Positions 1 through 63,578 of a DNA stretch of 63,578 nucleotides are shown here, piece by piece. How positions within the stretch are numbered: position 1 is the first letter of the stretch; every line of letters begins with the position of its first letter. Where the stretch lies: NCBI GenBank assembly GCA_019894975.1, contig JAGXNO010000018.1, positions 1 through 63,578 on the forward strand. The letters run 5' to 3'. The stretch is from Promethearchaeota archaeon (GTDB lineage Archaea; Asgardarchaeota; Lokiarchaeia; Sigyniarchaeales; SOKP01). The notes under the pieces are model-generated. The model did not search any database and was not told the origin of the DNA. It was given only the letters and a program-made list of their open reading frames with translations. The translations under genes were made by a program, and so were the position numbers.

Positions 1-579
1 CCATCGAGAAGTCAACCTAGTCAAAGTGCTAATCAACAACCTCAAACAGTTGATACGAGTCAGGCGACCGAAAATGCTATTGATCAACACATTCAATCAA
101 TTCAACATGAAGTAACAGGAGAGAGAGCTAAGAAAGTCGAAGAGATTATTCGTCTGATAAAAGATCATACAAGAGAGAATATGAACGATAGATACGAAAG
201 AGTTTTCAGACAAATTCATCCAGATAGATTAAACAAAGCACTTAAAATGCTCCAATCCACTAAAAGGAAATCAAAAAGAATGAATTTGTTTATGGAATGG
301 TTCTTCTGTTCAACACTCATGTCTAAAATTGAAGTAAAAGTGGAACATTGGCAAACTAGTAGCGCAGCGAGTCATGGAACTACAGGAGTTTATACTGCAG
401 GAATTGATTTTTCGCGGTATGATAATATTGTACGAGAATTTCCTGATGGAAAATTAACTAAAGTTATTAATATTTCAAGGAGAATACTTCAAAATCCTAA
501 AAAAAAGGCCATTCAGAAATTAGGGCAAGATCTCATAGCTGAAACAGGTTTTGATGAGCATTTATATTTCACAGATTAA
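1..579 (+). CDS. Hypothetical protein, 5'-truncated by the window edge
   Basis: Frame 1 is open from base 1 (PSRSQPSQSANQQPQTVD...) through the listed ATG at 181 to TAA at 579. A P/Q/S-rich linker precedes a globular C-terminal region. No family recognised. Confidence 0.7.
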   Translation, partial: PSRSQPSQSANQQPQTVDTSQATENAIDQHIQSIQHEVTGERAKKVEEIIRLIKDHTRENMNDRYERVFRQIHPDRLNKALKMLQSTKRKSKRMNLFMEWFFCSTLMSKIEVKVEHWQTSSAASHGTTGVYTAGIDFSRYDNIVREFPDGKLTKVINISRRILQNPKKKAIQKLGQDLIAETGFDEHLYFTD

Positions 580-699
580 TTGAATATATCGATTCTATTA
601 AAATTATTGCCAGAAATTATAATTCTCAAATTTAAATCTAATCGAAGATTTAAATATGCTTTTTCTTATATAACTAATAGTATACTCATAATTTGAGAA

Positions 700-1920
700 A
701 TGATGCAAAAATCCAAAATTCTAAAAAATCTTATAGTTTGGGCATTTATTTGTGAGTTTTTATGCATTAATGGAGTGAATATTTTCATTTTTAATGGAAA
801 GGCTGAAACTAATTCTGTACTAAAATATGAAGTAGGAGATTGGGTTAATTCTATAGATATTTCGTCCGATGGACAGTATTTCGTGGTGGGAAGTGGAGAA
901 AATATTTCTTTATTCAATAGAACGAATATTACCCCGCTCTGGAATTTTAATACACAAGAAAGAGTACGTTCAGTTTCAATCACCCCTAGCGGAATGTATT
1001 TTACTGCAGGAAGTGATAATGGAAGAATATATCTCTTTGATAGAAGCAACTCTACTCCTTTATGGTATTACTATGGGGCAAGGTTTGCAGAGATCTCATC
1101 AGATGGACAAAAGATTGTGGCAACGGGAGGTTATAACAATGATGTTTATTATTTTAATAGCACGAGTAATATACCTCTATGGAACTACACATTAGGAGAT
1201 CTTTCATATTCGCTAGCAATCTCATCTAACGGAAAGTATTTTGTCGTAGGAGGGTGGAGTTGGGACAAAACAGTTTATTTCTTCGAAAAAAACAGTTCTA
1301 CTCCATTATGGAGCTATGAAACAGGAGATGTTATTTACTCTGTTGCAATTTCAGCAGAGGGAAAATACTTAGCAGCAGTAAGTAAGGATCATAACATTTA
1401 CTTCTTTGAAAACACAAGTAATACACCCTTATGGTTCTATAATACAGGAAAAGTTGTCAATGATGTTTCAATTTCATCTGATGGACAGTTTATTGCTGCA
1501 AGTAGTTGGTTCGATAATAAAATATATCTTTTTAATAAATCAAGCCCTATCCCCATCTTGATCTATAAAACAGGAGATGGAATTAGGGATATTTCAATCT
1601 CATCCGATGGAGCATTGATTGCAGCAGGAAGTTATGATAGCAAGGTCTATTTATTCAATACCATGAATAGTAAACCTTTATGGACATATCCAATAGGAAG
1701 CGGAATAGGACCGTTGGTAATCTCATCCGAGGGAAATTTTATTGCTGTAGGAGGTGATAGCCAAGTTTATTTAATCCCATATACATATCAACCACCTCCC
1801 AATTATAATTTCATAGGGGCTATAATAATAGTGATTATTGCCATTACGATCTCGGTAATATTTCTCTACTTGTTAAATTATGTTGTTGACAAGAAATTGG
1901 AAGTAGGTAAAACATCCTAA
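700..1920 (+). CDS. WD40/beta-propeller repeat protein, probably surface-exposed and membrane-anchored
   Basis: About 7-8 repeats of ~42 aa (PLWxYxTGxxVxSVxISSDGxYxAxGSxDxxIYxF). Hydrophobic N-terminus, C-terminal TM helix (FIGAIIIVIIAITISVIFLYLL) and many N-x-S/T sequons. Confidence 0.85.
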   Translation: MMQKSKILKNLIVWAFICEFLCINGVNIFIFNGKAETNSVLKYEVGDWVNSIDISSDGQYFVVGSGENISLFNRTNITPLWNFNTQERVRSVSITPSGMYFTAGSDNGRIYLFDRSNSTPLWYYYGARFAEISSDGQKIVATGGYNNDVYYFNSTSNIPLWNYTLGDLSYSLAISSNGKYFVVGGWSWDKTVYFFEKNSSTPLWSYETGDVIYSVAISAEGKYLAAVSKDHNIYFFENTSNTPLWFYNTGKVVNDVSISSDGQFIAASSWFDNKIYLFNKSSPIPILIYKTGDGIRDISISSDGALIAAGSYDSKVYLFNTMNSKPLWTYPIGSGIGPLVISSEGNFIAVGGDSQVYLIPYTYQPPPNYNFIGAIIIVIIAITISVIFLYLLNYVVDKKLEVGKTS

Positions 1921-1934
1921 TCAAAAATGTATAA

Positions 1935-3515
1935 TTAAACTTTTTTGAAGACAGATTCTCCTCTTATAATAGTCTCTAAAACCTTGATTTTTCTAATCAT
2001 ATCTTTTGGAGTTTCAAGTGGATTCTTATCCAATATTACAAAGTCAGCTAGCTTACCAACTTCAATAGATCCTTTAATATTTTCCTCAAAGGCTGCATAT
2101 GCTGCATTTATGGTATAAGTTTTCAGAGCTTCTTCAATTGAGATGCATTGTTCAGGTACAAAACCATTTCGATCAACTAAAGCATGTAATCCCATGATCA
2201 CGTTAGGTTCCTCAACAGGACAGTCAGACCCAGAGATTAATATAATCCCCGCATCGATTATGGATTTCATGGGATAGGTATATTTACATCGCTCTTTCCC
2301 AATTCTCTTTTCTAGCCACGTGTATTCTGAGTTAATGAAAGGGGGTTGACATGAGGCAATTATTCCATATTCTTTCATATCGTTGAGAACATCTTCCGTT
2401 AGCATTGATGCGTGTTCGATTCGATGTCTATGATTTTCTCTTGGGAATTCTGTTAGAAGTCTCTTATATAGGTCAACACAGATTCTATTACCCTTATCCC
2501 CAATAACATGAATAGCGATTTGAAATCCGTCGTTATGAGCAATTTTCATTTTTTCATACATTTCTTCTTCATCAACAACGCAGAATCCACATGAATTAGG
2601 AGCATCAGTAAACGGTTCCCACATGCACGCGGTTTTTGCCCCAAAAGTTCCATCCAAAAATAACTTTAATGTGCCAATCTTGAATTTACTATCCTCTTTA
2701 CCTCCATCAAGTGGAGGATTTTTCAACCTTACAAGCTTTTTCGGTTTATCTATTGAAACAAAGGCATACCAGTTTTGAAGGATATTATCCTGAATCATTT
2801 TATAAATAGGTATCCTACCTTCATTAAGCTGCCCATGAATAGAAGTAATTCCGTTTTTAGCTAATAATCCGAAAGCTTTATTTGCAAATTCTCGTAAAAT
2901 GCCAGGTTCTGGAACCAGATATTTCTCAATTTTTGAAAAAAGTAGAGCTAATGCATTTTCAGAGAGAACCCCTGTTAGTTCCCCTTGAATATTTCTCCTA
3001 ATTTCACCACCCTCAGGATCTATTGAATTTGAGTCAATTTCACCTAATTCTAACGCTTTCGAGTTTGCGATTCCGATATGTCCGTCATATCGTACAATGA
3101 AGACAGGATTATTAGGGCAAACCTCGTCTATTTCCCATCGTGTTGGTAATTTTGGAACATCAAATTCCTCTTCTTTCAGTTTTAAAGCTAAAATAAATTC
3201 ACCATTGATTCTTTTCGCACATGCGTCTCTCAACAATTCTTGTAATTCTTTTAAACTTTTAACTTCAGAAAGATCAAGATTTAGCAATAGGAACATAAAA
3301 CTTAGTGGATGCATGTGACTGTCAATAAAACCAGGAAGGAGTGTTTTTCCTTTTAAATCTATTAAATCATACTCTGGTTCAAGAGTTTTTTTTACATCTT
3401 CAAATTTCCCTACAGCGATAATTTTCTCATCCTCAATCCCTACAGCCTCGACTGTGGGATGATCTTTATCAATTGTTATAATGAGCCCATTATACAATAT
3501 TTTTTTTACGGACAT
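1935..3515 (-). CDS. Amidohydrolase, YtcJ-like (Amidohydro_3)
   Basis: PGFIDSHMH, KLFLDG, HVIGD, RIEHAS, GSDCP and GSIEVGKLADFVIL motifs. Confidence 0.9.
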   Translation of the reverse strand: MSVKKILYNGLIITIDKDHPTVEAVGIEDEKIIAVGKFEDVKKTLEPEYDLIDLKGKTLLPGFIDSHMHPLSFMFLLLNLDLSEVKSLKELQELLRDACAKRINGEFILALKLKEEEFDVPKLPTRWEIDEVCPNNPVFIVRYDGHIGIANSKALELGEIDSNSIDPEGGEIRRNIQGELTGVLSENALALLFSKIEKYLVPEPGILREFANKAFGLLAKNGITSIHGQLNEGRIPIYKMIQDNILQNWYAFVSIDKPKKLVRLKNPPLDGGKEDSKFKIGTLKLFLDGTFGAKTACMWEPFTDAPNSCGFCVVDEEEMYEKMKIAHNDGFQIAIHVIGDKGNRICVDLYKRLLTEFPRENHRHRIEHASMLTEDVLNDMKEYGIIASCQPPFINSEYTWLEKRIGKERCKYTYPMKSIIDAGIILISGSDCPVEEPNVIMGLHALVDRNGFVPEQCISIEEALKTYTINAAYAAFEENIKGSIEVGKLADFVILDKNPLETPKDMIRKIKVLETIIRGESVFKKV

Positions 3516-3534
3516 TTTCCTTCAATTCTATTTA

Positions 3535-4113
3535 CTATTTCTTTCTCAATTTTAATTCTAAATTTTGCTTATTAGCATATTGATTAAGTAAAGATTTTAA
3601 AATTTTTGATTTAGCTTCTAAATCTTTTAAATCTATTCCCTCATCTTTAATTTGAGCTTTACTTTTGCTTATAGACTCCTCTAAATTCTCTATTGGGAGT
3701 AGAGCTGAAGCAATGCAATAAAAACTTTTTGATCTCCCTTCATTAAAGTCTTCTAACATAGTCTTAAGAGATTTAGTTCTTTTATTTTGCTGGTTAATAA
3801 ATTCTTCTATACCTTTTTCTTTTATTAAATTCAAATTATAAAGAGAAACGCGGTGGCATACAAACGAGTCATATACATCCCATTGATTTAATTTTGTACA
3901 TGGAAATTCACTACATTGCGCGCAAGTCTCAAATTTATTATTTTTCACACAGCAAGTTATTATTGAACATGAAGGATGTTTTTTGAAAAAATCAAGACCA
4001 CAGCAACCTGGACACTTAGAAGGACCTTTCGTATAATATGTGGGGCATAATCCACAATCTATGCCGCAGCAGGCAATTGTAGGATAAGTTTTCACCAAAC
4101 TTCTTCTCTGCAT
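3535..4113 (-). CDS. Cys-rich DUF3795-type protein
   Basis: IACCGIDCGLCP...CPGC...CSIITCC...TCAQCSEFPC pattern. Confidence 0.75.
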   Translation of the reverse strand: MQRRSLVKTYPTIACCGIDCGLCPTYYTKGPSKCPGCCGLDFFKKHPSCSIITCCVKNNKFETCAQCSEFPCTKLNQWDVYDSFVCHRVSLYNLNLIKEKGIEEFINQQNKRTKSLKTMLEDFNEGRSKSFYCIASALLPIENLEESISKSKAQIKDEGIDLKDLEAKSKILKSLLNQYANKQNLELKLRKK

Positions 4114-4235
4114 TTCTCAAGCTTGTCTGTTTAGATTAAGATATTTATACTTAGATTTTAATATATAAAAGGTTTATAAGAAAAGTATTATAAAGATGAA
4201 ATAATTCTAAGGATTAAACCATTGGAGATATCAAA

Positions 4236-6581
4236 ATGAAGCCATCAGTCTTGAAAAAATTAAATTTAATTATTGAAGAAGCAAATTCCTTAAAAAACAG
4301 AAGTAAATTTCAAAAAGCGATTGACAAGTTTGAACAAGCACTCAATTTCATTAATATTAAAGTTGATGAGCTTAGTGATAAAAAAATAGAGATTGCTAAT
4401 ATAAGAAATGCGATGAACCAGACGTATTCAGTTGAGATAAACAATTTTATTCAAGAATCCATTCGACTAACAGCACAAAAGGAATATAACCAAGCCCGAA
4501 CAAATTTTCAGACAGCTCTAAAAATTTGTGAGAAAATAGATGATGAGGATCTAAAAGAAGCGGAAAAAAGTGAAATAAACGAACTAATAAGTGAAATTGA
4601 TATACAAGAATTACTAATAAAAGGTATTAGATTAAGAGAAGAAGAAAAGAAGTTAGATGAATCAATTGCAATTTTTAATAAGGGATTGACTATTGCTGAG
4701 AAAATTCAAGATTCAGATGGCAAAAAGGAAAATATATTTAAAATTAATGAGGAAATAAAGAAATCTTATGAATCTCAATTTAAACATATTTTACAACAAG
4801 GAACTGTATTAAAACAGAATGGACGATTCGAAGAAGCTATAAGACTTTTTGAAGAAGCTAAAGATTATATTGAAGAATTCTTCCCCTCGGATACAAAGAA
4901 AACTGAAATAGTAAATATAAAAAATTTAGCAAATGAAATATATTTAAATCAGATTAAATCAATTGTCGAAAAAGCTAATGAATTATTAGAACAAGGATCA
5001 ACCGAAAAAGGGATTGCAGAATTAAAGAATGCTTTGGTAATTGCAGATAAAATGTATGAATCAGAATTGAAAAAGCTTGAGATAAGTCTCATGGCAGAAA
5101 TGTTGAACCCCATTTACATAGAAAGGATTAATCCCATTTTAGCCCAAGGGATTGAAATAACTAAAAAAGAAAATTTTGGGGAAATAATTTCTTTAATAAA
5201 TCAAGCAGTTGATGTGTTTGATAAAGCTTTAGCTATTGCGAAAACTATGATTGAATCGGAAAGAAAGGAATTAGAGATAAAAAAAATAAGTGATTTAATC
5301 AATCAAGCTTGTTTACCGGGAATAAATAATGTTAAGGATAAAGCTATGCAAATAATTGGCCAGCAGAAATACGAAGAAGCAATTAATGAGGTTTATAATG
5401 CATTAAGTCTTGCAAAACGAATGACATTTCCAGAAGAGGAAAATGCTGAACTTGAAGATTTAAAAAATTTAGTTAATAAAATCTATTCGGTAGAGATAAA
5501 AAAGGTTATAAATGAAGGAAAGGAGCTAGCAGAGAACAAAGATTTCGAAAAAGCAATTGAAATTTTTAATGAAGCTTTAAACCAAACAAATAAAATGTAT
5601 CTAACTCAAGAAATGGAGAAACAAGTAAATATGATTAAAAGTCTTATCTATGATGCTGAAGTGGGACTTCTCATTGGAAAGGGATATTTAACAGAAGAAC
5701 AGAAAGAAAAGGAAAAAGAAATCGAAAAACTAATAAAAAGACTAGAGTATGCCCAATCTATAGGGGATGAGAACCGAAGAGTAGAAGAAATGAACAAGAT
5801 CAAAAAATCAATTGATGAAATTCATTCTGAGGAAATCAAATTATTGATTGAACAGGGAAATCAACTAGCAAGTAAGAAGGCATATGAAGAAGCATTTAAT
5901 TTCTATGAAAAGGCTTTAAAAGTAAATGAATTGATGGAAGAACCGGATATAAAAAATAAGGATTTAGTCAAAGATAGTTATAAAAGAGAGCTTATCAATA
6001 AAGCAAAAATGGAAATTGAAGGTAAGCAATATGATGTTGCAATTGAAAATGGAAAAAAGTCTGTTGAGTTAGATGAGAAGTTTGTAGAAGGTTATTATTA
6101 TATAAGTGTAGCTTATAACTATAAGAAGAAGTACGACGCAACTATAGAAAATCTTCAAAAAGCATTATCTTATGATAAAAAACATATCGAATCGTGGAAC
6201 CTGATTGGATTAGCATATGAGGCAAAAAAAGATTATGATACTGCTTTAGAAAACCTAAGAAAAGCAATAGAAATTGATCCTAGCTATTCTACGGGCTGGT
6301 TTAATATTGGAAATGTATACAAACAAATAAAAGAGTTTGATAAAGCTATTGAGAATTATAGTAAAGCTATAGAAATAACCCCAGATAATGCTAAAGCGTG
6401 GTTTTTTATGGGATCTACCTATTTCGATAAAAAAGACTACCATAACGCCATTCAAAACATCGAAAAAGCTATTAAATTAGATCCAAATCTTGCTGAAGAC
6501 ATAAATCCTCTCATCAAAGATATGAAAAACACTATTGATAAGCTCCAAGAAGTTCTAGATTTGTCTTTTATTAGTAGATAG
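4236..6581 (+). CDS. Tetratricopeptide-repeat (alpha-solenoid) protein
   Basis: About 5 canonical 34-aa TPRs at the C-terminus (WFNIGNVY..IKEFDKAIENYSKAIEITP) preceded by longer divergent helical repeats. Confidence 0.9.
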   Translation: MKPSVLKKLNLIIEEANSLKNRSKFQKAIDKFEQALNFINIKVDELSDKKIEIANIRNAMNQTYSVEINNFIQESIRLTAQKEYNQARTNFQTALKICEKIDDEDLKEAEKSEINELISEIDIQELLIKGIRLREEEKKLDESIAIFNKGLTIAEKIQDSDGKKENIFKINEEIKKSYESQFKHILQQGTVLKQNGRFEEAIRLFEEAKDYIEEFFPSDTKKTEIVNIKNLANEIYLNQIKSIVEKANELLEQGSTEKGIAELKNALVIADKMYESELKKLEISLMAEMLNPIYIERINPILAQGIEITKKENFGEIISLINQAVDVFDKALAIAKTMIESERKELEIKKISDLINQACLPGINNVKDKAMQIIGQQKYEEAINEVYNALSLAKRMTFPEEENAELEDLKNLVNKIYSVEIKKVINEGKELAENKDFEKAIEIFNEALNQTNKMYLTQEMEKQVNMIKSLIYDAEVGLLIGKGYLTEEQKEKEKEIEKLIKRLEYAQSIGDENRRVEEMNKIKKSIDEIHSEEIKLLIEQGNQLASKKAYEEAFNFYEKALKVNELMEEPDIKNKDLVKDSYKRELINKAKMEIEGKQYDVAIENGKKSVELDEKFVEGYYYISVAYNYKKKYDATIENLQKALSYDKKHIESWNLIGLAYEAKKDYDTALENLRKAIEIDPSYSTGWFNIGNVYKQIKEFDKAIENYSKAIEITPDNAKAWFFMGSTYFDKKDYHNAIQNIEKAIKLDPNLAEDINPLIKDMKNTIDKLQEVLDLSFISR

Positions 6582-6654
6582 AATAATGAAATATGGAAAT
6601 CCATCTTTATTCTTTAATAGAATTTATTATATTTGAAACAAAGGTAATTCATTC

Positions 6655-7563
6655 ATGTCTTTTCAATACAAGCAAGATAGATATGGTACTTATGGTGGAC
6701 TCTCAATAGGTCCAGATAATTTAGTAGAAGCTGATGCAATTATTCAAGGAGTCCCCTTTGAGAGTGGTACAAGCGGGAAAAAAGGAACTTCGTTTGCGAT
6801 TGATTCATTAAGGCAAATATGTGGAGATATTCAACTTATTTCAAGAAGAGGCGTTTCCATAACAGATATGAAAATCTGTGATATTGGAAATGTCCCAGTA
6901 TTCCCATTAGACTCTGAAGCTACAAGAAATAGCATTGAAAAATCTATGAAGTTTCTATGCTCTAAGACATCAGCTCCAATCATAACTATTGGAGGAGACC
7001 ATTCAATTACATATCCAGAAATCAAAGGTTTGTCACCAACAGGGACTATCGGAATCGTTTGGTTTGATGCCCATAGGGATCTCCTAAATGAAATGCTTTC
7101 CTCACCATTTTCCCATGGTTCCTCTTTAAGAAGATCCATTGAATTAGATGCAGTCGACCCAAGGAATGTACTTTTAGTAGGCACCAGATATATAGAACCA
7201 GAGGAACAAGAATTTGTAGATAAAGAGGGCATAAATGAGTTAACTCAAGCAAAACTAGAAGATGCTGAGAATCCTCGAAAACTAGTTAAAAATAAAATTG
7301 GGGAGATAATTCCTCGGGTTGATCATTTTTTTGTCTCAATTGATATTGATTGCTTAGATCCTGCCTATGCTCCAGGAACAGGAACTCCCGTTGGGGGTGG
7401 AATGACTACAAGTCAACTTATGAACTATATTTGGGATATCCCCGCCTCCATTCGAGCTTTAGATATTGTTGAAGTCTCCCCTCCTTTAGATGTTTCAGGA
7501 ATAACTCTTAAAGTAGTTCTGGCGTTACTCACAGAAGTGCTTGCTAAAATGAAACTTCAATAA
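6655..7563 (+). CDS. speB: Agmatinase / ureohydrolase family protein
   Basis: GGDHS, DAHxD, SHGS and SIDIDCLDPAYAPGTGTP metal-binding motifs. Confidence 0.85.
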   Translation: MSFQYKQDRYGTYGGLSIGPDNLVEADAIIQGVPFESGTSGKKGTSFAIDSLRQICGDIQLISRRGVSITDMKICDIGNVPVFPLDSEATRNSIEKSMKFLCSKTSAPIITIGGDHSITYPEIKGLSPTGTIGIVWFDAHRDLLNEMLSSPFSHGSSLRRSIELDAVDPRNVLLVGTRYIEPEEQEFVDKEGINELTQAKLEDAENPRKLVKNKIGEIIPRVDHFFVSIDIDCLDPAYAPGTGTPVGGGMTTSQLMNYIWDIPASIRALDIVEVSPPLDVSGITLKVVLALLTEVLAKMKLQ

Positions 7564-7606
7564 GCTAAAGAATAAATAGTAAATAAAAAAATTGTTAAAA
7601 GTTAAT

Positions 7607-8767
7607 TTACTTATTCGTCTGTTTCTCTTTTCTTGCTTGTCTTTTCCGTTCCCGTTCAAGTAATACTTTTTTCTTATCCCAAATTGTATTGTATAAATCT
7701 GCTTCAGTTTCGGGGGGAATCATAACCTGGTCTTTCTTTTGAAGGCTCAAGGCTTCAGACGGACATTTCGCAACGCAATTTCCACAACCAATACAACGCT
7801 GTTTGGTTACTGCCGATGTTCCATTCATAGTGATTGCATCCATCTGGCATATTTCCATGCAAGTTTCACATGCAGTACATAGATCTGAATCTACAACCGC
7901 AAAATAATTCGTTGTCACAAAGTCTGCAGGGTTAGGTAGCATTTTAATTCCTTGTAAACCTTCGCAACAGCATGTGCAGCAGGAGCAGATAAAATCAGGT
8001 TTCTGAGCATTTCCTGGTTGAATAATCATTCCTTCCTCTTGATTCTTTTTCAGAATTTCTAAAGCTTCATCCTTAGATATTGCATTACCCCATCCTTCAT
8101 CAATGTATAGCTGTGCGAAATCACCAATACCCATACAAACATCCATTCGCAAAGTGTTCTTACAAGGTTTACCTAGTAGTTCCATACCTTGTCTACATAC
8201 ACAATTAACGGATACAAATGGACCCTCAATATTTTCTAATAATAAGCTTAAATCCTCATAATTAGCAATATTTAGTGAAGGAGTAACACTTTCTTCAACG
8301 GGAACAACACGAAGCTGGGAAATTTGAGTGCTCCCTGCTTCCATCATTAATCCTTCCATCATGTATTGGTGCAAATCTTCAACATATTCTTTTGTTAGCT
8401 TATTAACTTGATACTCAAATGTTCCAATAATGAACATTGCTAGGCTATAAATTCTTTTACCTTCTTTTTTTATGGCTTCAATTGCTCCTTTTCTGACCAT
8501 ATTATTTAGATGGTTTTCCAATTCTTCTTTAGAGTACCCTAAATCTTTTATTCTATCATAGATATCATCTAATGACTCCAAATTATCCTTAGAAAACTTT
8601 AGGAAGGTTGCAATTTTCGCTTCTTCAGGAGAAAAAACGCGCTTTAATAAACGTAATTCTACTCCCGATTTTGTGGCAGGATACCCAACTGGTAAGGTAT
8701 GCAGGTGTTGTTGCAACTCTCGGTATATTTCTACCTCTGATTCAGGTATTAATTTTTGTTCTGACAT
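7607..8767 (-). CDS. 4Fe-4S dicluster protein with N-terminal winged-helix-like region
   Basis: CVCR, CSCCTCCC and two C-terminal CxxCxxCxxxC ferredoxin motifs (CTACETCMEIC, CIGCGNCVAKCP). Confidence 0.85.
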   Translation of the reverse strand: MSEQKLIPESEVEIYRELQQHLHTLPVGYPATKSGVELRLLKRVFSPEEAKIATFLKFSKDNLESLDDIYDRIKDLGYSKEELENHLNNMVRKGAIEAIKKEGKRIYSLAMFIIGTFEYQVNKLTKEYVEDLHQYMMEGLMMEAGSTQISQLRVVPVEESVTPSLNIANYEDLSLLLENIEGPFVSVNCVCRQGMELLGKPCKNTLRMDVCMGIGDFAQLYIDEGWGNAISKDEALEILKKNQEEGMIIQPGNAQKPDFICSCCTCCCEGLQGIKMLPNPADFVTTNYFAVVDSDLCTACETCMEICQMDAITMNGTSAVTKQRCIGCGNCVAKCPSEALSLQKKDQVMIPPETEADLYNTIWDKKKVLLERERKRQARKEKQTNK

Positions 8768-9090
8768 ATTGGATCAATACTAATAGATTTCAATATAATA
8801 TATAATTTCTTCTGAATTTAGATCGAGGAATTTCCTGACATTTCTAAATAATGTTCACAAATTGACCATAAAGCTTATTAGTAAAAGTTTTTTATTTGAA
8901 ATATTTTCATATTTATTTTGAGAGTCTGAATATTGTTCATTCTTTCCATTGTACCTTGGTTTATTCACGTGGGAAAAGCATGGGGGAAAGTTTATATAGA
9001 CGAAGTTGATATATATATATATTAGACTGAAAAAGGTTTAGTTTAAGCATAAAAGTACTAAAAATTGTATATAAAGGTGATGTCAAAAAA

Positions 9091-9276
9091 ATGCAAAAAT
9101 TCCCATGTGGCGTAAAACATAATTTTTCTTCAGGTGCAATTTTTACCGAAGACAGGAATAAGTACGATTGGAATTGTACCAATTGTGAGATGAAGGAAAG
9201 TATTGATACTTCCAAAGAACTTAAAAATATCCAAATAAATCGAAAAGTAATGTGCCCATTACTAACTTACGAATAA
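9091..9276 (+). CDS. Small Cys-containing hypothetical protein (possible Zn-binding)
   Basis: GGTGA just upstream of the ATG; C..H, CTNC and CP residues; followed by a T-rich tract. Confidence 0.45.
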   Translation: MQKFPCGVKHNFSSGAIFTEDRNKYDWNCTNCEMKESIDTSKELKNIQINRKVMCPLLTYE

Positions 9277-9358
9277 AGAATTTTTTGATAATTTTATTTT
9301 ATTTTCTTCCTCAAGAACCACATTTACTCACACTATCTTCAATTCTACAAATATAGTG

Positions 9359-10627
9359 TTACATCAAAAGAGCTTTAAAGAATCGAGGACTTAAAGTAAT
9401 TTTTGAAAGGGCTGGAAGCATTCCAAAAAGTTTTTCTCCAACATAACGGTCATTGCTAGTATTATGTGTTGAAAGATCATGATTTATGTATGCTTCATAT
9501 ATATATTTCCTACAAGTCTTGTTTTCCTTCAAGAGTTTCGAATATAAGCGCCATAGAGACTTCACATAAGAACTATCGTTATAAATCAAGTATTCTAAAG
9601 CATTTCCATTCTTAAAGTAAGTCAGTAAGACGCGTTTAACCTCCTGATCATATAACTGTAGTTCAGAACTACTAAAATTGCTTCCTTTTTCAAATAGGGG
9701 TTGTACAGTTTTAGAAGCTATATCAGCGCAGGCTACACCCGGCAATAATCCTTCATAAAAGCAAGCAGTTACTAATCCTGCAGCTTCACCAAGAATCATT
9801 ACTCTATCACTTGAGAATCTTTTAATCGGATGCTTTGAAATTTCACCTACTACCGCAGCAGATAAATTATAGGATAATCCTTTAATGAAGGGCTGAATAG
9901 GTTTATAATTTTTTAATATCCTTTCTAATTTTGACAAGATTTCTTCTTTAGATAGTCCTCTTTCTCCTAAATATCCCACAGAGATTCTTTCGATACCCTT
10001 ATTAAGAAAGAATGGACCTTCTCTGCTTATTTTAGGGTTTATGTGGAAAGTGTAATTCCATTCTAAATTCTCATTTATTTTATCTTCATTACCAAAAAGG
10101 TGGAGATACACACCTGTATAAGAATCAGGAGATTTAAAACCTAGAGATCGTTGTAATTCAAAACCTCGCGAACCTGTTGCTAAAACCAATAGTTTAGTAT
10201 TGTAAGATTCTCCTTTGGCATTAATTAATTCCAAATGATCATTGTGTCTATTAATTTTTGAAATTTTCTCATTGGATTTAAAGGTCCCACCATTTTGTTC
10301 AATATTCTTAATCAATTCCGCTATTAAATTTTCTGTATAGCTGACATTTCCGAGGGGAATTCCAAATTCTGTAGAGTCAATTACACCATTAAATTCATCA
10401 CTCATATAATTTGAGGTGGTATGAGTTGTTGGGAAGATTTCTCTATTTTCCCAATCAATTTCTTCTTGGATAAATGGTTTATTATGCTCAGGAAATATAT
10501 TTGTCCTAATAGGAATTTCTTTTTGATAATCTTGTGCTTCAATAAGTAGAGTTTTTGCATATTTTGAAGTTTTAGATCCTAAATTTGCTCCTGAAACTCC
10601 AGCTCCAACGATAATTATATCAAACAT
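9359..10627 (-). CDS. FAD-dependent oxidoreductase, geranylgeranyl-reductase-like (divergent)
   Basis: DIIIVGAGVSG Rossmann motif, ATG linker motif and GEAAG..GL motif. The typical GGR YxWxFP motif is not evident. Confidence 0.75.
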   Translation of the reverse strand: MFDIIIVGAGVSGANLGSKTSKYAKTLLIEAQDYQKEIPIRTNIFPEHNKPFIQEEIDWENREIFPTTHTTSNYMSDEFNGVIDSTEFGIPLGNVSYTENLIAELIKNIEQNGGTFKSNEKISKINRHNDHLELINAKGESYNTKLLVLATGSRGFELQRSLGFKSPDSYTGVYLHLFGNEDKINENLEWNYTFHINPKISREGPFFLNKGIERISVGYLGERGLSKEEILSKLERILKNYKPIQPFIKGLSYNLSAAVVGEISKHPIKRFSSDRVMILGEAAGLVTACFYEGLLPGVACADIASKTVQPLFEKGSNFSSSELQLYDQEVKRVLLTYFKNGNALEYLIYNDSSYVKSLWRLYSKLLKENKTCRKYIYEAYINHDLSTHNTSNDRYVGEKLFGMLPALSKITLSPRFFKALLM

Positions 10628-10845
10628 AGCCGCTCATAACAGATTCATGAATAGAATTACTTTTAAAAATATTTGTATGGTTTTTAATTTTTAGGATTCA
10701 ATATTTTTACAACAAAACTCGTATGTGTTAGTAGTTCAGAACATATCAATCAAAAATTAATTTAAATATATGCAATTTATTTAGTATTTACAGAAATAAA
10801 TGTAAGTTCACTTCATTTTTCTCTTATATCTTAATGTGATCTCAT

Positions 10846-11115
10846 ATGGAAACAAAAGACAAAGCTATAGACAATTTAAATTTAGAAAACGTGGAGAAAA
10901 TTGAACCTAAAGTTAAAAAGAAATCGTTAATTAAATTCATTCACGTTTTTGAGGCCAATGTAGAGAGGATGCCTACGATCCGAAAGTCAAAGAAGAAAAA
11001 ATAAACACGTAATTTAGACAGGAATTTTAATCGACTGGAAAGAAATTGGAAGGTATCCGATAGTTTTTATTATTTAAATCCAAGTAAATTATCTTTTGGA
11101 TTAAGAAATTTATAG
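10846..11115 (+). pseudogene. Short ORF (METKDKAIDN...) interrupted by an in-frame TAA at 11002-11004
   Basis: 52 codons, TAA, then 36 more sense codons in the same frame to TAG at 11115. Lies in an otherwise empty 0.9-kb gap. Confidence 0.35.
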
Positions 11116-11235
11116 TTTTTAAATTTACTCTTTTTTTTATTTTTGCTTGACATCAATATTTTTAATTAGGTATCTTTGGAATTTAGAATAGAATTAAAAA
11201 GACTATCTTTTGGATTAACAGACTTATAGTTTTTA
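11090..11235 (+). repeat. Imperfect 32-bp direct repeat (11090-11121 and 11204-11235)
   Basis: TATCTTTTGGATTAAGAAATTTATAGTTTTTA vs TATCTTTTGGATTAACAGACTTATAGTTTTTA (29/32 identical); partial copy TATCTTTGGA at 11171. Confidence 0.75.
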
Positions 11236-11554
11236 CCTTTCCATCCAACTTTCACAGAAAAATCCTATAAGTAAATATCACAGAGAAAAACTAACTAACA
11301 GACATTAGTAAAATTAAAATTATTAAACTATCAAACTTAACAAAGTCCTTTTTTAAAATTTCTCTAATACTGTAATATTAACATGGCAAACATTTAAACA
11401 TTAAATTTATCATGTTATTAGTAATAAAAAAAAATAGATATGAAAAGGGTTAAGAGAGGAATAATTCTCTTTATGTGAAAGTAATTTCATAATAGAAGAT
11501 TTTCCCCACTGATTTTCATATTTTTAGTTATTTAATTTAAATGAGGTAAATGTT

Positions 11555-12298
11555 ATGGCACCAACTGATTATTCGGCTCTTAAGGATGAGGTTTTAGGAC
11601 TTATTGCCAGCAAAAAACACGGAAACGTTGTGAAAAAGCTGTTAGGAGGATTTAAAAAGCTTGTACCCGATGAATATGATGCGATGGGTGAGATTTTCAA
11701 GGCTATAATCGAAGCAGATGTGGAGCAGTTCAATGACAAGATATATAAAGGATTTATGTTCATGGCTTCAGCGAGATATGGACCAAAACTGGTTGATTTT
11801 GAAAAGCATTTCATTAAGAACTTCTGTAAGCTTCCAGGTGAGGAATTTAAGGTAATAGCAGAAGGATGGCTCCAAGACGGCAATTCGGAAATCACTGGGA
11901 TGCTTTACATATCGAATTTTAGGATTGTTGCATCAGGAAAGAAGGAAATTAAACAAGCGAGATTAAGTGGAGGGGGTTTAGAATTTATTAGACTTGGGTC
12001 GTATGCCGTTCACAAGTCAGTGTCTGATTCCATAGCTAAATCTGTGGCAGCTGATATGGAGGCATCTAATATCCTGAATTATGGCCACATATTTCCATTT
12101 AAAGACAATTATGACATAGAAGAGAAGAAGATTAAAAAAGGCGTTATCAAGTATAAAGTAGATGTTCCTTTTACTGATAAAAAGGGGAAAGAAAAAGTCT
12201 CTGACATGGATATTACCGTGATTGTCAAGAAAGGACCTAAAATGGATAAAGATGTAGCTAAAGTAGCAGAAATACTCAAGAAAAATTCAAAAAATTAA
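11555..12298 (+). CDS. Hypothetical protein with a putative GRAM/PH-like domain
   Basis: GAGGT SD. The segment LPGEE...GMLYISNFRIV resembles the GRAM/GLUE consensus LPGE...GxLYxTNxRLxF. Helical N-terminus. Confidence 0.6.
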   Translation: MAPTDYSALKDEVLGLIASKKHGNVVKKLLGGFKKLVPDEYDAMGEIFKAIIEADVEQFNDKIYKGFMFMASARYGPKLVDFEKHFIKNFCKLPGEEFKVIAEGWLQDGNSEITGMLYISNFRIVASGKKEIKQARLSGGGLEFIRLGSYAVHKSVSDSIAKSVAADMEASNILNYGHIFPFKDNYDIEEKKIKKGVIKYKVDVPFTDKKGKEKVSDMDITVIVKKGPKMDKDVAKVAEILKKNSKN

Positions 12299-12394
12299 AT
12301 ACTAATAAATCCATTTTTTTTTTTCGCACCCTACTACTCTAATTCTAAATGCATTTATAAATTCTAAATATATTACTTTTTTGGTGCAAAAATT

Positions 12395-12961
12395 ATGGTT
12401 GGAACAAAAGTTCATGTTGCATATGAGATTAAAGATCCACCGCTAATTGTTAAGCCCAATGATGAAATTGAAGGAAAGATCATAATAACAAACGGGGAAA
12501 AAAAGGATAAAAAGTTAAAAAGCTTGTTTATTGAATTATTTGATATGTATATAGAATTAGTCTCCACTAAAAACCTTGAAACTGGTGAAGAAACTGAAGC
12601 TTGGAGAGATCAAAAGAAGGAATTAAAGCAATGGGACATTACCTCTGGTGAGAAACTAAAATCAGGTGAAGAAAAGGAATATCCTTTTAAGATTAAATTG
12701 CCGACATGGCAAAAAAAGAAGGGCAAGGGAAAAGAAGGTGATATATATAATAAATGGCACTTGGAACTACACTTCAAACAAAAAACATCAATGGTAGCAT
12801 CTAGAGGATCTGAGAAAATAGATGGAACATGCATATTACCAGTAAAAGGTGCAAAATTTACTCCTTCATTTGGGGATGTTAAATTAGCTAAGAAACAGGA
12901 GAAACAAAAAAAAGCTGAAGAAAAAGCAAAAGCATCTGGAAGCGAAAGCAGTGGAAGCTAA
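12395..12961 (+). CDS. Arrestin-N / SpoOM-like beta-sandwich protein
   Basis: PNDEIEGKIII...KSLFIEL...LKSGEEKEYPFKIKLP matches the arrestin-N pattern (GE.V.G.V...L.pG..eYPF.F.LP). Lys-rich tail. Confidence 0.7.
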   Translation: MVGTKVHVAYEIKDPPLIVKPNDEIEGKIIITNGEKKDKKLKSLFIELFDMYIELVSTKNLETGEETEAWRDQKKELKQWDITSGEKLKSGEEKEYPFKIKLPTWQKKKGKGKEGDIYNKWHLELHFKQKTSMVASRGSEKIDGTCILPVKGAKFTPSFGDVKLAKKQEKQKKAEEKAKASGSESSGS

Positions 12962-13029
12962 GAAAATTAATCTTTGCTTAGAAAATTTTTAAAAATCTCA
13001 TCGATCACTGTTTTAAGTGCGGGCGGCTT

Positions 13030-13164
13030 TTTTCAAAAAGGCATATGGCATTAATGTTTATGCAAAAAACAAGCATTGTTGCGTCTTTTGGCGCTGATAA
13101 AGATTCTGCTTACTGCGTTCTTCCTGTCGAAGGTACCAAGCGTGCTCCTTCATTGAGGCTTTAA
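13030..13164 (+). pseudogene. Remnant 3' fragment of a paralog of the upstream arrestin-like gene
   Basis: Translates FSKRHMALMFMQKTSIVASFGADKDSAYCVLPVEGTKRAPSLRL*, which aligns to YNKWHLELHFKQKTSMVASRGSEKIDGTCILPVKGAKFTPSFG. No 5' part is present (in-frame TAG at 12979). Confidence 0.8.
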
Positions 13165-13221
13165 AGAAAAAGAAGAAAGAGAAATAATATCAAAAAATAA
13201 TTCTCAATTTTTTTAAATTTT

Positions 13222-14271
13222 TCATTTTTGTGTAAATTTATGTTTTAACTGATTAAGATTGTCTTCATTAAGGTGAAGAAATTCTTTTTTGTTTACATTC
13301 CTTTTAACTAAAAGATTAAATTTATCAATTTCATCAAGGTATTTTGTTACTGTGTTATAATGCATGTGAAGTGCCTTAGATATTTGACTCTTTGTACAAC
13401 CAGTTGAACTTAGTTTCAGAAATTCAACGATCCTACTACATTTCTCTTTGGAAATTGTATAAAATATTATATCCTTTTCAGTACTTAGGAAAGTATCAAA
13501 ATATCCAATGTGCCCATTAATATTTACTTCTCGGATTAACTTAAACGTCAATAACATTGATAAATGCCATTTAGTTACAAAAGGACATACTTTAAGCTTC
13601 TTAGCTAGGGAATTTTTATAGATTCCTGGATTTTCCTTGATTAGATGATATATTTGCTTTCTATTTGTATTTAATAATACTGTTGTTCTTGTTAGTTTTG
13701 ACCCTTCAACGATAATATTCTTTTTTATCAGCGAATCAATAACAGTTGTTATTCCATTATAGTTTAAATTCCCATTTACTCTATTTCTTGATTTAATGAA
13801 TAAGGCTACCTTTTCTTTATTAAAGACTCTATTGTAATCTAAATATTCTTGGATCAAGTCAAGTATTTTGTTTTCTTCTAGTGTAACATTTACTCCTTCA
13901 ATTTCAAATAAAGTACAATCCCCAGAGATATAACCTGTTAAAATAAATCTAGAGAACAACTGGAATTCAAAATAAAGACCGGTACCTATTAGACCTAGTA
14001 TATAAAAGATTTCCTCATTATCTTGCAAAAGATCTTCGAAGAAACGACTAATTTCAATAAACTGAGAACTATCTGCTGAATCTATGGTAAGCAGTTCAAA
14101 TGAGGTATCTAAGAAATATCGATCCCCAAACCAATATTTTCCCGTATTAATTTCTTCACTATTATCTTTTTCATATTCGAACTTAATAGAACTGATATAA
14201 TAAACAAGGGAAAGAAAAGATATATTTATCAACAATAAGATTACAAGATAATTTCTTAGACGTCTTTTCAT
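13222..14271 (-). CDS. Membrane-anchored tandem winged-helix (ArsR-like) regulator
   Basis: N-terminal TM and a second hydrophobic segment, then NRKQIYHLIKENPG...KWHLSML and KSQISKALHMHYNTVTKYL HTH-like motifs. Confidence 0.75.
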   Translation of the reverse strand: MKRRLRNYLVILLLINISFLSLVYYISSIKFEYEKDNSEEINTGKYWFGDRYFLDTSFELLTIDSADSSQFIEISRFFEDLLQDNEEIFYILGLIGTGLYFEFQLFSRFILTGYISGDCTLFEIEGVNVTLEENKILDLIQEYLDYNRVFNKEKVALFIKSRNRVNGNLNYNGITTVIDSLIKKNIIVEGSKLTRTTVLLNTNRKQIYHLIKENPGIYKNSLAKKLKVCPFVTKWHLSMLLTFKLIREVNINGHIGYFDTFLSTEKDIIFYTISKEKCSRIVEFLKLSSTGCTKSQISKALHMHYNTVTKYLDEIDKFNLLVKRNVNKKEFLHLNEDNLNQLKHKFTQK

Positions 14272-14550
14272 GCTTGATAGTTCAAATTTTTTATACTATT
14301 AAAATTGGATTTTTTATGTTAATTGTTTGACTTCAAATTTAAATCTATTTACCATCATATTTTTTTGTCAAAAAATTCAATATTCATATAACTATTCAAC
14401 TTTTCCTAAATAAAAAAGCATCAATAAATAAAGTGAACTCTTTTCTCTTGATTCACATTTAAGATTGGTGAATTTAAATTAACCTTGTGCAATGAATTAA
14501 TTGCTAGTTTAAAATCTTGAATCCCTTTATAAAAATTTCAGGTTAAGTCT

Positions 14551-15084
14551 TTGCATAAACAAAATAAATCTACCAAAAAAATAAAAAAAAAAAATATTAT
14601 TGGTTCTGAGACCACCTTAGAAAAAATTAAAAGAAGCACTCCGTGGATCTTTGGAAAAAAACTCAGAAAGCCAAAAATTATGTTTCCAAAAATCCGGAAT
14701 CGGAAAATCTCCTTTCCACAACCATCAAGATCGTTGATTATTTTGGCGATATATGTAATATTATTTCTACTTCAAACAGGGATTGTATACTTGATAGTCA
14801 GAGATCCTCCTTCTATTGGTGTAGATGATTGGGGAAATCCCGTTTTTGTATGGGAAAGAAGCATCCATGAAGCATATATAAACGAAAGCATCGTAGCTTC
14901 GATTCTCATGATTTTATTTTCTTCGGGGTTTGTACTTGTTTACCGCGCATCTAGATATGTTTATAATAAGAAAATAGCAGTTTACTATTTATTTTTTGGG
15001 ACATTAATGATTTTAATAACTTTTGCGCTCCTCCAATTCATGCTTTATGTTAAAGCTCCAAGATTGGTATTAAAATCAAAATAG
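14551..15084 (+). CDS. OSTC/DC2-like (OST3/OST6 family TM domain) oligosaccharyltransferase accessory subunit homolog
   Basis: Three TM helices. FLLQTGIVYLIVRDPPSIG...YINESIVASIL...GF resembles eukaryotic OSTC as recalled (FLITGGIIYDVIVEPPSVG...YIMEGLASSFL...GF). Confidence 0.75.
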   Translation: MHKQNKSTKKIKKKNIIGSETTLEKIKRSTPWIFGKKLRKPKIMFPKIRNRKISFPQPSRSLIILAIYVILFLLQTGIVYLIVRDPPSIGVDDWGNPVFVWERSIHEAYINESIVASILMILFSSGFVLVYRASRYVYNKKIAVYYLFFGTLMILITFALLQFMLYVKAPRLVLKSK

Positions 15085-15097
15085 GTTTTAGTTTAAA

Positions 15098-15856
15098 TTA
15101 AATAATATTGATAATCTTATTCGCGATTCTATCTAGATTTACCTCTGCCATTCCTAAAGGAACAGTGCTCTCATATAAAACTACAATTAATAAAGGGTCA
15201 AGTTTCCATGGGATATCAATAATTTTGGAGACCAATTTCTGTCCATTTTCTAAACGGGAGTACATTTCTGGCAGAACCACAGCACCAACCATAAATCTAA
15301 TTTCCAATTCTTTTAATGAATTCACCAATATCTCATTGGGAAGTGAAGTATAGATTACATTTCCTTTTGTTGAGAGTAGTGCTGCGCCAATAATCTCATT
15401 TTCATGAACAAGTTCTTTAAACACATCAATTACTTTCTTATAAAAAGTTTTACTCATATAGATTTCTTCTTCACCAGTAATAATCGAGTCAACTAGTTCA
15501 TCATATTTTGGTTCTTCAATCTGTTGGTAATCTTTTACTTTACTTGTATCTGGAAATAATTCAAAAAATTCATCTGCTATTCTAGATAACCGAGAATTCA
15601 CAAATATAAGGCTAGCACTTGAATCAGATAAAATGCTAAAAATGAAATCTTCCCTAACTGCGAAAACAAACCTCAGTTCACTCATTTCAAGAATTTCAGG
15701 TGTTTTCTTCGAAATAACGTTCTCTGAAAATGAAAATATAGCCGAGAAGAAGGGTGTTATAAGGTTTACTTCAATATTTTCAAAATCATTTGTAAAATTT
15801 CGATTGTAAATACACACACCTGTTTTCTTCAGAATAAATAGTGAATGAATTTTCAT
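15098..15856 (-). CDS. Longin domain-roadblock domain fusion protein
   Basis: N-terminal half IHSLFILKKTGVCIYNR...LITPFFSAIFSFSE (longin pattern); C-terminal half EIIGAALLSTKGNVIYTSL...VPLGM (roadblock/LC7 pattern). Confidence 0.75.
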   Translation of the reverse strand: MKIHSLFILKKTGVCIYNRNFTNDFENIEVNLITPFFSAIFSFSENVISKKTPEILEMSELRFVFAVREDFIFSILSDSSASLIFVNSRLSRIADEFFELFPDTSKVKDYQQIEEPKYDELVDSIITGEEEIYMSKTFYKKVIDVFKELVHENEIIGAALLSTKGNVIYTSLPNEILVNSLKELEIRFMVGAVVLPEMYSRLENGQKLVSKIIDIPWKLDPLLIVVLYESTVPLGMAEVNLDRIANKIINII

Positions 15857-16113
15857 GAGGTTATTAGATAATACTTTTATAAGTAAAATTAAGGTAATAT
15901 AGTCATTTAAGTATTGGTAATAGAGTCTTCTATAGTATCTATATCATTATAAATAATTTGGTAGAACAAATTATTTTTAAAATACGTTTCAATATCGATA
16001 ATTTTTGTTAATAATCCAGATGTTTAAATAAAAATTCTTATTTGTTCTAATAAAGAACTATAAGAAAAATAACCCTAAACTGTTATTCTTTAAAATTAAA
16101 TATTGAGATTAAA

Positions 16114-16518
16114 ATGTCTGATAATGAATTAGGAAAAATAAGGCAGAAAAAAACAGAAATGTTGATGAGACTCCAAGCAATGCCTAAAGGAATTGTAAAC
16201 ATTGGCAATGAAGATGAACTAAATCGATTATCGAATGAATTTAATGATAAAATTATTGTTATAGATTTTTGGGCAGTTTGGTGTTCTCCATGTAAAATGT
16301 ACGCCCCAATTTTCGAAAAAGTTCAACAAGAATACTCTCATGAGGTTATTTTTGCAAAAATTAACGTTGATGAAAATCCTATGATAGCGCAACGTTTTGG
16401 TATATCCTCAATTCCATCAACCACATTTTTGAGAGGGGGACAGGTTTTACGAAAAATGGTTGGAGTGATAAACTACGCCACATTCAAGCAAATTCTTGAA
16501 AAGTTCAAAAAAGATTAA
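16114..16518 (+). CDS. trxA: Thioredoxin
   Basis: IDFWAVWCSPCK active site and SIP cis-Pro motif. Confidence 0.92.
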   Translation: MSDNELGKIRQKKTEMLMRLQAMPKGIVNIGNEDELNRLSNEFNDKIIVIDFWAVWCSPCKMYAPIFEKVQQEYSHEVIFAKINVDENPMIAQRFGISSIPSTTFLRGGQVLRKMVGVINYATFKQILEKFKKD

Positions 16519-16537
16519 TTTCTTTTAAATATATTCC

Positions 16538-16765
16538 TTACCAAGCAGAGTGTTTTAAGATAGCTTCATAAGGACAAGCACCCTCACATGCCCCACATTC
16601 TATACATTCTTTAATAGCATCAGCATCTACTTTTCCATCAATGATATCATAAACTTGTGCCGGGCATACTTCTACGCATTCACCAGATCCAGCGCAGAGA
16701 TCCAAATCAACCTCAACCCAATTTCCGTTAGAACTCCATTTTTTTATATTTCGCATAACCATCAA
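16538..16765 (-). CDS. Small ferredoxin
   Basis: CAGSGECVEVCP (one Cys replaced by Ser) and CIECGACEGACP. Exact start uncertain. Confidence 0.88.
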   Translation of the reverse strand: MMVMRNIKKWSSNGNWVEVDLDLCAGSGECVEVCPAQVYDIIDGKVDADAIKECIECGACEGACPYEAILKHSAW

Positions 16766-16853
16766 TTTCTTTTTAGAATCCTATAACGATATTTTTAAAG
16801 AGTAATTTACTTTAAAAAATAATTGTTATATACTATAATCTTTAAGAGGAATT

Positions 16854-17981
16854 ATGATGGAATTAAGTAAACTATTTAGTTCTGGAAAAATTGGGAGCGT
16901 TCAAATTAAAAATCGAATTGTTAGATCAGCTACGTTCTCACATATGGCAGAGAAATATGGTTACATTGGAGATAGAAATCTAAAACTATATGAAGAATTA
17001 GCTCAAGGGGGTACGGGCTTAATTATAACAGAAGCAACTGCCGTTGATCCAGGCGGTGCAGGTGGACCTTATCAAGTGTGTTTATATGAGGATTCCCATA
17101 TGTTAGGGCACAAAAAATTGACTAACTTGATACATAATATTGATGATACTAAAGTTGCCATACAAATTCAACATACAGGTCGCTTGGGCTCCCATCCAAA
17201 ATATCCTACGATCGGTCCTTCACCAATTCCTTATAAAGAAACAGGAATAACTCCCCAAGAATTAACAACTGAAGAAGTTAAGCAATATATTGACAAATTT
17301 GCGAGTGCAGGATTAAGAGCCTATGAGTGTGGATATGACATGGTACAATTGCATGGTGCTCACGGATATTTCCTTAATAATTTTATCTCACCATATACAA
17401 ATATTAGAACTGATGAATTCGGGGGAAATACTCATAATAGAGTTAAAATTCTCAAAGATATATATGATAAAATAAGAGATGGGGTTGGAAAAACGTTTCC
17501 AATTACGATAAAATTTCAGTCTCAAGATTTCATACCTGATGGTATATCTGAAGGTGAGGGAATTAAAATAGCTAAATTTCTTTCAGATATTGGTTTTGAT
17601 GCAATTGAACCGAGTGGAGGTACAAGAGAAGCCCTCTATTTTACGAAAAACAGCACTCCCAGTAAATTAATTAAAAAAGTCGAAGATGAAAATTACTTCC
17701 TACCATTTGCTAAGAAGATAAAAGCCTTCATGAAAGATACAGCATTAATGCTCGTTGGTGGAATTCGTAATCCATTAGTTGCTGAAAAAATTCTTCAAGA
17801 AGGAGAGGCTGATTTTATTTCGCTTTGTAGACCTTTAATCTATGAACCAGATCTTCCTAATCGCTGGAAAAGTGGCGATTTAACTCCAGCAAAGTGTATT
17901 AGTTGTAATTCTTGTTTTGTTACGATGGAAAAAGGACCTATTTATTGTGTTACTAAACAGAATATCAAGAAGAAAGAATGA
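16854..17981 (+). CDS. NADH:flavin oxidoreductase (Old Yellow Enzyme family)
   Basis: KNRIVRSA, GGTGLIITE, HGAHGY, RTDEFGG and C-terminal CISCNSC...C. Confidence 0.92.
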   Translation: MMELSKLFSSGKIGSVQIKNRIVRSATFSHMAEKYGYIGDRNLKLYEELAQGGTGLIITEATAVDPGGAGGPYQVCLYEDSHMLGHKKLTNLIHNIDDTKVAIQIQHTGRLGSHPKYPTIGPSPIPYKETGITPQELTTEEVKQYIDKFASAGLRAYECGYDMVQLHGAHGYFLNNFISPYTNIRTDEFGGNTHNRVKILKDIYDKIRDGVGKTFPITIKFQSQDFIPDGISEGEGIKIAKFLSDIGFDAIEPSGGTREALYFTKNSTPSKLIKKVEDENYFLPFAKKIKAFMKDTALMLVGGIRNPLVAEKILQEGEADFISLCRPLIYEPDLPNRWKSGDLTPAKCISCNSCFVTMEKGPIYCVTKQNIKKKE

Positions 17982-18027
17982 AAAAGAGATAATATAAATA
18001 AATATTATTAATATTTTTAAATGGTGA

Positions 18028-18945
18028 TTGCCCGTGGAAAAAAGTGCCTACTCAGACCATCTCTTTCAATTTCGATCAGTAGAGCGGAAGAAACTGATCA
18101 TATCTCTTACAATTACACTCACAGTTATGGTTGTAGAAATCATTGGGGGTTTTATAACAAATAGTATAGCACTCCTAAGTGATGCAGGACATATGTTTAC
18201 ACATGCTTTCGCAATTGGAATAAGTCTGTTAGCAAATTTTATTGTAAGAAAACCCCCTTGTCATCATAAGACGTTCGGTTTATATCGTGCAGAAGTCCTT
18301 GCCGCCTTTATTAACGGTCTGTTTCTTCTCCCAATAGTAGGAATTATAGTATTTGAATCAGTCGTCAGGTTTTTAAATCCTCAAGATGTAGGCGGATTAT
18401 ATATGCTGATTGTAGCGTTCATCGGGTTATCGGTTAACATAACTAGTATTTTAATCCTTCAAGGTAGCCAAAATACTAGTTTAAATGTAAAAAGTGTCTT
18501 CTACCATATGATTGCTGATGCTGCATCTTCGATAGGAATTGTAATTGCTGCTTTTATCATAATATCTACTGGAATTGTGATTCTTGATCCTATCGTAAGT
18601 TTAGGTATATCCTTGGTTATTATATATTGGGCTTATGGAATATTAAAAGATTCTACACGTATTTTACTTGAAATGGCACCAAAAGGAATGAACATAGACA
18701 CTATTACGGAGGATTTGAAAGCAAAGTTTCCAGAAATCAATCAAATTTATGATGTACATCTATGGACAATCATTCCGGACATGCTTATCTATTCAGCGCA
18801 TATAAAATTGAATAATGAATTAGTTAAAATAGAACAGGAAGAGTTTACGGTAAAAATCAATGAATATTTAAATGCTAAATACAATATTGTAGAATCTATC
18901 ATACAAATAATGCCCGAAGATTCCATTGAAGCATGCAATATTTAA
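18028..18945 (+). CDS. Cation diffusion facilitator transporter (CzcD/ZitB-like)
   Basis: SIALLSDAGHM, TFGLYRAEVLAA, HMIAD and DVHLW; six TM helices. Confidence 0.92.
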   Translation: MPVEKSAYSDHLFQFRSVERKKLIISLTITLTVMVVEIIGGFITNSIALLSDAGHMFTHAFAIGISLLANFIVRKPPCHHKTFGLYRAEVLAAFINGLFLLPIVGIIVFESVVRFLNPQDVGGLYMLIVAFIGLSVNITSILILQGSQNTSLNVKSVFYHMIADAASSIGIVIAAFIIISTGIVILDPIVSLGISLVIIYWAYGILKDSTRILLEMAPKGMNIDTITEDLKAKFPEINQIYDVHLWTIIPDMLIYSAHIKLNNELVKIEQEEFTVKINEYLNAKYNIVESIIQIMPEDSIEACNI

Positions 18946-19033
18946 AATTGTCGTTATTAAAATTATAAAATAAACATTTAAATAAATGCTCAACAAGAAA
19001 TATTATTAATAAAAAAATCTATTTAGAGAAGGA

Positions 19034-19477
19034 TTGAAGATGTCATCAGAAAATAAGATTGATCCATTTGCGGTATTGATATTAGTATTAAGTATTATTG
19101 GGATAATTCTAATCGCACCTTTCGACTTTGCTGCTTTTTACCATACTGGAGTTGGTGAGAATAGGTGGTCTTGTTTAACTTGTGAATACGCCACTACTGG
19201 GGATTTAATCGCACAGATTTTTATGATAATTTTATTTATTATACAAGCAATCGTGGCTTTAAACGATCTAGTCCCTAATAGATTTATCAACATGGATTTG
19301 GCTAAATATGGCATGGGTTTAGCTGCCTTGACAATGCTCTTTGCGATTATTGGGATTGCTTCCTTTGGGGCAGCATACAGCGAATATGAATGGTGGCCTG
19401 AGATTGGATTCTATGGTGGTATCGTAGGAGGCTTGCTGAATACAGTATTATTCTATTTAAAATTCAGAAATCAATAA
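19034..19477 (+). CDS. Four-TM membrane protein with a CxxC loop (claudin/PMP22-like topology)
   Basis: TM1, loop with WSCLTC, TM2, TM3, short loop, TM4 starting GFYGGIVGG. Likely start is ATG at 19040. Confidence 0.7.
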   Translation: MKMSSENKIDPFAVLILVLSIIGIILIAPFDFAAFYHTGVGENRWSCLTCEYATTGDLIAQIFMIILFIIQAIVALNDLVPNRFINMDLAKYGMGLAALTMLFAIIGIASFGAAYSEYEWWPEIGFYGGIVGGLLNTVLFYLKFRNQ

Positions 19478-19538
19478 ATATTCAATTTTCTTCTTTTTTT
19501 TATTTTCATCTTCAAAGAAATAAGGATTTAAAAATAGG

Positions 19539-21233
19539 TTATTGTTTATTATAAGCTTGTTCTCTTAATTTTCTTCTAAATACTTTTCCAACGGCTGTAC
19601 GGGGTAATACATTCAAAAATTCAACCTGGCGTGGATATTTATAGCCTGCCATTTTTTCTTTTGCCCAATCGATTATGTCTCGTTCGTTGGTTTTATCTTT
19701 AAAATCCGGTTTCAAAACAATATAAGCTTTAATCGTTTCTCCAATATTTGGATCAGGTGCGGGTACTACTCCTACCTCTAAAATAGCGGGGTGTTCATAA
19801 AGTTTTTCTTCAACTTCTCGGGGCATAACTTTATATCCCTTATATTTTATCATGTCTTTTGTGCGTCCTTCAATGTAAAAATACCCATCTTCATCCATTC
19901 TCGCAAGATCACCAGTTCTTAACCATCCATTTACAATTGCTTCTTCTGTTGCCTCAGGATTTTTCCAGTATCCTTTCATTATCTGAGGTCCTCTAATAAG
20001 TAATTCGCCTATTTCTCCTATTGGAAGCTCTTCTAAAGTGTCAGGATTTACAATAATAGAATCAGTTTCGATTATTGGAACGCCTATACTCTCAGATTTT
20101 ATCTCTGGCATCCATGAGGTAGCAGTATGTGTTATTGGTGATGCCTCTGTAAGTCCAAATCCTTGCCCTGGTTTTACTTCTGTCACCTCTTCCCACTTTT
20201 TTGAAATTTCTGGGGGAAGTGCTGCTGATCCAGCACCAGCAGTTTCAAGACTAGATAAATCTCGTTCGGTGAAATCAGGATTATTAACAATCATTTGGAA
20301 CATAACAGGAACACCAACAAAACCTTTTACTTTATAATATTCAATAGCTTCTAATACCTCAGATGCATTAAAGGATGCGAACATGACTAACATCGTAGCT
20401 AAATGCATAGCAATAATAACAACAGTAAAACCAAAAGAATGACACAAGGGGAGAATAGATAAATTCACCCCAACACCATAGACAGTGGGCTCATCTTCCT
20501 CTGGTTCACCTCTCATTAACATTGCACAAAGACAATCTGAAACTAGATTATTGTGAGTTAGCATTACTCCTTTAGGTAATCCCGTTGTGCCACCTGTATA
20601 CAGTAAAGCAGCAATATCATTCATAGGATCAAAATCCACATCTGGACGTTTGGGTGGTTTGCCCTCAATAAATTCTGTCAAGGTAATTGTACCTTCCTTT
20701 CCTTCTTCGGTGCCAATTAAAATTACGTTTTTCAGTTCTACTAGTTTTCTAACCCGTTTTATTGTTCGATATTGATTTTTATGGATGAATACAGTATTGA
20801 TATTTCCAGCGTCTCTAATTATATGCGCTACATCTCCTTCCTTAAGGAGAGCATTGATAGGGACAACAGCAGCACCTGTTTGCATGATACCTAAAAGACA
20901 AAATAAGAATTCTGGACAATTACTTGCCATTACTCCAACAGCGTCACCTTTTTTAATACCTTCACTAGTTAGTGCGTTTGTTATTTTATCTGCTGTATAT
21001 AATAATTCTCTATATGTATACTTTTTATCTGTTGGTTTATAATAAACACATACATTATTAGGGTATTCTTCCGCTCCTTTTCTTATAAATTCATGTACAG
21101 GAATTGGCTCAAATTTTATTGATTTTGGCACGTTATCCGGTCTATATTTAAACCAAGGTCGATTTTTACTTTGAAGATACGACGATTCGTTTTCATAATC
21201 ATACGTAGCTTCCCAATCTGTATAATCTTTCAT
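19539..21233 (-). CDS. fadD: Long-chain fatty acid-CoA ligase
   Basis: YTGGTTGLPKG, GFGLTE, WLRTGD and LPRTAVGK motifs. Confidence 0.9.
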   Translation of the reverse strand: MKDYTDWEATYDYENESSYLQSKNRPWFKYRPDNVPKSIKFEPIPVHEFIRKGAEEYPNNVCVYYKPTDKKYTYRELLYTADKITNALTSEGIKKGDAVGVMASNCPEFLFCLLGIMQTGAAVVPINALLKEGDVAHIIRDAGNINTVFIHKNQYRTIKRVRKLVELKNVILIGTEEGKEGTITLTEFIEGKPPKRPDVDFDPMNDIAALLYTGGTTGLPKGVMLTHNNLVSDCLCAMLMRGEPEEDEPTVYGVGVNLSILPLCHSFGFTVVIIAMHLATMLVMFASFNASEVLEAIEYYKVKGFVGVPVMFQMIVNNPDFTERDLSSLETAGAGSAALPPEISKKWEEVTEVKPGQGFGLTEASPITHTATSWMPEIKSESIGVPIIETDSIIVNPDTLEELPIGEIGELLIRGPQIMKGYWKNPEATEEAIVNGWLRTGDLARMDEDGYFYIEGRTKDMIKYKGYKVMPREVEEKLYEHPAILEVGVVPAPDPNIGETIKAYIVLKPDFKDKTNERDIIDWAKEKMAGYKYPRQVEFLNVLPRTAVGKVFRRKLREQAYNKQ

Positions 21234-21451
21234 AATATATACACTACTTCTTCCTCTTAACTTCTTTTAATTTTGCTTCTTATTTGAGATTTCGTTATAA
21301 GAAACATTAATTCAATTTAGTAATATGAATTTTAATCTTAAAGTATAAAAGTTTTTTCATATAGATTTGCAAAATTTTATAGATGCCATTCAAACTTTTT
21401 ATGCTTAAGTAAATTACTCTTATATTATAATTATTAAGGGAATGAATAAGA

Positions 21452-22366
21452 ATGGATGTTTTCAAAGATAAGAACGTTTTTATTACTGGAGCTGCTAGTG
21501 GGATTGGTCGTTCCTTTGCTCTTGCTTTAGCTGATCTTGAGATGAATCTTTTTATTACAGATATAAACATGGAAAATTTAGAGAATGTTAAAAAAGAATT
21601 AGAAGAGAAAAATGTAATTGTTTATGCTAGTAAATGCGATGTATGCAATTATAAAGAATTTGAAGAAGTCTCTAAAGATTTTCATGAAAAATTGGGTGAT
21701 ATTGACTTACTCATAAACAATGCAGGAATTGCCATTGTTGGGAGTATAGATAATATTATTTTAGAAGATTGGAAAAAGGTATTAGATGTAAACTTATGGA
21801 GTATTGTTCATTCTATTAAAGCATTTTTACCCAATATGCTAAAAAGAGGTTCTGGTCATATTGTAAATATTGCTTCAGGAGCAGGAATTTTTGGTTCAGT
21901 AGAACCTCTTCCCTATATTACCTCAAAATTTGGGGTGGTGGGGCTTACCGAAGCTCTCTTTGCTCGCCTTAAAAAGAGAGGAATAAATGTTTCAGTAATA
22001 GCCCCCACATATATAAAAACGGATATCTTTAAACTTGAATCAGAGAAAATAGCCTACTCTCCAAAACTTTTAGATGATCATAAAAAAGAAAAGATTGATG
22101 AGATTTATAGGGAAATCTTTGAAGAGATAATGAAAAGTGCTATGTCCCCAGATCGAGCAATTAAAAAGTATATTCGAGGAATTAAGAAGAATCAACTGTA
22201 TATCTTTGATGTAATTGCTACCTCACAGATACTTGCTATGAAGGGTAATAATCCTCAACAATACGAAGATTTTTTAGTAATGTATCAAAAAAATCGAGAA
22301 GAACTAATAAAGAAGCATTTTCTTCAGCATGGGATAAATATAGAAGACTATATCGAATCTTATTAA
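21452..22366 (+). CDS. Short-chain dehydrogenase/reductase (SDR 1)
   Basis: TGAASGIG, NNAG, YITSK; Asp after beta-2 suggests NAD(H). Confidence 0.92.
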   Translation: MDVFKDKNVFITGAASGIGRSFALALADLEMNLFITDINMENLENVKKELEEKNVIVYASKCDVCNYKEFEEVSKDFHEKLGDIDLLINNAGIAIVGSIDNIILEDWKKVLDVNLWSIVHSIKAFLPNMLKRGSGHIVNIASGAGIFGSVEPLPYITSKFGVVGLTEALFARLKKRGINVSVIAPTYIKTDIFKLESEKIAYSPKLLDDHKKEKIDEIYREIFEEIMKSAMSPDRAIKKYIRGIKKNQLYIFDVIATSQILAMKGNNPQQYEDFLVMYQKNREELIKKHFLQHGINIEDYIESY

Positions 22367-22415
22367 TTTAATCTAATTTTTATAATAATAATTATAATAT
22401 AGAAAGTACAATATA

Positions 22416-23321
22416 ATGAAAGATTTTAAGGATAAGAATGGATTTATAACTGGCGCCGCTAGCGGAATTGGGCGGTCTTTTGCTCTAGCTTTAGCTAAAC
22501 GGGGTATGAATCTTTACATCACAGATATCAATATGGAAAGTTTAGAGAAGGTTAAATTAGAAATTGAGAAGATAGGGGTAAAAGTTTTCGTATGTAAGTG
22601 TGATGTTTCTAGATATAAAGATTTTGAAAAAGCGGCGAAAGATTTTTATGAGAAATTGGGTGAGTTGGATCTTCTGATCAATAACGCAGGAATTTCTATG
22701 GGTTTTGATTTACTCAATATCGATTTAAAAGTCTGGAAGAGAGTAATGGATGTAAATTTAGGAAGTATAATCCATTCAATAAAAGCATTTTTACCACGCA
22801 TGATAAAAAGAGGTTCAGGTTATATAGCAAATGTAGCCTCAGGAGCAGGCATCTTGGGAATAGCAGAACCAATTCCATATATTGCATCAAAATTTGGAGT
22901 GGTAGGACTCTCAGAGACTTTTTTTGCTCGATTAAAAAATCTCGGTATAAATGTGTCTGTTATTGTGCCAATGTGGATAAAGACAAATATAATTGTTGTT
23001 GATACAGATAAAATTCAGTATCCCCCAAAACTTCTAGAAGATTTTGGAAAAGAAAAATTGGATAAAGCTTATAGCACATTGATGGATGTAATAGCAGAAG
23101 GAGCTATCTCACCAGATGATGCCGTAGAATTCTATATTGAAGGAATTCAGAAGAACCAACTATACATATTTGATAATCCTTATTATTTAGAAGCATTAGA
23201 GATGAAAGGGAAAGATCCCAAACAATATGAGGATCATATCGTAGAAGGATTTACAAACCGAGGTAAAGCCTTTAGGGAACACTTCCATAAACATGGAATT
23301 GATATTGAGAAGTATATGTAA
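22416..23321 (+). CDS. Short-chain dehydrogenase/reductase (SDR 2)
   Basis: TGAASGIG, NNAG, YIASK. Confidence 0.92.
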   Translation: MKDFKDKNGFITGAASGIGRSFALALAKRGMNLYITDINMESLEKVKLEIEKIGVKVFVCKCDVSRYKDFEKAAKDFYEKLGELDLLINNAGISMGFDLLNIDLKVWKRVMDVNLGSIIHSIKAFLPRMIKRGSGYIANVASGAGILGIAEPIPYIASKFGVVGLSETFFARLKNLGINVSVIVPMWIKTNIIVVDTDKIQYPPKLLEDFGKEKLDKAYSTLMDVIAEGAISPDDAVEFYIEGIQKNQLYIFDNPYYLEALEMKGKDPKQYEDHIVEGFTNRGKAFREHFHKHGIDIEKYM

Positions 23322-23334
23322 AAAAGGGAAAAAT

Positions 23335-24231
23335 ATGAAAGATTTAAAAGGAAAAAATTGTTTTATAACGGGTGCGGCTAGCGGAATCGGACGCTCAGTA
23401 GCACTTGAGCTTGCAAGGGAAGGAATGAATCTTTATATAACAGATATTAATGAAGAAGGATTGGCAAATGTCAAAAAAGAAATAGAAGAGATTGGAGTTA
23501 AAGTAATCTCGAGTAAGTGTGATGTCTCAAAATTCGAAGATTGGGAGAAATGTGAAGGAGTTTTTAGGGAAAATCTAGGGGATATTGATCTTTTGGTAAA
23601 TAATGCGGGAATTGCTATAGGTGGGAGTATTTTGCAACTTGAGTTAGAAGATTGGGAAAAAGTACTTGGTGTAAATTTATGGAGTATTATATATTCACTA
23701 AAAACGTTCGTGCCAAGAATGTTAGCAAAAGGCTCGGGACATATAGTAAATGTATCATCTGGGGCAGGGATATTTGGATCACCAGAACCTCTCCCTTATG
23801 TAACAACAAAATTCGCGGTGGTGGGATTATCTGAAGCATTATTTGGTAGTCTAAATGGTATGGGGATAAATGTATCTGTAATCTGTCCTTGGGTTATCGC
23901 GACGAATATTTGGAATATTTCTGAACTGAAAGTTCCACAAAAACTTATAGAAGATGTAGGGGAGGAAAAAATAGAAGAGATGATGAATGAAGTGAGACAA
24001 GGATTCCTTGATATTGCTATATCACCTGATGAGGTTGCAAAGATCTATGTAAAAGAGATTAAAGAGAATAAGTTATACATCTGTGATAATAAAGACTATT
24101 TTAATATTCTGGCATTGAAGGGTAAGCCACAGGAATTTGAAAATGCCCTTAAAATGATTCATGCTGAACGTACTAAAAATATGAGAGATAGGTACAGCAA
24201 GATGGGTATTAATATTGATGATTATAGATAA
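23335..24231 (+). CDS. Short-chain dehydrogenase/reductase (SDR 3)
   Basis: TGAASGIG, NNAG, YVTTK. Start moved to ATG 23335 (MKDLKGK) by paralog alignment. Confidence 0.92.
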   Translation: MKDLKGKNCFITGAASGIGRSVALELAREGMNLYITDINEEGLANVKKEIEEIGVKVISSKCDVSKFEDWEKCEGVFRENLGDIDLLVNNAGIAIGGSILQLELEDWEKVLGVNLWSIIYSLKTFVPRMLAKGSGHIVNVSSGAGIFGSPEPLPYVTTKFAVVGLSEALFGSLNGMGINVSVICPWVIATNIWNISELKVPQKLIEDVGEEKIEEMMNEVRQGFLDIAISPDEVAKIYVKEIKENKLYICDNKDYFNILALKGKPQEFENALKMIHAERTKNMRDRYSKMGINIDDYR

Positions 24232-24253
24232 ATTTAAATAAGGAGTTAAGATT

Positions 24254-25117
24254 ATGAAAGAATTTAAAGACAAAGTGGCCGTGATTACCGGAGCCGGAAG
24301 TGGTATTGGTTTTGCTCTGGCTGAGCGTTGTGCAAAGGAAGGGATGAAAGTAGTGTTTGCAGATATTGATGAGAAATTCTTAAGAAAAGCAGAAAGGAAG
24401 ATGAAAAGGCTTGAAGCGGATGCTATCACCGTTTTGATTGATGTTTCAAAGGTTAGTGATATTGAAAAATTAGCAAAAAAGACGCTTGAAACTTATGGAG
24501 CAGTTCATCTTTTGGTAAATAATGCAGGAATTGGTAATACCAAATACACATGGAATTATACATTAAAAGATTGGGAGTATCAATTGGGTGTGAATCTTTG
24601 GGGAGTGATTAATGGTGTTAGACTTTTTTTACCGATTATGTTGAAACAAGATGAAGAATGCCATATTGTAAATGTAGCATCGATGGAAGGATTATTTTCG
24701 GGTTCTGGTCCTGGAGGTGCTATTTATGGTGTATCTAAGCATGGAGTAATCTCTTTAAGTGAAACATTACGAACTGATTTAGAAATGAAAGGAAGCAAAA
24801 CTAAAGTTTCAGTTGTATGTCCGGGATTTGTTAATACAAGAATCTTGTTTGGTGACACTCATCGTTCGGAAAAATATCAGAATCTTCCAAGTGAAGAAAG
24901 TGAAGATACAAGGGGAGAAGACTTTTTTGCCAGATTTGGAACAGAAGCTGAAGAATTGTTGAAGCAGACAAGAATTATACCCTCCGAAGAAGCAGCAGAT
25001 ATCATTTTTCAAGCGATTAAAGAGGATAAATTTTACATTCTCACCCATAAAGATGCCCTCATGAAGAGACTTGTAAAGGAAAGATTTGATGAAATTCTTG
25101 AGGAGTTTGAATCCTAA
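24254..25117 (+). CDS. Short-chain dehydrogenase/reductase (SDR 4)
   Basis: TGAGSGIG, NNAG, YGVSK; AGGAG SD. Confidence 0.92.
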   Translation: MKEFKDKVAVITGAGSGIGFALAERCAKEGMKVVFADIDEKFLRKAERKMKRLEADAITVLIDVSKVSDIEKLAKKTLETYGAVHLLVNNAGIGNTKYTWNYTLKDWEYQLGVNLWGVINGVRLFLPIMLKQDEECHIVNVASMEGLFSGSGPGGAIYGVSKHGVISLSETLRTDLEMKGSKTKVSVVCPGFVNTRILFGDTHRSEKYQNLPSEESEDTRGEDFFARFGTEAEELLKQTRIIPSEEAADIIFQAIKEDKFYILTHKDALMKRLVKERFDEILEEFES

Positions 25118-25169
25118 TTTTTTTGAATTCAAAATTTAGTAGAATATTTGGTATATAATTGTAACCTAA

Positions 25170-26189
25170 TTAAGGTTTTATCAATACTTTTACAGATTCT
25201 TCAATATTACACTGAGTTTCAAAAGCCTCTTTAGCTTGGTCTACTGAGAATTCATGTGATAGAATTTTTGATCGATCTACCTGTTTATTCTCAATTAATT
25301 TTATGCTTTTTTTCATTTCCAAAGGGGTAAACCCAAACGATCCAATAACTTTTACTTGTTTTGCAATCATAAAGGTTAAATCCAATTTTACGCTTTCCTC
25401 GAATATGCCGTGAACAACGACAGTGCCAGTATATGATCGAGCCATATTAATAGCTTGTTGAAGGACTAATGGTGCTTTCTGATCTTTTATGTATCCTACA
25501 CAATCATAAACAATATCAACTTTTGGCATTGGAAATATTGCTGGACCAAATGTGGGCATAGAACCTACAATTTCCATAATTTTTGAAGGGACACTTTCAG
25601 TTTTAGCATTGATGATTTCATTAGCACCTAACTCTTTTGCTAGTTTTAAACGAGAATCCGATAGATCTATGATAACAAGTTTATTCGGCTTAATACCAAG
25701 CGCTTTCAAGCATTGGATTATACCAAGACCTATTGTTCCTGCACCATAAATAACAATATTCGCACCATTAAATGGTTTACCCTTCATCAGCGCATGGTAT
25801 GAATTTGCTAACGGTTCAAGCGTTGCTGCTGCTTCATACCCTACACTAGATGGTAATTTATACACATTATAACCATATGTAATAGGGATAGGAACATATT
25901 CAGCCATACCGCCATTTGAAAGGGCCACAACCCGATCACCAACCTTAAATTTTTTAATATTCTTACCTACTTCTACAATTTCACCACTATATTCATGACC
26001 GGGGATTCCTCCCTTCTTTAAAGGTCTAGTAAGCATTGGAGAATAGAGATTTAATTTATACATATGTAAATCTGAGCCGCAAATCCCACAAGCTTTAACG
26101 TTTATAAGAATCTCATTATCTTGGATCTTAGGCTTTTCCACTTCTTCTGTTCTGATGTCTTTTATTCCATAAAAAACTGCAGCTTTCAT
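25170..26189 (-). CDS. Zn-dependent medium-chain alcohol dehydrogenase lacking the structural-Zn lobe
   Basis: CGICGSD, GHE and GAGTIG present. The 4-Cys lobe is absent between GDRV and GGMAEY. Confidence 0.9.
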   Translation of the reverse strand: MKAAVFYGIKDIRTEEVEKPKIQDNEILINVKACGICGSDLHMYKLNLYSPMLTRPLKKGGIPGHEYSGEIVEVGKNIKKFKVGDRVVALSNGGMAEYVPIPITYGYNVYKLPSSVGYEAAATLEPLANSYHALMKGKPFNGANIVIYGAGTIGLGIIQCLKALGIKPNKLVIIDLSDSRLKLAKELGANEIINAKTESVPSKIMEIVGSMPTFGPAIFPMPKVDIVYDCVGYIKDQKAPLVLQQAINMARSYTGTVVVHGIFEESVKLDLTFMIAKQVKVIGSFGFTPLEMKKSIKLIENKQVDRSKILSHEFSVDQAKEAFETQCNIEESVKVLIKP

Positions 26190-26330
26190 ATTTTATCACA
26201 TAGTTGACATTCAATTTGAAAAAGAATTATCTATTATTTGTTAATTTATCTCAAGAATTATTTATAACTATGGATTTTCAAAATCACACCAAGAAACAAT
26301 CTTTTTATGTTATACCGTTAAATAAATACT

Positions 26331-27170
26331 ATGAAAGATTTTAAAGATAAAGTTGCGGTAATAACGGGGGCTGCTAGCGGTATAGGACAAGCACTTGCTT
26401 ATCAGTGCGGCAAAGAAGGGATGAAAGTAGTCATTTCTGATATTGATGAGAAACGTCTTAGAAGAACTGAACGAAAATTAAAAAGAGAAGGAACAGTTGT
26501 CTTATCGGTAATAACAGATGTTTCTAAACACGGGGATATCGAAGATTTAGCAAAAAAAACACTAGACGCTTTCGGAGCAGTACATCTTTTATTTAATAAT
26601 GCTGGAGTTGCATTGCCCAAACTTACCTGGGAATATGAATTGGATGATTGGGACTTTGTCCTAGGGATCAATTTGATGGGTGTAATCTATGGAATTCGAA
26701 CTTTTATCCCACAAATGATCAAACAAGACACTGAATGTCATGTTGTGAATATATCATCTATTGAGGGATTACTGTACAACGGTGTAGGTGGTGCTACCTA
26801 TGGTGTATGCAAACACGCCCTTGTTTTCCTTTCGGAGAGATTAACACAAGAATTAGAAGAAAATGACCATAAAATAAAAGTATCTGTAGTTTGTCCGGGA
26901 TTTGTAATGACAAATATCTTCATGTCTTCAATAAACCGTCTTCCTGAAGAAGCTAGAGATGGGTTCTTTCAATCGGAGATGGATGAGGAAACTATGGAAA
27001 ATCTCCAAGAGTTTCTTGAACAATCTCCTGGTAAAACGCCCGAAGAAGTCGCAGATATCGTATTCCAAGGAATAAAAGATGAAAAACTTTATATTTTAAC
27101 TCATAAACAGCCAATTCTAAAAGATATGCTGAAAGAAAGATATGATGCAATACTAAAGGCTTTTGATTAA
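26331..27170 (+). CDS. Short-chain dehydrogenase/reductase (SDR 5)
   Basis: TGAASGIG, NNAG, YGVCK; closest to SDR 4. Confidence 0.92.
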   Translation: MKDFKDKVAVITGAASGIGQALAYQCGKEGMKVVISDIDEKRLRRTERKLKREGTVVLSVITDVSKHGDIEDLAKKTLDAFGAVHLLFNNAGVALPKLTWEYELDDWDFVLGINLMGVIYGIRTFIPQMIKQDTECHVVNISSIEGLLYNGVGGATYGVCKHALVFLSERLTQELEENDHKIKVSVVCPGFVMTNIFMSSINRLPEEARDGFFQSEMDEETMENLQEFLEQSPGKTPEEVADIVFQGIKDEKLYILTHKQPILKDMLKERYDAILKAFD

Positions 27171-28207
27171 GTTTCTTTTAGAAAGTAGAGTTTATTATTT
27201 TTTTCAATTCTTTTTATTTTCCCTTGGTTTTCCAAATAAATTAGATGACTTAGTACTTCACTAAGAGCTAGCAGTGTGTTTAATCCATCTAGATCTTCTC
27301 CGAAGTGAATTTGTGAAATTCTGTAAGGAGTTAAAGCATTATTTTCAATTACTTTTGAAACTTCAGATAACCGATTATCATGATGTTGTTTCATTTCTAA
27401 GATTCTTTGATGAGGATTATAAATTATCTCTTGATGTGCGGGAAATATTATTTTGGGATCCAGTTTATCAATTTTATCTAAGGATTTCAAATATAGGTCT
27501 AAAATATTTGTGAAATCAAATTTTTTTTCAATTATAGGGTTTATCCTAGAAGTGCCTATATTAGGAGTAATTCTTGAAAGGATATGATCTCCTGCAAATA
27601 GATGACGATTACTTTCCTCAAACACACAGATATGTCCTAAACTATGGCCTGGTGTCCAGATAAATTTTAGGTTAGTTGAATCAAATTTAATTTCATCGTT
27701 ATCGTTTAAAATTCTGTCCGGTTTAATATAAGGTATCATTCTATGCATATTTGTTGAAAAACCAAACATAGTTTTTGCCATTTCTTCAGTAATTCCGTAT
27801 TTCATTGTAAGGGACTTTAATTCATCAGCAGAATTTTTAATTTCATCTTCATTTTTAGGATCAGTCATCCATTTTATTGTATCATGAGTGATTTCATGCA
27901 TTAATACTTGAATATCGGGATTCTTATGTTTGATTTCTTCCATTAAGCCTACGTGGTCTGGATGATCGTGGGTAATAATAAGGTAATCAATGTCATTGAT
28001 TGATAGATTTAGTTTTTTTAGCTCAGAAAAGAATTTTCTCTTCCAATCAGGGAAATTTAAACCAGCATCGACTAGGATATGGGTATCATCAATTTTAAAT
28101 AGATACATGCACACAAATCGCAATCCAAATGAAGAGGGAAAATCAATCTGAAATCGGTATACCCCATCGATTTCACTGACTTCAGAGTTTATCTTATAGG
28201 AAAACAG
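27167..28207 (-). CDS. Metallo-beta-lactamase fold hydrolase
   Basis: THDHPDHVG, TPGHSLGH, AGDH and PAH. The frame stays open upstream of the listed TTG (28123) through EIDGVYRFQIDFP; probable start is CTG at 28207. Confidence 0.88.
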   Translation of the reverse strand: MFSYKINSEVSEIDGVYRFQIDFPSSFGLRFVCMYLFKIDDTHILVDAGLNFPDWKRKFFSELKKLNLSINDIDYLIITHDHPDHVGLMEEIKHKNPDIQVLMHEITHDTIKWMTDPKNEDEIKNSADELKSLTMKYGITEEMAKTMFGFSTNMHRMIPYIKPDRILNDNDEIKFDSTNLKFIWTPGHSLGHICVFEESNRHLFAGDHILSRITPNIGTSRINPIIEKKFDFTNILDLYLKSLDKIDKLDPKIIFPAHQEIIYNPHQRILEMKQHHDNRLSEVSKVIENNALTPYRISQIHFGEDLDGLNTLLALSEVLSHLIYLENQGKIKRIEKNNKLYFLKET

Positions 28208-28447
28208 GATAATCCATCCATTTAGTTAATCTTTGAATGTAAATTTACTAAGCAATTTTTAGTTTGTCATTTTATCTTTTCAACTTTGTCATAAAAACCA
28301 TAAATTGATTATCAGAACAAATAGAATATATAAAAGAAATTTGATAATTTTATAAGTTCTACTTATTTTACCAAATAAATTATTTTAGTAAATTTTTTGA
28401 ATTAACAACACATATACTAATATAGAATTTATTTAAAGGAAATTACT

Positions 28448-28834
28448 ATGAAAAGTATTCAAGAAAGTCTGATTACACGTGTAATTGCACCCGCTAGAGT
28501 TGATAATAAGATTAACGCTCTAAAGTGTAATACATGTGGTAATATTAGATATCCGCAAAGAACTTATTGCAATAGATGCCAAGGTACAGATTTTTCTCCT
28601 ATATTATTTGAACCTAAAGGCGAGGTTATAACATTTTCGTCAACTTACAAGAAGAAGGCTACGGATAAGCAACGAGTTTTTGGATCTGCGAGACTCTATA
28701 CCGCAGATGGGAAAGATTCCATTGGAGTAAGTGGCACTTTTGATGTGGAAGGTATCGATGATTTAAAAATTGGGGATAAAGTCGAATTAGTCCCAAATGA
28801 CCAATATAATATATTTAAAAAAATAGAGGAATAG
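28448..28834 (+). CDS. DUF35 Zn-ribbon/OB-fold protein (thiolase partner)
   Basis: CNTCG...YP..YCNRC followed by an OB fold (GEVITFS...LKIGDKV); 4 bp upstream of a thiolase. Confidence 0.88.
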   Translation: MKSIQESLITRVIAPARVDNKINALKCNTCGNIRYPQRTYCNRCQGTDFSPILFEPKGEVITFSSTYKKKATDKQRVFGSARLYTADGKDSIGVSGTFDVEGIDDLKIGDKVELVPNDQYNIFKKIEE

Positions 28835-28838
28835 AAAA

Positions 28839-30059
28839 ATGAATAAAGTCGCAGTAGTAGGTGCGGGAATGTCTCCCTTTGGAAGACTCGATGCACTCTT
28901 GTATCAAGAAATTGGAAGACCTGCTGTTAATGATGCTATTGAAAATGCCGGAATTGATCGTAAATTGGTCGAAAGTTGTTATTATGGTAGTTGTGGAGGA
29001 GTTGGTGTTGGCCATGAAATTATGAGTGAAGCAGGAATGATCGGAATTCCGATTACGAGAGTGGTAAACGCTTGCTCATCTGGTTCTAATGCTTTCCGAT
29101 TAGCTTTTATGGACATAGCTTCAGGAATGAGTGACTGTGTAATGGCCATGGGAATCGAAAAGATGAAAGATGTATCTATGGGTATGGTTGGAGGTGGAAC
29201 CCGGTTTCAAATTGAAGCAAAAGCTTTTAGCCATGGTTCCCCAATGCCAGGTGGTGGCGGCGGTGGAATGCCTGCAGGTTTTGCCTTTATGGGAAGAGCT
29301 CATATGAAAGAATATGGTTCAACAAAAGAAGATTTTGCAAATATAGTAGTAAAGAGTAGAAGAAATGGCGCAAAGAATTCTAAAGCAGAATTTCAAAATA
29401 AAATGACCTTAGATGAGGTCTTAGATGATGTCATGATAAATGATCCACTAACCAGATCGCAATGTTGCCCCCGTACAGATGGAGCTGCAGCTGTGGTGTT
29501 GATGAGCGAGGATTTTGTCAAAAAACATAATATTGAAACTCCTATTTGGGTTAAGGGGAGTGCCATGGGAAGTAATATGGGTGGAGCAAATGAGAGACGC
29601 TTTTATCAAGAAACTGGTAGTTGGTATGGCCCAGGAATAGTCACTGATTATTTTACGGCACAGCAAGTATATAAAATGGCCAAAGTTGAACCTAAAGACT
29701 TCTATGATAGAGGATTTGTTGAGTGTCATGACTGCTTCTCAGTTTCAGAGCTTGTTCATTATGAAGATTTCGGCTTCTGTAAAAAAGGTGAAGGTTCTGC
29801 CATGATAAACGATGGGGTGGTAGAAATTGATGGGGATCTTCCAGTTAACCCTAGTGGTGGTTTATTATCTGTTGGTCATCCCCTTGGAGCGACAGGCACA
29901 CGACAAGTAGCTGAAATCTTTTGGCAAATGACAAAAGATAAGGAAGTTGCAAAACGTCAAGTACCAGATAAACATCTTGAGCTTGGTCTTCAGCATACTT
30001 TAGGACAACCTGGATTGGGTTTCACTAACGTAATGCATGTCTTTTCACGAGATCTCTAA
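28839..30059 (+). CDS. SCPx-type thiolase (thiolase A)
   Basis: NACSSG, HDCF and NPSGG..GHPLGATG motifs. Confidence 0.9.
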   Translation: MNKVAVVGAGMSPFGRLDALLYQEIGRPAVNDAIENAGIDRKLVESCYYGSCGGVGVGHEIMSEAGMIGIPITRVVNACSSGSNAFRLAFMDIASGMSDCVMAMGIEKMKDVSMGMVGGGTRFQIEAKAFSHGSPMPGGGGGGMPAGFAFMGRAHMKEYGSTKEDFANIVVKSRRNGAKNSKAEFQNKMTLDEVLDDVMINDPLTRSQCCPRTDGAAAVVLMSEDFVKKHNIETPIWVKGSAMGSNMGGANERRFYQETGSWYGPGIVTDYFTAQQVYKMAKVEPKDFYDRGFVECHDCFSVSELVHYEDFGFCKKGEGSAMINDGVVEIDGDLPVNPSGGLLSVGHPLGATGTRQVAEIFWQMTKDKEVAKRQVPDKHLELGLQHTLGQPGLGFTNVMHVFSRDL

Positions 30060-30200
30060 ATTTTATAATTTTTTATTTAATTTTCTTTTGTTTTCTATTT
30101 TTGAATTCCCTATTATTCAAAATCTATAAATAGAATTCTATCTAATTGTATCTCTAACCATAATAGATTGAAAAAGTAAAAGTTAAAGTGAAAACTTGAA

Positions 30201-31049
30201 ATGTCATATAAGGATTATAAGCTTCTAAAGATTCGAGTTAACCGAGGAGTTCTTTTCGCTACTATTGATAATCCCCCGATTAATTTATTAACTAACGAAC
30301 TTTATGGGGAATTCGGAAAACTAGCAGAGGAAGTTTCCAACGATGACAATGTAAAAGTGATTGTCTTTGACAGTGCTGATCCTGATTATTTTATTTGCCA
30401 TTATGATGTAAGTCTCCTTTTACTATATCCAGACAAAGCCCCACCAAAACCTACTGAGCTGCATTTTGGTCATCAAATGCAGGAAATATATCGGACTATG
30501 CCAAAGATTTCAATTGCAAAAATTGAAGGTCGAGTAAGAGGTGGAGGAAGCGAATTTGTCTTGTCACTCGATATGAGATTTGGAGCTATTGGAAAGGCAA
30601 TTTTAAGTCAGTTAGAAATTCCATTGGGTATTATCCCAGGAGGAGGAGGAACTCAAAGGCTCCCTCGTCTTGTAGGGAGATCTCGAGCCATGGAAATAGT
30701 AGTAGGAGGGGGAGATTATTCTGCAGACATAGCGGAGAAATATGGTTATATAAATCGTGCCCTTCCCCCTGAAGAAATTACACCCTTCGTAGAGGAACTT
30801 GCGTATCGAATAGCATCTTACCCCGCAGAAACAATCGCAGCAGCAAAGAAAGCTGTACTAGTTGCCTTAGAAAAACCTGTTGAGGAGGGTTTGTTAGAAG
30901 AACAACATCTCTTTAATTTGACATGTACATCATCTGCTGCTAAAGAGAGAATGAAGTTATTCCTTGAATTAGGTGGTCAAACGCGGGAAGGAGAACTTAA
31001 AGTTTCAAAATGGGTTAAAAAACTTACTGAAAAGCTTGAGAAAAAATAA
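30201..31049 (+). CDS. Enoyl-CoA hydratase/isomerase family protein 1
   Basis: DNPPxN, GGGSE, QLE..LGIIPGGGGTQRL. Confidence 0.9.
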   Translation: MSYKDYKLLKIRVNRGVLFATIDNPPINLLTNELYGEFGKLAEEVSNDDNVKVIVFDSADPDYFICHYDVSLLLLYPDKAPPKPTELHFGHQMQEIYRTMPKISIAKIEGRVRGGGSEFVLSLDMRFGAIGKAILSQLEIPLGIIPGGGGTQRLPRLVGRSRAMEIVVGGGDYSADIAEKYGYINRALPPEEITPFVEELAYRIASYPAETIAAAKKAVLVALEKPVEEGLLEEQHLFNLTCTSSAAKERMKLFLELGGQTREGELKVSKWVKKLTEKLEKK

Positions 31050-31169
31050 CTTATCATTGAATGATTTATCTACTATATTTTCTTCCTTATTCTGAGATTA
31101 TAGAAAAAACTTCTTATTTGATAATAAGTCAAAAATATTATTACAATCAAAAAAATCGTGATCAAAAAA

Positions 31170-32021
31170 ATGGAATATAAAGATTATAAAGTATGGAACA
31201 TTGAAGTGAAAAATAGTGTAGCATGGGTTACAATTGATAATCCCCCTGTGAACCTGATTAATATGGATTTCTTGGCAGACATGGATCGGTTTTTCAATGA
31301 AGTTAAAAAAGATGATGATGTAAAGGTAATAGTCTTTCAAAGTGCAGACCCTGATATTTTTATTTCACATTTCGATGTTACTGCTTTAACTGATTTTCCA
31401 GAAGAGCCTGGACCTATAGCTACAGAATTACAAGGCTGGAAAAAGTATTTTATGGATTTTCGGACATTATCTAAGGTTACAATCGCAAAAATCGAGGGAA
31501 TCACTGGAGGGGGAGGAAATGAGTTTGCTTTATCGATGGATATGAGATTTGGTGCAATTGGTAAAGCTGTATTCTCACAGACTGAAGCGGCAGTAGGAAT
31601 CATCGCAGGAGGTGGTGGCACACATTGGCTTACACGATTAATGGGGAGGTCTCGAGCATTAGAAGCCATGTTAGGTCTTTTACCTTATTCAGCAAAAATG
31701 GCAGAACGTTATGGATGGATTAATAGAGCACTCCCAGCGGATAAGATTGGTCCGTTCGTAGAGATGCTAGCTAACAGTATAGCATATGTTTCAGCTGAGA
31801 CAATTGCCCTTGTTAAAAGATCTGTGGTCGTGGCTGAAGAAATGTCCAGAGAGAAAGGATTACTTGAGGAAGGTCATCTTTTTGCTATAGCAGCATCAGC
31901 ATTAGATTCTAAAGGAAGAATGAATGAAGCTCTTGAATCTGGTTTGCAAACACGTGAAGCCGAATTAGGCCCAAAGCGAAGATTAGAGGAAATGAAGAAA
32001 CTTTTAGGCGATATATTCTAA
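31170..32021 (+). CDS. Enoyl-CoA hydratase/isomerase family protein 2
   Basis: GGGNE, QTEAAVGIIAGGGG. Start set at ATG 31170 by paralog alignment. Confidence 0.9.
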   Translation: MEYKDYKVWNIEVKNSVAWVTIDNPPVNLINMDFLADMDRFFNEVKKDDDVKVIVFQSADPDIFISHFDVTALTDFPEEPGPIATELQGWKKYFMDFRTLSKVTIAKIEGITGGGGNEFALSMDMRFGAIGKAVFSQTEAAVGIIAGGGGTHWLTRLMGRSRALEAMLGLLPYSAKMAERYGWINRALPADKIGPFVEMLANSIAYVSAETIALVKRSVVVAEEMSREKGLLEEGHLFAIAASALDSKGRMNEALESGLQTREAELGPKRRLEEMKKLLGDIF

Positions 32022-32144
32022 TTTTTTTTACTTTCTGTTTTTTTAATTAAGTGTTCTAACTACTAAAATTAAGTTCATAAAATAAGAATCTTTATGAATA
32101 GTTAAACAATCAATAGTCAATAGAATTTGAGAGGAAAAAAAGAA

Positions 32145-33014
32145 ATGAGTTATGATGGCTTTAAATTATTTAAAGTGAGAGTAGATAAGGGAGTTGCATT
32201 TGTAACAATTGATAATCCACCAATGAATCTTTTGAATATGCAAATGATAATGGAATTTGGTATGCTTGCGACTACTGTTAGGAATGATGACAATGTTCGT
32301 GTTATTGTATTTGATAGTGCTGATCCCGACTTCTTTATAGCTCACTTTGATGTCCAAGGATTAGTGGTAATGCCTGATGAAGCAGCACCAAAAAAGACGA
32401 GTATTGAAGGTACCGTTCATTCGATCAATGAAGCATATCGTACCATGCCTAAGATTTCCATTGCAAAAGTCGAAGGCGTAGTACGCGGTGGCGGATTTGA
32501 ATTTATTCAAAGCTTCGATATGATTTTTGGAGAAAAGGGAAAAGCTATATTTGCTCAACCAGAAATTGGGGTAGGAATTATACCGGGAGGAGGAGGAACA
32601 ATTAGAATTCCTCGCGAGGTTGGTCGAAGAAGAGCAATGGAAATTGTAGTTGGAGGACATGATTTCCCTGCAGAGACAGCAGAACTTTATGGCTTAATAA
32701 ATCGTGCCCTTCCTCCAGATAAATTAACCCTTTATGTTGAAAATTTAGCTTATAGAATTGCGGGATTCCCTGCTGAATCGATAGCTACAGCAAAACAATC
32801 CGTATTGGCAGGAGTAGATTTACCTCTTGAAACAGCACTTTTGGAAGAGCAATATTTGTTTGGTCAGGCTGTTGCATTACCCACCTCGAAAGCGAGAATG
32901 AAGATGTTTTTAAGTCTTGAGGGACAATCTCGTGAACTAGAAGCTAACATTAATACACTGCTTGATGAACAAGAAGAAAATCCCTTCGCAATATTCGAGG
33001 AAAAAGAGGAGTGA
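32145..33014 (+). CDS. Enoyl-CoA hydratase/isomerase family protein 3
   Basis: GGGFE, QPEIGVGIIPGGGG. Start set at ATG 32145. Confidence 0.9.
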   Translation: MSYDGFKLFKVRVDKGVAFVTIDNPPMNLLNMQMIMEFGMLATTVRNDDNVRVIVFDSADPDFFIAHFDVQGLVVMPDEAAPKKTSIEGTVHSINEAYRTMPKISIAKVEGVVRGGGFEFIQSFDMIFGEKGKAIFAQPEIGVGIIPGGGGTIRIPREVGRRRAMEIVVGGHDFPAETAELYGLINRALPPDKLTLYVENLAYRIAGFPAESIATAKQSVLAGVDLPLETALLEEQYLFGQAVALPTSKARMKMFLSLEGQSRELEANINTLLDEQEENPFAIFEEKEE

Positions 33015-33054
33015 GTAAGGAAACGAACAAAAAATAAAATTATTTAGAATTTAA

Positions 33055-34278
33055 TTAAATTACCTTATTTTTTTTAAAATTTTCAATATCTTCCTCAGAA
33101 TAATTAAGCGATTCTAAAATTTCCTCTGTCTGTTGTCCAGTTTTAGGAGCTAGGCTTCGTATTTGAGGAGGTGTTCGCGACATTTTGATGGGAGATGCTA
33201 AATTCTGAATTTCACCAAATACTGGATGCTTCATTTTCACAATCATATTACGGGCTTTAATTTGAGGATCATCACATGCTTCAAAATAATTTTTGACAGG
33301 GGAGATACATGTATCAAAATTTTTAAAGACTTCAAGCCATTCCCCTTGCGTTTTCTTAAGAAATTCATTTTCTAATTCCTTAAAGACTTTTTCCTTTTCT
33401 TCTCCTTGTACCCACATTTTAGATTTTAAGTCGTTACGATTTAATCCGTCACACAATCCTTGCCAAAATTTCGGTTCCATAGCTCCAACAGCGATATATC
33501 TATCATCTTTGGTTTTGTAAGCACAATAATATGGTGAACCTCCTCCTGTTTTCGCCCTTTTTTCTGGTTGTTCTGGTTTCTCTCTTAAATCTCTTACAAA
33601 CTTAGCTGCAGCAGCCAATGGATTGAAAAAGAAAACAGAATCAGTCATTGAAATGTCAACATATTGACCTTTTTTTTCAGGATTATTTTCCCTCTCAAAT
33701 AGAGCACTTAATATCCCGATAACAGATACTAATGCTCCACCGATATCACCTACTGAAACTCCAGGGGGTATTGGCCTTCGTTCTTTATCATCCTTACCTA
33801 ATTCATATCTTTCTCTTGTCGCATCTAATACTCCCGCAACTGCAATGTAATTAATATCGTGCCCTGCAATTTGTTCGTAAGGTCCATCTTGTCCATAACC
33901 CGTCATTGAACAACAGATTATTGATGGATTTATTGCAGATAAGGTTTTATAATCAATTTTTAGCCGTTCCATAACTTTTGGCCTAAAAGTATCCATTACA
34001 ACATCGGCTTTTTTTACCAGCTCATAAAATATCTTTCTAGCCTCTTCAGATTTCAAATTTAGGGTAATTGACTTCTTGTTTCTCATAAGTACCGCATTAA
34101 AAGCACTCTCTCGGTAATTATCCTTCTGAAAAAAGGGAGGTAGATTACTCATCATATCATTCGGGTTTTCTACCCTAATAACATTAGCTCCGAGATCAGA
34201 TAAGATCATTGTACAGTAAGGTCCGGGAAGCATACGTGATAAATCTAAAATTGTGATATTTTCTAAAGGTAATGTCAT
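33055..34278 (-). CDS. CaiB/BaiF family (class III CoA-transferase / alpha-methylacyl-CoA racemase-like) protein
   Basis: LPGPYC..LSDLGA, RNKKS, GYGQDGP and GHDINY (motif also seen in AMACR/Mcr). Start set at ATG 34278. Confidence 0.9.
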   Translation of the reverse strand: MTLPLENITILDLSRMLPGPYCTMILSDLGANVIRVENPNDMMSNLPPFFQKDNYRESAFNAVLMRNKKSITLNLKSEEARKIFYELVKKADVVMDTFRPKVMERLKIDYKTLSAINPSIICCSMTGYGQDGPYEQIAGHDINYIAVAGVLDATRERYELGKDDKERRPIPPGVSVGDIGGALVSVIGILSALFERENNPEKKGQYVDISMTDSVFFFNPLAAAAKFVRDLREKPEQPEKRAKTGGGSPYYCAYKTKDDRYIAVGAMEPKFWQGLCDGLNRNDLKSKMWVQGEEKEKVFKELENEFLKKTQGEWLEVFKNFDTCISPVKNYFEACDDPQIKARNMIVKMKHPVFGEIQNLASPIKMSRTPPQIRSLAPKTGQQTEEILESLNYSEEDIENFKKNKVI

Positions 34279-34418
34279 AAATATCAAAATCCTTGAGTAA
34301 TTTTTTAATTTACTAATTTTAATCAAAAAAAAATAAGGAATAAATACATAAAGAACTTGCTTTAGCTCTCCAATTCTTATTTGTTCATCTTTATATGATT
34401 AAAAAGATTATAATTCCT

Positions 34419-35441
34419 ATGATGAAAGCGATTGTATGGACAAAGTACGGACCACCGGATGTTCTTCAGCTCAAGGAAGTAGAAAAACCTACTCCCAAGG
34501 ATAATGAAATTCTGGTAAAAATACATGCGACAACAGTAACATCAGGAGACTGTGAACAACGAAGTCTCAAATTATCAATCTTATATCGACTCTTCATGCG
34601 ACTATATATTGGTCTCAGAAAACCAAAGAGAATAACTATATTAGGGATGGAGTTATCTGGGGAAATTGAATCAGTAGGAAAAGATGTAACACTATTTAAG
34701 GAGGGTGACCAAGTTTTTGCAGCTACTGGTTTTGTTGGTATGGGTGCTTGTGCTGAGTATATATGTCTGTCTGAAAAACCTGAAGAAGGGGATAGTACGA
34801 ACAGTAGTCAGGTGGCAATAAAACCGGTCAATATGACCCATGAAGAAGCTGCCCCCGTTCCTGTTGGAGGCCTTGAAGCATTGAATTTTCTTAGAAAAGG
34901 AAATATCCAAAACGGACAGAAGGTTCTGATTAATGGTGCGGGTGGAACTATAGGTACTTTTGCCATACAGCTTGCCAAGTACTTTGGGGCCGAAGTGATT
35001 GGAGTGGAGAGCACAGATAAATTGGACATGCTGCGCTCCATTGGTGCAGACCAGGTCATTGATTACACTCAAGAAGATTTCAACAAAAGTGGTGAGAATT
35101 ATGATTTTATTCTTGACGTGGTAAGCAAGAGTTCGTTTTCAGAGAGTATAAATTCGCTAAAAGAAAACGGATGCTATCTTATAGCTAACCCTGGGTTGTC
35201 ACAGAGGATTCGAGGACGAAAGATTTCAAAGAAAAGCAACAAGAAAGTTTTTTTCGGAGCAACATACCCTAAGACTGAAGATTTACTTTTCCTCAAAAGA
35301 CTTATTGAGGCGGGGAAGATAAAATCGGTCATAGATAGATGCTATCCTTTGGAACAAACCGCCGAAGCCCACAAGTATGTTGAAACAGGAGAAAAAAAGG
35401 GACATGTAATCATAACTGTAGTACATGATAACAAAACCTAA
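34419..35441 (+). CDS. Zn-independent MDR (NAD(P)-dependent alcohol dehydrogenase / quinone oxidoreductase-like)
   Basis: YGPPDVL, GMELSG, NGAGGTIG, IDYT and AHKYVE.G.KKG. No catalytic Zn ligands. Confidence 0.9.
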   Translation: MMKAIVWTKYGPPDVLQLKEVEKPTPKDNEILVKIHATTVTSGDCEQRSLKLSILYRLFMRLYIGLRKPKRITILGMELSGEIESVGKDVTLFKEGDQVFAATGFVGMGACAEYICLSEKPEEGDSTNSSQVAIKPVNMTHEEAAPVPVGGLEALNFLRKGNIQNGQKVLINGAGGTIGTFAIQLAKYFGAEVIGVESTDKLDMLRSIGADQVIDYTQEDFNKSGENYDFILDVVSKSSFSESINSLKENGCYLIANPGLSQRIRGRKISKKSNKKVFFGATYPKTEDLLFLKRLIEAGKIKSVIDRCYPLEQTAEAHKYVETGEKKGHVIITVVHDNKT

Positions 35442-35505
35442 CAGAGAGTAAAATTTTTCTTGTTTTTTATTAAAAAAATAAGGAGTATAGAAAAAGAAAT
35501 CTTTT

Positions 35506-37170
35506 TTATTTTTTCACTTCATAGCCTGCCTGCTCTCTATCGTAGGTGGATTCTGTTACTCCTTTATCTTTAAGAACTTGCTTTAAAGTTCTATGTACTT
35601 CACTTTTAGGGAGCTTTTCTACAAAATCTATGAATCGGGGAACTTGGAAATACGCCATTTTACCTTGGCAATAATCAAGTAATTCTTTAGGTGTCATAGA
35701 TTCACCTGGTTTTAATACCACGGAAACCATAACCTCGTCTTCGACTATTCCTGCAGGTTGGACTGCATAAGCAGCTGATTCTAGCACCTTTTCATGCTGA
35801 TTTATTACTCTCTCAACAGACCATGGTGAAATATTCTCACCCCTACGCCTAATAGAGTCCTTTTTCCTATCTACGAAGTAAAACCAGCCTCCAGCATCCA
35901 TTGTGGCTAGATCTCCGGTATGGAGCCACAGATTACCATCGTTGGCTTCTCGAATTTTATCTTTAGTGGAGCTTTCATCCTTATAGTATGTTACCTTTCT
36001 CATTTCTACTTCCCCTCTATTTACAAGGAAAACGAGTTCGCCCACTTCTTCAGACCCTAATAAATTTCCCTCATCATCCATAATACCAGCTTTAGAGCCA
36101 CCTAGAGGTTTTCCCATAGAACCAACAGGAACATTCTTTTGGAAAAAAGGACCAAGTATATACCCACCTCCATCAACAGCCCCATAAAATTCTTTTATTT
36201 CTACATTGAAACGTTTCTCAAATGGGATTACCAATTCTTTGGGACATGCGGCGGAAATAATTAATTTAACTTTATTTTCTCCATCATTGGGACGTTCTGG
36301 TTGTTTTAGCATAAATTGTGGCATAGCGCCCAATAAATTAAAGGATGTAACATTATATTTTCTGCATATATCCCAATGTCGACTCGCACTAAACCTCTTA
36401 GAAAGAACCACAGGTGTTTCTGTCAAATATCCTGGCATTGTTGTTATTTGCAGAGCGTTTCCGTGGAATAAAGGTAAACATGTTAACATAACGTCGTCTC
36501 CCCCACCTAAGAATAATCTTATTAGCCCTGAAGCTGTCTGTAACGCGTTCCCTGCATAGGTTTTTTTATAATAAAAAGTAGTAGCCTTAGGCGGTCCTGT
36601 TGTACCTGAAGTGTACATAAGGTAACATTTTTCTTCAAAATCAATTTCAGCTTCGATATCATCATCAGGTGATTCCATTAGTTCTTGAAGCGATATCATA
36701 CCCTCTGGAAGTTTAAAATCTGGGGGTGCTTCATTAATTTCGACTATTACATGCTTAATCTTCGGTAATTCATCTTTAATGTCCAAATAAGCATCAATCA
36801 TGCTCCAATTAATTACTAAGATCTCTGAATCACTATGATCAATAATATATTGTAATGTCACCCCCTTCAAAGCAGTATTAATTAGCACTGCATAACCCCC
36901 AAGTTTCCATGTCCCAAATAACGTAAATAAAAATTCCGGAGAATTAATTTCCATTAATGAAAGTCCAACTCCTGGTTTCATTCCAAATTTTTTTAATCCA
37001 TTTGCCATTCTATTTGAATATAAATGGATATCTCGATAGGTATATCTTTCATCAATTTCCTTATCAAAATCTCTTACATAAGTTAAGAAAACCTTGTCTC
37101 CTACAGTTTCAGCTTTATTTTTAACAACATCATTAAAAGTTGTCGTTTCACTTATTTTAAAATCAGACAA
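35506..37170 (-). CDS. CaiC/bile-acid-CoA-ligase-like acyl-CoA ligase 1
   Basis: YTSGTTGPPK, LPLFHGNA, RFSASRHW, HTGD and DRKKDSIRRRGENIS. Confidence 0.9.
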   Translation of the reverse strand: MSDFKISETTTFNDVVKNKAETVGDKVFLTYVRDFDKEIDERYTYRDIHLYSNRMANGLKKFGMKPGVGLSLMEINSPEFLFTLFGTWKLGGYAVLINTALKGVTLQYIIDHSDSEILVINWSMIDAYLDIKDELPKIKHVIVEINEAPPDFKLPEGMISLQELMESPDDDIEAEIDFEEKCYLMYTSGTTGPPKATTFYYKKTYAGNALQTASGLIRLFLGGGDDVMLTCLPLFHGNALQITTMPGYLTETPVVLSKRFSASRHWDICRKYNVTSFNLLGAMPQFMLKQPERPNDGENKVKLIISAACPKELVIPFEKRFNVEIKEFYGAVDGGGYILGPFFQKNVPVGSMGKPLGGSKAGIMDDEGNLLGSEEVGELVFLVNRGEVEMRKVTYYKDESSTKDKIREANDGNLWLHTGDLATMDAGGWFYFVDRKKDSIRRRGENISPWSVERVINQHEKVLESAAYAVQPAGIVEDEVMVSVVLKPGESMTPKELLDYCQGKMAYFQVPRFIDFVEKLPKSEVHRTLKQVLKDKGVTESTYDREQAGYEVKK

Positions 37171-37359
37171 TATTTCATCCTCTTAATTATTTAAGCTTCT
37201 CTTTTTGAAATTTATTACACTTACTTAAAGAACGAAATAATAAAAAAGTAATTAATAGAAATTTTTTAACATTCCTCAGAATTTACCAGAATAATTCTAT
37301 TTGGTATTAAAAGTAATTAAAAATAAAAAGAATTAAAATAATTTAGAAGCCAATTATCT

Positions 37360-39072
37360 TTACTTTTTTAGCTCGTAGCCTGCTTTTTCACGATCATAGG
37401 TTGTATCGGTAACTCCCTTGTCTTTAAGAAACCGTTTCATTATTCTATGAACTTCACTTTTTGGTAAAGATTCTACGAATTCAACAAAACGTGGAATTTG
37501 GAAATGAGCAAGCTTATCTTGAACAAAGTCAAGTAGTTCTTCAGGTTCCATGGTTTCACCAGGCTTTAAAACGACTGCAACCATTACTTCATCTTCAGCA
37601 TAGTCTTCTCCTACTTGCTGTCCTTTAATACCATATGCTGCTGACTCCAACACTTTATCATGTCTATTTATTACCCTTTCTACACTCCAAGCAGCGATAT
37701 TTTCTCCACGACGTCTGATAGAATCTTTTTTGCGATCTACAAAAAAGAACCACCCATTTTCATCTTTTGTAGCAACATCTCCTGTATGAAACCATAACCT
37801 TCCATCAGGTGCTTTTTGAATACGAGATTCAGATGCTTCTTCGTTTTTATAATAACTCACTTTTCTCTCCTCTTTTTCTTCTTCTTTAACAAGAAAAACG
37901 AGCTCTCCCGGAGTATTGGGTTCTAAAATATTACCCTCATCATCCATTATTTCTCCAACAACATTACCAGATGTTTTTCCCATAGATCCTACAGGAGCAT
38001 CTGGAGCACCACCGGTACCTAAAGAGAAACCTCCTCCGTCAACTGCACCATATGCTTCATAAATTTTCAATCCGAATCTTTCTTCAAAATCTTTCACAAG
38101 TTCTTTAGGACATGCTGCTGAATTAACACGCCATACTTTGTTATCTTTATCATTAGGGTGTTTTGGTTGTTTAAGGAGGTATTGCGGCATTGATCCCAGT
38201 AGATTAAAATTGGTGACACCATATTTACGAATAATATCCCAAAACCTTGATGCAGAGAATCTTTTCGAAAGTATAACAGGAAATTCTGCCATGTAGCCAG
38301 GCATGGAGCATAATTGAAGTGCGTTACCATGAAACAAGGGTAAACAAGTGTATAAAACGTCACCCGCTTTTCCTAAGCCATAGGCAATGAGAGCAGAAAA
38401 AGTTAATGAGCCAGCATTCAACATTTTTCCATAGAAAAACGTCGTTGCTTTTGGAAGTCCCGTTGTTCCAGAGGTATAAATTAATATGGACATGTTGTTA
38501 GGATCAATTTCTACTTCTACATCGTCATCAGGAGCTTCCATTACACTTTGTAGAGATAAAATTCCTTCTGGTAAATTGAAATCAGCTGGAGCTTCATTCA
38601 TATCTACTAGTACATTCTTTATTTTCGGTAACTCATCTCTAATTTTCAAATAATTATCCAGCAATGACCAGTGTGTTAAAAAAGTATTACTATCACTATG
38701 ATCAACAATATATTGTAATCCATCACCCTTCAAACCGGTATTTACTAATACAACATAACACCCCATCTTCCAAGCTGCGAAAAGTGTAAAAAGAAATTCA
38801 GGACTATTTATTTGGTATACAGATATACCATCACCCGAATTTAATCCTAACTTTGTAAACCCGTTTGCTAATCTATTGGATTGGGTATACATGTCTCGAT
38901 AAGTATATTTCTCATCTATTCCTTTATCAAAATCTCTAACATAAGTTAAATATACCTTATCACCAACCCGTTCTGCTTTTTTTCTAACGATATCAGTAAA
39001 TGTATCTGTTGGGCTTATATTTAATTGCTTCTGGAGCATATTTGTTAATGCATTCATTTGATTTTCTTCCAT
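37360..39072 (-). CDS. CaiC-like acyl-CoA ligase 2
   Basis: YTSGTTGLPK, LPLFHGNA, RFSASRFW and RRRGENI. Confidence 0.9.
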   Translation of the reverse strand: MEENQMNALTNMLQKQLNISPTDTFTDIVRKKAERVGDKVYLTYVRDFDKGIDEKYTYRDMYTQSNRLANGFTKLGLNSGDGISVYQINSPEFLFTLFAAWKMGCYVVLVNTGLKGDGLQYIVDHSDSNTFLTHWSLLDNYLKIRDELPKIKNVLVDMNEAPADFNLPEGILSLQSVMEAPDDDVEVEIDPNNMSILIYTSGTTGLPKATTFFYGKMLNAGSLTFSALIAYGLGKAGDVLYTCLPLFHGNALQLCSMPGYMAEFPVILSKRFSASRFWDIIRKYGVTNFNLLGSMPQYLLKQPKHPNDKDNKVWRVNSAACPKELVKDFEERFGLKIYEAYGAVDGGGFSLGTGGAPDAPVGSMGKTSGNVVGEIMDDEGNILEPNTPGELVFLVKEEEKEERKVSYYKNEEASESRIQKAPDGRLWFHTGDVATKDENGWFFFVDRKKDSIRRRGENIAAWSVERVINRHDKVLESAAYGIKGQQVGEDYAEDEVMVAVVLKPGETMEPEELLDFVQDKLAHFQIPRFVEFVESLPKSEVHRIMKRFLKDKGVTDTTYDREKAGYELKK

Positions 39073-39219
39073 AATGCAACCTCAATAATTGATATTTCCT
39101 TAGAATTTTATAACATTTAATAAATTGTTGCTAGAGGAGAATTTCTAATTTTGATGTGAAATTAGAATAAAAATTTAAGATATTGGGTTTTAATTAAAAA
39201 ATGGAAGTATCTTGAATCC

Positions 39220-39954
39220 TTAATGTAAAGTTACTTCTTCTTTACGCTTCTTTATGTTTCTTGAGATTCTTTTTATAAGCTTTTCATAGGTTGATATATA
39301 CCCATAAATTAAACCAAATGATTTTAAAGTAGATTGGTGAATATCTGGAGTCCAGGCTGCACAACAATCATCTACAATTACTACTTGGAACCCATAATCA
39401 GAAGCCTCTCGAGCAGTAGAATGTACACAAAAATTAGTTACTACTCCTGATACCAAAACTGTCTCTATTTCCATATTTCGCAAAAAACTGTCAAGTCTAG
39501 TTGATATAAAGGTACCACTAGTGTTTTTTTGAATAACGAAATCTCTTTCTTCTGGCTTTAATTCATCTATTATATCAGAGCTAGGGTGTTTTATGTAAGG
39601 AAAAGCGACTTCTCCTAATCGAGTTTTTGCGATATTGTTTAAAAATTTGATGCTCTTAGAAAAATCGCTTCCATCAGGCATAAAACTTGAATACTTTGTG
39701 TAAATCACTGTGATTTCAGCATCATGACAAAAATCAATTAATTTTCGTAGATTTGGAGTAACCTTTTCTTCTACTTCTTTCACGAAATATTCTAAAAATC
39801 CGGGAATAATATTATCCAATGATTTATAGGCACCATAATCTTTCTCTACCTGATATTTTTGCATATCAACTACAATCAAGGCTGTCTTTTTCGGTATTAT
39901 ATCACTTAAGCCGCTTTGGACAAATTTATATAGTGCATCGATTTTTTCCCCCAT
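39220..39954 (-). CDS. Isochorismatase-like cysteine hydrolase
   Basis: ALIVVDMQ, K and TNFCV give the Asp-Lys-Cys triad. Confidence 0.9.
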   Translation of the reverse strand: MGEKIDALYKFVQSGLSDIIPKKTALIVVDMQKYQVEKDYGAYKSLDNIIPGFLEYFVKEVEEKVTPNLRKLIDFCHDAEITVIYTKYSSFMPDGSDFSKSIKFLNNIAKTRLGEVAFPYIKHPSSDIIDELKPEERDFVIQKNTSGTFISTRLDSFLRNMEIETVLVSGVVTNFCVHSTAREASDYGFQVVIVDDCCAAWTPDIHQSTLKSFGLIYGYISTYEKLIKRISRNIKKRKEEVTLH

Positions 39955-40121
39955 TTAATCACATCCTTTTAAATTAAAAATCAATTTAACAAATTTGAAA
40001 ATATTGGATATAACGTTATTTTAGTTCCTTTCTATTTATACCTATTTGTGATATAACTAATATTTGTAAGTCAATTTGAAATTAAAATTAAAACAAAAAA
40101 AGTAGAATAAAAGAAGATATA

Positions 40122-41828
40122 TTACCTTTTTACCTCATAACCGGCTTTTTCTCGGTCATAAGTCGTTTCAGTTACCCCATGTTCTTTGAGGAATCGTTTC
40201 ATTATCCTGTGAACTTTGCTTTTAGGAAGTGCTTCTACAAAATCTATAAAACGAGGTATTTGGAAGTATGCGAGCTTGTCTTGAAGATAATCCAATAATT
40301 CTTCAGGTTCCATTGTTTGATTCGGTTGTAATACTACTGCTACCATAACCTCATCTTCCGCATAATCTTCACCTACTTGATGTCCTTTAATACCATATGC
40401 AGCAGACTCCAGTACTTTATCGTGTAGGTTAATTGCTCGTTCAATAGACCATGCTGCTATGTTTTCTCCTCTTCGACGGATTGAATCTTTCTTTCGATCT
40501 ACGAAGAAATACCATCCATTCTCATCTCTAGTCGCTAAATCTCCTGTGAGAAACCACATCCTCCCATCTGAGGCAGTTTGGATTCTAGATGCTGATGCTT
40601 CTGGATTTTTATAATAACTGACTTTTCTCTGTTCTTTTTCTTCTTCCTTTACTAAGAACACGAGCTCTCCGACGGTTTCCGTTCCTAAAATATTCAGATC
40701 GTCATCCATTATTTCTGCAATGGTACCTTCTGGGGTTTTTCCCATAGATCCTACAGGAGCATTTGGGTCACCTCCAGCACCTAAACTAAAACCACCACCA
40801 TCCACTGCACCATATCCTTCAAACAATTTTAGACCAAACCTCTCCTCAAAATCTCTTACCAACTCTTTTGGGGCAGCAGCGGAGCCTACAAACATTACTT
40901 TATGGTCTTTGTCATTCGGACGAGGTGGTTGTTTCATAAGATATTGTGGCATTGACCCTAAAGTGTTAAAGGTGGTAACCTCATATTTTCGTACTATATC
41001 CCAGTGTCGTGAAGCTGAAAATCGTTTAGATAGAACGACAGGAACTTCACCGTAATAACCAGGCATAGCGCATAATTGAAGCGCATTTCCATGAAATAAG
41101 GGTAAGCATGTAAATAGCTTGAAGCCAGGTTGTGCTATTCTACTAGCCCATAACATTACACCGATGAGACCAAATCCATACATACCTCTGTGAAAAAATG
41201 TAGTTGCTTTAGGGAGTCCAGTTGTTCCTGATGTATAGATTAGAGTAGCCATATCGTTTGGAACTATTTTAACTGTAGTATCTTCATCAGAAGCATCCAT
41301 AAATTTTTGAAAAGACAATATTCCATCGGGTAATGAAAAATCTTCAGGTGCTTCATTCATATCTACGATTATATGTTCAATTTTTGGAAGTTCATCCTTA
41401 ATCTTTAGACAATTATCTAATAATGACCAATGAGTTACTATTCCCTTACTATCACTGTGATCAATAATATACTGTAGGCCATCACCTTTCAATCCCGTAT
41501 TCACAAGTACTACATAAATTCCGATTTTCCAAGCACCAAATAATGCAAAAAGAAATTCGGGACTGTTGATTTGATAAAGAGAGATTCCATCTCCTCGTTT
41601 CAAACCTGCCTTCAGTAGAGCGTTGGCGACTCGGTTGGATTGTAGATGCATATCCCTATATGTATAGGTTTCATCGATGACTTTGTCAAAATCTCTAACA
41701 AATGTTAGGTAAACTTTATCACCGACTACTTCTGCTTTAGTTTTTACTAAATCAGCAAAAGTGGTTGTGGGAGTAATTTTATTCTTTTCTTGTATATTTT
41801 TTCTTAATGTTTCAAATGAATTAGACAT
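40122..41828 (-). CDS. CaiC-like acyl-CoA ligase 3
   Basis: Same motifs as ligase 2; close paralog. Confidence 0.9.
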   Translation of the reverse strand: MSNSFETLRKNIQEKNKITPTTTFADLVKTKAEVVGDKVYLTFVRDFDKVIDETYTYRDMHLQSNRVANALLKAGLKRGDGISLYQINSPEFLFALFGAWKIGIYVVLVNTGLKGDGLQYIIDHSDSKGIVTHWSLLDNCLKIKDELPKIEHIIVDMNEAPEDFSLPDGILSFQKFMDASDEDTTVKIVPNDMATLIYTSGTTGLPKATTFFHRGMYGFGLIGVMLWASRIAQPGFKLFTCLPLFHGNALQLCAMPGYYGEVPVVLSKRFSASRHWDIVRKYEVTTFNTLGSMPQYLMKQPPRPNDKDHKVMFVGSAAAPKELVRDFEERFGLKLFEGYGAVDGGGFSLGAGGDPNAPVGSMGKTPEGTIAEIMDDDLNILGTETVGELVFLVKEEEKEQRKVSYYKNPEASASRIQTASDGRMWFLTGDLATRDENGWYFFVDRKKDSIRRRGENIAAWSIERAINLHDKVLESAAYGIKGHQVGEDYAEDEVMVAVVLQPNQTMEPEELLDYLQDKLAYFQIPRFIDFVEALPKSKVHRIMKRFLKEHGVTETTYDREKAGYEVKR

Positions 41829-42005
41829 AAAATTTTCAAAATTTAGTTGTAATTTAATGTTTTAGAATGGTAGAAAATATAATAAATTGTTGATTTCAAT
41901 TGTCTATTCTACATCCATATAGACAAATTAACCAGTACCTATTTCTCCATAATAGAAAACACTTATTCCCTTTTTCTTCGTGATTAGAACTATTGGGATC
42001 TGTAA

Positions 42006-42455
42006 TTATTTTTTAGGTGGTACATTATCCAAGAGTTCAGTAACATACCCAAACAGTTCTCTTGTATCATAATACACAAAACTGTTTGTCGGAAGAGCTC
42101 CACTAATGAGTCGTTTTATTCCCATTGAATCCCACTTCTTAAGCTCTTCATCAATATCTTCAACCAAAATTCCAATGTGATGAATTCCTCCTTCAGGATT
42201 AGTCTCTAAAAACTCAGAATAAATTGAGTTATCATCTAATGGTTGAAATAGTTCTATCATGGTATCACCAAATCTAGCAAATCCTACTTTAATTCTTAAA
42301 GGTTCTGTGAGCTCTTTAATAAAAGTGTTAACCTCTACATTCGCATCTACAGTATTTATTTCTGGCATTCCATACAATGCTTTAAGTTTTTCTACTATTT
42401 TTGAAAAATCTTTATATATAACTCCCACATGATGTATTCCTTTAATCATAGGCAA
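42006..42455 (-). CDS. VOC/glyoxalase family protein (methylmalonyl-CoA epimerase-like)
   Basis: HHVG, IELFQP, FL...GGIHHIG and TEL motifs. Confidence 0.85.
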   Translation of the reverse strand: MPMIKGIHHVGVIYKDFSKIVEKLKALYGMPEINTVDANVEVNTFIKELTEPLRIKVGFARFGDTMIELFQPLDDNSIYSEFLETNPEGGIHHIGILVEDIDEELKKWDSMGIKRLISGALPTNSFVYYDTRELFGYVTELLDNVPPKK

Positions 42456-42605
42456 TCAATATTTTAACTATTATTTCAGAAATTGAGTTGTTTTTTTCAT
42501 TCCTGTTATATTCAAGAATAGTATAAAGTTTAAAATATTGGTGATTTAATATTTTATAACAAGAAATATGTCTAAGAGCAATTTTATAAGGAGAATAAAT
42601 GAATT

Positions 42606-43649
42606 ATGCCATGGGAAGATGTAAAAGATATTTTACGCCCAAATATGGATGATGTTCATATGGGTGTTATGAAAGTAGATGAGGAAAAGTGTAACAAATG
42701 TGAATTATGTATGCAAAACTGCCCATTCCGCTGTTGGGAGAAGAATGAAGAAGGATTCCCTGTTTTAAAAGAAAAATATGAATGTTTTAGTTGCTATAAC
42801 TGTAAAATCGCATGTCCTAATGATGCTATATCAATAGTTGATTCGTACCACGTAGATGCGGGATTTTTTAAAACTGAACCGCATCCTTTACCCCCTGTAA
42901 TGCCCCTTGAGCCAAAAGATGCCGAAGGAAATCCTACAGACTGGAACGAAATTGAGAAAGCTGTTCTTACTCGACGAAGTGTAAGAAATTTTAAAGATAA
43001 ACCTGTCCCAGAACCATTGATTCAAAGAATTTTAGAAGCAGGTAGATTTGCTCCAAGTGGGGGAAATTGTCAACCCTGGAAATTTGTAGTAATAACCAAT
43101 AAAGAAATAATAGATGAAATTGATAAAGTAGCAATCAATGTACTGAAAGGTATGCATAACGCCTATCTTAATGATAAATCTGTAAAAGCACTAGAAAGTG
43201 TAATAAAAGGAAGTGTAGGGAGTGCCGATCCGAGGATTATTCTTGGAGGGATGGGAGCAATAGGTAAAGAAGGAGGATTGACTCCAAGTCTGAATGCGCC
43301 TGCGATAATATTGTTACTTGGTGATGAAAGAGCAATTAGTGCTCCTCAAATAAGTATTGGAATATGTGGTCAAAATATGAATCTAGTTGCGAATTCTTTA
43401 GGTATAAAAGCTTGCTGGTCAGGTTTTTTTGGTTTAGGAGCTAGTTATCACCCAACTTTAAAGAAAAAACTGGGAATTGAATCTCCCTGGATTTGTGTTA
43501 CCGCCTTGTGCTTAGGTTACCCCAAGTTTAAACAGGAAGGAATGGTACCTCGTGAACTTAGGCCTGTAAAATGGTTTAGAGAAGATAAGGACAAATCTGG
43601 AGTTCCAGAAAAGACAGCTGTATCTCAGACAGAGAAGCAAGAAGCATAA
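42606..43649 (+). CDS. Ferredoxin-nitroreductase fusion protein
   Basis: Two CxxCxxCxxxCP motifs, then RRSVRNF, APSGGNCQPW and LGYP. Confidence 0.92.
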   Translation: MPWEDVKDILRPNMDDVHMGVMKVDEEKCNKCELCMQNCPFRCWEKNEEGFPVLKEKYECFSCYNCKIACPNDAISIVDSYHVDAGFFKTEPHPLPPVMPLEPKDAEGNPTDWNEIEKAVLTRRSVRNFKDKPVPEPLIQRILEAGRFAPSGGNCQPWKFVVITNKEIIDEIDKVAINVLKGMHNAYLNDKSVKALESVIKGSVGSADPRIILGGMGAIGKEGGLTPSLNAPAIILLLGDERAISAPQISIGICGQNMNLVANSLGIKACWSGFFGLGASYHPTLKKKLGIESPWICVTALCLGYPKFKQEGMVPRELRPVKWFREDKDKSGVPEKTAVSQTEKQEA

Positions 43650-43846
43650 AATATTTATTCATTTTTCTTATTTTTTGATTAAATCCCCTTTTGTTAGGAT
43701 AAAAACAGTATTAAATATGTTACTTTTTTTGTGGCCCTATAACTTTTATAATAGTTCGAAGTCTCCTAAAAGTTTATAGAATAAAACTATATATGGAATA
43801 CGACCTACATTAAAATTAATAAACAACAAAAAAAGTGAAAAATGAG

Positions 43847-44035
43847 ATGGAAGAAAAAGCAAGGTCGGACATGAAATATTATGAATTTTTGTACACCATT
43901 CAAACAATTTCCCAAAATTCACAATCTATTCAGAAAAATACCATGATTCAAGTTTTCGAGAATTATGATGCTAGTCGATTTATAAATAAGTTAGATAGTC
44001 AAATTGAGCAACTTGATGGATTACTTTCTATATAA
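43847..44035 (+). CDS. Small hypothetical protein
   Basis: 62-aa ORF with GTGA upstream, filling an intergenic gap. No family recognised. Confidence 0.45.
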   Translation: MEEKARSDMKYYEFLYTIQTISQNSQSIQKNTMIQVFENYDASRFINKLDSQIEQLDGLLSI

Positions 44036-44079
44036 AAATCATATTAAATAAAAATTAAAAAAAAGAGGTGGACGTAAAA

Positions 44080-44130
44080 ATGTTTGCTTTAATGTATTAC
44101 ATCTTACTTGTCATCGCCGCAATATTTTGA
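44080..44130 (+). CDS. Putative 16-aa hydrophobic micropeptide MFALMYYILLVIAAIF
   Basis: GAGGTG SD at 44065-44070, ATG 44080, TGA 44128-44130, short hairpins downstream. Confidence 0.3.
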   Translation: MFALMYYILLVIAAIF

Positions 44131-44198
44131 GAGTATTGAGGGAAAACTCCTAGTAGTTAAAACTACTGTGAGATTATTATTTTCTTTTTTTTTATTTT

Positions 44199-45428
44199 CT
44201 AAGACATAGATTCTAATAACAATTCTACTAGATCCACCATTTTCATACGTGAACCAGATGAATCTATCGCGTCTTTTAGGTTCCTCCAACAGAATGGACA
44301 AGTACTTACCAAATACTCAGCACCTGTTTCTTCCGCTTCTTTAAGTCTGTTTTCAGCCATCTCCATGGATAATTCTGGGAATCCCTTTCTTACACCAGCT
44401 CCAGCACCACAACACATTGCACCAGCTCTATTAGTTTTCATCTCAGTTAAGTTAGAAATTCTCTTTAATACGTCTCGCGGTTCTTCATATAAACCCATAT
44501 GACGTCCGATATGGCAGGGATCATGGTATGTGGTTTTAATATCTAACTTCTTTAGATTTACATCTCTTTCCGCAATTATGTTCTTCAAAAATTCAATTGA
44601 ATGGAGTATTTCAATTTCATTTAACTTGTCTCCATAATCTTTCTTAAAAGTTCTATAACATCCTGCACAACTTGTAACAATCTTTTTTATTCCTCTGTCT
44701 GTAAAAAACTTAACGTTTTCTTCTAAGATTTTTTCAAAAGATCTCCTATCTCCGGTTCGTATGGCAACACTACCGCAACATACTTCTTTTTCTCCAAAAA
44801 CCGAAAAGTCAATTCCTAATTTATTAAATATTTTTGCGGTGGCAATCGCAACACGTTGGATCTGAGGTGTTAATGCTGATGTACATCCGACAAAATAAAG
44901 GGTTTCAGCATCATCTTTGCTAGCATCTTTAATTTTAAAATCTAATTCTTCAGTCCAATTAATTTTTTCTTTATTATCCCGCTCATAAGGATTTAATAAG
45001 TCCACCATCGCTTTATTCATAGGAACGTGAGATTCAATTGCAAATCCCGCTTCAACTAAATCAGCTCTCAGAGCTTCATATACATTAACGTGATCCATAA
45101 TATTATGCAAAGGAAAATCAAAATTTTCACTCTGAGAATTAAAACAAACTTCTTCACAGAGACCGCAGAGGGTACACTGAAAAATGACATCACTGATATC
45201 TTGACTTAATGGTAAATGTCCCCAGAGAAGTCCCTTCATTATTACATTTTTACCTCGAGCAATAAAAGGTTCAAATTTTGGTACCGACTCTGTTCTATAT
45301 ACGGGGCAACTGTCAAATATTCCTTTTGAAGGCCAATTGGCAGTTCTACATTGCCCACATTGAGCACATGCTAAAGCAGCATCTTCTAATTTCTTTAGAT
45401 TTTTTAACGGTTCTTTTATCTCTATCAT
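44199..45428 (-). CDS. Fe-S oxidoreductase with two CCG domains (HdrD/GlcF/GlpC-like) 1
   Basis: CAQCGQC and CTLCGLC..VC; two CCG domains (GC..CCG..CAGC; DPCH..CCG..CPFC). Start set at ATG 45428 after GGTGATAATC. Confidence 0.9.
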   Translation of the reverse strand: MIEIKEPLKNLKKLEDAALACAQCGQCRTANWPSKGIFDSCPVYRTESVPKFEPFIARGKNVIMKGLLWGHLPLSQDISDVIFQCTLCGLCEEVCFNSQSENFDFPLHNIMDHVNVYEALRADLVEAGFAIESHVPMNKAMVDLLNPYERDNKEKINWTEELDFKIKDASKDDAETLYFVGCTSALTPQIQRVAIATAKIFNKLGIDFSVFGEKEVCCGSVAIRTGDRRSFEKILEENVKFFTDRGIKKIVTSCAGCYRTFKKDYGDKLNEIEILHSIEFLKNIIAERDVNLKKLDIKTTYHDPCHIGRHMGLYEEPRDVLKRISNLTEMKTNRAGAMCCGAGAGVRKGFPELSMEMAENRLKEAEETGAEYLVSTCPFCWRNLKDAIDSSGSRMKMVDLVELLLESMS

Positions 45429-45440
45429 GATTATCACCTT

Positions 45441-46949
45441 TTAATAATTCTCAGTTAAATAGAATTTTCCTGGACTCAATATCCTATTAGGGTCGAGAGC
45501 CTTCTTTATGGTGATCATAAAATTGTAATATTCTTCTGTTAAAGCCCCAGAATCAACTAAAGCTCTTCCAATAATTTCACCCATCCAGTAGTGTACTCCA
45601 CCTAATTCTTTTATCTGAGTTATTATGAGATCTTTCCACAGTTCTTCCTGTGTTTCTCTGTGCTCTATAGTACTTATTACACCACCCCCACCTGCAACAT
45701 CAATGTAAGATGGATAGACGCCAAATGCGATATAACCTGCGCTACCACCAGGGCCAATTTCAGTCATTTTAGCAAAATTTCTTTTTGTCCAGTCATCATA
45801 TAATTTATGATATGCTGGTAAGAGATTGGTAGGAGATTTTAAGCACGTACTCATAGTGAATATGTAACCGCCACCCCAACTATTATTAGACCATTGCCAT
45901 TTTCCATCCTCTTCATAGAACCATTTCCCGACGTTCCCTTCCTCTACGGTATCCCCCAATCTTTCGAATTCAGCTTCTTCAGCAAATTTCTCGATTCTTT
46001 CTATATTATAATCTAATTGTCTTTGAGTATCGGCTACAGTAGTATAATATAAAACACCCCCTCTCACTTTCTTATTTACTAAACCCTTTGCGATATTTCT
46101 TGAGGTTAACCCACTCACAGTAGCGGGAGTATAATAAAAGAAATCGTGCAATTGTAATCTATGGTGTTGCCATTTCATCATTAAATCTGTCACACGCTCT
46201 ACGGGAGTTTGTTCTTTGGTTTTTTTAATTACATAAGTTGCATATCCCCTATATTCGGGAAGAGGAAATATATTTAATGAGGCTTTAGTTTTTACTCCAT
46301 GAATTCCTACATCACCTAAAAAGATACCTGAATAATCGGCCCCTAATCCAAATCTAGTAAAGGGTTTGTCTCGAAAAGAATTAGCCTTCGAACCAGTATA
46401 AATAATCTCTCCTGTAGGTAAAACGACTTCTAATCCTACACATTGTTCTGTTGCCGCTCCGTACATAGCAGCACCCCCTCCACCAACCGTGTTATTAGAT
46501 AAGCCGCCACCAATTGTTGCAGAAAATCCAGAAGCAGGACCAGTTGTTCCAGTATAATACCCAATTCCTACATTACTTAATTGTTCGCATATTTCACTCC
46601 AAGAAATTCCAACCTCAACAGTAACAATCCGATTTTTCTCATCAACATCTAGGATCTTATTCATACGTGTTACATCAAGAACAATTCCTCCATCTCCTAT
46701 CGGTTTTGCACCTCCAGTTAAATCTGCCCCATTTCCTCGGGGTATAACTTTAGTACCATATTTATTAGCCACTTTCAAAATTCCAGATATTTCCTCAGGC
46801 GTTCTTGGTTTCACAACAATATCTGGAATACCTTGTAGAGTAAAATCACAATTCATAGAATATGAATAACAAATTGGTTCTTTATCAGAAACAAATTTGG
46901 TTCCAACAATATTTTCTATTTCTTCGTATGCATTTTGAATTTCATTCAT
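45441..46949 (-). CDS. VAO/PCMH-type FAD-binding oxidoreductase (GlcD-like fold) 1
   Basis: PRGNGADLTGG, ATIGGG, GLEVVLPTGE and KKALDPNRILSPGK; HYWMG motif. Confidence 0.88.
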   Translation of the reverse strand: MNEIQNAYEEIENIVGTKFVSDKEPICYSYSMNCDFTLQGIPDIVVKPRTPEEISGILKVANKYGTKVIPRGNGADLTGGAKPIGDGGIVLDVTRMNKILDVDEKNRIVTVEVGISWSEICEQLSNVGIGYYTGTTGPASGFSATIGGGLSNNTVGGGGAAMYGAATEQCVGLEVVLPTGEIIYTGSKANSFRDKPFTRFGLGADYSGIFLGDVGIHGVKTKASLNIFPLPEYRGYATYVIKKTKEQTPVERVTDLMMKWQHHRLQLHDFFYYTPATVSGLTSRNIAKGLVNKKVRGGVLYYTTVADTQRQLDYNIERIEKFAEEAEFERLGDTVEEGNVGKWFYEEDGKWQWSNNSWGGGYIFTMSTCLKSPTNLLPAYHKLYDDWTKRNFAKMTEIGPGGSAGYIAFGVYPSYIDVAGGGGVISTIEHRETQEELWKDLIITQIKELGGVHYWMGEIIGRALVDSGALTEEYYNFMITIKKALDPNRILSPGKFYLTENY

Positions 46950-47148
46950 GATTTATCAATTGATTTTCTAATTTTATATACTTAATTTTAAAACTTGAAT
47001 AATATCAAATGAAGCAAACTGAGTATAAAAAATTTTCTCGAAAGGGAAATAGTCTTGGAAGCTTAGATTAAAGATAAAAATTTAAAAATAATCTCAATCA
47101 ACTATAATTAAATCCTAAAAAATAAAAGATACAAAAAGAGTGGTAAAA

Positions 47149-47580
47149 ATGGTTGATGTAAACTTAGCCTTAGAAGTTAAAGAAATGACAGAAAAAGGTA
47201 CCATGAAAGATGATCCTAAGAATATCCTTAAACTTATGGAGCTCATGAAACAAGTTTCCGGTGAAGATGAAGATTTAAAAGAAGAGCTAGAGGATATGGA
47301 TACAATTACTGGTCAAATGGTCGTTACTGATAAAGATTTCAAGTATTGGTTTAGTGCTGGAGATGGAGCTTTCGATTATGCCGAAGGAGAAAATGATGAT
47401 CCCTCTTTCACCATGAAAGCTAATTGGGAAACAATGGCGGGTATGATGTCAGGTGAAGTTGATGGTACTGCCGCATACATGTCTGGTGACTTGGTCATCG
47501 AAGGTAATCTCCAAGATGTAATGACATATACAGAAGTTATGCGATTAGCTGTTGAAGCTATGCAGAAACTTGGTCAATAA
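47149..47580 (+). CDS. SCP2 sterol/lipid-binding domain protein 1
   Basis: GE.DDPSFTM..., SGEVDGTAAYMSGDLVIEGN (SCP2 signature). Start set at ATG 47149. Confidence 0.88.
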   Translation: MVDVNLALEVKEMTEKGTMKDDPKNILKLMELMKQVSGEDEDLKEELEDMDTITGQMVVTDKDFKYWFSAGDGAFDYAEGENDDPSFTMKANWETMAGMMSGEVDGTAAYMSGDLVIEGNLQDVMTYTEVMRLAVEAMQKLGQ

Positions 47581-47655
47581 TAGTCAGACAATTATTCGGG
47601 CTTTAAAATATTTTTAATATCTTTTTTTTTGCTATTTTTTAAATTAATAACGATT

Positions 47656-47672
47656 ATCAATAATATTGCATT
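47656..47672 (+). promoter_or_regulatory. Conserved 17-bp upstream element ATCA(A/T)TAATATTGCATT, copy before SCP2-2
   Basis: 16/17 identical to 48195-48211 upstream of thiolase B. Confidence 0.5.
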
Positions 47673-47723
47673 TTAATCTACAATATTTAACAAAAATGGT
47701 TCAAATATATGAGTTGAAGGAAA

Positions 47724-48146
47724 ATGGTTGACATGAAATTAGCAAAGGAAGTAAGAAAAATGCAGGAAAAAAGTAAATTGAAAGAAGATCCAAACAATTT
47801 TCTTAAATTGTTGGAACTCACTAAACAGATTTCGATGGAAGATGAGGATCTCAAGGAAGCATTAGAAATAGAGAAAATAGTTGGACAGGTAACCATTACT
47901 GATAGAAACTCTTCTTTATGGTTCAGTGCTGGTGACGGTACTTTTGACTATGGGGAAGGTGAAACAGATGATCCTAGCTATGTAATGAAAGCTACTTGGG
48001 AAATTTTGGGAAGAATATTGAGTGGGGAGAGTGATGGTGTTGAAGAATACATGTCTGGAGCTCTGATTATTGAAGGAAACATCGATGAAGCAACCAGATA
48101 TGGAGAAGTTACACGTGCAACTATAGAAGCTATGCAAAGACTATAA
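47724..48146 (+). CDS. SCP2 sterol/lipid-binding domain protein 2
   Basis: Tandem paralog: SGESDGVEEYMSGALIIEGN. Confidence 0.88.
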   Translation: MVDMKLAKEVRKMQEKSKLKEDPNNFLKLLELTKQISMEDEDLKEALEIEKIVGQVTITDRNSSLWFSAGDGTFDYGEGETDDPSYVMKATWEILGRILSGESDGVEEYMSGALIIEGNIDEATRYGEVTRATIEAMQRL

Positions 48147-48194
48147 TTCTTTTTTTTAACATCTTTTTATTTAAAAACGAAACTGATAATTAAA

Positions 48195-48211
48195 ATCATT
48201 AATATTGCATT
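48195..48211 (+). promoter_or_regulatory. Conserved 17-bp upstream element, copy before thiolase B
   Basis: ATCATTAATATTGCATT; matches 47656-47672. Confidence 0.5.
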
Positions 48212-48238
48212 ACTATCTTTTATTTAATAGTAGATAAG

Positions 48239-49492
48239 GTGATAATCATAAGCGATAAAGTTTATGTGTATAGTGTTGGAATGACTAAATTTGGCAAATT
48301 TCTTGATAAAGGCATTAAAGATTTAACAAGGGAAGCGCTTAAATCAGTCCAAGAGGATAATGAATTTGATTTAAATAATATCGAAGCTGCCTGGTTTTCT
48401 AATACAGGTTGGGGAATGACCGATTTTCAGCATAGTATACGTGGTCAAGTAGCACTTACACCGAATGGTGTTGATAAAGTGCCTATAACAAATGTTGAAA
48501 ATGCATGCGCTAGTGGGAGTACTGCATTTAATGGGGCATGGACTGCGATAAAAGCTGGAGTATTTGACTGTGCTTTAGCTATAGGTACTGAAAAAGTATA
48601 TCAAGAAGATCGGGCTAAAATGATGGATGGTTTTATAACCTATACAGATGTCGAACAAACGAGGGCTCTAATGGCACAAATGCAAAAAGCGGCTAAGGAA
48701 AGAGCAGAAAAAGCAGCAAGTCAAAACGGTGGTGAAAAGAAGGGAAAGAAAGGAGGTCATTCGGTCTTCATGGATTTCTATGCAGCAGGAGCACGTGGTC
48801 ATATGAAAGAATATGGAACGACACAACGACACCTTGCAGAAATCGCAGCAAAGAACCATAATAATTCTACAATGAATCCACTTGCTCAATATACTTTTCC
48901 TATGACTGTGGATCAGGTTATGGAAGATTATGAAGTTGCTTATCCATTAACTAGGGCAATGTGCGCCCCAGTTGGAGATGGATCTGCTGCTGCGGTACTT
49001 TGTTCTGAAAAATTCTTAAAAGAACACCCTAATGACAAAGCAATCTTAGTAAGAGCCTCTATTCTACGATCTGGCTCCTGGAAAAAGGATAACGTTTCCC
49101 AACGATCTTCTACAGCTGCTTATAAAATGGCGGGACTCAGTCCAAAAGATATAAATGTAGCTGAAGTTCATGATGCTACAGCTTATGGAGAACTTGAACA
49201 GATTGAACAGATGGGTTTTTGTGGATTAGGACAAGGAGGAGTTTTAACAGAGAGCGGGGAAACCCAGATTGGAGGTAAAATCGCTGTGAACCCAAGTGGG
49301 GGATTATTATCTCGAGGACACCCTCTAGGGGCATCTGGTTTAGCACAAATCTATGAACTTGTAACTCAATTACGGGGAGACGCTGGAAAAAGACAAGTTG
49401 ATAAGCATCAATATGCTCTAGCTGAAAATGGTGGTGGAACCATAGGTTCTGGGCCAGCTGCTATGTGTGTACATATATTAGAAGCGATTTAG
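48239..49492 (+). CDS. SCPx-type thiolase (thiolase B)
   Basis: ENACASG, EVHDA, NPSGG..GHPLGASG and ENGGG. True start may be ATA 48248. Confidence 0.9.
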   Translation: MIIISDKVYVYSVGMTKFGKFLDKGIKDLTREALKSVQEDNEFDLNNIEAAWFSNTGWGMTDFQHSIRGQVALTPNGVDKVPITNVENACASGSTAFNGAWTAIKAGVFDCALAIGTEKVYQEDRAKMMDGFITYTDVEQTRALMAQMQKAAKERAEKAASQNGGEKKGKKGGHSVFMDFYAAGARGHMKEYGTTQRHLAEIAAKNHNNSTMNPLAQYTFPMTVDQVMEDYEVAYPLTRAMCAPVGDGSAAAVLCSEKFLKEHPNDKAILVRASILRSGSWKKDNVSQRSSTAAYKMAGLSPKDINVAEVHDATAYGELEQIEQMGFCGLGQGGVLTESGETQIGGKIAVNPSGGLLSRGHPLGASGLAQIYELVTQLRGDAGKRQVDKHQYALAENGGGTIGSGPAAMCVHILEAI

Positions 49493-49622
49493 TTTTTTTA
49501 AATATATCTTTTTTTATTCCTAAATTTTATTTTTTAGTCTATATTACAAAATTTAACTATAATAGAGTTGATTAGACTCAGTAATTAGTTTGAATGGGGA
49601 TAGTTTTTATTCTGTGAATATT

Positions 49623-50603
49623 ATGAAAGGAGATAATACTAAACCGATTCCAATAATATATGACACCGATATGGAATTGGATTGTGATGATGCGGGTGCT
49701 CTTGCAGTGCTTCATGCCTTAATGGATTTTGATGAAGCTGAAATCTTAGGAGTTATAGTTGATGTGCCGTCTGAGGCTTCAGCAGGGTGTGTGAGCATAA
49801 TTAATAACTATTATAATCGTCCTGAAATTCCAGTCGGAATATTGGAAATTTCAGAATCCGATAAAGAAAAAAAATATCAAATGTATAGAGCGGTTAAAAA
49901 GCAAATTGGAAAAACTAGAGATTATTACCCAAATAAGATTGTAGAACGTTTTACTTCAGACAATATAAAAAACCAAAAGATTTGGAATTCCACTACCTTA
50001 TATCGACATATATTATCAAATTCAGAAGATCAATCAGTTGTTATTGTAGCAGTCGGATTGCTAACAGCATTGAAAGCGCTTTTGGATTCACCACCAGATG
50101 ATTTATCAACGCTTAGTGGGATGGAACTTGTGAAACTAAAAGTAAAGAAACTCGTTACAATGGGCATTGGCACATTTCCGAGTGCTCAAGAAGAATTTAA
50201 TTGGTTAATGGACTGGGAAAGCGCACGATTCGTCATTAAACACTGGCCTACTGATCTTGTAGTACAATCTAATGGTACTGAGTTCTTAACGGGGAATAAA
50301 TTATCTATTAGAACACCAGAATCAAATCCAGTTCGAAAAATTTACGAAACCTATCTAAAGAGGTCTAGAAAAGGGAATTACAGTTGGGATCTTATAGCTG
50401 CTTTCTATGGCGTAAAAGGATCTGAACCATATCTTGAGGAGAAAAAAGGCTATCAGATAATCCTTGAACCAGAATTAGGAAAAAATCACTGGATTCCTGT
50501 TGAAAATCGTGAAAATAATCACTCTTTTTTAACTTTAAATCCACCAATAATAAAACTAAAAAAAGTTTTAGAAGATCTGCTAACAAAACTTCCAAAGAAA
50601 TAA
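49623..50603 (+). CDS. Nucleoside hydrolase family protein
   Basis: IIYDTDMELDCDDAGAL (DxDxxxDD), VG.LT, EFN and SWD. Start set at ATG 49623. Confidence 0.85.
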   Translation: MKGDNTKPIPIIYDTDMELDCDDAGALAVLHALMDFDEAEILGVIVDVPSEASAGCVSIINNYYNRPEIPVGILEISESDKEKKYQMYRAVKKQIGKTRDYYPNKIVERFTSDNIKNQKIWNSTTLYRHILSNSEDQSVVIVAVGLLTALKALLDSPPDDLSTLSGMELVKLKVKKLVTMGIGTFPSAQEEFNWLMDWESARFVIKHWPTDLVVQSNGTEFLTGNKLSIRTPESNPVRKIYETYLKRSRKGNYSWDLIAAFYGVKGSEPYLEEKKGYQIILEPELGKNHWIPVENRENNHSFLTLNPPIIKLKKVLEDLLTKLPKK

Positions 50604-50744
50604 AAGGATTTTTAAAATCTACTGATGATCAGGGTTTCTTTGTGTAAATTTCGGTACAATGAAAAATATTATAATTGTGAAAATACAAAAATAAATGATG
50701 AGTCTATCTTTAAAAAACAAATCTTCTAGATTAACATTAGTGAA

Positions 50745-51773
50745 ATGGTGATGGAACAAATAATCTCTCGATGTGGAAACATCTGTTCTGAATGTCCCTG
50801 GTCTACTTTCATGCGGAAAAAAATCGCTAAAGAAGATTGGGAAGAGTATTCTAAACAGATTAAAATTTATACTGGATTCAAACCAGTTAAATATGAGTGG
50901 GAGGGTTGTGTTGGTTGTTTTACGCCAAATAATGAGTTACCAAGTCATCCGTTTTTTAATTTCTTGAAAAAATGTCGTACAAGAAAATGTGGAGAGCAGA
51001 ATGAGATTCCAAATTGTGCTTATTGTAGGCGATTCCCGTGTGCAAACACAGTAGCGAGGAATAATATAAATAGGGAAAAAATTTCAGAAAAATTAGGTAA
51101 GGTGGTTAGCGATGACGAGTATGAACGATATATTAAAATGTTTGATGCAATAGAAAATCTTAATGAAATTCGGAGCGGATTAAAGGATTCTCAAATTAAA
51201 AATCCAAAACCCGTAGTTCATCAACCTGAAATCTCTAAGTTAACAAGCGAATTTAAGAATGAGAATTTCAAGTTTGTTTATGAAAAACTACTTGAAATTG
51301 CTAATTCTAATTTGAGAATTAAAGGCATTGATACTGTTGCGGGTCTTGAATTGCATAAGATTAGAGAAGAGTTATTATGGAGGTTTCTTTGGATTTTGGT
51401 ATTATTCGGAGAAATTGATGGAAATGAATTAAGAATAGATAGTGGTACCCTCTATGACAATAGAAAACCTATATCACTTCCCTCTAATGAAGAAGATTGG
51501 AGATTATACTTCGATATTTTGTCAGAATTTGGAATCTCTGCAGAATTAGAGATATTAACTGATAATCTATACACTCCAGGAGGCTATATGAGGGCTAAAT
51601 TACCCAAATCTAATGATTCAGCATATATCATCAAAATGAAAGTGAGCTCTGATCTTCAAAAATTCCCCTTCTTTAAAGTGTTGAATGAAATACTTTCTAT
51701 GTTGCAGAAAAAGACTGGAAAACGGGCATTTTCAAATTTTAAAAAATTAAATTTTAATCCACTTCTGGATTAA
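50745..51773 (+). CDS. DUF3795-type Cys-rich protein with C-terminal extension
   Basis: SRCGNICSECP, CVGC, CRTRKC and NCAYCRRFPC. Confidence 0.75.
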   Translation: MVMEQIISRCGNICSECPWSTFMRKKIAKEDWEEYSKQIKIYTGFKPVKYEWEGCVGCFTPNNELPSHPFFNFLKKCRTRKCGEQNEIPNCAYCRRFPCANTVARNNINREKISEKLGKVVSDDEYERYIKMFDAIENLNEIRSGLKDSQIKNPKPVVHQPEISKLTSEFKNENFKFVYEKLLEIANSNLRIKGIDTVAGLELHKIREELLWRFLWILVLFGEIDGNELRIDSGTLYDNRKPISLPSNEEDWRLYFDILSEFGISAELEILTDNLYTPGGYMRAKLPKSNDSAYIIKMKVSSDLQKFPFFKVLNEILSMLQKKTGKRAFSNFKKLNFNPLLD

Positions 51774-51832
51774 ACTCTTTTTATAATACTTTATAAAAAT
51801 AAAAAATTATAGAATAGACTTTTAGAATAGTT

Positions 51833-53377
51833 CTAATCTTCTACGAGATGTTGTGTATAATCGTGGTCATAAGAATAAAGATGGAACTTATTCGGGCTCA
51901 GAAGATAATTGGGATCGACAGTTTTCTTCATATCTTTAAAGAATTGCATGAATTCAGGAGTGTAAGCACCTGCTTCGACGAGTGACTGACTAATTGATTC
52001 GCCAAGCCAGTAGTGAGCACCTCCATACCGTACCTGATGTCTTATTTTTTTATGCCAGATATTCATTGTAGTTTCGCGATGTTCATCTGTATTATCTCCA
52101 CCGAGTCCACCTACTATCACACAATTTCCATTAGGTAGGAACATCAAAAATGAAGCGAACACAGGGTATGGAGGATTCCCTGGTGGAAATTCCTTCGAAT
52201 TGCTTATATTAAATTGTACACCCTTTTGAACACTTTCATTTAGTCGAGAAATAGCAACTTTATGACAAGTAGTACAGGAACTCTTAGGAGGTGCCATGGA
52301 AATGTATTTTTGAAAGAAATTGAATTCTTCTTTTAAGTTAAACTTCCAATCTTCTGATAATCCCATGTCTAAATCAATTTCTTGCCACTCAAAAGGTCTA
52401 GTAACCTCATCCTTTAACATTATTTCATCAACCTTCTCGAGATACACATCCAGAATTCTTTCATCTGTAGCATCAAGAGTGACTGAAACGACTGGACCAG
52501 TTAATTTTGGTCTTTTACTCGGTTTATTAACAACCTGACCATATAACAATTGAGTTAAGATGAATGGGAATACCATCAAATCATTAAGCCCATCACCTAC
52601 TTCTTTCCGTAGTTTATGACCAAATTCAAACACTTTATTATAATCATCCTTTAAAAGCATATAATACCTACGCGCTTTATAGGGAGGATCTGGAAATAAG
52701 CGTAAGAAAGCTTTGCATTTTATACCCATGGTCCCCACATCTCCCATGAAGAGCCCTGTGAAGTCAGGTGCAACACCGTATCTGCAGAAAGGCGTGGCAT
52801 ATTGGTTTGCTGCTGATCCAGTTCTTATAATCGTTCCTTCTGGATTTGGGAGGACCACTTCAACCCCAAGACAGATATCTGGAGTTAGTCCATATTTTGT
52901 AGAACTAAATCCTACAGTAGCATTAGAAAGCCCTCCACCAATAGTTGCAGAATACCCACTACCCGGGCCTAGAATTCCTGTCGTCATCCCCTTTTTCTGT
53001 AGTTCTGAAAGCATGGATCCCCAAGTAATTCCACATCCTACAACGCAGTAGTAATCGTCTATATTAATTTCATGAATTTGATTCATTCGTGTAAGGTCTA
53101 TAAGAATCCCTCCTTCTGTAACTGAACCCCCGACTAAGTCAGCTCCACCGCCTCGTGGCACCATATGAATTTTGTATTTGTTTGCAATCTTTACTATTTC
53201 AGATACTTCCTCTGTGGTTTCTGGCTTTACGATTATATCCGCCCATCGATCAGGGAACGCAGGGTCTACATTTCTGGAATAAGCTGCTTTCATGAAATCT
53301 TTATCCGATATAAAGTCTGATCCAAGAACATCTTCTATTTCTTTATACGCATTTTTAACTTTGCTAATTATTAACAC
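51833..53377 (-). CDS. VAO/PCMH-type FAD-binding oxidoreductase 2
   Basis: PRGGGADLVGG, ATIGGG, GDVGTMG, HYWLG and DPNYLLSPNK. True start may be ATT 53368. Confidence 0.88.
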   Translation of the reverse strand: MLIISKVKNAYKEIEDVLGSDFISDKDFMKAAYSRNVDPAFPDRWADIIVKPETTEEVSEIVKIANKYKIHMVPRGGGADLVGGSVTEGGILIDLTRMNQIHEINIDDYYCVVGCGITWGSMLSELQKKGMTTGILGPGSGYSATIGGGLSNATVGFSSTKYGLTPDICLGVEVVLPNPEGTIIRTGSAANQYATPFCRYGVAPDFTGLFMGDVGTMGIKCKAFLRLFPDPPYKARRYYMLLKDDYNKVFEFGHKLRKEVGDGLNDLMVFPFILTQLLYGQVVNKPSKRPKLTGPVVSVTLDATDERILDVYLEKVDEIMLKDEVTRPFEWQEIDLDMGLSEDWKFNLKEEFNFFQKYISMAPPKSSCTTCHKVAISRLNESVQKGVQFNISNSKEFPPGNPPYPVFASFLMFLPNGNCVIVGGLGGDNTDEHRETTMNIWHKKIRHQVRYGGAHYWLGESISQSLVEAGAYTPEFMQFFKDMKKTVDPNYLLSPNKFHLYSYDHDYTQHLVED

Positions 53378-53423
53378 CCTATTTTCAAAAAAATATAATA
53401 ATTAGAATATAGACCTAATAACC

Positions 53424-53439
53424 TAATAAAAGTTTCTTA
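53424..53439 (-). promoter_or_regulatory. Putative BRE-TATA element TAAGAAACTTTTATTA upstream of FAD oxidoreductase 2
   Basis: A near-identical TAAGAAACTTTATTA lies at 54992-55006 upstream of paralog 3, at a similar distance from the start. Confidence 0.55.
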
Positions 53440-53524
53440 CTTATCACTAAATTAATGGAATATAGTTTGAAAACGGTTAAGTAGTAGTTGTATGGTTTCT
53501 GTAGAAGAGATTTTTTGAGATAAG

Positions 53525-53550
53525 TATATAAATGAAAATTTCATATATAT
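53525..53550 (+). promoter_or_regulatory. TATA box and inverted repeat (putative toxin-antitoxin operator)
   Basis: TATATAAA at 53525-53532 abuts the palindrome ATGAAA-A-TTTCAT (53532-53544), just before the antitoxin gene. Confidence 0.5.
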
Positions 53551-53554
53551 CATA

Positions 53555-53827
53555 ATGGGTAAATTTATGGGAATGGGAAAAGAAATGGGAAAGATTGAAA
53601 TTGATGATAGAGGTCGGTTAACATTACCATCTAAAATAAGAGATTCTTTAAATATAAAGCCAGGAGATAAGCTGACTATTAAAATAAATCAAGACAATAA
53701 GATAACTCTTCAGAAAAATCCTTCGAAAATAGAAATATTTGAAAATCTAGTTGGCTGTATCAAAACACCCTCTGAAGAAAAAGCAACTCCGGAGTCGATT
53801 AAAGAAATATGGAAAATGCAGCAATAA
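53555..53827 (+). CDS. vapB: AbrB/MazE/SpoVT-family antitoxin
   Basis: IDDRGRLTLPSKIRDSLNIKPGDKL signature; overlaps a PIN gene. Several alternative ATGs. Confidence 0.88.
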   Translation: MGKFMGMGKEMGKIEIDDRGRLTLPSKIRDSLNIKPGDKLTIKINQDNKITLQKNPSKIEIFENLVGCIKTPSEEKATPESIKEIWKMQQ

Positions 53828-54231
53828 TCTTTATTGATTCAAATTATTGGATTTACCTTTTCGACGAAACTACAGCAGAACATACTTATGTTAAAAATCA
53901 TTTTGAAAAAATCTATGATCAATGCCAAATTGCTATTAATATCCCTGTAATGATCGAAGTTATGCATTACATTGTAAAAAGGCTAGGAGCAAATCTTGCT
54001 AAACCTAAATGGGATCTATTTTCTTCAATGAATTTCATATATGACGATTTAACTTTTCAAGATTTAGACCTTGTTTTTAATGAATTATCTAATTTTACAC
54101 ATACTGGAATAGGGGCTAGAGATGCAACCATATTAGCCTCAATGAAGAAATTGTCAGTTCAAAAAATATGTACACATGATAAAAGTTTCACAAAAGTATC
54201 CAATATTGAAGTTATTGACCCAATCCCATAA
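53809..54231 (+). CDS. vapC: PIN-domain toxin
   Basis: IFIDSN, IEV, RDATILA and THDKSF acidic tetrad. True start may be ATA 53824. Confidence 0.9.
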   Translation: MENAAIIFIDSNYWIYLFDETTAEHTYVKNHFEKIYDQCQIAINIPVMIEVMHYIVKRLGANLAKPKWDLFSSMNFIYDDLTFQDLDLVFNELSNFTHTGIGARDATILASMKKLSVQKICTHDKSFTKVSNIEVIDPIP

Positions 54232-54295
54232 TTTAAATATTAACTTATTAATGAAAACTTACAAATTTAAATTAATTCCTAATTTTTTGAATGTA

Positions 54296-54940
54296 ATGAC
54301 TGATTTTAATGTAGAATTTGAAGAAAATCTTAAACCTACTTTTTTTATGGATTGGGAACATCCATCAATCTTACAAAAAGCCAAGGAACTAACAGAAGGC
54401 ATAGAAGATGACATTGATAAGGCAATTAATTTATTTTACTTTGTCCGGGACGGTATAAGATATTCAGTTAAAGATGCTCGCAAATCTTATGATAAGGAAG
54501 AGTGGAAATCAAGTTTAACCTTAAAAAAAGGATATGCATTTTGCATCCCAAAAGCGATTTTGTTAGCTTCGTTAGCCCGAGCTGTTGGCATACCCTCAAG
54601 ACTTCATTATAATGATATTGTAAACCATATGACAAGTGATAGACTCAAAAAAGATATGGGTAGCAGTCTTTTCATATTTCATGGATTTGTCGAACTATTT
54701 CTAAATGGAAAATGGGTAGAAGCAAATTGTGCATTCGATAAAGAGCTATGTATAAGGAAAAATTATCCTTGGGTTGATTTTGACGGAGTTAAAGATGGAC
54801 TTTTTGCCAGTACGAATAAAGATGGTGAACCATTTGTAGACTATGTGAAAGATCGGGGAGTTTACAATGATGCGCCTCATCAAGAAGTATTAGAGACTTG
54901 GGCTAAAGAGTATCCCGACCGTTATGAAAAACCGAAATAA
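54296..54940 (+). CDS. Transglutaminase-like cysteine protease family protein
   Basis: FYFVRDGIRY, FCIPKAILLASLARAVGIPSR and FHG..E...GKWV. Start set at ATG 54296. Confidence 0.88.
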   Translation: MTDFNVEFEENLKPTFFMDWEHPSILQKAKELTEGIEDDIDKAINLFYFVRDGIRYSVKDARKSYDKEEWKSSLTLKKGYAFCIPKAILLASLARAVGIPSRLHYNDIVNHMTSDRLKKDMGSSLFIFHGFVELFLNGKWVEANCAFDKELCIRKNYPWVDFDGVKDGLFASTNKDGEPFVDYVKDRGVYNDAPHQEVLETWAKEYPDRYEKPK

Positions 54941-54991
54941 ATTGATTCTGGAACCTCTGATTATAAAATTGATGATATTGTTTCTTTTGAA

Positions 54992-55006
54992 TAAGAAACT
55001 TTATTA
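54992..55006 (+). promoter_or_regulatory. Putative BRE-TATA element upstream of FAD oxidoreductase 3
   Basis: TAAGAAACTTTATTA, shared with 53424-53439 on the minus strand. Confidence 0.55.
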
Positions 55007-55057
55007 ATTTCTCAAATGTAATTCTTCTTAATTAATGGTATTATAGAGTGATAGAAT

Positions 55058-56590
55058 ATGTCAAAAGTCAAAAGTGCATTTAAGGAAATTGAGCATATCG
55101 TTGGAGACGATTTTATAACTGATAAAGATTTCATGAAGGCAGCCTATTCAAGGAATGTAGATCCAGCATTTCCAGATAGGTGGGCTGATATGATTGTACG
55201 ACCTGAAACAACTGAAGAAGTCTCTGAAATAGTCAAGATTGCAAATAAATACAAAATTCATATGGTTCCACGCGGAGGGGGTGCTGACCTAGTTGGGGGT
55301 TCAGTGTCAGAAGGGGGTATCCTTATTGATCTTACTAGAATGAATAAAATAATAGAAATTAATGAAGATGATTACTATTACATTGTTGAGTGTGGTGTTA
55401 CGTGGGGCGCTTTATTATCAGAATTACATCCAAGAGGTTTAACTTCTGGTGTTACAGGGCCAGGAAGTGGATTTGCAGCAACTATTGGAGGGGGCCTTTC
55501 AAATAGCACAGCTGGTGGAGGTTCTACAAAATATGGATTAGTCCCTGACGTGTGTTTGGGTGTAGAGGCAGTACTCCCAAATCCTCAAGGAACGATAGTG
55601 AGAACTGGATCAGCTGCAAATCAATACGCTACACCTTTCTGTAGGTATGGTGTTGCCCCTGATTTCACTGGACTATTCATGGGTGATGTGGGGACCATGG
55701 GCATAAAGACCAAAGCATTTATGAGATTATTTCCAGATCCTCCTTATAAAGCTTCTCGAATGTATGTATTTGCTAAGAACGATTATAATAAGGTATTTGA
55801 AAAAGCTCATAAATTGCGAAAAGAAGTTGGAGATGGATTGCTTGGCTTAAGTGTTCTACCACTTGAAATTACCATGATGATGGCTGCTCGAATGGCCACA
55901 GGCCCAAAGAGACCACGAATAAGAGGACCATTGTGTGCAATAAATTTAGAAGCTACTGATCAACGAATTTTAGATGTATACATTGAAAAAGTAGATGAAA
56001 TTATGTTAAAAGATGAGGATACTCGAGCTTTTAATTTTCAGGAAATCGATCCAAATATGGAAAGACCAGACACATGGCAGTATAACTTAGAAGCGAGTTT
56101 CAACTATTTTCATAATATGATTTCAGTAGCACCTCCTAAGGTCACCTGTACCACATGTCATAAAGTACCAATGTCAGGTTTACCAGAGTTATCTAAAAAA
56201 GCCCAACAGTTTGATATTTTAAATAATAAAAACTACCCTCCCGGAACTATGGCTATTTGGGCTGGTGTAATAGCTTTTATGCCTAACGGTAATTGTATCT
56301 TTGTTGGAGGTTTTAATGCTGATAATGTAGAAGAAAAACGTCAGCTTTCAATGGATTTATGGCACAAGAAGATAAGGTATCAAGTTCGATATGGAGGTGT
56401 TCACTACTGGCTTGGTGAGTCTATCTCACAATCTATTACGGAAGCAGGAGCTTTTACAGAGGACTTCGAGCAATTCTTCAGAGATATAAAGAAAACAGTT
56501 GATCCAAATTACTTGCTTTCACCTAATAAGTTCCATCTTCACACCTATGAAAGTCGATTCTCCGATCATCTTGTATCTGATGAAGAATAA
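55058..56590 (+). CDS. VAO/PCMH-type FAD-binding oxidoreductase 3
   Basis: Same motifs as paralog 2; canonical ATG start (MSKVK). Confidence 0.88.
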   Translation: MSKVKSAFKEIEHIVGDDFITDKDFMKAAYSRNVDPAFPDRWADMIVRPETTEEVSEIVKIANKYKIHMVPRGGGADLVGGSVSEGGILIDLTRMNKIIEINEDDYYYIVECGVTWGALLSELHPRGLTSGVTGPGSGFAATIGGGLSNSTAGGGSTKYGLVPDVCLGVEAVLPNPQGTIVRTGSAANQYATPFCRYGVAPDFTGLFMGDVGTMGIKTKAFMRLFPDPPYKASRMYVFAKNDYNKVFEKAHKLRKEVGDGLLGLSVLPLEITMMMAARMATGPKRPRIRGPLCAINLEATDQRILDVYIEKVDEIMLKDEDTRAFNFQEIDPNMERPDTWQYNLEASFNYFHNMISVAPPKVTCTTCHKVPMSGLPELSKKAQQFDILNNKNYPPGTMAIWAGVIAFMPNGNCIFVGGFNADNVEEKRQLSMDLWHKKIRYQVRYGGVHYWLGESISQSITEAGAFTEDFEQFFRDIKKTVDPNYLLSPNKFHLHTYESRFSDHLVSDEE

Positions 56591-56771
56591 TTTTTTTTTT
56601 CCTATTTCTTTTCTTATTGTATTCTTAAAATAAAACTTCTATTGAAATTAAGATAGATTAATTATTCTAAAGACAGTATAGCTAGTACGAGCTAACTATT
56701 TAAGGGCAACAATTAAATTAGATTCAACATTTAAAACAAATCAATTAACATTAACAAAAAAAGTGATTAAA

Positions 56772-58253
56772 ATTTCGAAAGTGAAAGAAGCATATAGTGA
56801 GATTGAAAGCGTTGTTGGGGAAGATTTTGTTTCTGATAAAGATTTCATGAAAGCTGCATACTCTAGAAATGTGGATCCTGCGTTTCCAGATAGATGGGCA
56901 GATATAATAGTAAAACCAGAGACTACTGAGGAAGTATCTGAGATTGTTAAAATCGCAAATAAATATAAATTGCGAATGGTTCCACGAGGTGGGGGTGCCG
57001 ATCTCGTTGGAGGAAGTGTTACAGAGGAAGGAATCTTAATTGATATGACTCGAATGAATAAGCTTGAAGAATTCAACAAAGATGATTACTACATTGTTGT
57101 TGGAGTCGGAATTACTTGGGGAGATTTACTTTCTCAATTAGTTCCCGAGGGATACACTACTGGTAATACGGGTCCTGGGAGTGGGTTCTCTGCTACTATT
57201 GGTGGGGGTCTATCAAATAGTACAGCTGGAGGAGGGTCAACTAAATATGGTCTTGTTCCGGATAACTGCCTTGGTGTTGAAGTCGTTCTTCCAAATCCAG
57301 AAGGGACAATTATTAAAACTGGTTCTGCTGCAAATAAATATGCCAAACCATTCTGCAGGTATGGTGTTTCACCTGATTTCACAGGTCTGTTCATGGGTGA
57401 TGTGGGGACCATGGGAATTAAATGCAAAGCCTCCTTACGAATATACCGTGAACACCCCTATAAAGCCAATCGAGTTTTCCTCCTTAAGGAGTATGATTAT
57501 AATAAAGTCTATTTGTTAGCTAGAAAAATTAGGTACGAAATCCCTGATGGGTTACTTGGTTTAAGCGCATTTCCGCCTTTTTACTTCGCCCAGTTTAAAA
57601 TTCCGAATGTTAAAGGTCCAGGAGTATCGGTTTCTCTAGAAGCTACGGAAATGGAGATTCTTGAGATGTACATTAAAAAACTTGAAGATATTATGAAAGA
57701 AGACACAGTTATGATGCCTGCCGCTCCTGGCGCTAACGCTAAACCTAATTTGAAAGCGGCTTTTCACTACTTTCAAGCAGGAATTTCCCCAGTCCCTGGG
57801 AGAATTGCTATGGCAACATGTCATAAAATCCCAATCTCAACTTTAGGTCATGTACATGATGAGAACGTTGATTGGAATAATAGGCATGCAAAAGATATAC
57901 CAGGATCAGTTATGCCAGGAGTTTTTGAGGCAACACAATACTTCTTACCTAACGGAAATATGGTTGTGTTAGGAGGTGTAGCAGGAGAAAATAAGGATGA
58001 AATGCGGGAGAGGAATATGAATCTCTGGCATTCAAAAATTCGAACGCAGGTACGATATGGTGGAGCACACTATTGGTTAGGGGAATCCATTTCACAATCA
58101 GTAGTTGAATCCGGCGCGTTTGAACCTGAATATGAACAATTCTTCAGGGATATGAAGAAAACAGTTGATCCTAATTATCTGCTTAGTCCCAATAAATTTC
58201 ATCTGCATACTTATGATTCTAAGTTTGCAGACCACTATGTAGAACCAGATTAA
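56772..58253 (+). CDS. VAO/PCMH-type FAD-binding oxidoreductase 4
   Basis: Same motifs. Start placed at ATT 56772 by alignment; alternative is GTG 56763. Confidence 0.88.
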   Translation: MSKVKEAYSEIESVVGEDFVSDKDFMKAAYSRNVDPAFPDRWADIIVKPETTEEVSEIVKIANKYKLRMVPRGGGADLVGGSVTEEGILIDMTRMNKLEEFNKDDYYIVVGVGITWGDLLSQLVPEGYTTGNTGPGSGFSATIGGGLSNSTAGGGSTKYGLVPDNCLGVEVVLPNPEGTIIKTGSAANKYAKPFCRYGVSPDFTGLFMGDVGTMGIKCKASLRIYREHPYKANRVFLLKEYDYNKVYLLARKIRYEIPDGLLGLSAFPPFYFAQFKIPNVKGPGVSVSLEATEMEILEMYIKKLEDIMKEDTVMMPAAPGANAKPNLKAAFHYFQAGISPVPGRIAMATCHKIPISTLGHVHDENVDWNNRHAKDIPGSVMPGVFEATQYFLPNGNMVVLGGVAGENKDEMRERNMNLWHSKIRTQVRYGGAHYWLGESISQSVVESGAFEPEYEQFFRDMKKTVDPNYLLSPNKFHLHTYDSKFADHYVEPD

Positions 58254-58440
58254 ACATACTTCCAAACTTCTATCTTTTCCTTTTATTTTTTAAGTGTCGT
58301 ATAAGTAATTCAATTAAGTACCTTAATTATTAGATATTCTATAATTCATGAAATAAAGAAATTGAATTAAGAATAACTATTAAATTAAATTCAACATTTA
58401 ACAAAAATCAGATATCATTTATAATAAAAAGTGATTAAAA

Positions 58441-59976
58441 ATTTCGAAAGTGAAAGAAGCATATAATGAGATTGAAAGTGTTGTTGGGGAAGATTATGTA
58501 ACCGATAAAGACTTCATGAAAGCGGCATATTCAAGAAATGTCGATCCTGCGTTTCCTGACCGTTGGGCTGACGTGATAGTGCGTCCTGAAACTACTGAAG
58601 AAGTATCTGAGATTGTGAAGATTGCCAATAAATACAAAATAAGAATGGTCCCACGAGGAGGGGGCGCTGATTTAGTAGGAGGAAGCGTAACCGAAGAGGG
58701 TATTCTTATAGATTTAACAAGAATGAATCAGGTTATTGAATTCAACAAAGATGACTATTATATCGTAGTTGGTTGTGGTATCACGTGGGGAGCATTAATC
58801 TCATACCTTCACCCTACAGGTTATAGTACAGGTGTTATTGGTCCTGGAAGTGGATTCGCCGCGACAATCGGGGGTGGTTTATCGAATAGTACAGCTGGAG
58901 GAGGTTCTACTAAATACGGTCTTGTTCCCGATATTTGTCTGGGGGTTGAGGTTGTACTACCAAACCCAGAAGGTACAATCATTAGAACTGGTTCCGCAGC
59001 AAACAAATATGCAAAGCCCTTCTGTAGATATGGTGTTTCACCTGACTTTACAGGTTTGTTTATGGGCGATGTAGGAACTATGGGAATTAAGACCAAAGCA
59101 TTCTTAAGAATATTCCCAGATCCTCCATATAAACAAGCACGCATGTATGTGGTTAATAAACCGGATTATAACAAGGTATTTGAGTTATCACATAAGATAC
59201 GGTTTGAAATAAATGAAGCTTTAAGAGATATTTCTGTTTTACCACCGATTTTAGTTCAAATGCAAGCACCACGATATGCAAAGCAAACAGGTCAAAAACT
59301 TACTGCTAAAGGTCCTTTAATGAATATTACAATAGAAGCTATGGAAGAAAGCACACTAAATTTAAAACTCGACAAGCTTGCCAAGATCATGGAAAATGAA
59401 GCAGAGCGAGTATCTGGTTCCTTAGTAAATCCTGAGTTTGATGATGAACCTAAATTTGGTTATGATCTCGAAGGTACTTTCCATTTTTTCCAGCAATCTA
59501 TTTCACCTACGCCTGCTCAAATTTCAATGGCAACTTGTCATAAAATTCCTATTTCTAATATGGGGCAAGTTTATGATAAAGTCGTTGATTTTAGCAAAAA
59601 ACATGCTGCTGAGATGGGTGCTGGTGCTATCTATCCTGGAATTTTTGCTTCAATGCTCTACTTTCTACCAAACGGTAATTTTGTAGTGTTAGGAGGTGTT
59701 GGGGGAAAGAATGTAGAGGGAGAACGAGAAAGGAATATGAAGAATTGGCACAGGAAGATACGACATCAAGTACGATACGGTGGAGCACATTACTGGCTTG
59801 GAGAGTCAATATCCCAATCAGTTACGGAAGCAGGAGCGTTTACTCCCGAATATGAACAATTTTTCAGAGATATGAAGAAGACAGTAGATCCCAATTACTT
59901 GCTATCTCCAAATAAGTTCCATTTGCACACGTATGATTCGAAATTTAAAGATTATTATGTAGAAGAGGAAGATTAG
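58441..59976 (+). CDS. VAO/PCMH-type FAD-binding oxidoreductase 5
   Basis: Same motifs. Start placed at ATT 58441 by alignment; alternative is GTG 58450. Confidence 0.88.
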   Translation: MSKVKEAYNEIESVVGEDYVTDKDFMKAAYSRNVDPAFPDRWADVIVRPETTEEVSEIVKIANKYKIRMVPRGGGADLVGGSVTEEGILIDLTRMNQVIEFNKDDYYIVVGCGITWGALISYLHPTGYSTGVIGPGSGFAATIGGGLSNSTAGGGSTKYGLVPDICLGVEVVLPNPEGTIIRTGSAANKYAKPFCRYGVSPDFTGLFMGDVGTMGIKTKAFLRIFPDPPYKQARMYVVNKPDYNKVFELSHKIRFEINEALRDISVLPPILVQMQAPRYAKQTGQKLTAKGPLMNITIEAMEESTLNLKLDKLAKIMENEAERVSGSLVNPEFDDEPKFGYDLEGTFHFFQQSISPTPAQISMATCHKIPISNMGQVYDKVVDFSKKHAAEMGAGAIYPGIFASMLYFLPNGNFVVLGGVGGKNVEGERERNMKNWHRKIRHQVRYGGAHYWLGESISQSVTEAGAFTPEYEQFFRDMKKTVDPNYLLSPNKFHLHTYDSKFKDYYVEEED

Positions 59977-59987
59977 GTGAAAAAAAT

Positions 59988-61193
59988 ATGACAGAATTTG
60001 AACCAAAGGAAAAATTTAAGCATTTGGCGAAAATTGGTCCGAATGTATTGCAATGTATTGCGTGCGGTGATTGTAGAGAACAAACCGATTATACTGCTGA
60101 TCCACCAAAATGGGGGGTGTGTGTTGCAAAGGAACACACATCTGGGTTTGAACCATATTTTGCTCGTGGAAAAATGCAAATTATTCGATCTCTTTGGCAA
60201 GGCAAGCTTGATTTGAGTAAGGAAATGGCTGAGGTTATTTATCAATGCCCAACATGTAATGCTTGCTCAGAGGCTTGTGCTTATGACATGGATAATGTTG
60301 CGATGTATGAAGCACTACGAGCGGAATTAGTAGATGCAGGATGTGGTTTAGAAGCCCATATTCCAATGAACAAAGCAATGGTGGAGCTTTTAAATCCTTA
60401 TGAAAGAGATAACAGGTTAAAAGCTAAATGGCTTGAAAAATTGGATTTTAAAGTGAAAGATGCTAATACCGAACAAACAGAAAATCTCTATTTTGTAGGT
60501 TGTACAGCAGCTCTAACTCCTGATATTGAAAACGTAGCAATAAATTCAGCTAAGATTTTTAATAAATTAGGAATTGACTTTTCCGTATTTGGAGAGCAGG
60601 AAGTGTGTTGTGGAAGTGTAGGCATGCGAACAGGTGACCTAAAAGCTTTCAACTCAGTTGCAACAAAGAATTATGAAATGTTTAAGAGAAGTGGAGTAAA
60701 ATCAATCATAACAAGTTGCGCAGGTTGTTACAGGACTTTAAAGAAAGATTATGCTGATTATATGGAAGAACTTGGAATTACGGTTTATCACACAATTGAG
60801 TTCCTAGCCAAGTACATAAAAGAAAACAATGTAGAGTTAAAAAACTCAGGTTTGAAAACCACATACCATGATCCTTGCCATACTGGAAGACATATGGGGC
60901 TCTATGATGAACCAAGAGAAATCTTGAGCAAAATTTCGAATTTAACTGAAATGAAAACAATTAAACAAGCAGCAAAGTGCTGCGGTGCAGGTGGAGGAGT
61001 AAGAAAAGGTTTTGCTGAATTATCTATAGATATTGCTAAGAGTAGAATACAAGAAGCAGAAGAAACAGGTGCTGAATATTTGGTGAGTATATGTCCATTC
61101 TGCTATAGAAATTTAGCTGATGCCATTGAAGCGTTAGGATCAAATCTCAAAATGGTAGATTTAACAGAATTAATAATTCAAGCTTTAGAATAA
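59988..61193 (+). CDS. Fe-S oxidoreductase with two CCG domains (HdrD/GlcF/GlpC-like) 2
   Basis: CIACGDC, CPTCNACSEAC and two CCG domains; 11 bp downstream of FAD paralog 5. Confidence 0.9.
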   Translation: MTEFEPKEKFKHLAKIGPNVLQCIACGDCREQTDYTADPPKWGVCVAKEHTSGFEPYFARGKMQIIRSLWQGKLDLSKEMAEVIYQCPTCNACSEACAYDMDNVAMYEALRAELVDAGCGLEAHIPMNKAMVELLNPYERDNRLKAKWLEKLDFKVKDANTEQTENLYFVGCTAALTPDIENVAINSAKIFNKLGIDFSVFGEQEVCCGSVGMRTGDLKAFNSVATKNYEMFKRSGVKSIITSCAGCYRTLKKDYADYMEELGITVYHTIEFLAKYIKENNVELKNSGLKTTYHDPCHTGRHMGLYDEPREILSKISNLTEMKTIKQAAKCCGAGGGVRKGFAELSIDIAKSRIQEAEETGAEYLVSICPFCYRNLADAIEALGSNLKMVDLTELIIQALE

Positions 61194-61373
61194 TTTTTTT
61201 TAATTTTTTTTTACCTTTTAATTTTTATAGCCAAACTAAAACAGCAGTTAGGAACATAAATTCGAATATGATGTTGTAAAAATAAATTCTATCTTATCGT
61301 TATAACATTGAAATACATAGCTGAGATGATGTTTAGAGCGTAAGAATACGTTATTATAAATAAGTACTTAAGA

Positions 61374-62428
61374 TTATTTTATCTTTCTACTCTTGACACG
61401 TTTAAATTCCGCATAATAAATCATAATGAATAAAATCCCTCCTATCATTAAAAAAAAAGCGTCTTTAATCAATAATCTTTCTAAAATTAGAGCTATACAA
61501 ATTGGTAAGAAATGACCGAAGCTTAAGATGACCACTTCAATACGAGATTCTAATCGGCTTCCAAAAATCCCTATTGCGAATAGACCAATTAAACAACTTA
61601 AGGAAATGAGGGTTAATATGCTCTGTATTATTATGGAGGGTGAAGCAAATGATATTATTTGAATAAGGGAGACTAACCAATTGCCGTAAATTCCAATTAT
61701 AATACCTTCAAATAAAGCTAATCTTAAAGAATCTGGAACATCATTACTAGCAATCCGTTGAGCAAGACCTTCCACAATAGCGGTTTTCCCAACACCAGCT
61801 TCTCCAATTAATACGGGATTGTTTTTTGTGCGTCTTGAAAGGATATGCATAACCCTTCTTATCTCTTCGTCTCTTCCAATCACGGGATCTAGTTTTCCTC
61901 TTCTTGCTAAATCCGTAAAATTGCGACTATATTTTAGAATTGCTTGATATTTTCCCTCAGGATCTTGGTCTGTTATAGTTCGATTACCTCTAATGTTACC
62001 TAAGGCTTGAAGAAGCCTGTCTTTATCTATTCCATAATTTCTTAATATAGGATAAAATGACAGAGACTCGTCTGCTGCTATTGCAATTAGTAAATGTTCA
62101 GTACTTAGATATTGATCTCTTAAAAATCCTGCTTCCCTCCATGCAACATCGAATATTTTTTTAGTTCTTGGTGAGATCCTGACATCAGAAACTCCAGGTC
62201 CAGTAACTTTTGGTAACTTATCCATTTCCGCTTTCAAATCATTTAATAATGAGTAAAGATTTACTCCGAGTTTTTGAAAAAGTGGTGTAGCTATTCCATC
62301 TTGTTGCTCGATCAACGAACTAGCAAATGAAGGGGTTCTATTTGCTGATTTTCATTATTTTGGGCTAATGATTGAGCAGCTTTCAGACCTTCTTGAACTT
62401 TAATCGTGAATTTATCAAATGTCATCAT
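61374..62428 (-). pseudogene. clpB: Frameshifted, truncated clpB fused to an unrelated membrane-protein segment
   Basis: ATG 62428 gives MMTFDKFTIKVQE...EPLHLLVR* (TGA at 62312-62314). ClpB continues in another frame (LIEQQDG...[15 protein letters not shown]...[15 protein letters not shown]...VPDSL), then switches at ~61722 to ~115 hydrophobic residues. Confidence 0.85.
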
Positions 62429-62441
62429 ATTATAATTTTGC

Positions 62442-63455
62442 CTACAGACCTGTTTTTTGTAATTTTTCTATTAATTCTTTTTGTGTTTCATCTAATTTTT
62501 TAGGGATTCTAATCGAAATTTTTACTAATAAGCTGCCTCTTTCTTCTGTTCCCGTCTTAAAAAATCCTTGATTTTTTAACCTTAAAGTCGCACCGTCCCG
62601 TGTTCCCGGAGGAACTGTCATATTTAAAGTTTTTTCAATTCCAGGAACATCTACCTTACCACCTAAAACTGCTGTGGTAAAAGATATTTCTTTTTCTATG
62701 TAAATATCGTCTTCTTCTAATTTAAAAATTGGGTGTGGTTTCACATTCACATTAATATATAAATCCCCTGGAGGCCCTCCATTCATACCAGGCAAACCTT
62801 TTCCTTTTAATCTTAACTTCTGTTGATCTTTTATTCCTCTTGGAATTTTCACTGTCAATGTAGTTTGTTGGCCAGTAGAGGATTCCCTATAGGAAATTTT
62901 ACTTTCTCCACCATAATATGCATTCATAAAATCAATTTCCATATCATACCTTAAATCTTCTCCTTCTACAGGACGATTTCCAAAACCTCCATCTCTCACT
63001 CTTGAACTTGTCCCTTGTTTTGAAAATACATCAAAAATATCTCCTAAATCATTAAAGTAATCAAATCCTCCAGAACCACGACTACTTCTCGATTTTCCTC
63101 CTTTACCAAAAATCTCACTGAAATCAAATCCTCTTGGACCTCCAGAAGTGCTATAGTAATACGTTGTACCATCTGGGGATTGATATGCTTGTCCTCCTCC
63201 AGGAAATCCTCCCTGTTGCTGATAGGAAGATGGATCTCCTTCTACCACGCCAAATTTATCATACATCTCTCTTTTTTTATCATCACTCAAAATACCATAG
63301 GCTTCATTAATCTCTTTGAATTTTTCACCTGATTTGGGTTCATCAGGATTTACATCTGGATGATACTTCCTTGCGAGCTTCCTGAAAGCCCGTTTAATTT
63401 CATCCTTAGTAGCCGTCTTATCAATACCCAATACTTGATAATAATCTTTTACCAT
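62442..63455 (-). CDS. dnaJ: Type-B J-domain co-chaperone (DnaJ/CbpA-like, no zinc finger)
   Basis: KDYYQVLG...KYHPD, G/F-rich region, GEDLRY, LRLKGKG and GDLY; no CxxCxGxG repeats. Start set at ATG 63455. Confidence 0.92.
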
Positions 63456-63578
63456 GATTTTCATCCCTTTCTTTGAATCTTGATTAAGGATTTTATGAAT
63501 TTAAGAATTTTAATAAAATAAAAAAAAAATAAATATTAATTAAAAAAAAAACCTAAGAATAATCCGTATCAATTACAT

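Follow-up and report, generated by a model that had tools for sequence, protein, structure and literature searches.

A conserved, lineage-expanded acyl-CoA gene island in a Lokiarchaeial genome and its putative role in the catabolism of bulky or branched acids

Background

Branched-chain beta-oxidation in peroxisomes draws on AMACR, SCPx, SCP2 and FATP2, and the hydratases of peroxisomal MFE-2 and of steroid ChsH are of the MaoC type. The bai pathway uses OYE-family reductases. An ACP-independent archaeal fatty-acid/lipid-chain synthase of the Sulfolobus type runs beta-oxidation in reverse, combining a ketothiolase/DUF35 pair with a strictly NADPH-specific SDR ketoacyl-CoA reductase, a MaoC dehydratase and an MDR enoyl-CoA reductase; Asgard genomes encode several ketothiolase/DUF35 pairs, for which a role in fatty-acid synthesis has been proposed (bioRxiv 10.1101/2024.07.05.601840). 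In one study, lignin and humic acids stimulated Loki-3 archaea, in which the gene sets for CoA ligases and beta-oxidation are expanded (PMC8027215).

Here we describe an island in a Promethearchaeota (Lokiarchaeia) genome. We propose, with moderate confidence, that it may be specialised for the CoA-dependent catabolism of bulky or branched acids in concert with VAO/CCG dehydrogenases, and that it grew out of a smaller locus that is itself conserved.

Results

Gene content of the island

The window, the whole stretch of 63,578 nucleotides that was analysed, comes from an Asgard archaeon, as an earlier sequence-only reading had supposed. Pfam scans of all ORFs of at least 90 aa within 19539-61193 exactly reproduced the gene counts of that reading: four AMP-binding ligases, five adh_short SDRs, two MDRs, three ECH_1 crotonases, a DUF35-like protein with an HDCF thiolase, two SCP2 genes with a thiolase, a GHDINY CaiB protein, a VOC protein, and five FAD_binding_4 proteins (VAO fold) with two Fer4_8+CCG proteins. 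The block also holds genes absent from the earlier list, and a recurrent flank lies outside it:

16114-16518 and 16854-17981, plus strand: thioredoxin and OYE-family flavin oxidoreductase (Pfam; flank)
18028-18945 and 19034-19477, plus strand: cation-efflux CDF and tetraspan membrane protein (Pfam; flank)
27167-28123, minus strand: MBL-fold metallo-hydrolase (Lactamase_B, E 2e-29)
39220-39954, minus strand: isochorismatase-like hydrolase, between AMPlig3 and AMPlig4
42606-43649, plus strand: nitroreductase-fold flavoprotein fused to a 2x[4Fe-4S] ferredoxin domain (Nitroreductase, E 8e-32, and Fer4)
49590-50603 and 50745-51773, plus strand: IU_nuc_hydro-like protein and DUF3795-containing protein (Pfam)
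53555-53827 and 53809-54231, plus strand: MazE-like and PIN proteins, a toxin-antitoxin pair inside the VAO array (Pfam)
54176-54940, plus strand: transglutaminase-core protein inside the VAO array (Pfam)

The 3.9-Mb host genome encodes, in all, about 20 such ligases, about 25 SDRs and about 17 crotonases, together with 9 VAO-type genes. Gene density in the block is far above the genomic background (the runner-up 42-kb stretch has 8 matching genes), an excess that is partly due to tandem duplication, since the nearest relative of each paralog sits in the window. The island is not one operon, since it uses both strands and includes unrelated genes such as the MazE/PIN pair and the nucleoside-hydrolase-like protein. 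No island gene reached the NCBIfam equivalog cut-offs for bile-acid, steroid or carnitine enzymes, and substrate statements below are therefore at family level.

Acyl-CoA enzymes and lipid carriers

The ligases and dehydrogenases are as follows:

19539-21233, minus strand: AMPlig1, FadD-like long-chain acyl-CoA synthetase (AMP-binding, E 9e-85)
21452-22366, 22416-23321, 23293-24231 and 24254-25117, plus strand: SDR1-SDR4, tandem NAD-type (adh_short, E 1e-46 to 9e-52)
25170-26189, minus strand: MDR1, Zn-type polyol/secondary-alcohol dehydrogenase-like (ADH_N and ADH_zinc_N)
26331-27170, plus strand: SDR5, NAD-type (adh_short; 54% identity to SDR4)
34395-35441, plus strand: MDR2, zeta-crystallin/quinone-oxidoreductase-type candidate ene-reductase (ADH_zinc_N_2)
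35506-37170, 37360-39072 and 40122-41828, minus strand: AMPlig2, AMPlig3 and AMPlig4, FATP/CaiC/FadD17-like (AMP-binding, E 2e-51 to 7e-61)

The best NCBIfam model for AMPlig1, the long-chain ligase PRK06187, gave 440 bits and so fell short of the 476 needed. AMPlig2-4 are paralogs (61-74% mutual identity) whose top model is PRK06155, with every model below cut-off and with FATP2/SLC27A2, a very-long-chain acyl-CoA synthetase, as the closest PDB structure (1.5e-41). Their ligase type was present, among 31 genomes, only in the host (G000) and its congeners G002, G012 and G018. All five SDRs have the Asp closing beta-2 that marks NAD-type enzymes, SDR1-SDR4 have the YxxxK motif, and SDR1-3 share 52-61% identity. 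MDR1 best matched butanediol, sorbitol and threonine dehydrogenases in the PDB; MDR2 matched 3tqh, RTN4IP1 and chloroplast alkenal/one reductase, and scored 100 bits against an acryloyl-CoA reductase model with a cut-off of 500.

The remaining acyl-CoA genes encode a putative racemase, hydratases, thiolases and carriers:

28448-28834, plus strand: DUF35-like zinc-ribbon protein (zf-ChsH2, 21 bits, just below the cut-off of 23.2)
28839-30059, plus strand: ThlA, SCP2-type thiolase (Thiolase_C_1, E 4e-29)
30201-31049, 31158-32021 and 32127-33014, plus strand: ECH1-ECH3, tandem crotonase-fold enoyl-CoA hydratases (ECH_1, E 1e-31 to 1e-37)
33055-34326, minus strand: candidate AMACR/Mcr-type 2-methylacyl-CoA racemase, the GHDINY CaiB protein, with the family III CoA-transferase fold (CoA_transf_3, E 8e-100)
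42006-42455, minus strand: VOC/Glyoxalase_4 protein, weakly methylmalonyl-CoA-epimerase-like (Glyoxalase_4, E 1e-12)
47140-47580 and 47724-48146, plus strand: SCP2a and SCP2b (SCP2, E 7e-13 and 1e-6)
48239-49492, plus strand: ThlB, SCP2-thiolase-like (Cys90 and GHP, with HDAT replacing HDCF)

The likeness of the CaiB protein to AMACR/Mcr is supported: its top PDB matches were Far, AMACR and Mcr (E 1e-55 to 1e-52), and the alignment shows the catalytic set kept as His126/Asp127 (GHDINY), Asp156 and Glu241. ECH1-ECH3 are 46-60% identical to one another and each has both catalytic Glu. ThlA carries Cys79, HDCF at 297-300 and GHP, and its pairing with the DUF35-like protein is kept in G002 and G012. 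Both thiolases are of the SCP2-thiolase (SCPx-type) subfamily; the PDB structure closest to ThlB is zebrafish SCP2-thiolase type-1 (3e-56). The SCP2 genes are separate and both lie directly upstream of ThlB. The HDCF cysteine that marks SCPx, the acid/base residue expected of a working thiolase of this type, is absent from ThlB. HDAT was found in 118 of 120 ThlB orthologs, and a search of these 120 for an SCP2 fusion found none. A second SCP2-thiolase pair lies elsewhere in the host genome (contig C87, 108363-110308).

The sequence-only reading had likened this assembly to a peroxisomal or steroid side-chain pathway, and one explanation of the island is accordingly that it mirrors the branched-chain beta-oxidation of peroxisomes with unfused proteins, degrading isoprenoid-derived or polycyclic lipids (phytanate/pristanate-like archaeal chains, or sterol or hopanoid side chains). 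The likeness survives in the AMACR residues, the FATP2-nearest ligases, the SCP2-thiolase subfamily and the position of the SCP2 genes. The VOC protein, which scores 54 bits on TIGR03081 (cut-off 115), and three methylmalonyl-CoA mutases elsewhere, which could absorb propionyl-CoA, are also in keeping with it, as are the OYE-family reductases that recur beside the locus. The likeness fails in the hydratases, which are crotonases and not MaoC/hydratase-2 proteins, in the HDAT of ThlB, in the DUF35 rather than SCP2 partner of ThlA, and in the equivalog cut-offs, the FadD17 and steroid-22-oyl-CoA synthetase models giving 164-219 bits against cut-offs of 850-900. Moreover, the SDRs are generic (a match to 2et6 is inflated by the two SDR domains of that chain), the island lacks a solution for 3-methyl branches (alpha-oxidation or carboxylation), and a nearest PDB match reflects what was crystallised, not phylogeny. 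We consider this explanation unlikely.

VAO-fold flavoproteins and their iron-sulfur partners

The second half of the island is dominated by flavoproteins and CCG proteins:

44199-45437, minus strand: CCG1, HdrD/GlcF/TfrB-like Fe-S protein (CCG, E 6e-37, and Fer4_8)
45441-46949, minus strand: VAO1 (FAD_binding_4, E 1e-34)
51833-53377, minus strand: VAO2, VAO-fold FAD protein (FAD_binding_4, E 2e-38)
55058-56590, 56763-58253 and 58450-59976, plus strand: VAO3, VAO4 and VAO5, tandem paralogs (FAD_binding_4, E 1e-38 to 2e-40)
59988-61193, plus strand: CCG2, HdrD/GlcF-like Fe-S protein (CCG, E 3e-37)

CCG1 matched the TfrB model at E 5e-63, under the cut-off, and the CCG1/VAO1 pair is kept in G002 and in two related loci (L028, L038); in about 35 of the 45 related loci, CCG2 comes after a VAO gene. 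An AF2 model of VAO2 (pLDDT 90.7) has a TM of ~0.75 to LDHD, PCMH, EUGO and AGPS. A search with VAO2 across 1.84 billion representative sequences returned only 136 clusters with E < 1e-30, and the VAO proteins form a small clade centred on Promethearchaeota. VAO3-5 share 79-87% identity in the FAD domain and 82-92% at the C-terminus, and 34-52% in the cap. The D-lactate-dehydrogenase metal site is not present in the VAO proteins.

These flavoproteins are the starting point of a different explanation, in which aromatic acids that stem from lignin or humic matter and bear alkyl or propenyl side chains would be attacked by a VAO/PCMH-like enzyme on the alkylphenol side chain, after which ligase, crotonase, SDR and thiolase would shorten the cinnamate-type chain. 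Such chains are already unsaturated, so no ACAD would be needed, and none of the 52 related loci contained an ACAD or ETF. In a single-sequence PDB search, VAO1 ranked vanillyl-alcohol dehydrogenase, p-cresol methylhydroxylase and eugenol oxidase above GlcD-type enzymes, and the stimulation of Loki-3 by lignin and humic acids (PMC8027215) points the same way. Among the matches of the thiolases, one SDR and CaiB are the benzylsuccinate enzymes BbsB, BbsD and Bbs CoA-transferase, and ECH2 and ECH3 match p-hydroxycinnamoyl-CoA hydratase/lyase (E 1e-19 to 1e-23), but these models rank below the top matches. Of the Tyr-Tyr-Arg residues that we take to bind phenolate, apparently one of three is kept in a weak C-terminal alignment, with the GYGG Tyr replaced and EYR changed to HYW; a 2-methylacyl-CoA racemase and SCP2 carriers would also be unexpected for phenylpropanoids. 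This explanation, too, is doubtful, and no result here tells isoprenoid or steroid substrates apart from alternatives such as aromatic acids derived from lignin.

A conserved core and its expansion

The objection that the genes might be scattered in relatives does not hold: 3 of 18 congeners (G002 contig C8, G012 contig C42, G018 contig C114) carry the entire island in colinear order, and it is also colinear in loci L028, L029, L037, L038 and L060. Within the genus it was found in only 4 of 19 sampled species genomes, the host included. Chance accumulation does not account for the block, which is conserved yet lineage-expanded. Accessory genes are kept as well, namely the MBL-fold hydrolase, equally placed in both G002 and G012 (61-79% identity), the IU_nuc_hydro-like and DUF3795 genes in G002, G018, L028 and L034 (73-84%), the transglutaminase-like gene between VAO2 and VAO3 in L028, L030, L032-L034 and L038, and the ferredoxin-nitroreductase fusion beside VAO, ligase and ThlB genes in L029, L037, L052 and L068.

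In other MAGs the two ends of the island form a core of about 8 kb at the same chromosomal position. AMPlig1, an AMP-forming acyl-CoA ligase, marks one end of this core and CCG2, an HdrD/GlcF-like CCG protein, the other; two NAD-type SDRs and a VAO-fold flavoprotein complete it. AMPlig1 orthologs (70-86% identity) adjoin SDR-SDR-CCG-VAO in L040-L044 and G002. The order AMPlig1-SDR-SDR-(ADC)-CCG-VAO abuts the CDF/tetraspan flank in L040, L041 and L044, and recurs in L043, where the contig stops short of the flank; VAO-CCG abuts that flank in L042, L048, L057, L061 and L067. The longer thioredoxin-OYE-CDF-tetraspan flank adjoins island or core in G002, G012, L040, L041, L044, L067 and others. 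VAO-CCG occurs in other arrangements with ligase and thiolase genes in L039, L052, L056, L062 and L068.

Since the two ends form one core elsewhere, the window's lineage added about 34 kb, apparently inserted or tandemly duplicated between the core ends in its subclade. The additions would comprise the three FATP/CaiC-like ligases, the AMACR-type racemase, three crotonases, further SDRs, the DUF35-partnered SCPx-type thiolase, the two SCP2 carriers with the second thiolase-like enzyme, the ene-reductase-type MDR, the Zn alcohol dehydrogenase, the VOC epimerase-like protein, the ferredoxin-nitroreductase fusion and four VAO paralogs with divergent cap domains.

Such growth raises the prospect of no single pathway, only a recombination and duplication hot spot whose independent modules are kept together by descent and not by shared function. 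The use of both strands, the interspersed unrelated genes, copy numbers that differ among G000, G002, G012 and G018, and separate AMPlig1-SDR, SCP2-thiolase and VAO-CCG-TGase pairs elsewhere in the host genome are consistent with this, as is the finding that about half of the related loci have VAO-CCG without any nearby acyl-CoA gene. We nevertheless judge it rather improbable: in several MAGs the ligase/SDR end is still joined to the CCG/VAO end at one chromosomal position, with 56-73% protein identity, VAO-CCG is reunited with ligase and thiolase genes in at least three different arrangements, and paralogs are kept individually across species, VAO3, VAO4 and VAO5 each having an ortholog in G002 (88-94% identity).

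An anabolic island of the Sulfolobus type is highly improbable, for although the ketothiolase/DUF35 pair (the kind proposed for fatty-acid synthesis in Asgard genomes), the SDRs and the ene-reductase-type MDR are present and ACAD is absent, the SDRs have the NAD-type Asp, the hydratases are crotonases rather than MaoC, MDR2 falls far below the acryloyl-CoA reductase cut-off, and a racemase with four AMP-forming ligases suits uptake and degradation of free acids.

Discussion

In the catabolic island that we favour, the ligases would convert hydrophobic, bulky and/or 2-methyl-branched carboxylic acids to CoA thioesters, as their families suggest, and the racemase, with its catalytic residues in place, would epimerise the 2-methyl centre. 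The crotonases would hydrate enoyl-CoA intermediates, the SDRs would oxidise the hydrated products with NAD+, and the HDCF thiolase with its DUF35 partner would carry out cleavage while SCP2 proteins hold the hydrophobic chain. The step from acyl-CoA to enoyl-CoA may be unneeded for the true substrates or supplied by the ACAD/ETF genes that lie elsewhere in the genome.

The VAO/CCG pairs would perform a separate FAD-dependent dehydrogenation, probably of an alcohol or activated C-H, on the non-thioester part of the same substrates, with electrons leaving by way of [4Fe-4S]/CCG clusters for an acceptor at disulfide or ferredoxin level. The sequence-only reading had cast the FAD/CCG modules as the electron outlet, a role that stays putative. 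In other MAGs, linkage of VAO/CCG genes to genes for ligases, SDRs and thiolases recurs. The loci where they stand without acyl-CoA genes, or beside acetoacetate-decarboxylase-family and DsrE/DsrH genes, mean that the link to thioester chemistry may be indirect. Also counting against the favoured reading are the mixture of strands and unrelated genes, the acid/base cysteine that ThlB lacks, and the finding of the island in only 4 of the 19 sampled species genomes.

The absence of ACAD and ETF from the window, to which the sequence-only reading had drawn attention, extends to the whole contig and is a contig-level trait only: in a whole-genome search, all matches to ACAD (PF00441) and ETF (PF01012) lay on other contigs, and the genome encodes at least 11 ACADs and ETF, at least 9 3HCDH, 6 MaoC proteins and the 3 methylmalonyl-CoA mutases. 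The missing ACAD thus means little. As the canonical beta-oxidation toolkit (ACAD, ETF, 3HCDH, MaoC) lies outside it, the island represents an additional set of different construction. That its ligases, SDRs, hydratases and VAO caps have multiplied in parallel suggests that it serves a family of related substrates and not one compound.

Gene content of the island and its genome

The source metagenome-assembled genome (MAG) comprises 3.9 Mb at 95% completeness and 8.6% contamination, and the window is all of its contig C85. The G+C content of the window is 30-38%, neither tRNA genes nor an obvious integration signature was found in it, and its proteins have their close relatives in MAGs that carry the titles Promethearchaeota or Promethearchaeia (the latter equivalent to Lokiarchaeia). 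The upstream part of the contig encodes Asgard-typical WD40, TPR, OST3/6-like and arrestin-like genes. The sequence-only reading had described 19539-61193, here called the island, as a lipid-catabolic region, and its gene inventory was reproduced exactly when all ORFs in the interval were compared with Pfam. Missing from that inventory were an MBL hydrolase, an isochorismatase-like hydrolase, a ferredoxin-nitroreductase fusion, an IU_nuc_hydro-like protein, a DUF3795 protein, a MazE/PIN pair and a transglutaminase-like protein. The features to which we refer most often are as follows.

16114 (start): thioredoxin, upstream flank
16854 (start): OYE-family reductase, upstream flank
18028 (start): CDF protein, upstream flank
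19034 (start): tetraspan protein, upstream flank
19539 (start): acyl-CoA ligase AMPlig1
28448-28834: DUF35 protein
28839-30059: thiolase ThlA
33055-34326: CaiB-type protein
35506-41828: acyl-CoA ligases AMPlig2-4
48239-49492: thiolase ThlB, preceded by SCP2a and SCP2b

The island also encodes five SDRs (SDR1-5), two MDRs (MDR1 and MDR2), three crotonases (ECH1-3), five FAD_binding_4 flavoproteins (VAO1-5) and two Fe-S proteins with CCG domains (CCG1 and CCG2), VAO5-CCG2 forming its far end. We scanned 20 island proteins against NCBIfam and found nothing above any equivalog cut-off, so specific enzyme names cannot be assigned.

Two local features were observed within the island. An AT-rich gap of 550 bases (43650-44198) separates the nitroreductase-ferredoxin gene from CCG1; it contains no ORF longer than 66 aa and probably has a regulatory role, for either divergent or convergent genes. 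The MazE/PIN toxin-antitoxin pair lies inside the VAO array (53555-54940), with the last 56 bases of the PIN ORF running into the transglutaminase-like gene. In relatives, this transglutaminase-like gene constantly neighbors VAO2/VAO3, and the genome has a copy of 40% identity near a VAO-CCG pair on contig C92.

The absence of acyl-CoA dehydrogenase (ACAD) and ETF, which the sequence-only reading had pointed out for the window, was rejected as a pathway feature at the level of the genome, since both are encoded on other contigs: at least 11 ACADs and both ETF alpha and beta, together with at least 9 3HCDH-type dehydrogenases, 6 MaoC proteins, 3 methylmalonyl-CoA mutases and 10 matches to the HGD-D family. 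A check of 52 related loci turned up no ACAD or ETF homolog. With the island, the genome has a second set of enzymes built unlike the canonical one, with SDRs for 3HCDH and SCPx-type for classical thiolases. Either the island's substrates are unsaturated or hydroxylated from the outset, or the island relies on distant ACADs, or a different flavoprotein performs this step; candidates for the last case are VAO/CCG, the nitroreductase-ferredoxin fusion, and OYE or MDR2 acting in reverse.

Local duplication and a conserved positional core

Every multi-copy family in the block consists of mutual nearest paralogs.

Table. Mutual identity among paralogs of the island.
SDR1-3: 52-61%
SDR4/5: 54%
ECH1-3: 46-60%
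AMPlig2-4: 61-74%
VAO2-5: 61-69%
SCP2a/b: 52-57%
CCG1/2: 56%

The island contains five of the nine VAO-type genes in the genome, and any other 42-kb stretch of the genome holds at most 8 genes of the island families. Because its paralogs are mutually nearest and this family density is unmatched elsewhere in the genome, the block is the product of local duplication and gene gain. Smaller combinations of the same families were also observed on other contigs: an SCP2 gene with an HDAT thiolase (C87:108363-110308), an SDR with an AMPlig1-like ligase of 66% identity (C127:15768-18415), a second transglutaminase-like gene with CCG and VAO (C92:17287-24678), and three tandem MDR2-like genes (C114:3707-8412).

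The sequence-only reading had taken these genes for one dedicated system, and their order does recur in relatives. The block is colinear, with differing copy numbers, in 3 of the 18 congeneric species genomes (G002:C8; G012:C42, cut by the contig end; G018:C114) and in five NCBI MAG contigs (L028, L029, L037, L038 and L060). Among the 31 genomes searched, ligases of the AMPlig2-4 type and thiolases of the ThlB type occur only in the window's own genome (G000), G002, G012 and G018, while one further genome, G017, has a paralog of the C87 type. VAO2-type genes (at least 60% identity) form arrays in G000, G002 and G018, are single in five more congeners, and are found in none of the 12 genomes from other genera of the order.

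The upstream flank, thioredoxin-OYE-CDF-tetraspan, is conserved in G002 and G012. In three other MAG loci (L040, L041 and L044), it adjoins a locus of about 8 kb consisting of AMPlig1, one SDR each of the SDR1-3 and SDR4/5 types, a gene of the acetoacetate-decarboxylase family, CCG and VAO; this gene order is repeated in L043, on a contig that stops short of the flank. In L042, L048, L057, L061 and L067, the flank adjoins VAO(-VAO)-CCG. Because the flank adjoins compact ligase-SDR-CCG-VAO loci in other MAGs, AMPlig1 and VAO5-CCG2 mark the ends of a conserved core that was filled in between them in the window's lineage. This shared position supports a functional tie of the ligase and SDR genes to VAO/CCG, better than adjacency in a single genome could. 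Other arrangements also bring VAO-CCG together with ligases and thiolases: VAO, nitroreductase-ferredoxin, ligase, ThlB, ligase, VAO, CCG (L052 and L068); VAO, VAO, CCG, DUF35, ThlA, ligase, ThlB (L056); and SDR, VAO, VAO, CCG, ligase, DUF35, ThlA (L062). In about half of 45 loci, VAO-CCG has no recognizable acyl-CoA neighbors.

Several further genes accompany these modules. The thioredoxin and OYE-family (Oxidored_FMN) flavin reductase directly upstream of the island (16114-17981) lie in the flank kept across MAGs, and at least 12 related loci have OYE paralogs (26-36% identity) next to VAO-CCG modules, such genes being triplicated in G012 and placed after CCG2 in G002; these two flank genes may belong to the island system. 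Acetoacetate-decarboxylase-family genes (PF06314) are interleaved with VAO/CCG in smaller loci (L042, 11628-12350 and 15265-16026; L044, 12841-13638), and none is present in the window's island. The public records of eight MAG contigs with VAO orthologs of 67-94% identity (L031, L033, L038, L039, L057, L062, L066 and L067) are titled Bathyarchaeota, Thorarchaeota, Hodarchaeota, Hermodarchaeota or Helarchaeota, and these taxon labels look inconsistent.

A candidate racemase and its acyl-CoA partners

The CaiB-type protein matches PF02515 (CoA_transf_3) over the full length of the model (E 8e-100). Its nearest solved structures are Far and Mcr of M. tuberculosis, and AMACR (E 1e-55 to 1e-52), with true CoA-transferases well behind. 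Against 1x74, the motifs AGHDINY/AGHDINY, VGDIGG/VGDFGGG and GAMEPKF/GAIEPQF align, and His126 and Asp127 (GHDINY), Asp156 and Glu241 of Mcr are all kept; these are the residues with established roles (His126/Asp156 as the catalytic pair, with Asp127 and Glu241; numbering of M. tuberculosis Mcr). The protein is about 60 aa longer than Mcr. Among the genome's five CaiB-type genes, GHD(I/L)NY occurs only in the island copy and, in part, in a paralog on C55, which is 63% identical, lies near an ACAD and is the copy found in all congeners. Judged by these alignments, the island protein has the testable features of a 2-methylacyl-CoA racemase, which it is predicted to be.

AMPlig2-4 are nearest to FATP2/SLC27A2 in the PDB and to PRK06155, FadD6-like and CaiC among NCBIfam models, all below cut-off. 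The island ligases score 164-204 bits against the 850 required for FadD17, 172-219 against 900 for the steroid-22-oyl-CoA synthetase CasI and 243-257 against 651 for CaiC. The NAD-type Asp and YxxxK are present in each of the five SDRs, both catalytic Glu are retained in each of the three crotonases, and ThlA has Cys79, HDCF (297-300) and GHP346 next to its DUF35 partner; these motifs support the prediction that SDRs, crotonases and ThlA are active enzymes. MDR1 is of the Zn polyol/secondary-alcohol dehydrogenase type, MDR2 is of the zeta-crystallin/ene-reductase type, and the VOC protein is weakly methylmalonyl-CoA-epimerase-like. The top match of SDR1 was 2et6 (yeast MFE-2), and kinship with MFE-2 was rejected, since 2et6 contains a pair of SDR domains and none of the individual stretches passed alone.

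ThlB, like ThlA, belongs to the SCP2-thiolase subfamily (Thiolase_C_1), and it keeps the nucleophilic Cys90 and the His of GHP360. Its best PDB match is the vertebrate SCP2-thiolase type 1 (6hsj, 3e-56), with the thiolase of the archaeal HMG-CoA synthase complex and BbsB close behind. SCP2-thiolases carry an HDCF motif, with the variants YDCF (SLP), YDCY (Sal) and YDHF (Ltp2) (PMC12329534). At this site ThlB reads HDAT, as do 118 of 120 orthologs, in agreement with none of these four motifs, and ThlB and its HDAT relatives form a distinct, uncharacterized thiolase-like clade. The acid/base Cys motif of SCPx is absent from the thiolase adjacent to SCP2 and present in the one paired with DUF35. 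The island SCP2 genes are separate and upstream of ThlB, and a search for thiolase-SCP2 fusions found PF02036 in 0 of the 120 best ThlB relatives (229-730 aa).

VAO-type flavoproteins and their CCG partners

Searching VAO2 against 1.84 billion cluster representatives yielded only 136 with E < 1e-30, about ten of which align over the full length, and its ESM Atlas neighbors are dominated by Promethearchaeota. The AF2 model of VAO2 (pLDDT 90.7) has a two-domain VAO/PCMH fold with the FAD_binding_4 domain. Foldseek aligned it to mouse LDHD (TM 0.76), p-cresol methylhydroxylase, eugenol oxidases and alkyl-DHAP synthase (AGPS) at TM 0.72-0.78, values that do not separate these enzymes.

In the profile alignment to 8jdb/8jdc, the positions of the His-His-Glu site have neither His nor Glu in the VAO proteins. 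This metal site is H398/H405/E442 in mouse LDHD, within the motifs HxGDGNxH and EHGxG. Neither motif was found in any of 62 aligned family members (the five window proteins and 57 nearest cluster representatives), and the window proteins instead read LPNGN... and GG(A/V)HYW(L/M)GE. With the metal ligands missing, a D-lactate/glycolate dehydrogenase reading of VAO/CCG was rejected. Against M. flavus vanillyl-alcohol dehydrogenase, the Tyr of GYGG faces a non-Tyr residue and E-Y-R faces H-Y-W; of the phenolate-binding triad (Tyr108, Tyr503 and Arg504 in VAO), one of the three residues is kept, the C-terminal Tyr, in an alignment stretch that is weak (i-E 0.54). A 4-alkylphenol oxidase reading thus appears weakened. 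Because the metal site is absent and only one triad residue is kept, the VAO proteins appear to fall in neither characterized subgroup, the D-2-hydroxyacid dehydrogenases or the 4-phenol oxidizers.

Across VAO2-5, identity is 79-92% in the FAD domain and the C-terminal segment and 34-52% in the cap (substrate) domain, and each paralog has an ortholog in G002 at 88-94% identity. This pattern is as would be expected of enzymes that have been retained and have diversified in substrate. In architecture, the CCG proteins follow HdrD/GlcF/TfrB, combining a pair of ferredoxin-type clusters with a pair of CCG domains. We observed DsrE-DsrE-DsrH (sulfur-relay-like), OYE and SRPBCC/Polyketide_cyc2 lipid-binding genes immediately upstream of VAO-CCG in L044 (6921-9933) and L042 (7946-8687). 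Given the flank thioredoxin and these Dsr neighbors, we infer that the CCG proteins may use a thiol/disulfide (or persulfide) acceptor or partner, and the SRPBCC/Polyketide_cyc2 protein hints at another carrier of hydrophobic ligands.

Comparison with known systems

Peroxisomal branched-chain beta-oxidation (FATP2/VLCS, AMACR, MFE-2, SCPx and SCP2) shares with the island an AMACR-type racemase, here a candidate with full catalytic residues, FATP-like ligases, thiolases of the SCP2-thiolase subfamily, and SCP2-fold carriers beside a thiolase. Unlike the peroxisomal system, the island encodes all components as separate genes in an anaerobic host, has crotonase-type hydratases (hydratase 1) rather than MaoC/hydratase 2, and lacks an acyl-CoA oxidase/dehydrogenase; its SDRs are not specifically MFE-2-like, its SCP2-adjacent thiolase has HDAT rather than HDCF, and VAO/CCG has no peroxisomal counterpart except, distantly, the AGPS fold.

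Bacterial DUF35-thiolase systems for side-chain beta-oxidation (the benzylsuccinate operon bbs; the actinobacterial/proteobacterial steroid genes ChsH-Ltp2, Shy-Sal and FadD17/19) likewise combine DUF35 with an SCPx-type thiolase-fold enzyme, a protein of the family III CoA-transferase fold, SDR and crotonase steps, and several AMP ligases for bulky acids. The island differs in having no ACAD (BbsG/ChsE), a free-standing DUF35 of 128 aa that is unfused to a MaoC hydratase, and a CaiB-type protein bearing the racemase signature instead of a BbsEF-type transferase. Whereas the aldolases Ltp2 and Sal have YDHF and YDCY, ThlA keeps HDCF and is for this reason read as a thiolase.

The D-2-hydroxyacid dehydrogenases of the GlcD/GlcF and YdiJ types resemble VAO/CCG in their two components, a VAO-fold FAD subunit and an adjacent HdrD/GlcF-like protein (Fer4_8-CCG-CCG), and in fold, as for mouse LDHD. 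In contrast to them, the window VAO proteins lack the His-His-Glu site, have no FAD-oxidase_C cap match, and have acyl-CoA enzymes as genomic partners.

Possible substrates and significance

We give about an even chance to the reading that the island breaks down, in a CoA-dependent way, a family of acids that are hydrophobic, bulky and/or 2-methyl-branched, and that this catabolism is tied functionally to the VAO/CCG dehydrogenases. Two narrower proposals for the substrates, about equally possible, are both tentative: isoprenoid or sterol-like compounds, in line with the racemase candidate and SCP2 genes, and lignin- or humic-derived aromatic acids, in line with the kinship to VAO/PCMH enzymes, the lack of ACAD in the loci and the published finding that lignin and humic acids stimulate Loki-3 (PMC8027215). 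That the genes of the block share no common pathway seems doubtful to us. A longer shot is that the VAO/CCG pairs are a new anaerobic dehydrogenase with hydrophobic, branched or polycyclic acyl chains as its direct substrates; it might be a desaturase independent of ACAD/ETF, for instance, or a hydroxylase that activates C-H bonds, with electrons passed to a disulfide acceptor. In that case the pairs would join the AMACR-type racemase, FATP-like ligases, SCP2 carriers and SCPx-type thiolases in an Asgard system that breaks down isoprenoid- or sterol-like lipids and has a specific relationship to the ancestor of eukaryotic peroxisomal branched-chain beta-oxidation.

A biosynthetic role would liken the island to the archaeal KT/DUF35 fatty-acid synthase complex of Sulfolobus acidocaldarius, which also has a KT/DUF35 pair with SDR and MDR nearby and uses an NADPH-specific (R)-ketoacyl-CoA reductase and a MaoC-type dehydratase (bioRxiv 10.1101/2024.07.05.601840). 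The island instead has NAD-type SDRs and crotonases without MaoC (the 6 matches being on other contigs), and adds ligases and the racemase candidate, making a biosynthetic archaeal FAS unlikely; SCP2 and VAO/CCG are further differences from that complex.

All families in the island are already known, and expanded beta-oxidation and CoA-ligase gene sets have been noted in Lokiarchaeia (PMC8027215). In our literature search, neither the island itself, nor its racemase, SCP2 and SCPx-type genes, nor the VAO/CCG partners were found described, and nothing specific came up for Asgard archaea with SCP2, racemase or HdrD/GlcD. Relative to the literature searched, the following appear to be new: the positional core together with its expansion, the content of racemase, SCP2 and SCPx-type genes, the thiolase-like clade with HDAT, and the coupling to a distinct VAO/CCG clade.

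Lokiarchaeia are abundant in anoxic sediments, and their diet is largely inferred; the island is a concrete, clonable enzyme set with which to probe the breakdown of branched or bulky lipids or aromatic acids by Asgard archaea. It also defines a small, Promethearchaeota-centered clade of VAO-fold flavoproteins with Fe-S partners, in which five diversified copies at one locus offer a natural experiment in the evolution of substrate range. Should the racemase, SCP2, thiolase and FATP-like genes turn out to be specific relatives of the peroxisomal enzymes, the locus would have a bearing on how eukaryotic lipid catabolism arose.

Follow-up and report, generated by a model that had tools for sequence, protein, structure and literature searches.

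Probable SD-anchored translation initiation at AUU, AUA and AUC codons in a Promethearchaeia archaeon

In this uncultured Promethearchaeia (Lokiarchaeia-type) Asgard archaeon, dozens of intact genes are very probably translated from AUU, AUA or AUC codons (AUH; ATH in DNA) positioned by an SD element, as judged from sequence comparison. The genome is a 3.9-Mb MAG of 175 contigs with an estimated contamination of 8.6%, and the window, that is, the whole stretch of DNA analysed, comprises 63,578 nucleotides. An initial annotation of the window had proposed that the organism routinely initiates at ATT/ATA. The enrichment of these codons at SD spacing, the positions at which Pfam domains begin and the Met1 positions of orthologs all support such routine initiation, and ATC, which had not been listed, joins the two codons.

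A raw profile of the triplets that follow every GGTGA, GGTG, GTGAT or GGAGG genome-wide gave coding periodicity (GGT-GAx) only and no start signal, and the tally of codons after GGTGA suggested by the initial annotation was therefore restricted to the 5' ends of ORFs. Specifically, the main tally counted in-frame codons that follow [AG]GTGA by 5–7 nt and precede the first ATG, GTG or TTG by 24 nt or more. ATH accounts for 37 of 61 such codons (61%; ATT 16, ATA 11, ATC 10), against a background of 14.3% (binomial p = 9e-17) and 3–17% at other spacings. When perfect 5-mers of AGGAGGTGATCC are used, ATH makes up 71/188, and 75 distinct ORFs are recovered at spacings of 4–8 nt. At spacings of 5/6/7 nt, ATH occurs 13/27/11 times, a profile that peaks at 6 nt and mirrors that of ATG (39/46/38). 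In the ATH cases the next canonical start lies 24–243 nt downstream, whereas for the control codons AAA, AAT, TAT, TTA and TTT at equal spacing it is almost always found 3–6 nt downstream. The second-position variants AAG, ACG and AGG are nearly absent at SD spacing, and CTG is present in 3–6 cases. Additionally, in 137 ORFs the first canonical start is preceded by 30 or more open codons, and only 49 of these ORFs carry a perfect-5-mer SD followed by ATH; the remaining ones may use weaker SDs or other codons, or may contain frameshifts. The genes affected number about 60–75 or more, which is at least 2% of the genes and about one-fifth of the [AG]GTGA-led starts. A role of the SD motif as a promoter element was rejected, since every 5-mer of the anti-SD complement gives the signal at the aligned spacing. 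Because AT-rich, TATA-like boxes are found close to ATH starts, individual genes may instead undergo leaderless initiation at a canonical codon.

Protein domains support starts at the same codons. Counted from the ATH residue as residue 1, Pfam matches begin at residue 2 (Gtr1_RagA/Ras and Ras), 3 (Fer4, 3–24), 5 (GFO_IDH_MocA), 7 (AFOR_N), 9 (3HCDH_N), 10 (ThiF), 23 (Abhydrolase) and 27 (CoA_binding_2), and the first canonical start of such genes falls within the domain. Because P-loop, Rossmann, 4Fe-4S, ThiF and AOR domains begin only 1–10 residues past ATH, initiation at the first canonical codon would truncate them. In at least 10 genes by Pfam, plus aIF1, no canonical start precedes essential N-terminal motifs. 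Comparison with ortholog Met1 positions, a check named in the initial annotation, points the same way, with ATG found at the ATH position in six FAD oxidase homologs, in ThiF orthologs from other families and in a thiolase paralog. In particular, the ThiF/MoeB ortholog has ATT, ATC or ATA after (A/G)GTGA in 14/14 species of the genus, and ATG occupies this codon in other families and in paralogs.

Within the window (Table 1), where Pfam assigns FAD_binding_4 to five paralogs, the strings quoted in the initial annotation were all located and match base for base, with GTG-to-ATH distances of 9, 9 and 10 nt as it had reported and an SD spacing of 5–6 nt at all four ATH sites. The start regions of the FAD oxidases read AGTGATTAAAA-ATT-TCG-AAA-GTG (58441), AGTGATTAAA-ATT-TCG-AAA-GTG (56772) and GGGTGTTAATA-ATT-AGC-AAA-GTT (53368, minus strand), and GAGTGATAGAAT-ATG-TCA-AAA-GTC in paralog 3, in which a TAG lies in frame two codons upstream of the ATG. 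As had been claimed, GTG 58431 is out of frame: the TGA of its GTGA (58432–58434) is an in-frame stop, which leaves GTG 58450 as the first canonical start of this paralog. The stretch from GTG to ATT in the 56772 paralog differs from 58431–58441 by a 1-nt indel, so that no reading frame constrains it; together with an in-frame stop in an ortholog (below), this shows that the stretch is a spacer rather than coding sequence.

Table 1. Features of the window discussed in the text, with proposed or possible start codons.
Feature	Position	Strand	Start region
CCG/Fer4_8 protein gene (Pfam, CCG+Fer4_8)	44199..45438	-	GGTGATAATC (45438–45429), then ATG 45428
SD GGTGA (thiolase B)	48238..48242	+	GTG 48239 in frame; 5 nt spacing to ATA
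Thiolase B	48248..49492	+	possible start ATA 48248 (ISDKVYVYSVG); alternative GTG 48239
FAD_binding_4 oxidase paralog 1	51833..53368	-	proposed start ATT 53368 (ISKVKNAYKEIE)
SD-like GGGTG	53375..53379	-	GTG 53377 in frame, start taken by ORF finders
SD-like GAGTGA (paralog 3)	55046..55051	+	GTG out of frame; TAG 55052–55054 in frame; 6 nt to ATG
FAD_binding_4 oxidase paralog 3	55058..56590	+	canonical ATG (MSKVKSAF); reference for homologous ATT codons
SD-like AGTGA	56762..56766	+	GTG 56763 in frame, start taken by ORF finders; 5 nt spacing to ATT
FAD_binding_4 oxidase paralog	56772..58253	+	proposed start ATT 56772
SD-like AGTGA	58430..58434	+	spacing to ATT 6 nt, equal to the genome-wide optimum; complementary to 16S 3' end GGATCACCTCCT
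FAD_binding_4 oxidase paralog	58441..59976	+	proposed start ATT 58441 (ISKVKEAY...); first canonical start GTG 58450

In three sister genomes (G002, G011 and G009), FAD oxidase homologs carry ATG (MSKVK) exactly at the ATT codon. The syntenic G002 ortholog of the 56772 paralog reads ATG-TCA-AAA-GTT at this codon. That of the 53368 paralog reads GGTGAAATAA-ATG-TCC-AAG-GTT, its ATG aligning with ATT 53368 and a TAA lying in frame between GTG and ATG, which marks the homologous stretch as spacer. The G002 ortholog of the 58441 paralog (88% identity) retains the ATT, and GTT replaces the downstream GTG; ATG occupies this codon in six other homologs. The three paralogs at 58441, 56772 and 53368 most likely start at ATT.

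The thiolase gene is the weakest case. Its start region consists of GGTGA (48238–48242), TAATC, ATA 48248 and AGC GAT AAA, and an identical GGTGATAATC does precede both this ATA and the ATG of the CCG gene, as the initial annotation had observed. Position 1 of the Thiolase_N profile aligns at residue 5 (Thiolase_N/C by Pfam), and a G002 thiolase paralog has ATG at the position of the ATA. The sequence part of the claim thus stands, and ATA 48248 is a possible start, but the choice is ambiguous: a GTG is in frame, and the G002 ortholog, which keeps the ATA, has an additional in-frame ATG two codons upstream.

It is unlikely that canonical starts alone account for the window, with the in-frame SD-like GTGs giving MIKISK, MLIISK and MIIISD, the 58441 paralog using GTG 58450 (MKEAY) after an indel and the alignment with ATG being coincidental. 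At three of the five sites raised by the initial annotation, the SD GTG (56763, 53377 and 48239) shares the reading frame of the gene and could itself initiate; the upstream ATG of the G002 thiolase ortholog also fits canonical starts. Likewise, despite the in-frame stop upstream of ATT 58441, GTG 58450, three codons downstream of the ATT, is usable and would cost no Pfam domain, since FAD_binding_4 begins only at residue 44. On the other hand, GTG 58450 lies 15 nt behind the SD, beyond the 5–7 nt optimum, and a separate ad hoc start would be needed for each ortholog pair, given the GTT in the G002 counterpart of 58441 and the TAA in that of 53368. Genome-wide, the at least 10 genes mentioned above would lose essential N-terminal motifs at any canonical codon, which argues that AUH initiation exists in the organism regardless of how single loci are read.

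The in-frame GTGs also lose weight as starts when comparable ORFs are considered. The GTG of [AG]GTGA is the first canonical start in 131 ORFs, of which 34 have ATG and 15 have TTG as codon 4, compared with expectations of 2.8% and 0.9%. At least 49 of the 131 thus demonstrably do not begin at the SD GTG, in agreement with the earlier suggestion that gene callers mistake it for a start; an example is the CCG gene, whose in-frame SD GTG 45437 was taken as the start by the ORF listing, as a longest-ORF rule would do. At codon 4 of the in-frame SD-GTG ORFs, the excess of ATT is modest (12 vs about 6 expected), and ATA shows none (6 vs 6).

The AUH codons may be decoded by the ordinary initiator tRNA. 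Its gene (G000:C104:32242-32373, minus strand), found by an acceptor-stem pattern, has a CAU anticodon, A1:U72 and three G-C pairs in the anticodon stem once two introns are removed in silico. An intron in the initiator tRNA gene explains why the anticodon arm GGGCTCATAACCC had no match in five genomes. tRNA-Met was not found by aragorn, which recovered 16 tRNAs from the assembly, an incomplete inventory, and the 29 tRNAs found with Rfam include no obvious initiator. We propose that the SD duplex, in which GGTGA(T) pairs with the 16S 3' end, would anchor the small ribosomal subunit and provide positional specificity, and that initiation would occur 5–7 nt downstream at AUG, UUG or GUG as well as at AUU, AUA and AUC, which are near-cognate at the third position. 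Ordinary Met-tRNAi (CAU) would pair with AUH despite the mismatch at codon position 3, so that Met would be the first residue of the AUH-started proteins.

A dedicated route in which a further tRNA resembling an initiator, its anticodon modified or of the Ile type, reads AUH cognately and yields N-terminal Ile, or Met via a special tRNA, is very improbable. The three codons are used about equally, as expected of a tRNA reading the whole AUH box, and the tRNA sets recovered are incomplete; yet the sole initiator-type tRNA found carries the ordinary CAU anticodon, the single tRNA-Ile(GAU) recovered has elongator features, and the cases of CTG at SD spacing fit a general tolerance of near-cognates better. 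Least probable of all, and rejected because the conservation data contradict it, is the idea that the ATH codons are decayed ATGs of pseudogenes or of genes being lost, or sequencing or assembly errors: a step from ATG to ATA or ATT is single and favoured by AT-biased mutation, and the MAG is in 175 contigs with contamination, but the ORFs run uninterrupted for hundreds of codons and have Pfam matches of full length, independent assemblies share the same ATH starts (ThiF 14/14, aIF1 79/79), ATC, disfavoured under AT pressure, equals ATA in frequency, AAG, ACG and AGG hardly occur, and the essential factor aIF1 is among the genes affected.

SD-anchored AUH initiation probably extends to aIF1 itself, which has the SUI1 fold by Pfam and is homologous to eIF1. 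Its gene starts ATT-AAA-GAC..ICPxC, the zinc knuckle having no preceding canonical start, and 9 nt ahead of the ATT lies the SD-like element GGTTGTGA. In related MAGs the first codon of aIF1 is ATT in 76/79 and ATC in 3/79, and it is TTG or ATA in more distant families of the class. Inspection of aIF1 fidelity residues, as the initial annotation had advised, did reveal one lineage-specific column, a Phe/Leu that immediately follows the conserved motif GDHR; this motif aligns with the D83/Q84 Sui- hot spot of yeast eIF1. A single column is too thin for naming a determinant. Proofreading of start codons by aIF1 may be comparatively permissive in this lineage. As aIF1 begins at AUU, its synthesis should rise when the stringency of proofreading falls, which would create a homeostatic loop like those of infC and eIF1. 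Presumably, AUH starts would be weak and would thus set low or aIF1-dependent expression.

The trait is lineage-specific: by the same method, a genome of the same genus gave 7/15 in 400 kb, and the one sister-family genome sampled as a negative control (1.2 Mb, with the same GC content, 31%) showed no enrichment, its 5/37 equalling its other spacings; the Fisher test for this control gave p = 2e-4. Only tentatively do we suggest that an entire family within the Promethearchaeia, which are close archaeal relatives of eukaryotes, has evolved relaxed third-position discrimination and that AUH forms a conserved class of weak starts, several per cent of genes, ruled by the AUU-started aIF1 and possibly linked to the Phe/Leu after GDHR. 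If so, the AUH-started genes would constitute a translational regulon responding to the level of aIF1.

Standard gene finders mis-place ATH starts. In this clade, those limited to ATG, GTG and TTG make dozens of proteins in each genome too short or too long. Among these proteins are small GTPases of the eukaryote-signature kind (RagA/Arf-like), Roadblock proteins, E1-like enzymes of the ThiF type and aIF1, and comparisons and structural studies of Asgard proteins are distorted accordingly. With routine third-position near-cognates, and the eIF1 homolog under one of them, in a lineage near the eukaryotic stem, it becomes possible to test directly how start-codon stringency and eIF1/aIF1 autoregulation evolved.

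The same codons are formally permitted elsewhere. NCBI translation table 11 allows ATT, ATC, ATA and CTG as initiators, which common gene finders (ATG/GTG/TTG only) ignore, and mitochondria start at AUA and AUU; unlike in mitochondria, where AUA is recoded to Met and C34 of tRNA-Met is modified, there is no evidence here of either change. The reviews consulted give archaeal start codons as AUG, GUG and UUG only (PMC4705826; PMC7531240). The present genome shares with this repertoire GUG, UUG and positioning by an SD of the GGTGAT type with complementarity to the 3' end of the 16S rRNA, and would differ from it in using third-position near-cognates as a routine class. No systematic account of AUH initiation in Asgard archaea was found in the literature apart from one single-gene remark, the "rare ATT start codon" of AtubA in a Kariarchaeaceae MAG (PMC13394414). 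There, too, an annotation-truncated Asgard gene became complete with an upstream ATT that lies at a plausible distance from an RBS, with completeness of the fold as support; unlike here, that case concerns one gene of another Asgard lineage, called rare, without genome-wide or aIF1 analysis. In bacteria, infC, which encodes IF3, has an AUU start codon and is under translational autocontrol (PMC4705826). Like infC, aIF1 here is the gene of a start-codon fidelity factor with its own strongly conserved, SD-led AUU start, although aIF1 is not homologous to IF3. Unlike in E. coli, in which AUU starts are rare exceptions, pcnB being another, at least 60–75 genes here would use AUU, AUA or AUC. Eukaryotic eIF1 is autoregulated through its poor initiation context (Ivanov et al. 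2010, as cited in PMC6237735). Like eIF1, the homologous aIF1 would be a factor that rejects weak starts and has a weak start of its own, and by analogy it may be autoregulated as well; unlike eIF1, whose AUG has a poor Kozak context and is reached by scanning, aIF1 here has AUU behind an SD-like element.

The 16S rRNA 3' end in the assembly of the genome containing the window (G000) is GGATCACCTCCT, which gives AGGAGGTGATCC as the full Shine-Dalgarno (SD) complement. In ORFs whose first start is ATG, AGTGA, GTGAA and GTGAT are the most enriched 5-mers at positions -12 to -9, and the ATG most often lies 5-7 nt from the A of GTGA (39, 46 and 38 cases). A perfect 5-mer SD is found in only about a tenth of ORFs, a low share in keeping with a published comment on the limited prevalence of SDs in a Lokiarchaeal genome (PMC7531240).

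From G000 (3.93 Mb, 31.6% GC), we took 3,199 non-overlapping stop-to-stop ORFs with 120 codons or more and tallied the in-frame codon lying 5-7 nt after [AG]GTGA, in an open frame and at or before the first ATG, GTG or TTG. This position is occupied by the canonical codons ATG (90), TTG (22) and GTG (9), by ATT (19), ATA (15) and ATC (11), hereafter ATH, and by AAT (6), TTA (4), TAT (3) and TTT (3). For AAA and the other control codons, a canonical start nearly always lies 3-6 nt further on, and it is this start that their SDs serve at longer spacing; 37 of the 45 ATH codons have their next canonical start 24-243 nt downstream. Specifically, when only codons that precede the first canonical start by at least 24 nt are considered, ATH accounts for 37/61 (61%) at spacing 5-7, versus 14.3% of all such upstream codons (binomial p = 9e-17) and 3-17% at four control spacings. 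These numbers bear out the proposal of the initial annotation that this organism initiates at ATT and ATA. Likewise, with any perfect 5-mer of the SD complement, ATH reaches 71/188 at the aligned spacing versus 10-27 per control spacing, and 75 distinct ORFs combine such an SD with ATH at spacing 4-8. When the GTG embedded in the SD is not counted as a start, the spacing of ATH (13, 27 and 11 at 5, 6 and 7 nt) follows that of ATG, all codons other than ATH and ATG dip at 6 nt, and ATH makes up approximately a fifth of [AG]GTGA-led starts. Conservatively, about 60-75 genes, or no less than 2% of the ORFs that reach 120 codons, would start at ATH, a count that leaves out weaker SDs and short genes. 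Additionally, CTG is found 3-6 times genome-wide at optimal SD spacing ahead of the first canonical start, suggesting occasional use of other near-cognates; AAG, ACG and AGG are nearly absent at SD spacing (ACG 2-3 times).

The first canonical start is GTG in 320 ORFs, and in 131 of these the GTG lies within [AG]GTGA. At codon 4 of these 131 ORFs (spacing 5), ATG occurs 34 times versus 2.8% expected from ATG-started genes, TTG 15 times versus 0.9%, ATT 12 times versus 4.8% and ATA 6 times versus 4.6%, while ATG occupies codon 5 in 13. These counts indicate that the SD GTG is indeed mistaken for the start by gene callers, as the initial annotation had claimed, in at least half of the 131 ORFs; the in-frame ATH enrichment in this set is by itself only modest. 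In the window, where every string quoted in that annotation was recovered in place, the CCG/Fer4 gene is given a start at the in-frame GTG 45437 within its GGTGATAATC motif by a mechanical ORF list.

Coordinates of start regions and other features (G002, a same-genus genome; loci prefixed G000 lie outside the window)
Feature	Position	Strand	Start region or context
CCG/Fer4 gene	45428	minus	GGTGATAATC then ATG; GGTGATAATC identical to thiolase B motif
Thiolase B	48248		GGTGA(48238-48242)-TAATC-ATA-AGC-GAT-AAA (window sequence)
FAD_binding_4 paralog (Pfam)	53368	minus	GGGTGTTAATA-ATT-AGC-AAA-GTT
FAD_binding_4 paralog (Pfam)	55058		GAGTGATAGAAT-ATG-TCA-AAA-GTC; in-frame TAG two codons upstream
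FAD_binding_4 paralog (Pfam)	56772		AGTGATTAAA-ATT-TCG-AAA-GTG
FAD_binding_4 paralog (Pfam)	58441		AGTGATTAAAA-ATT-TCG-AAA-GTG
FAD_binding_4/CCG+Fer4_8/thiolase array	44199-59976		syntenic at G002:C8:38-55 kb
SUI1/aIF1 gene	G000:C104:8819-9133	plus	...GGTTGTGATAA-GAG-AGT-ATT-AAA-GAC-GAC-GAC-ATT-TGT-CCA-TTA-TGT...
Initiator tRNA gene	G000:C104:32242-32373	minus	
tRNA-SeC(TCA)	G000:C44:65495-65582	minus	aragorn call
DEAD-box helicase ORF	G000:C137 from index 12929	plus	
RNase HII gene	G000:C94 from index 36889	minus	

The array in the window consists of five FAD_binding_4 (GlcD/D-lactate-dehydrogenase-like) paralogs clustered with a CCG+Fer4_8 (GlcF/HdrD-like) protein and thiolases. Its four close FAD_binding_4 paralogs are syntenic in G002, where three of them have ATG at the codon homologous to ATT and the ortholog of 58441 has ATT; the FAD oxidase homologs of two further sister genomes (G011 and G009) have ATG there, and (M/I)SKVK is common to all homologs compared in the three genomes. 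In the 58441 paralog, an extra A shifts the SD GTG to another frame, so that the TGA of GTGA becomes an in-frame stop and GTG 58450 is the first canonical start. Three details argue that the GTG-to-ATT stretch of these oxidases is a spacer rather than coding sequence: a 1-nt indel separates the 56763 and 58431 copies; in the G002 ortholog of 53368 (GGTGAAATAA-ATG), an in-frame TAA separates GTG from ATG; and the G002 ortholog of 58441 has GTT at the position of the only downstream GTG of G000. For 58441, a model restricted to canonical codons would therefore have to assume separate starts in the two species, which share the ATT. In the G002 ortholog of thiolase B, ATA is retained behind AGTGATGATT, which places an in-frame ATG two codons upstream of ATA, while a G002 thiolase paralog has ATG aligned with the ATA codon; position 1 of the Thiolase_N profile aligns at residue 5 from ATA and fits either start. 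The case for ATA here is weaker than that for ATT in the FAD oxidases. Taken together, ATH initiation is highly probable at 58441 and likely at 56772 and 53368, and we lean slightly towards it at 48248.

We translated 20 ORFs from their ATH codon and scanned them against Pfam. In a dozen, the domain starts a few residues after ATH and the first canonical start falls inside the domain. By construction, each scanned ORF has an in-frame stop upstream of ATH; no canonical start could yield these proteins intact.

Pfam domains in ORFs translated from the ATH codon
Domain	Residues from ATH	First canonical start
Gtr1_RagA/Ras	2-201	TTG, codon 48
Ras	2-162	ATG, codon 41
Fer4	3-24	GTG, codon 35
3HCDH_N	9-183	ATG, codon 28
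AFOR_N	7-205	ATG, codon 61
GFO_IDH_MocA	5-123	GTG, codon 10
ThiF	10-242	ATG, codon 46
Abhydrolase_1	23-	TTG, codon 43
CoA_binding_2	27-	GTG, codon 61
Flavin_Reduct	16-	TTG, codon 19
Robl_LC7	1-79	GTG, codon 37

In the DEAD-box helicase ORF, the Q-motif and upstream Phe precede the first canonical ATG; no ATH lies at SD distance, and GTGA is followed directly by AAT-AAA-TTA-AAT-TTT. In the RNase HII gene, an in-frame TAA or frame change splits off the conserved GIDEAGR segment, possibly through a frameshift, a sequencing error or pseudogenization.

The ThiF/MoeB-type gene has ATT, ATC or ATA behind (A/G)GTGA in 14/14 same-genus orthologs (ATC in G000), with the TGA of the motif as an in-frame stop; ATG stands at the ATH position in paralogs within the genus and in orthologs from two further families. 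In 400 kb of a complete genome from the same genus, the identical tally finds ATH at 7/15. Over 1.2 Mb of a one-contig sister-family genome of the same GC it gives 5/37, indistinguishable from the control spacings of that genome (4/42, 4/41 and 7/41), a result that acts as the method's negative control; measured against SD-led canonical starts, the odds ratio between G000 and this genome is 4.7 (p = 2e-4). The ATH habit is thus lineage-specific rather than general to AT-rich Asgard genomes. The FAD oxidase start flips between orthologs (ATT in G000, ATG in G002), whereas the ThiF and aIF1 starts are fixed, so selection seems to act on some ATH starts, while others resemble tolerated drift. Putative tuning of paralog expression through the start codon, as initially suggested, is a possible role.

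In the single SUI1/aIF1 gene of G000, ATT lies 9 nt after a conserved GGTTGTGA, with TAA two codons ahead of it, and no ATG, GTG or TTG occurs until near the C-terminus, well beyond the Zn knuckle and the greater part of the SUI1 domain. In a set of 79 species-level MAGs whose aIF1 shares at least 78% identity, 76 have ATT as the first codon and 3 have ATC, and in no case does a canonical start precede the Zn knuckle. Across the class, the first codon is ATT or ATC in six same-family genera and TTG or ATA in other families. Aligning the ATH-using family with the others yields one family-specific column only, column 87, just after the conserved GDHR, which holds Phe or Leu in this family and Lys, Arg, His, Gln or Ser in other families of the class. 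We take this column to neighbour the Sui- positions D83/Q84 of yeast eIF1; as a link to ATH use, the residue is only a lead. The initiator tRNA gene, missed by aragorn and a simple pattern search, contains an intron after anticodon-loop position 37 and a second in the variable/T-arm region; with both removed, it folds as a canonical tRNA-Met(CAU) with A1:U72 and three anticodon-stem G-C pairs, and no sign of a dedicated AUH-reading initiator tRNA was seen among the tRNA genes recovered from G000. Separately, the tRNA-SeC(TCA) call hints at selenocysteine use.

We propose that the SD duplex would set the P site 5-7 nt downstream, where Met-tRNAi(CAU) would be accepted on AUG and, less efficiently, on AUU, AUA and AUC (third-position mismatch) or UUG, GUG and CUG (first-position mismatch). 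Start-codon stringency would be set by aIF1, which destabilises non-AUG complexes in other archaea (PMC6237735). With aIF1 itself initiated at AUU, a shortage of the factor would be expected to boost its production.

The reviews consulted give only AUG, GUG and UUG as archaeal start codons (PMC4705826, PMC7531240), and the literature yielded a single related statement, on one tubulin gene from a different Asgard lineage, for which a "rare ATT start codon" was inferred (PMC13394414). The proposed aIF1 loop would follow the same logic as those of infC (PMC4705826) and eIF1, and initiation at ATH in G000 belongs with the known near-cognate, SD-led initiation as a variant that is infC-like in its logic.
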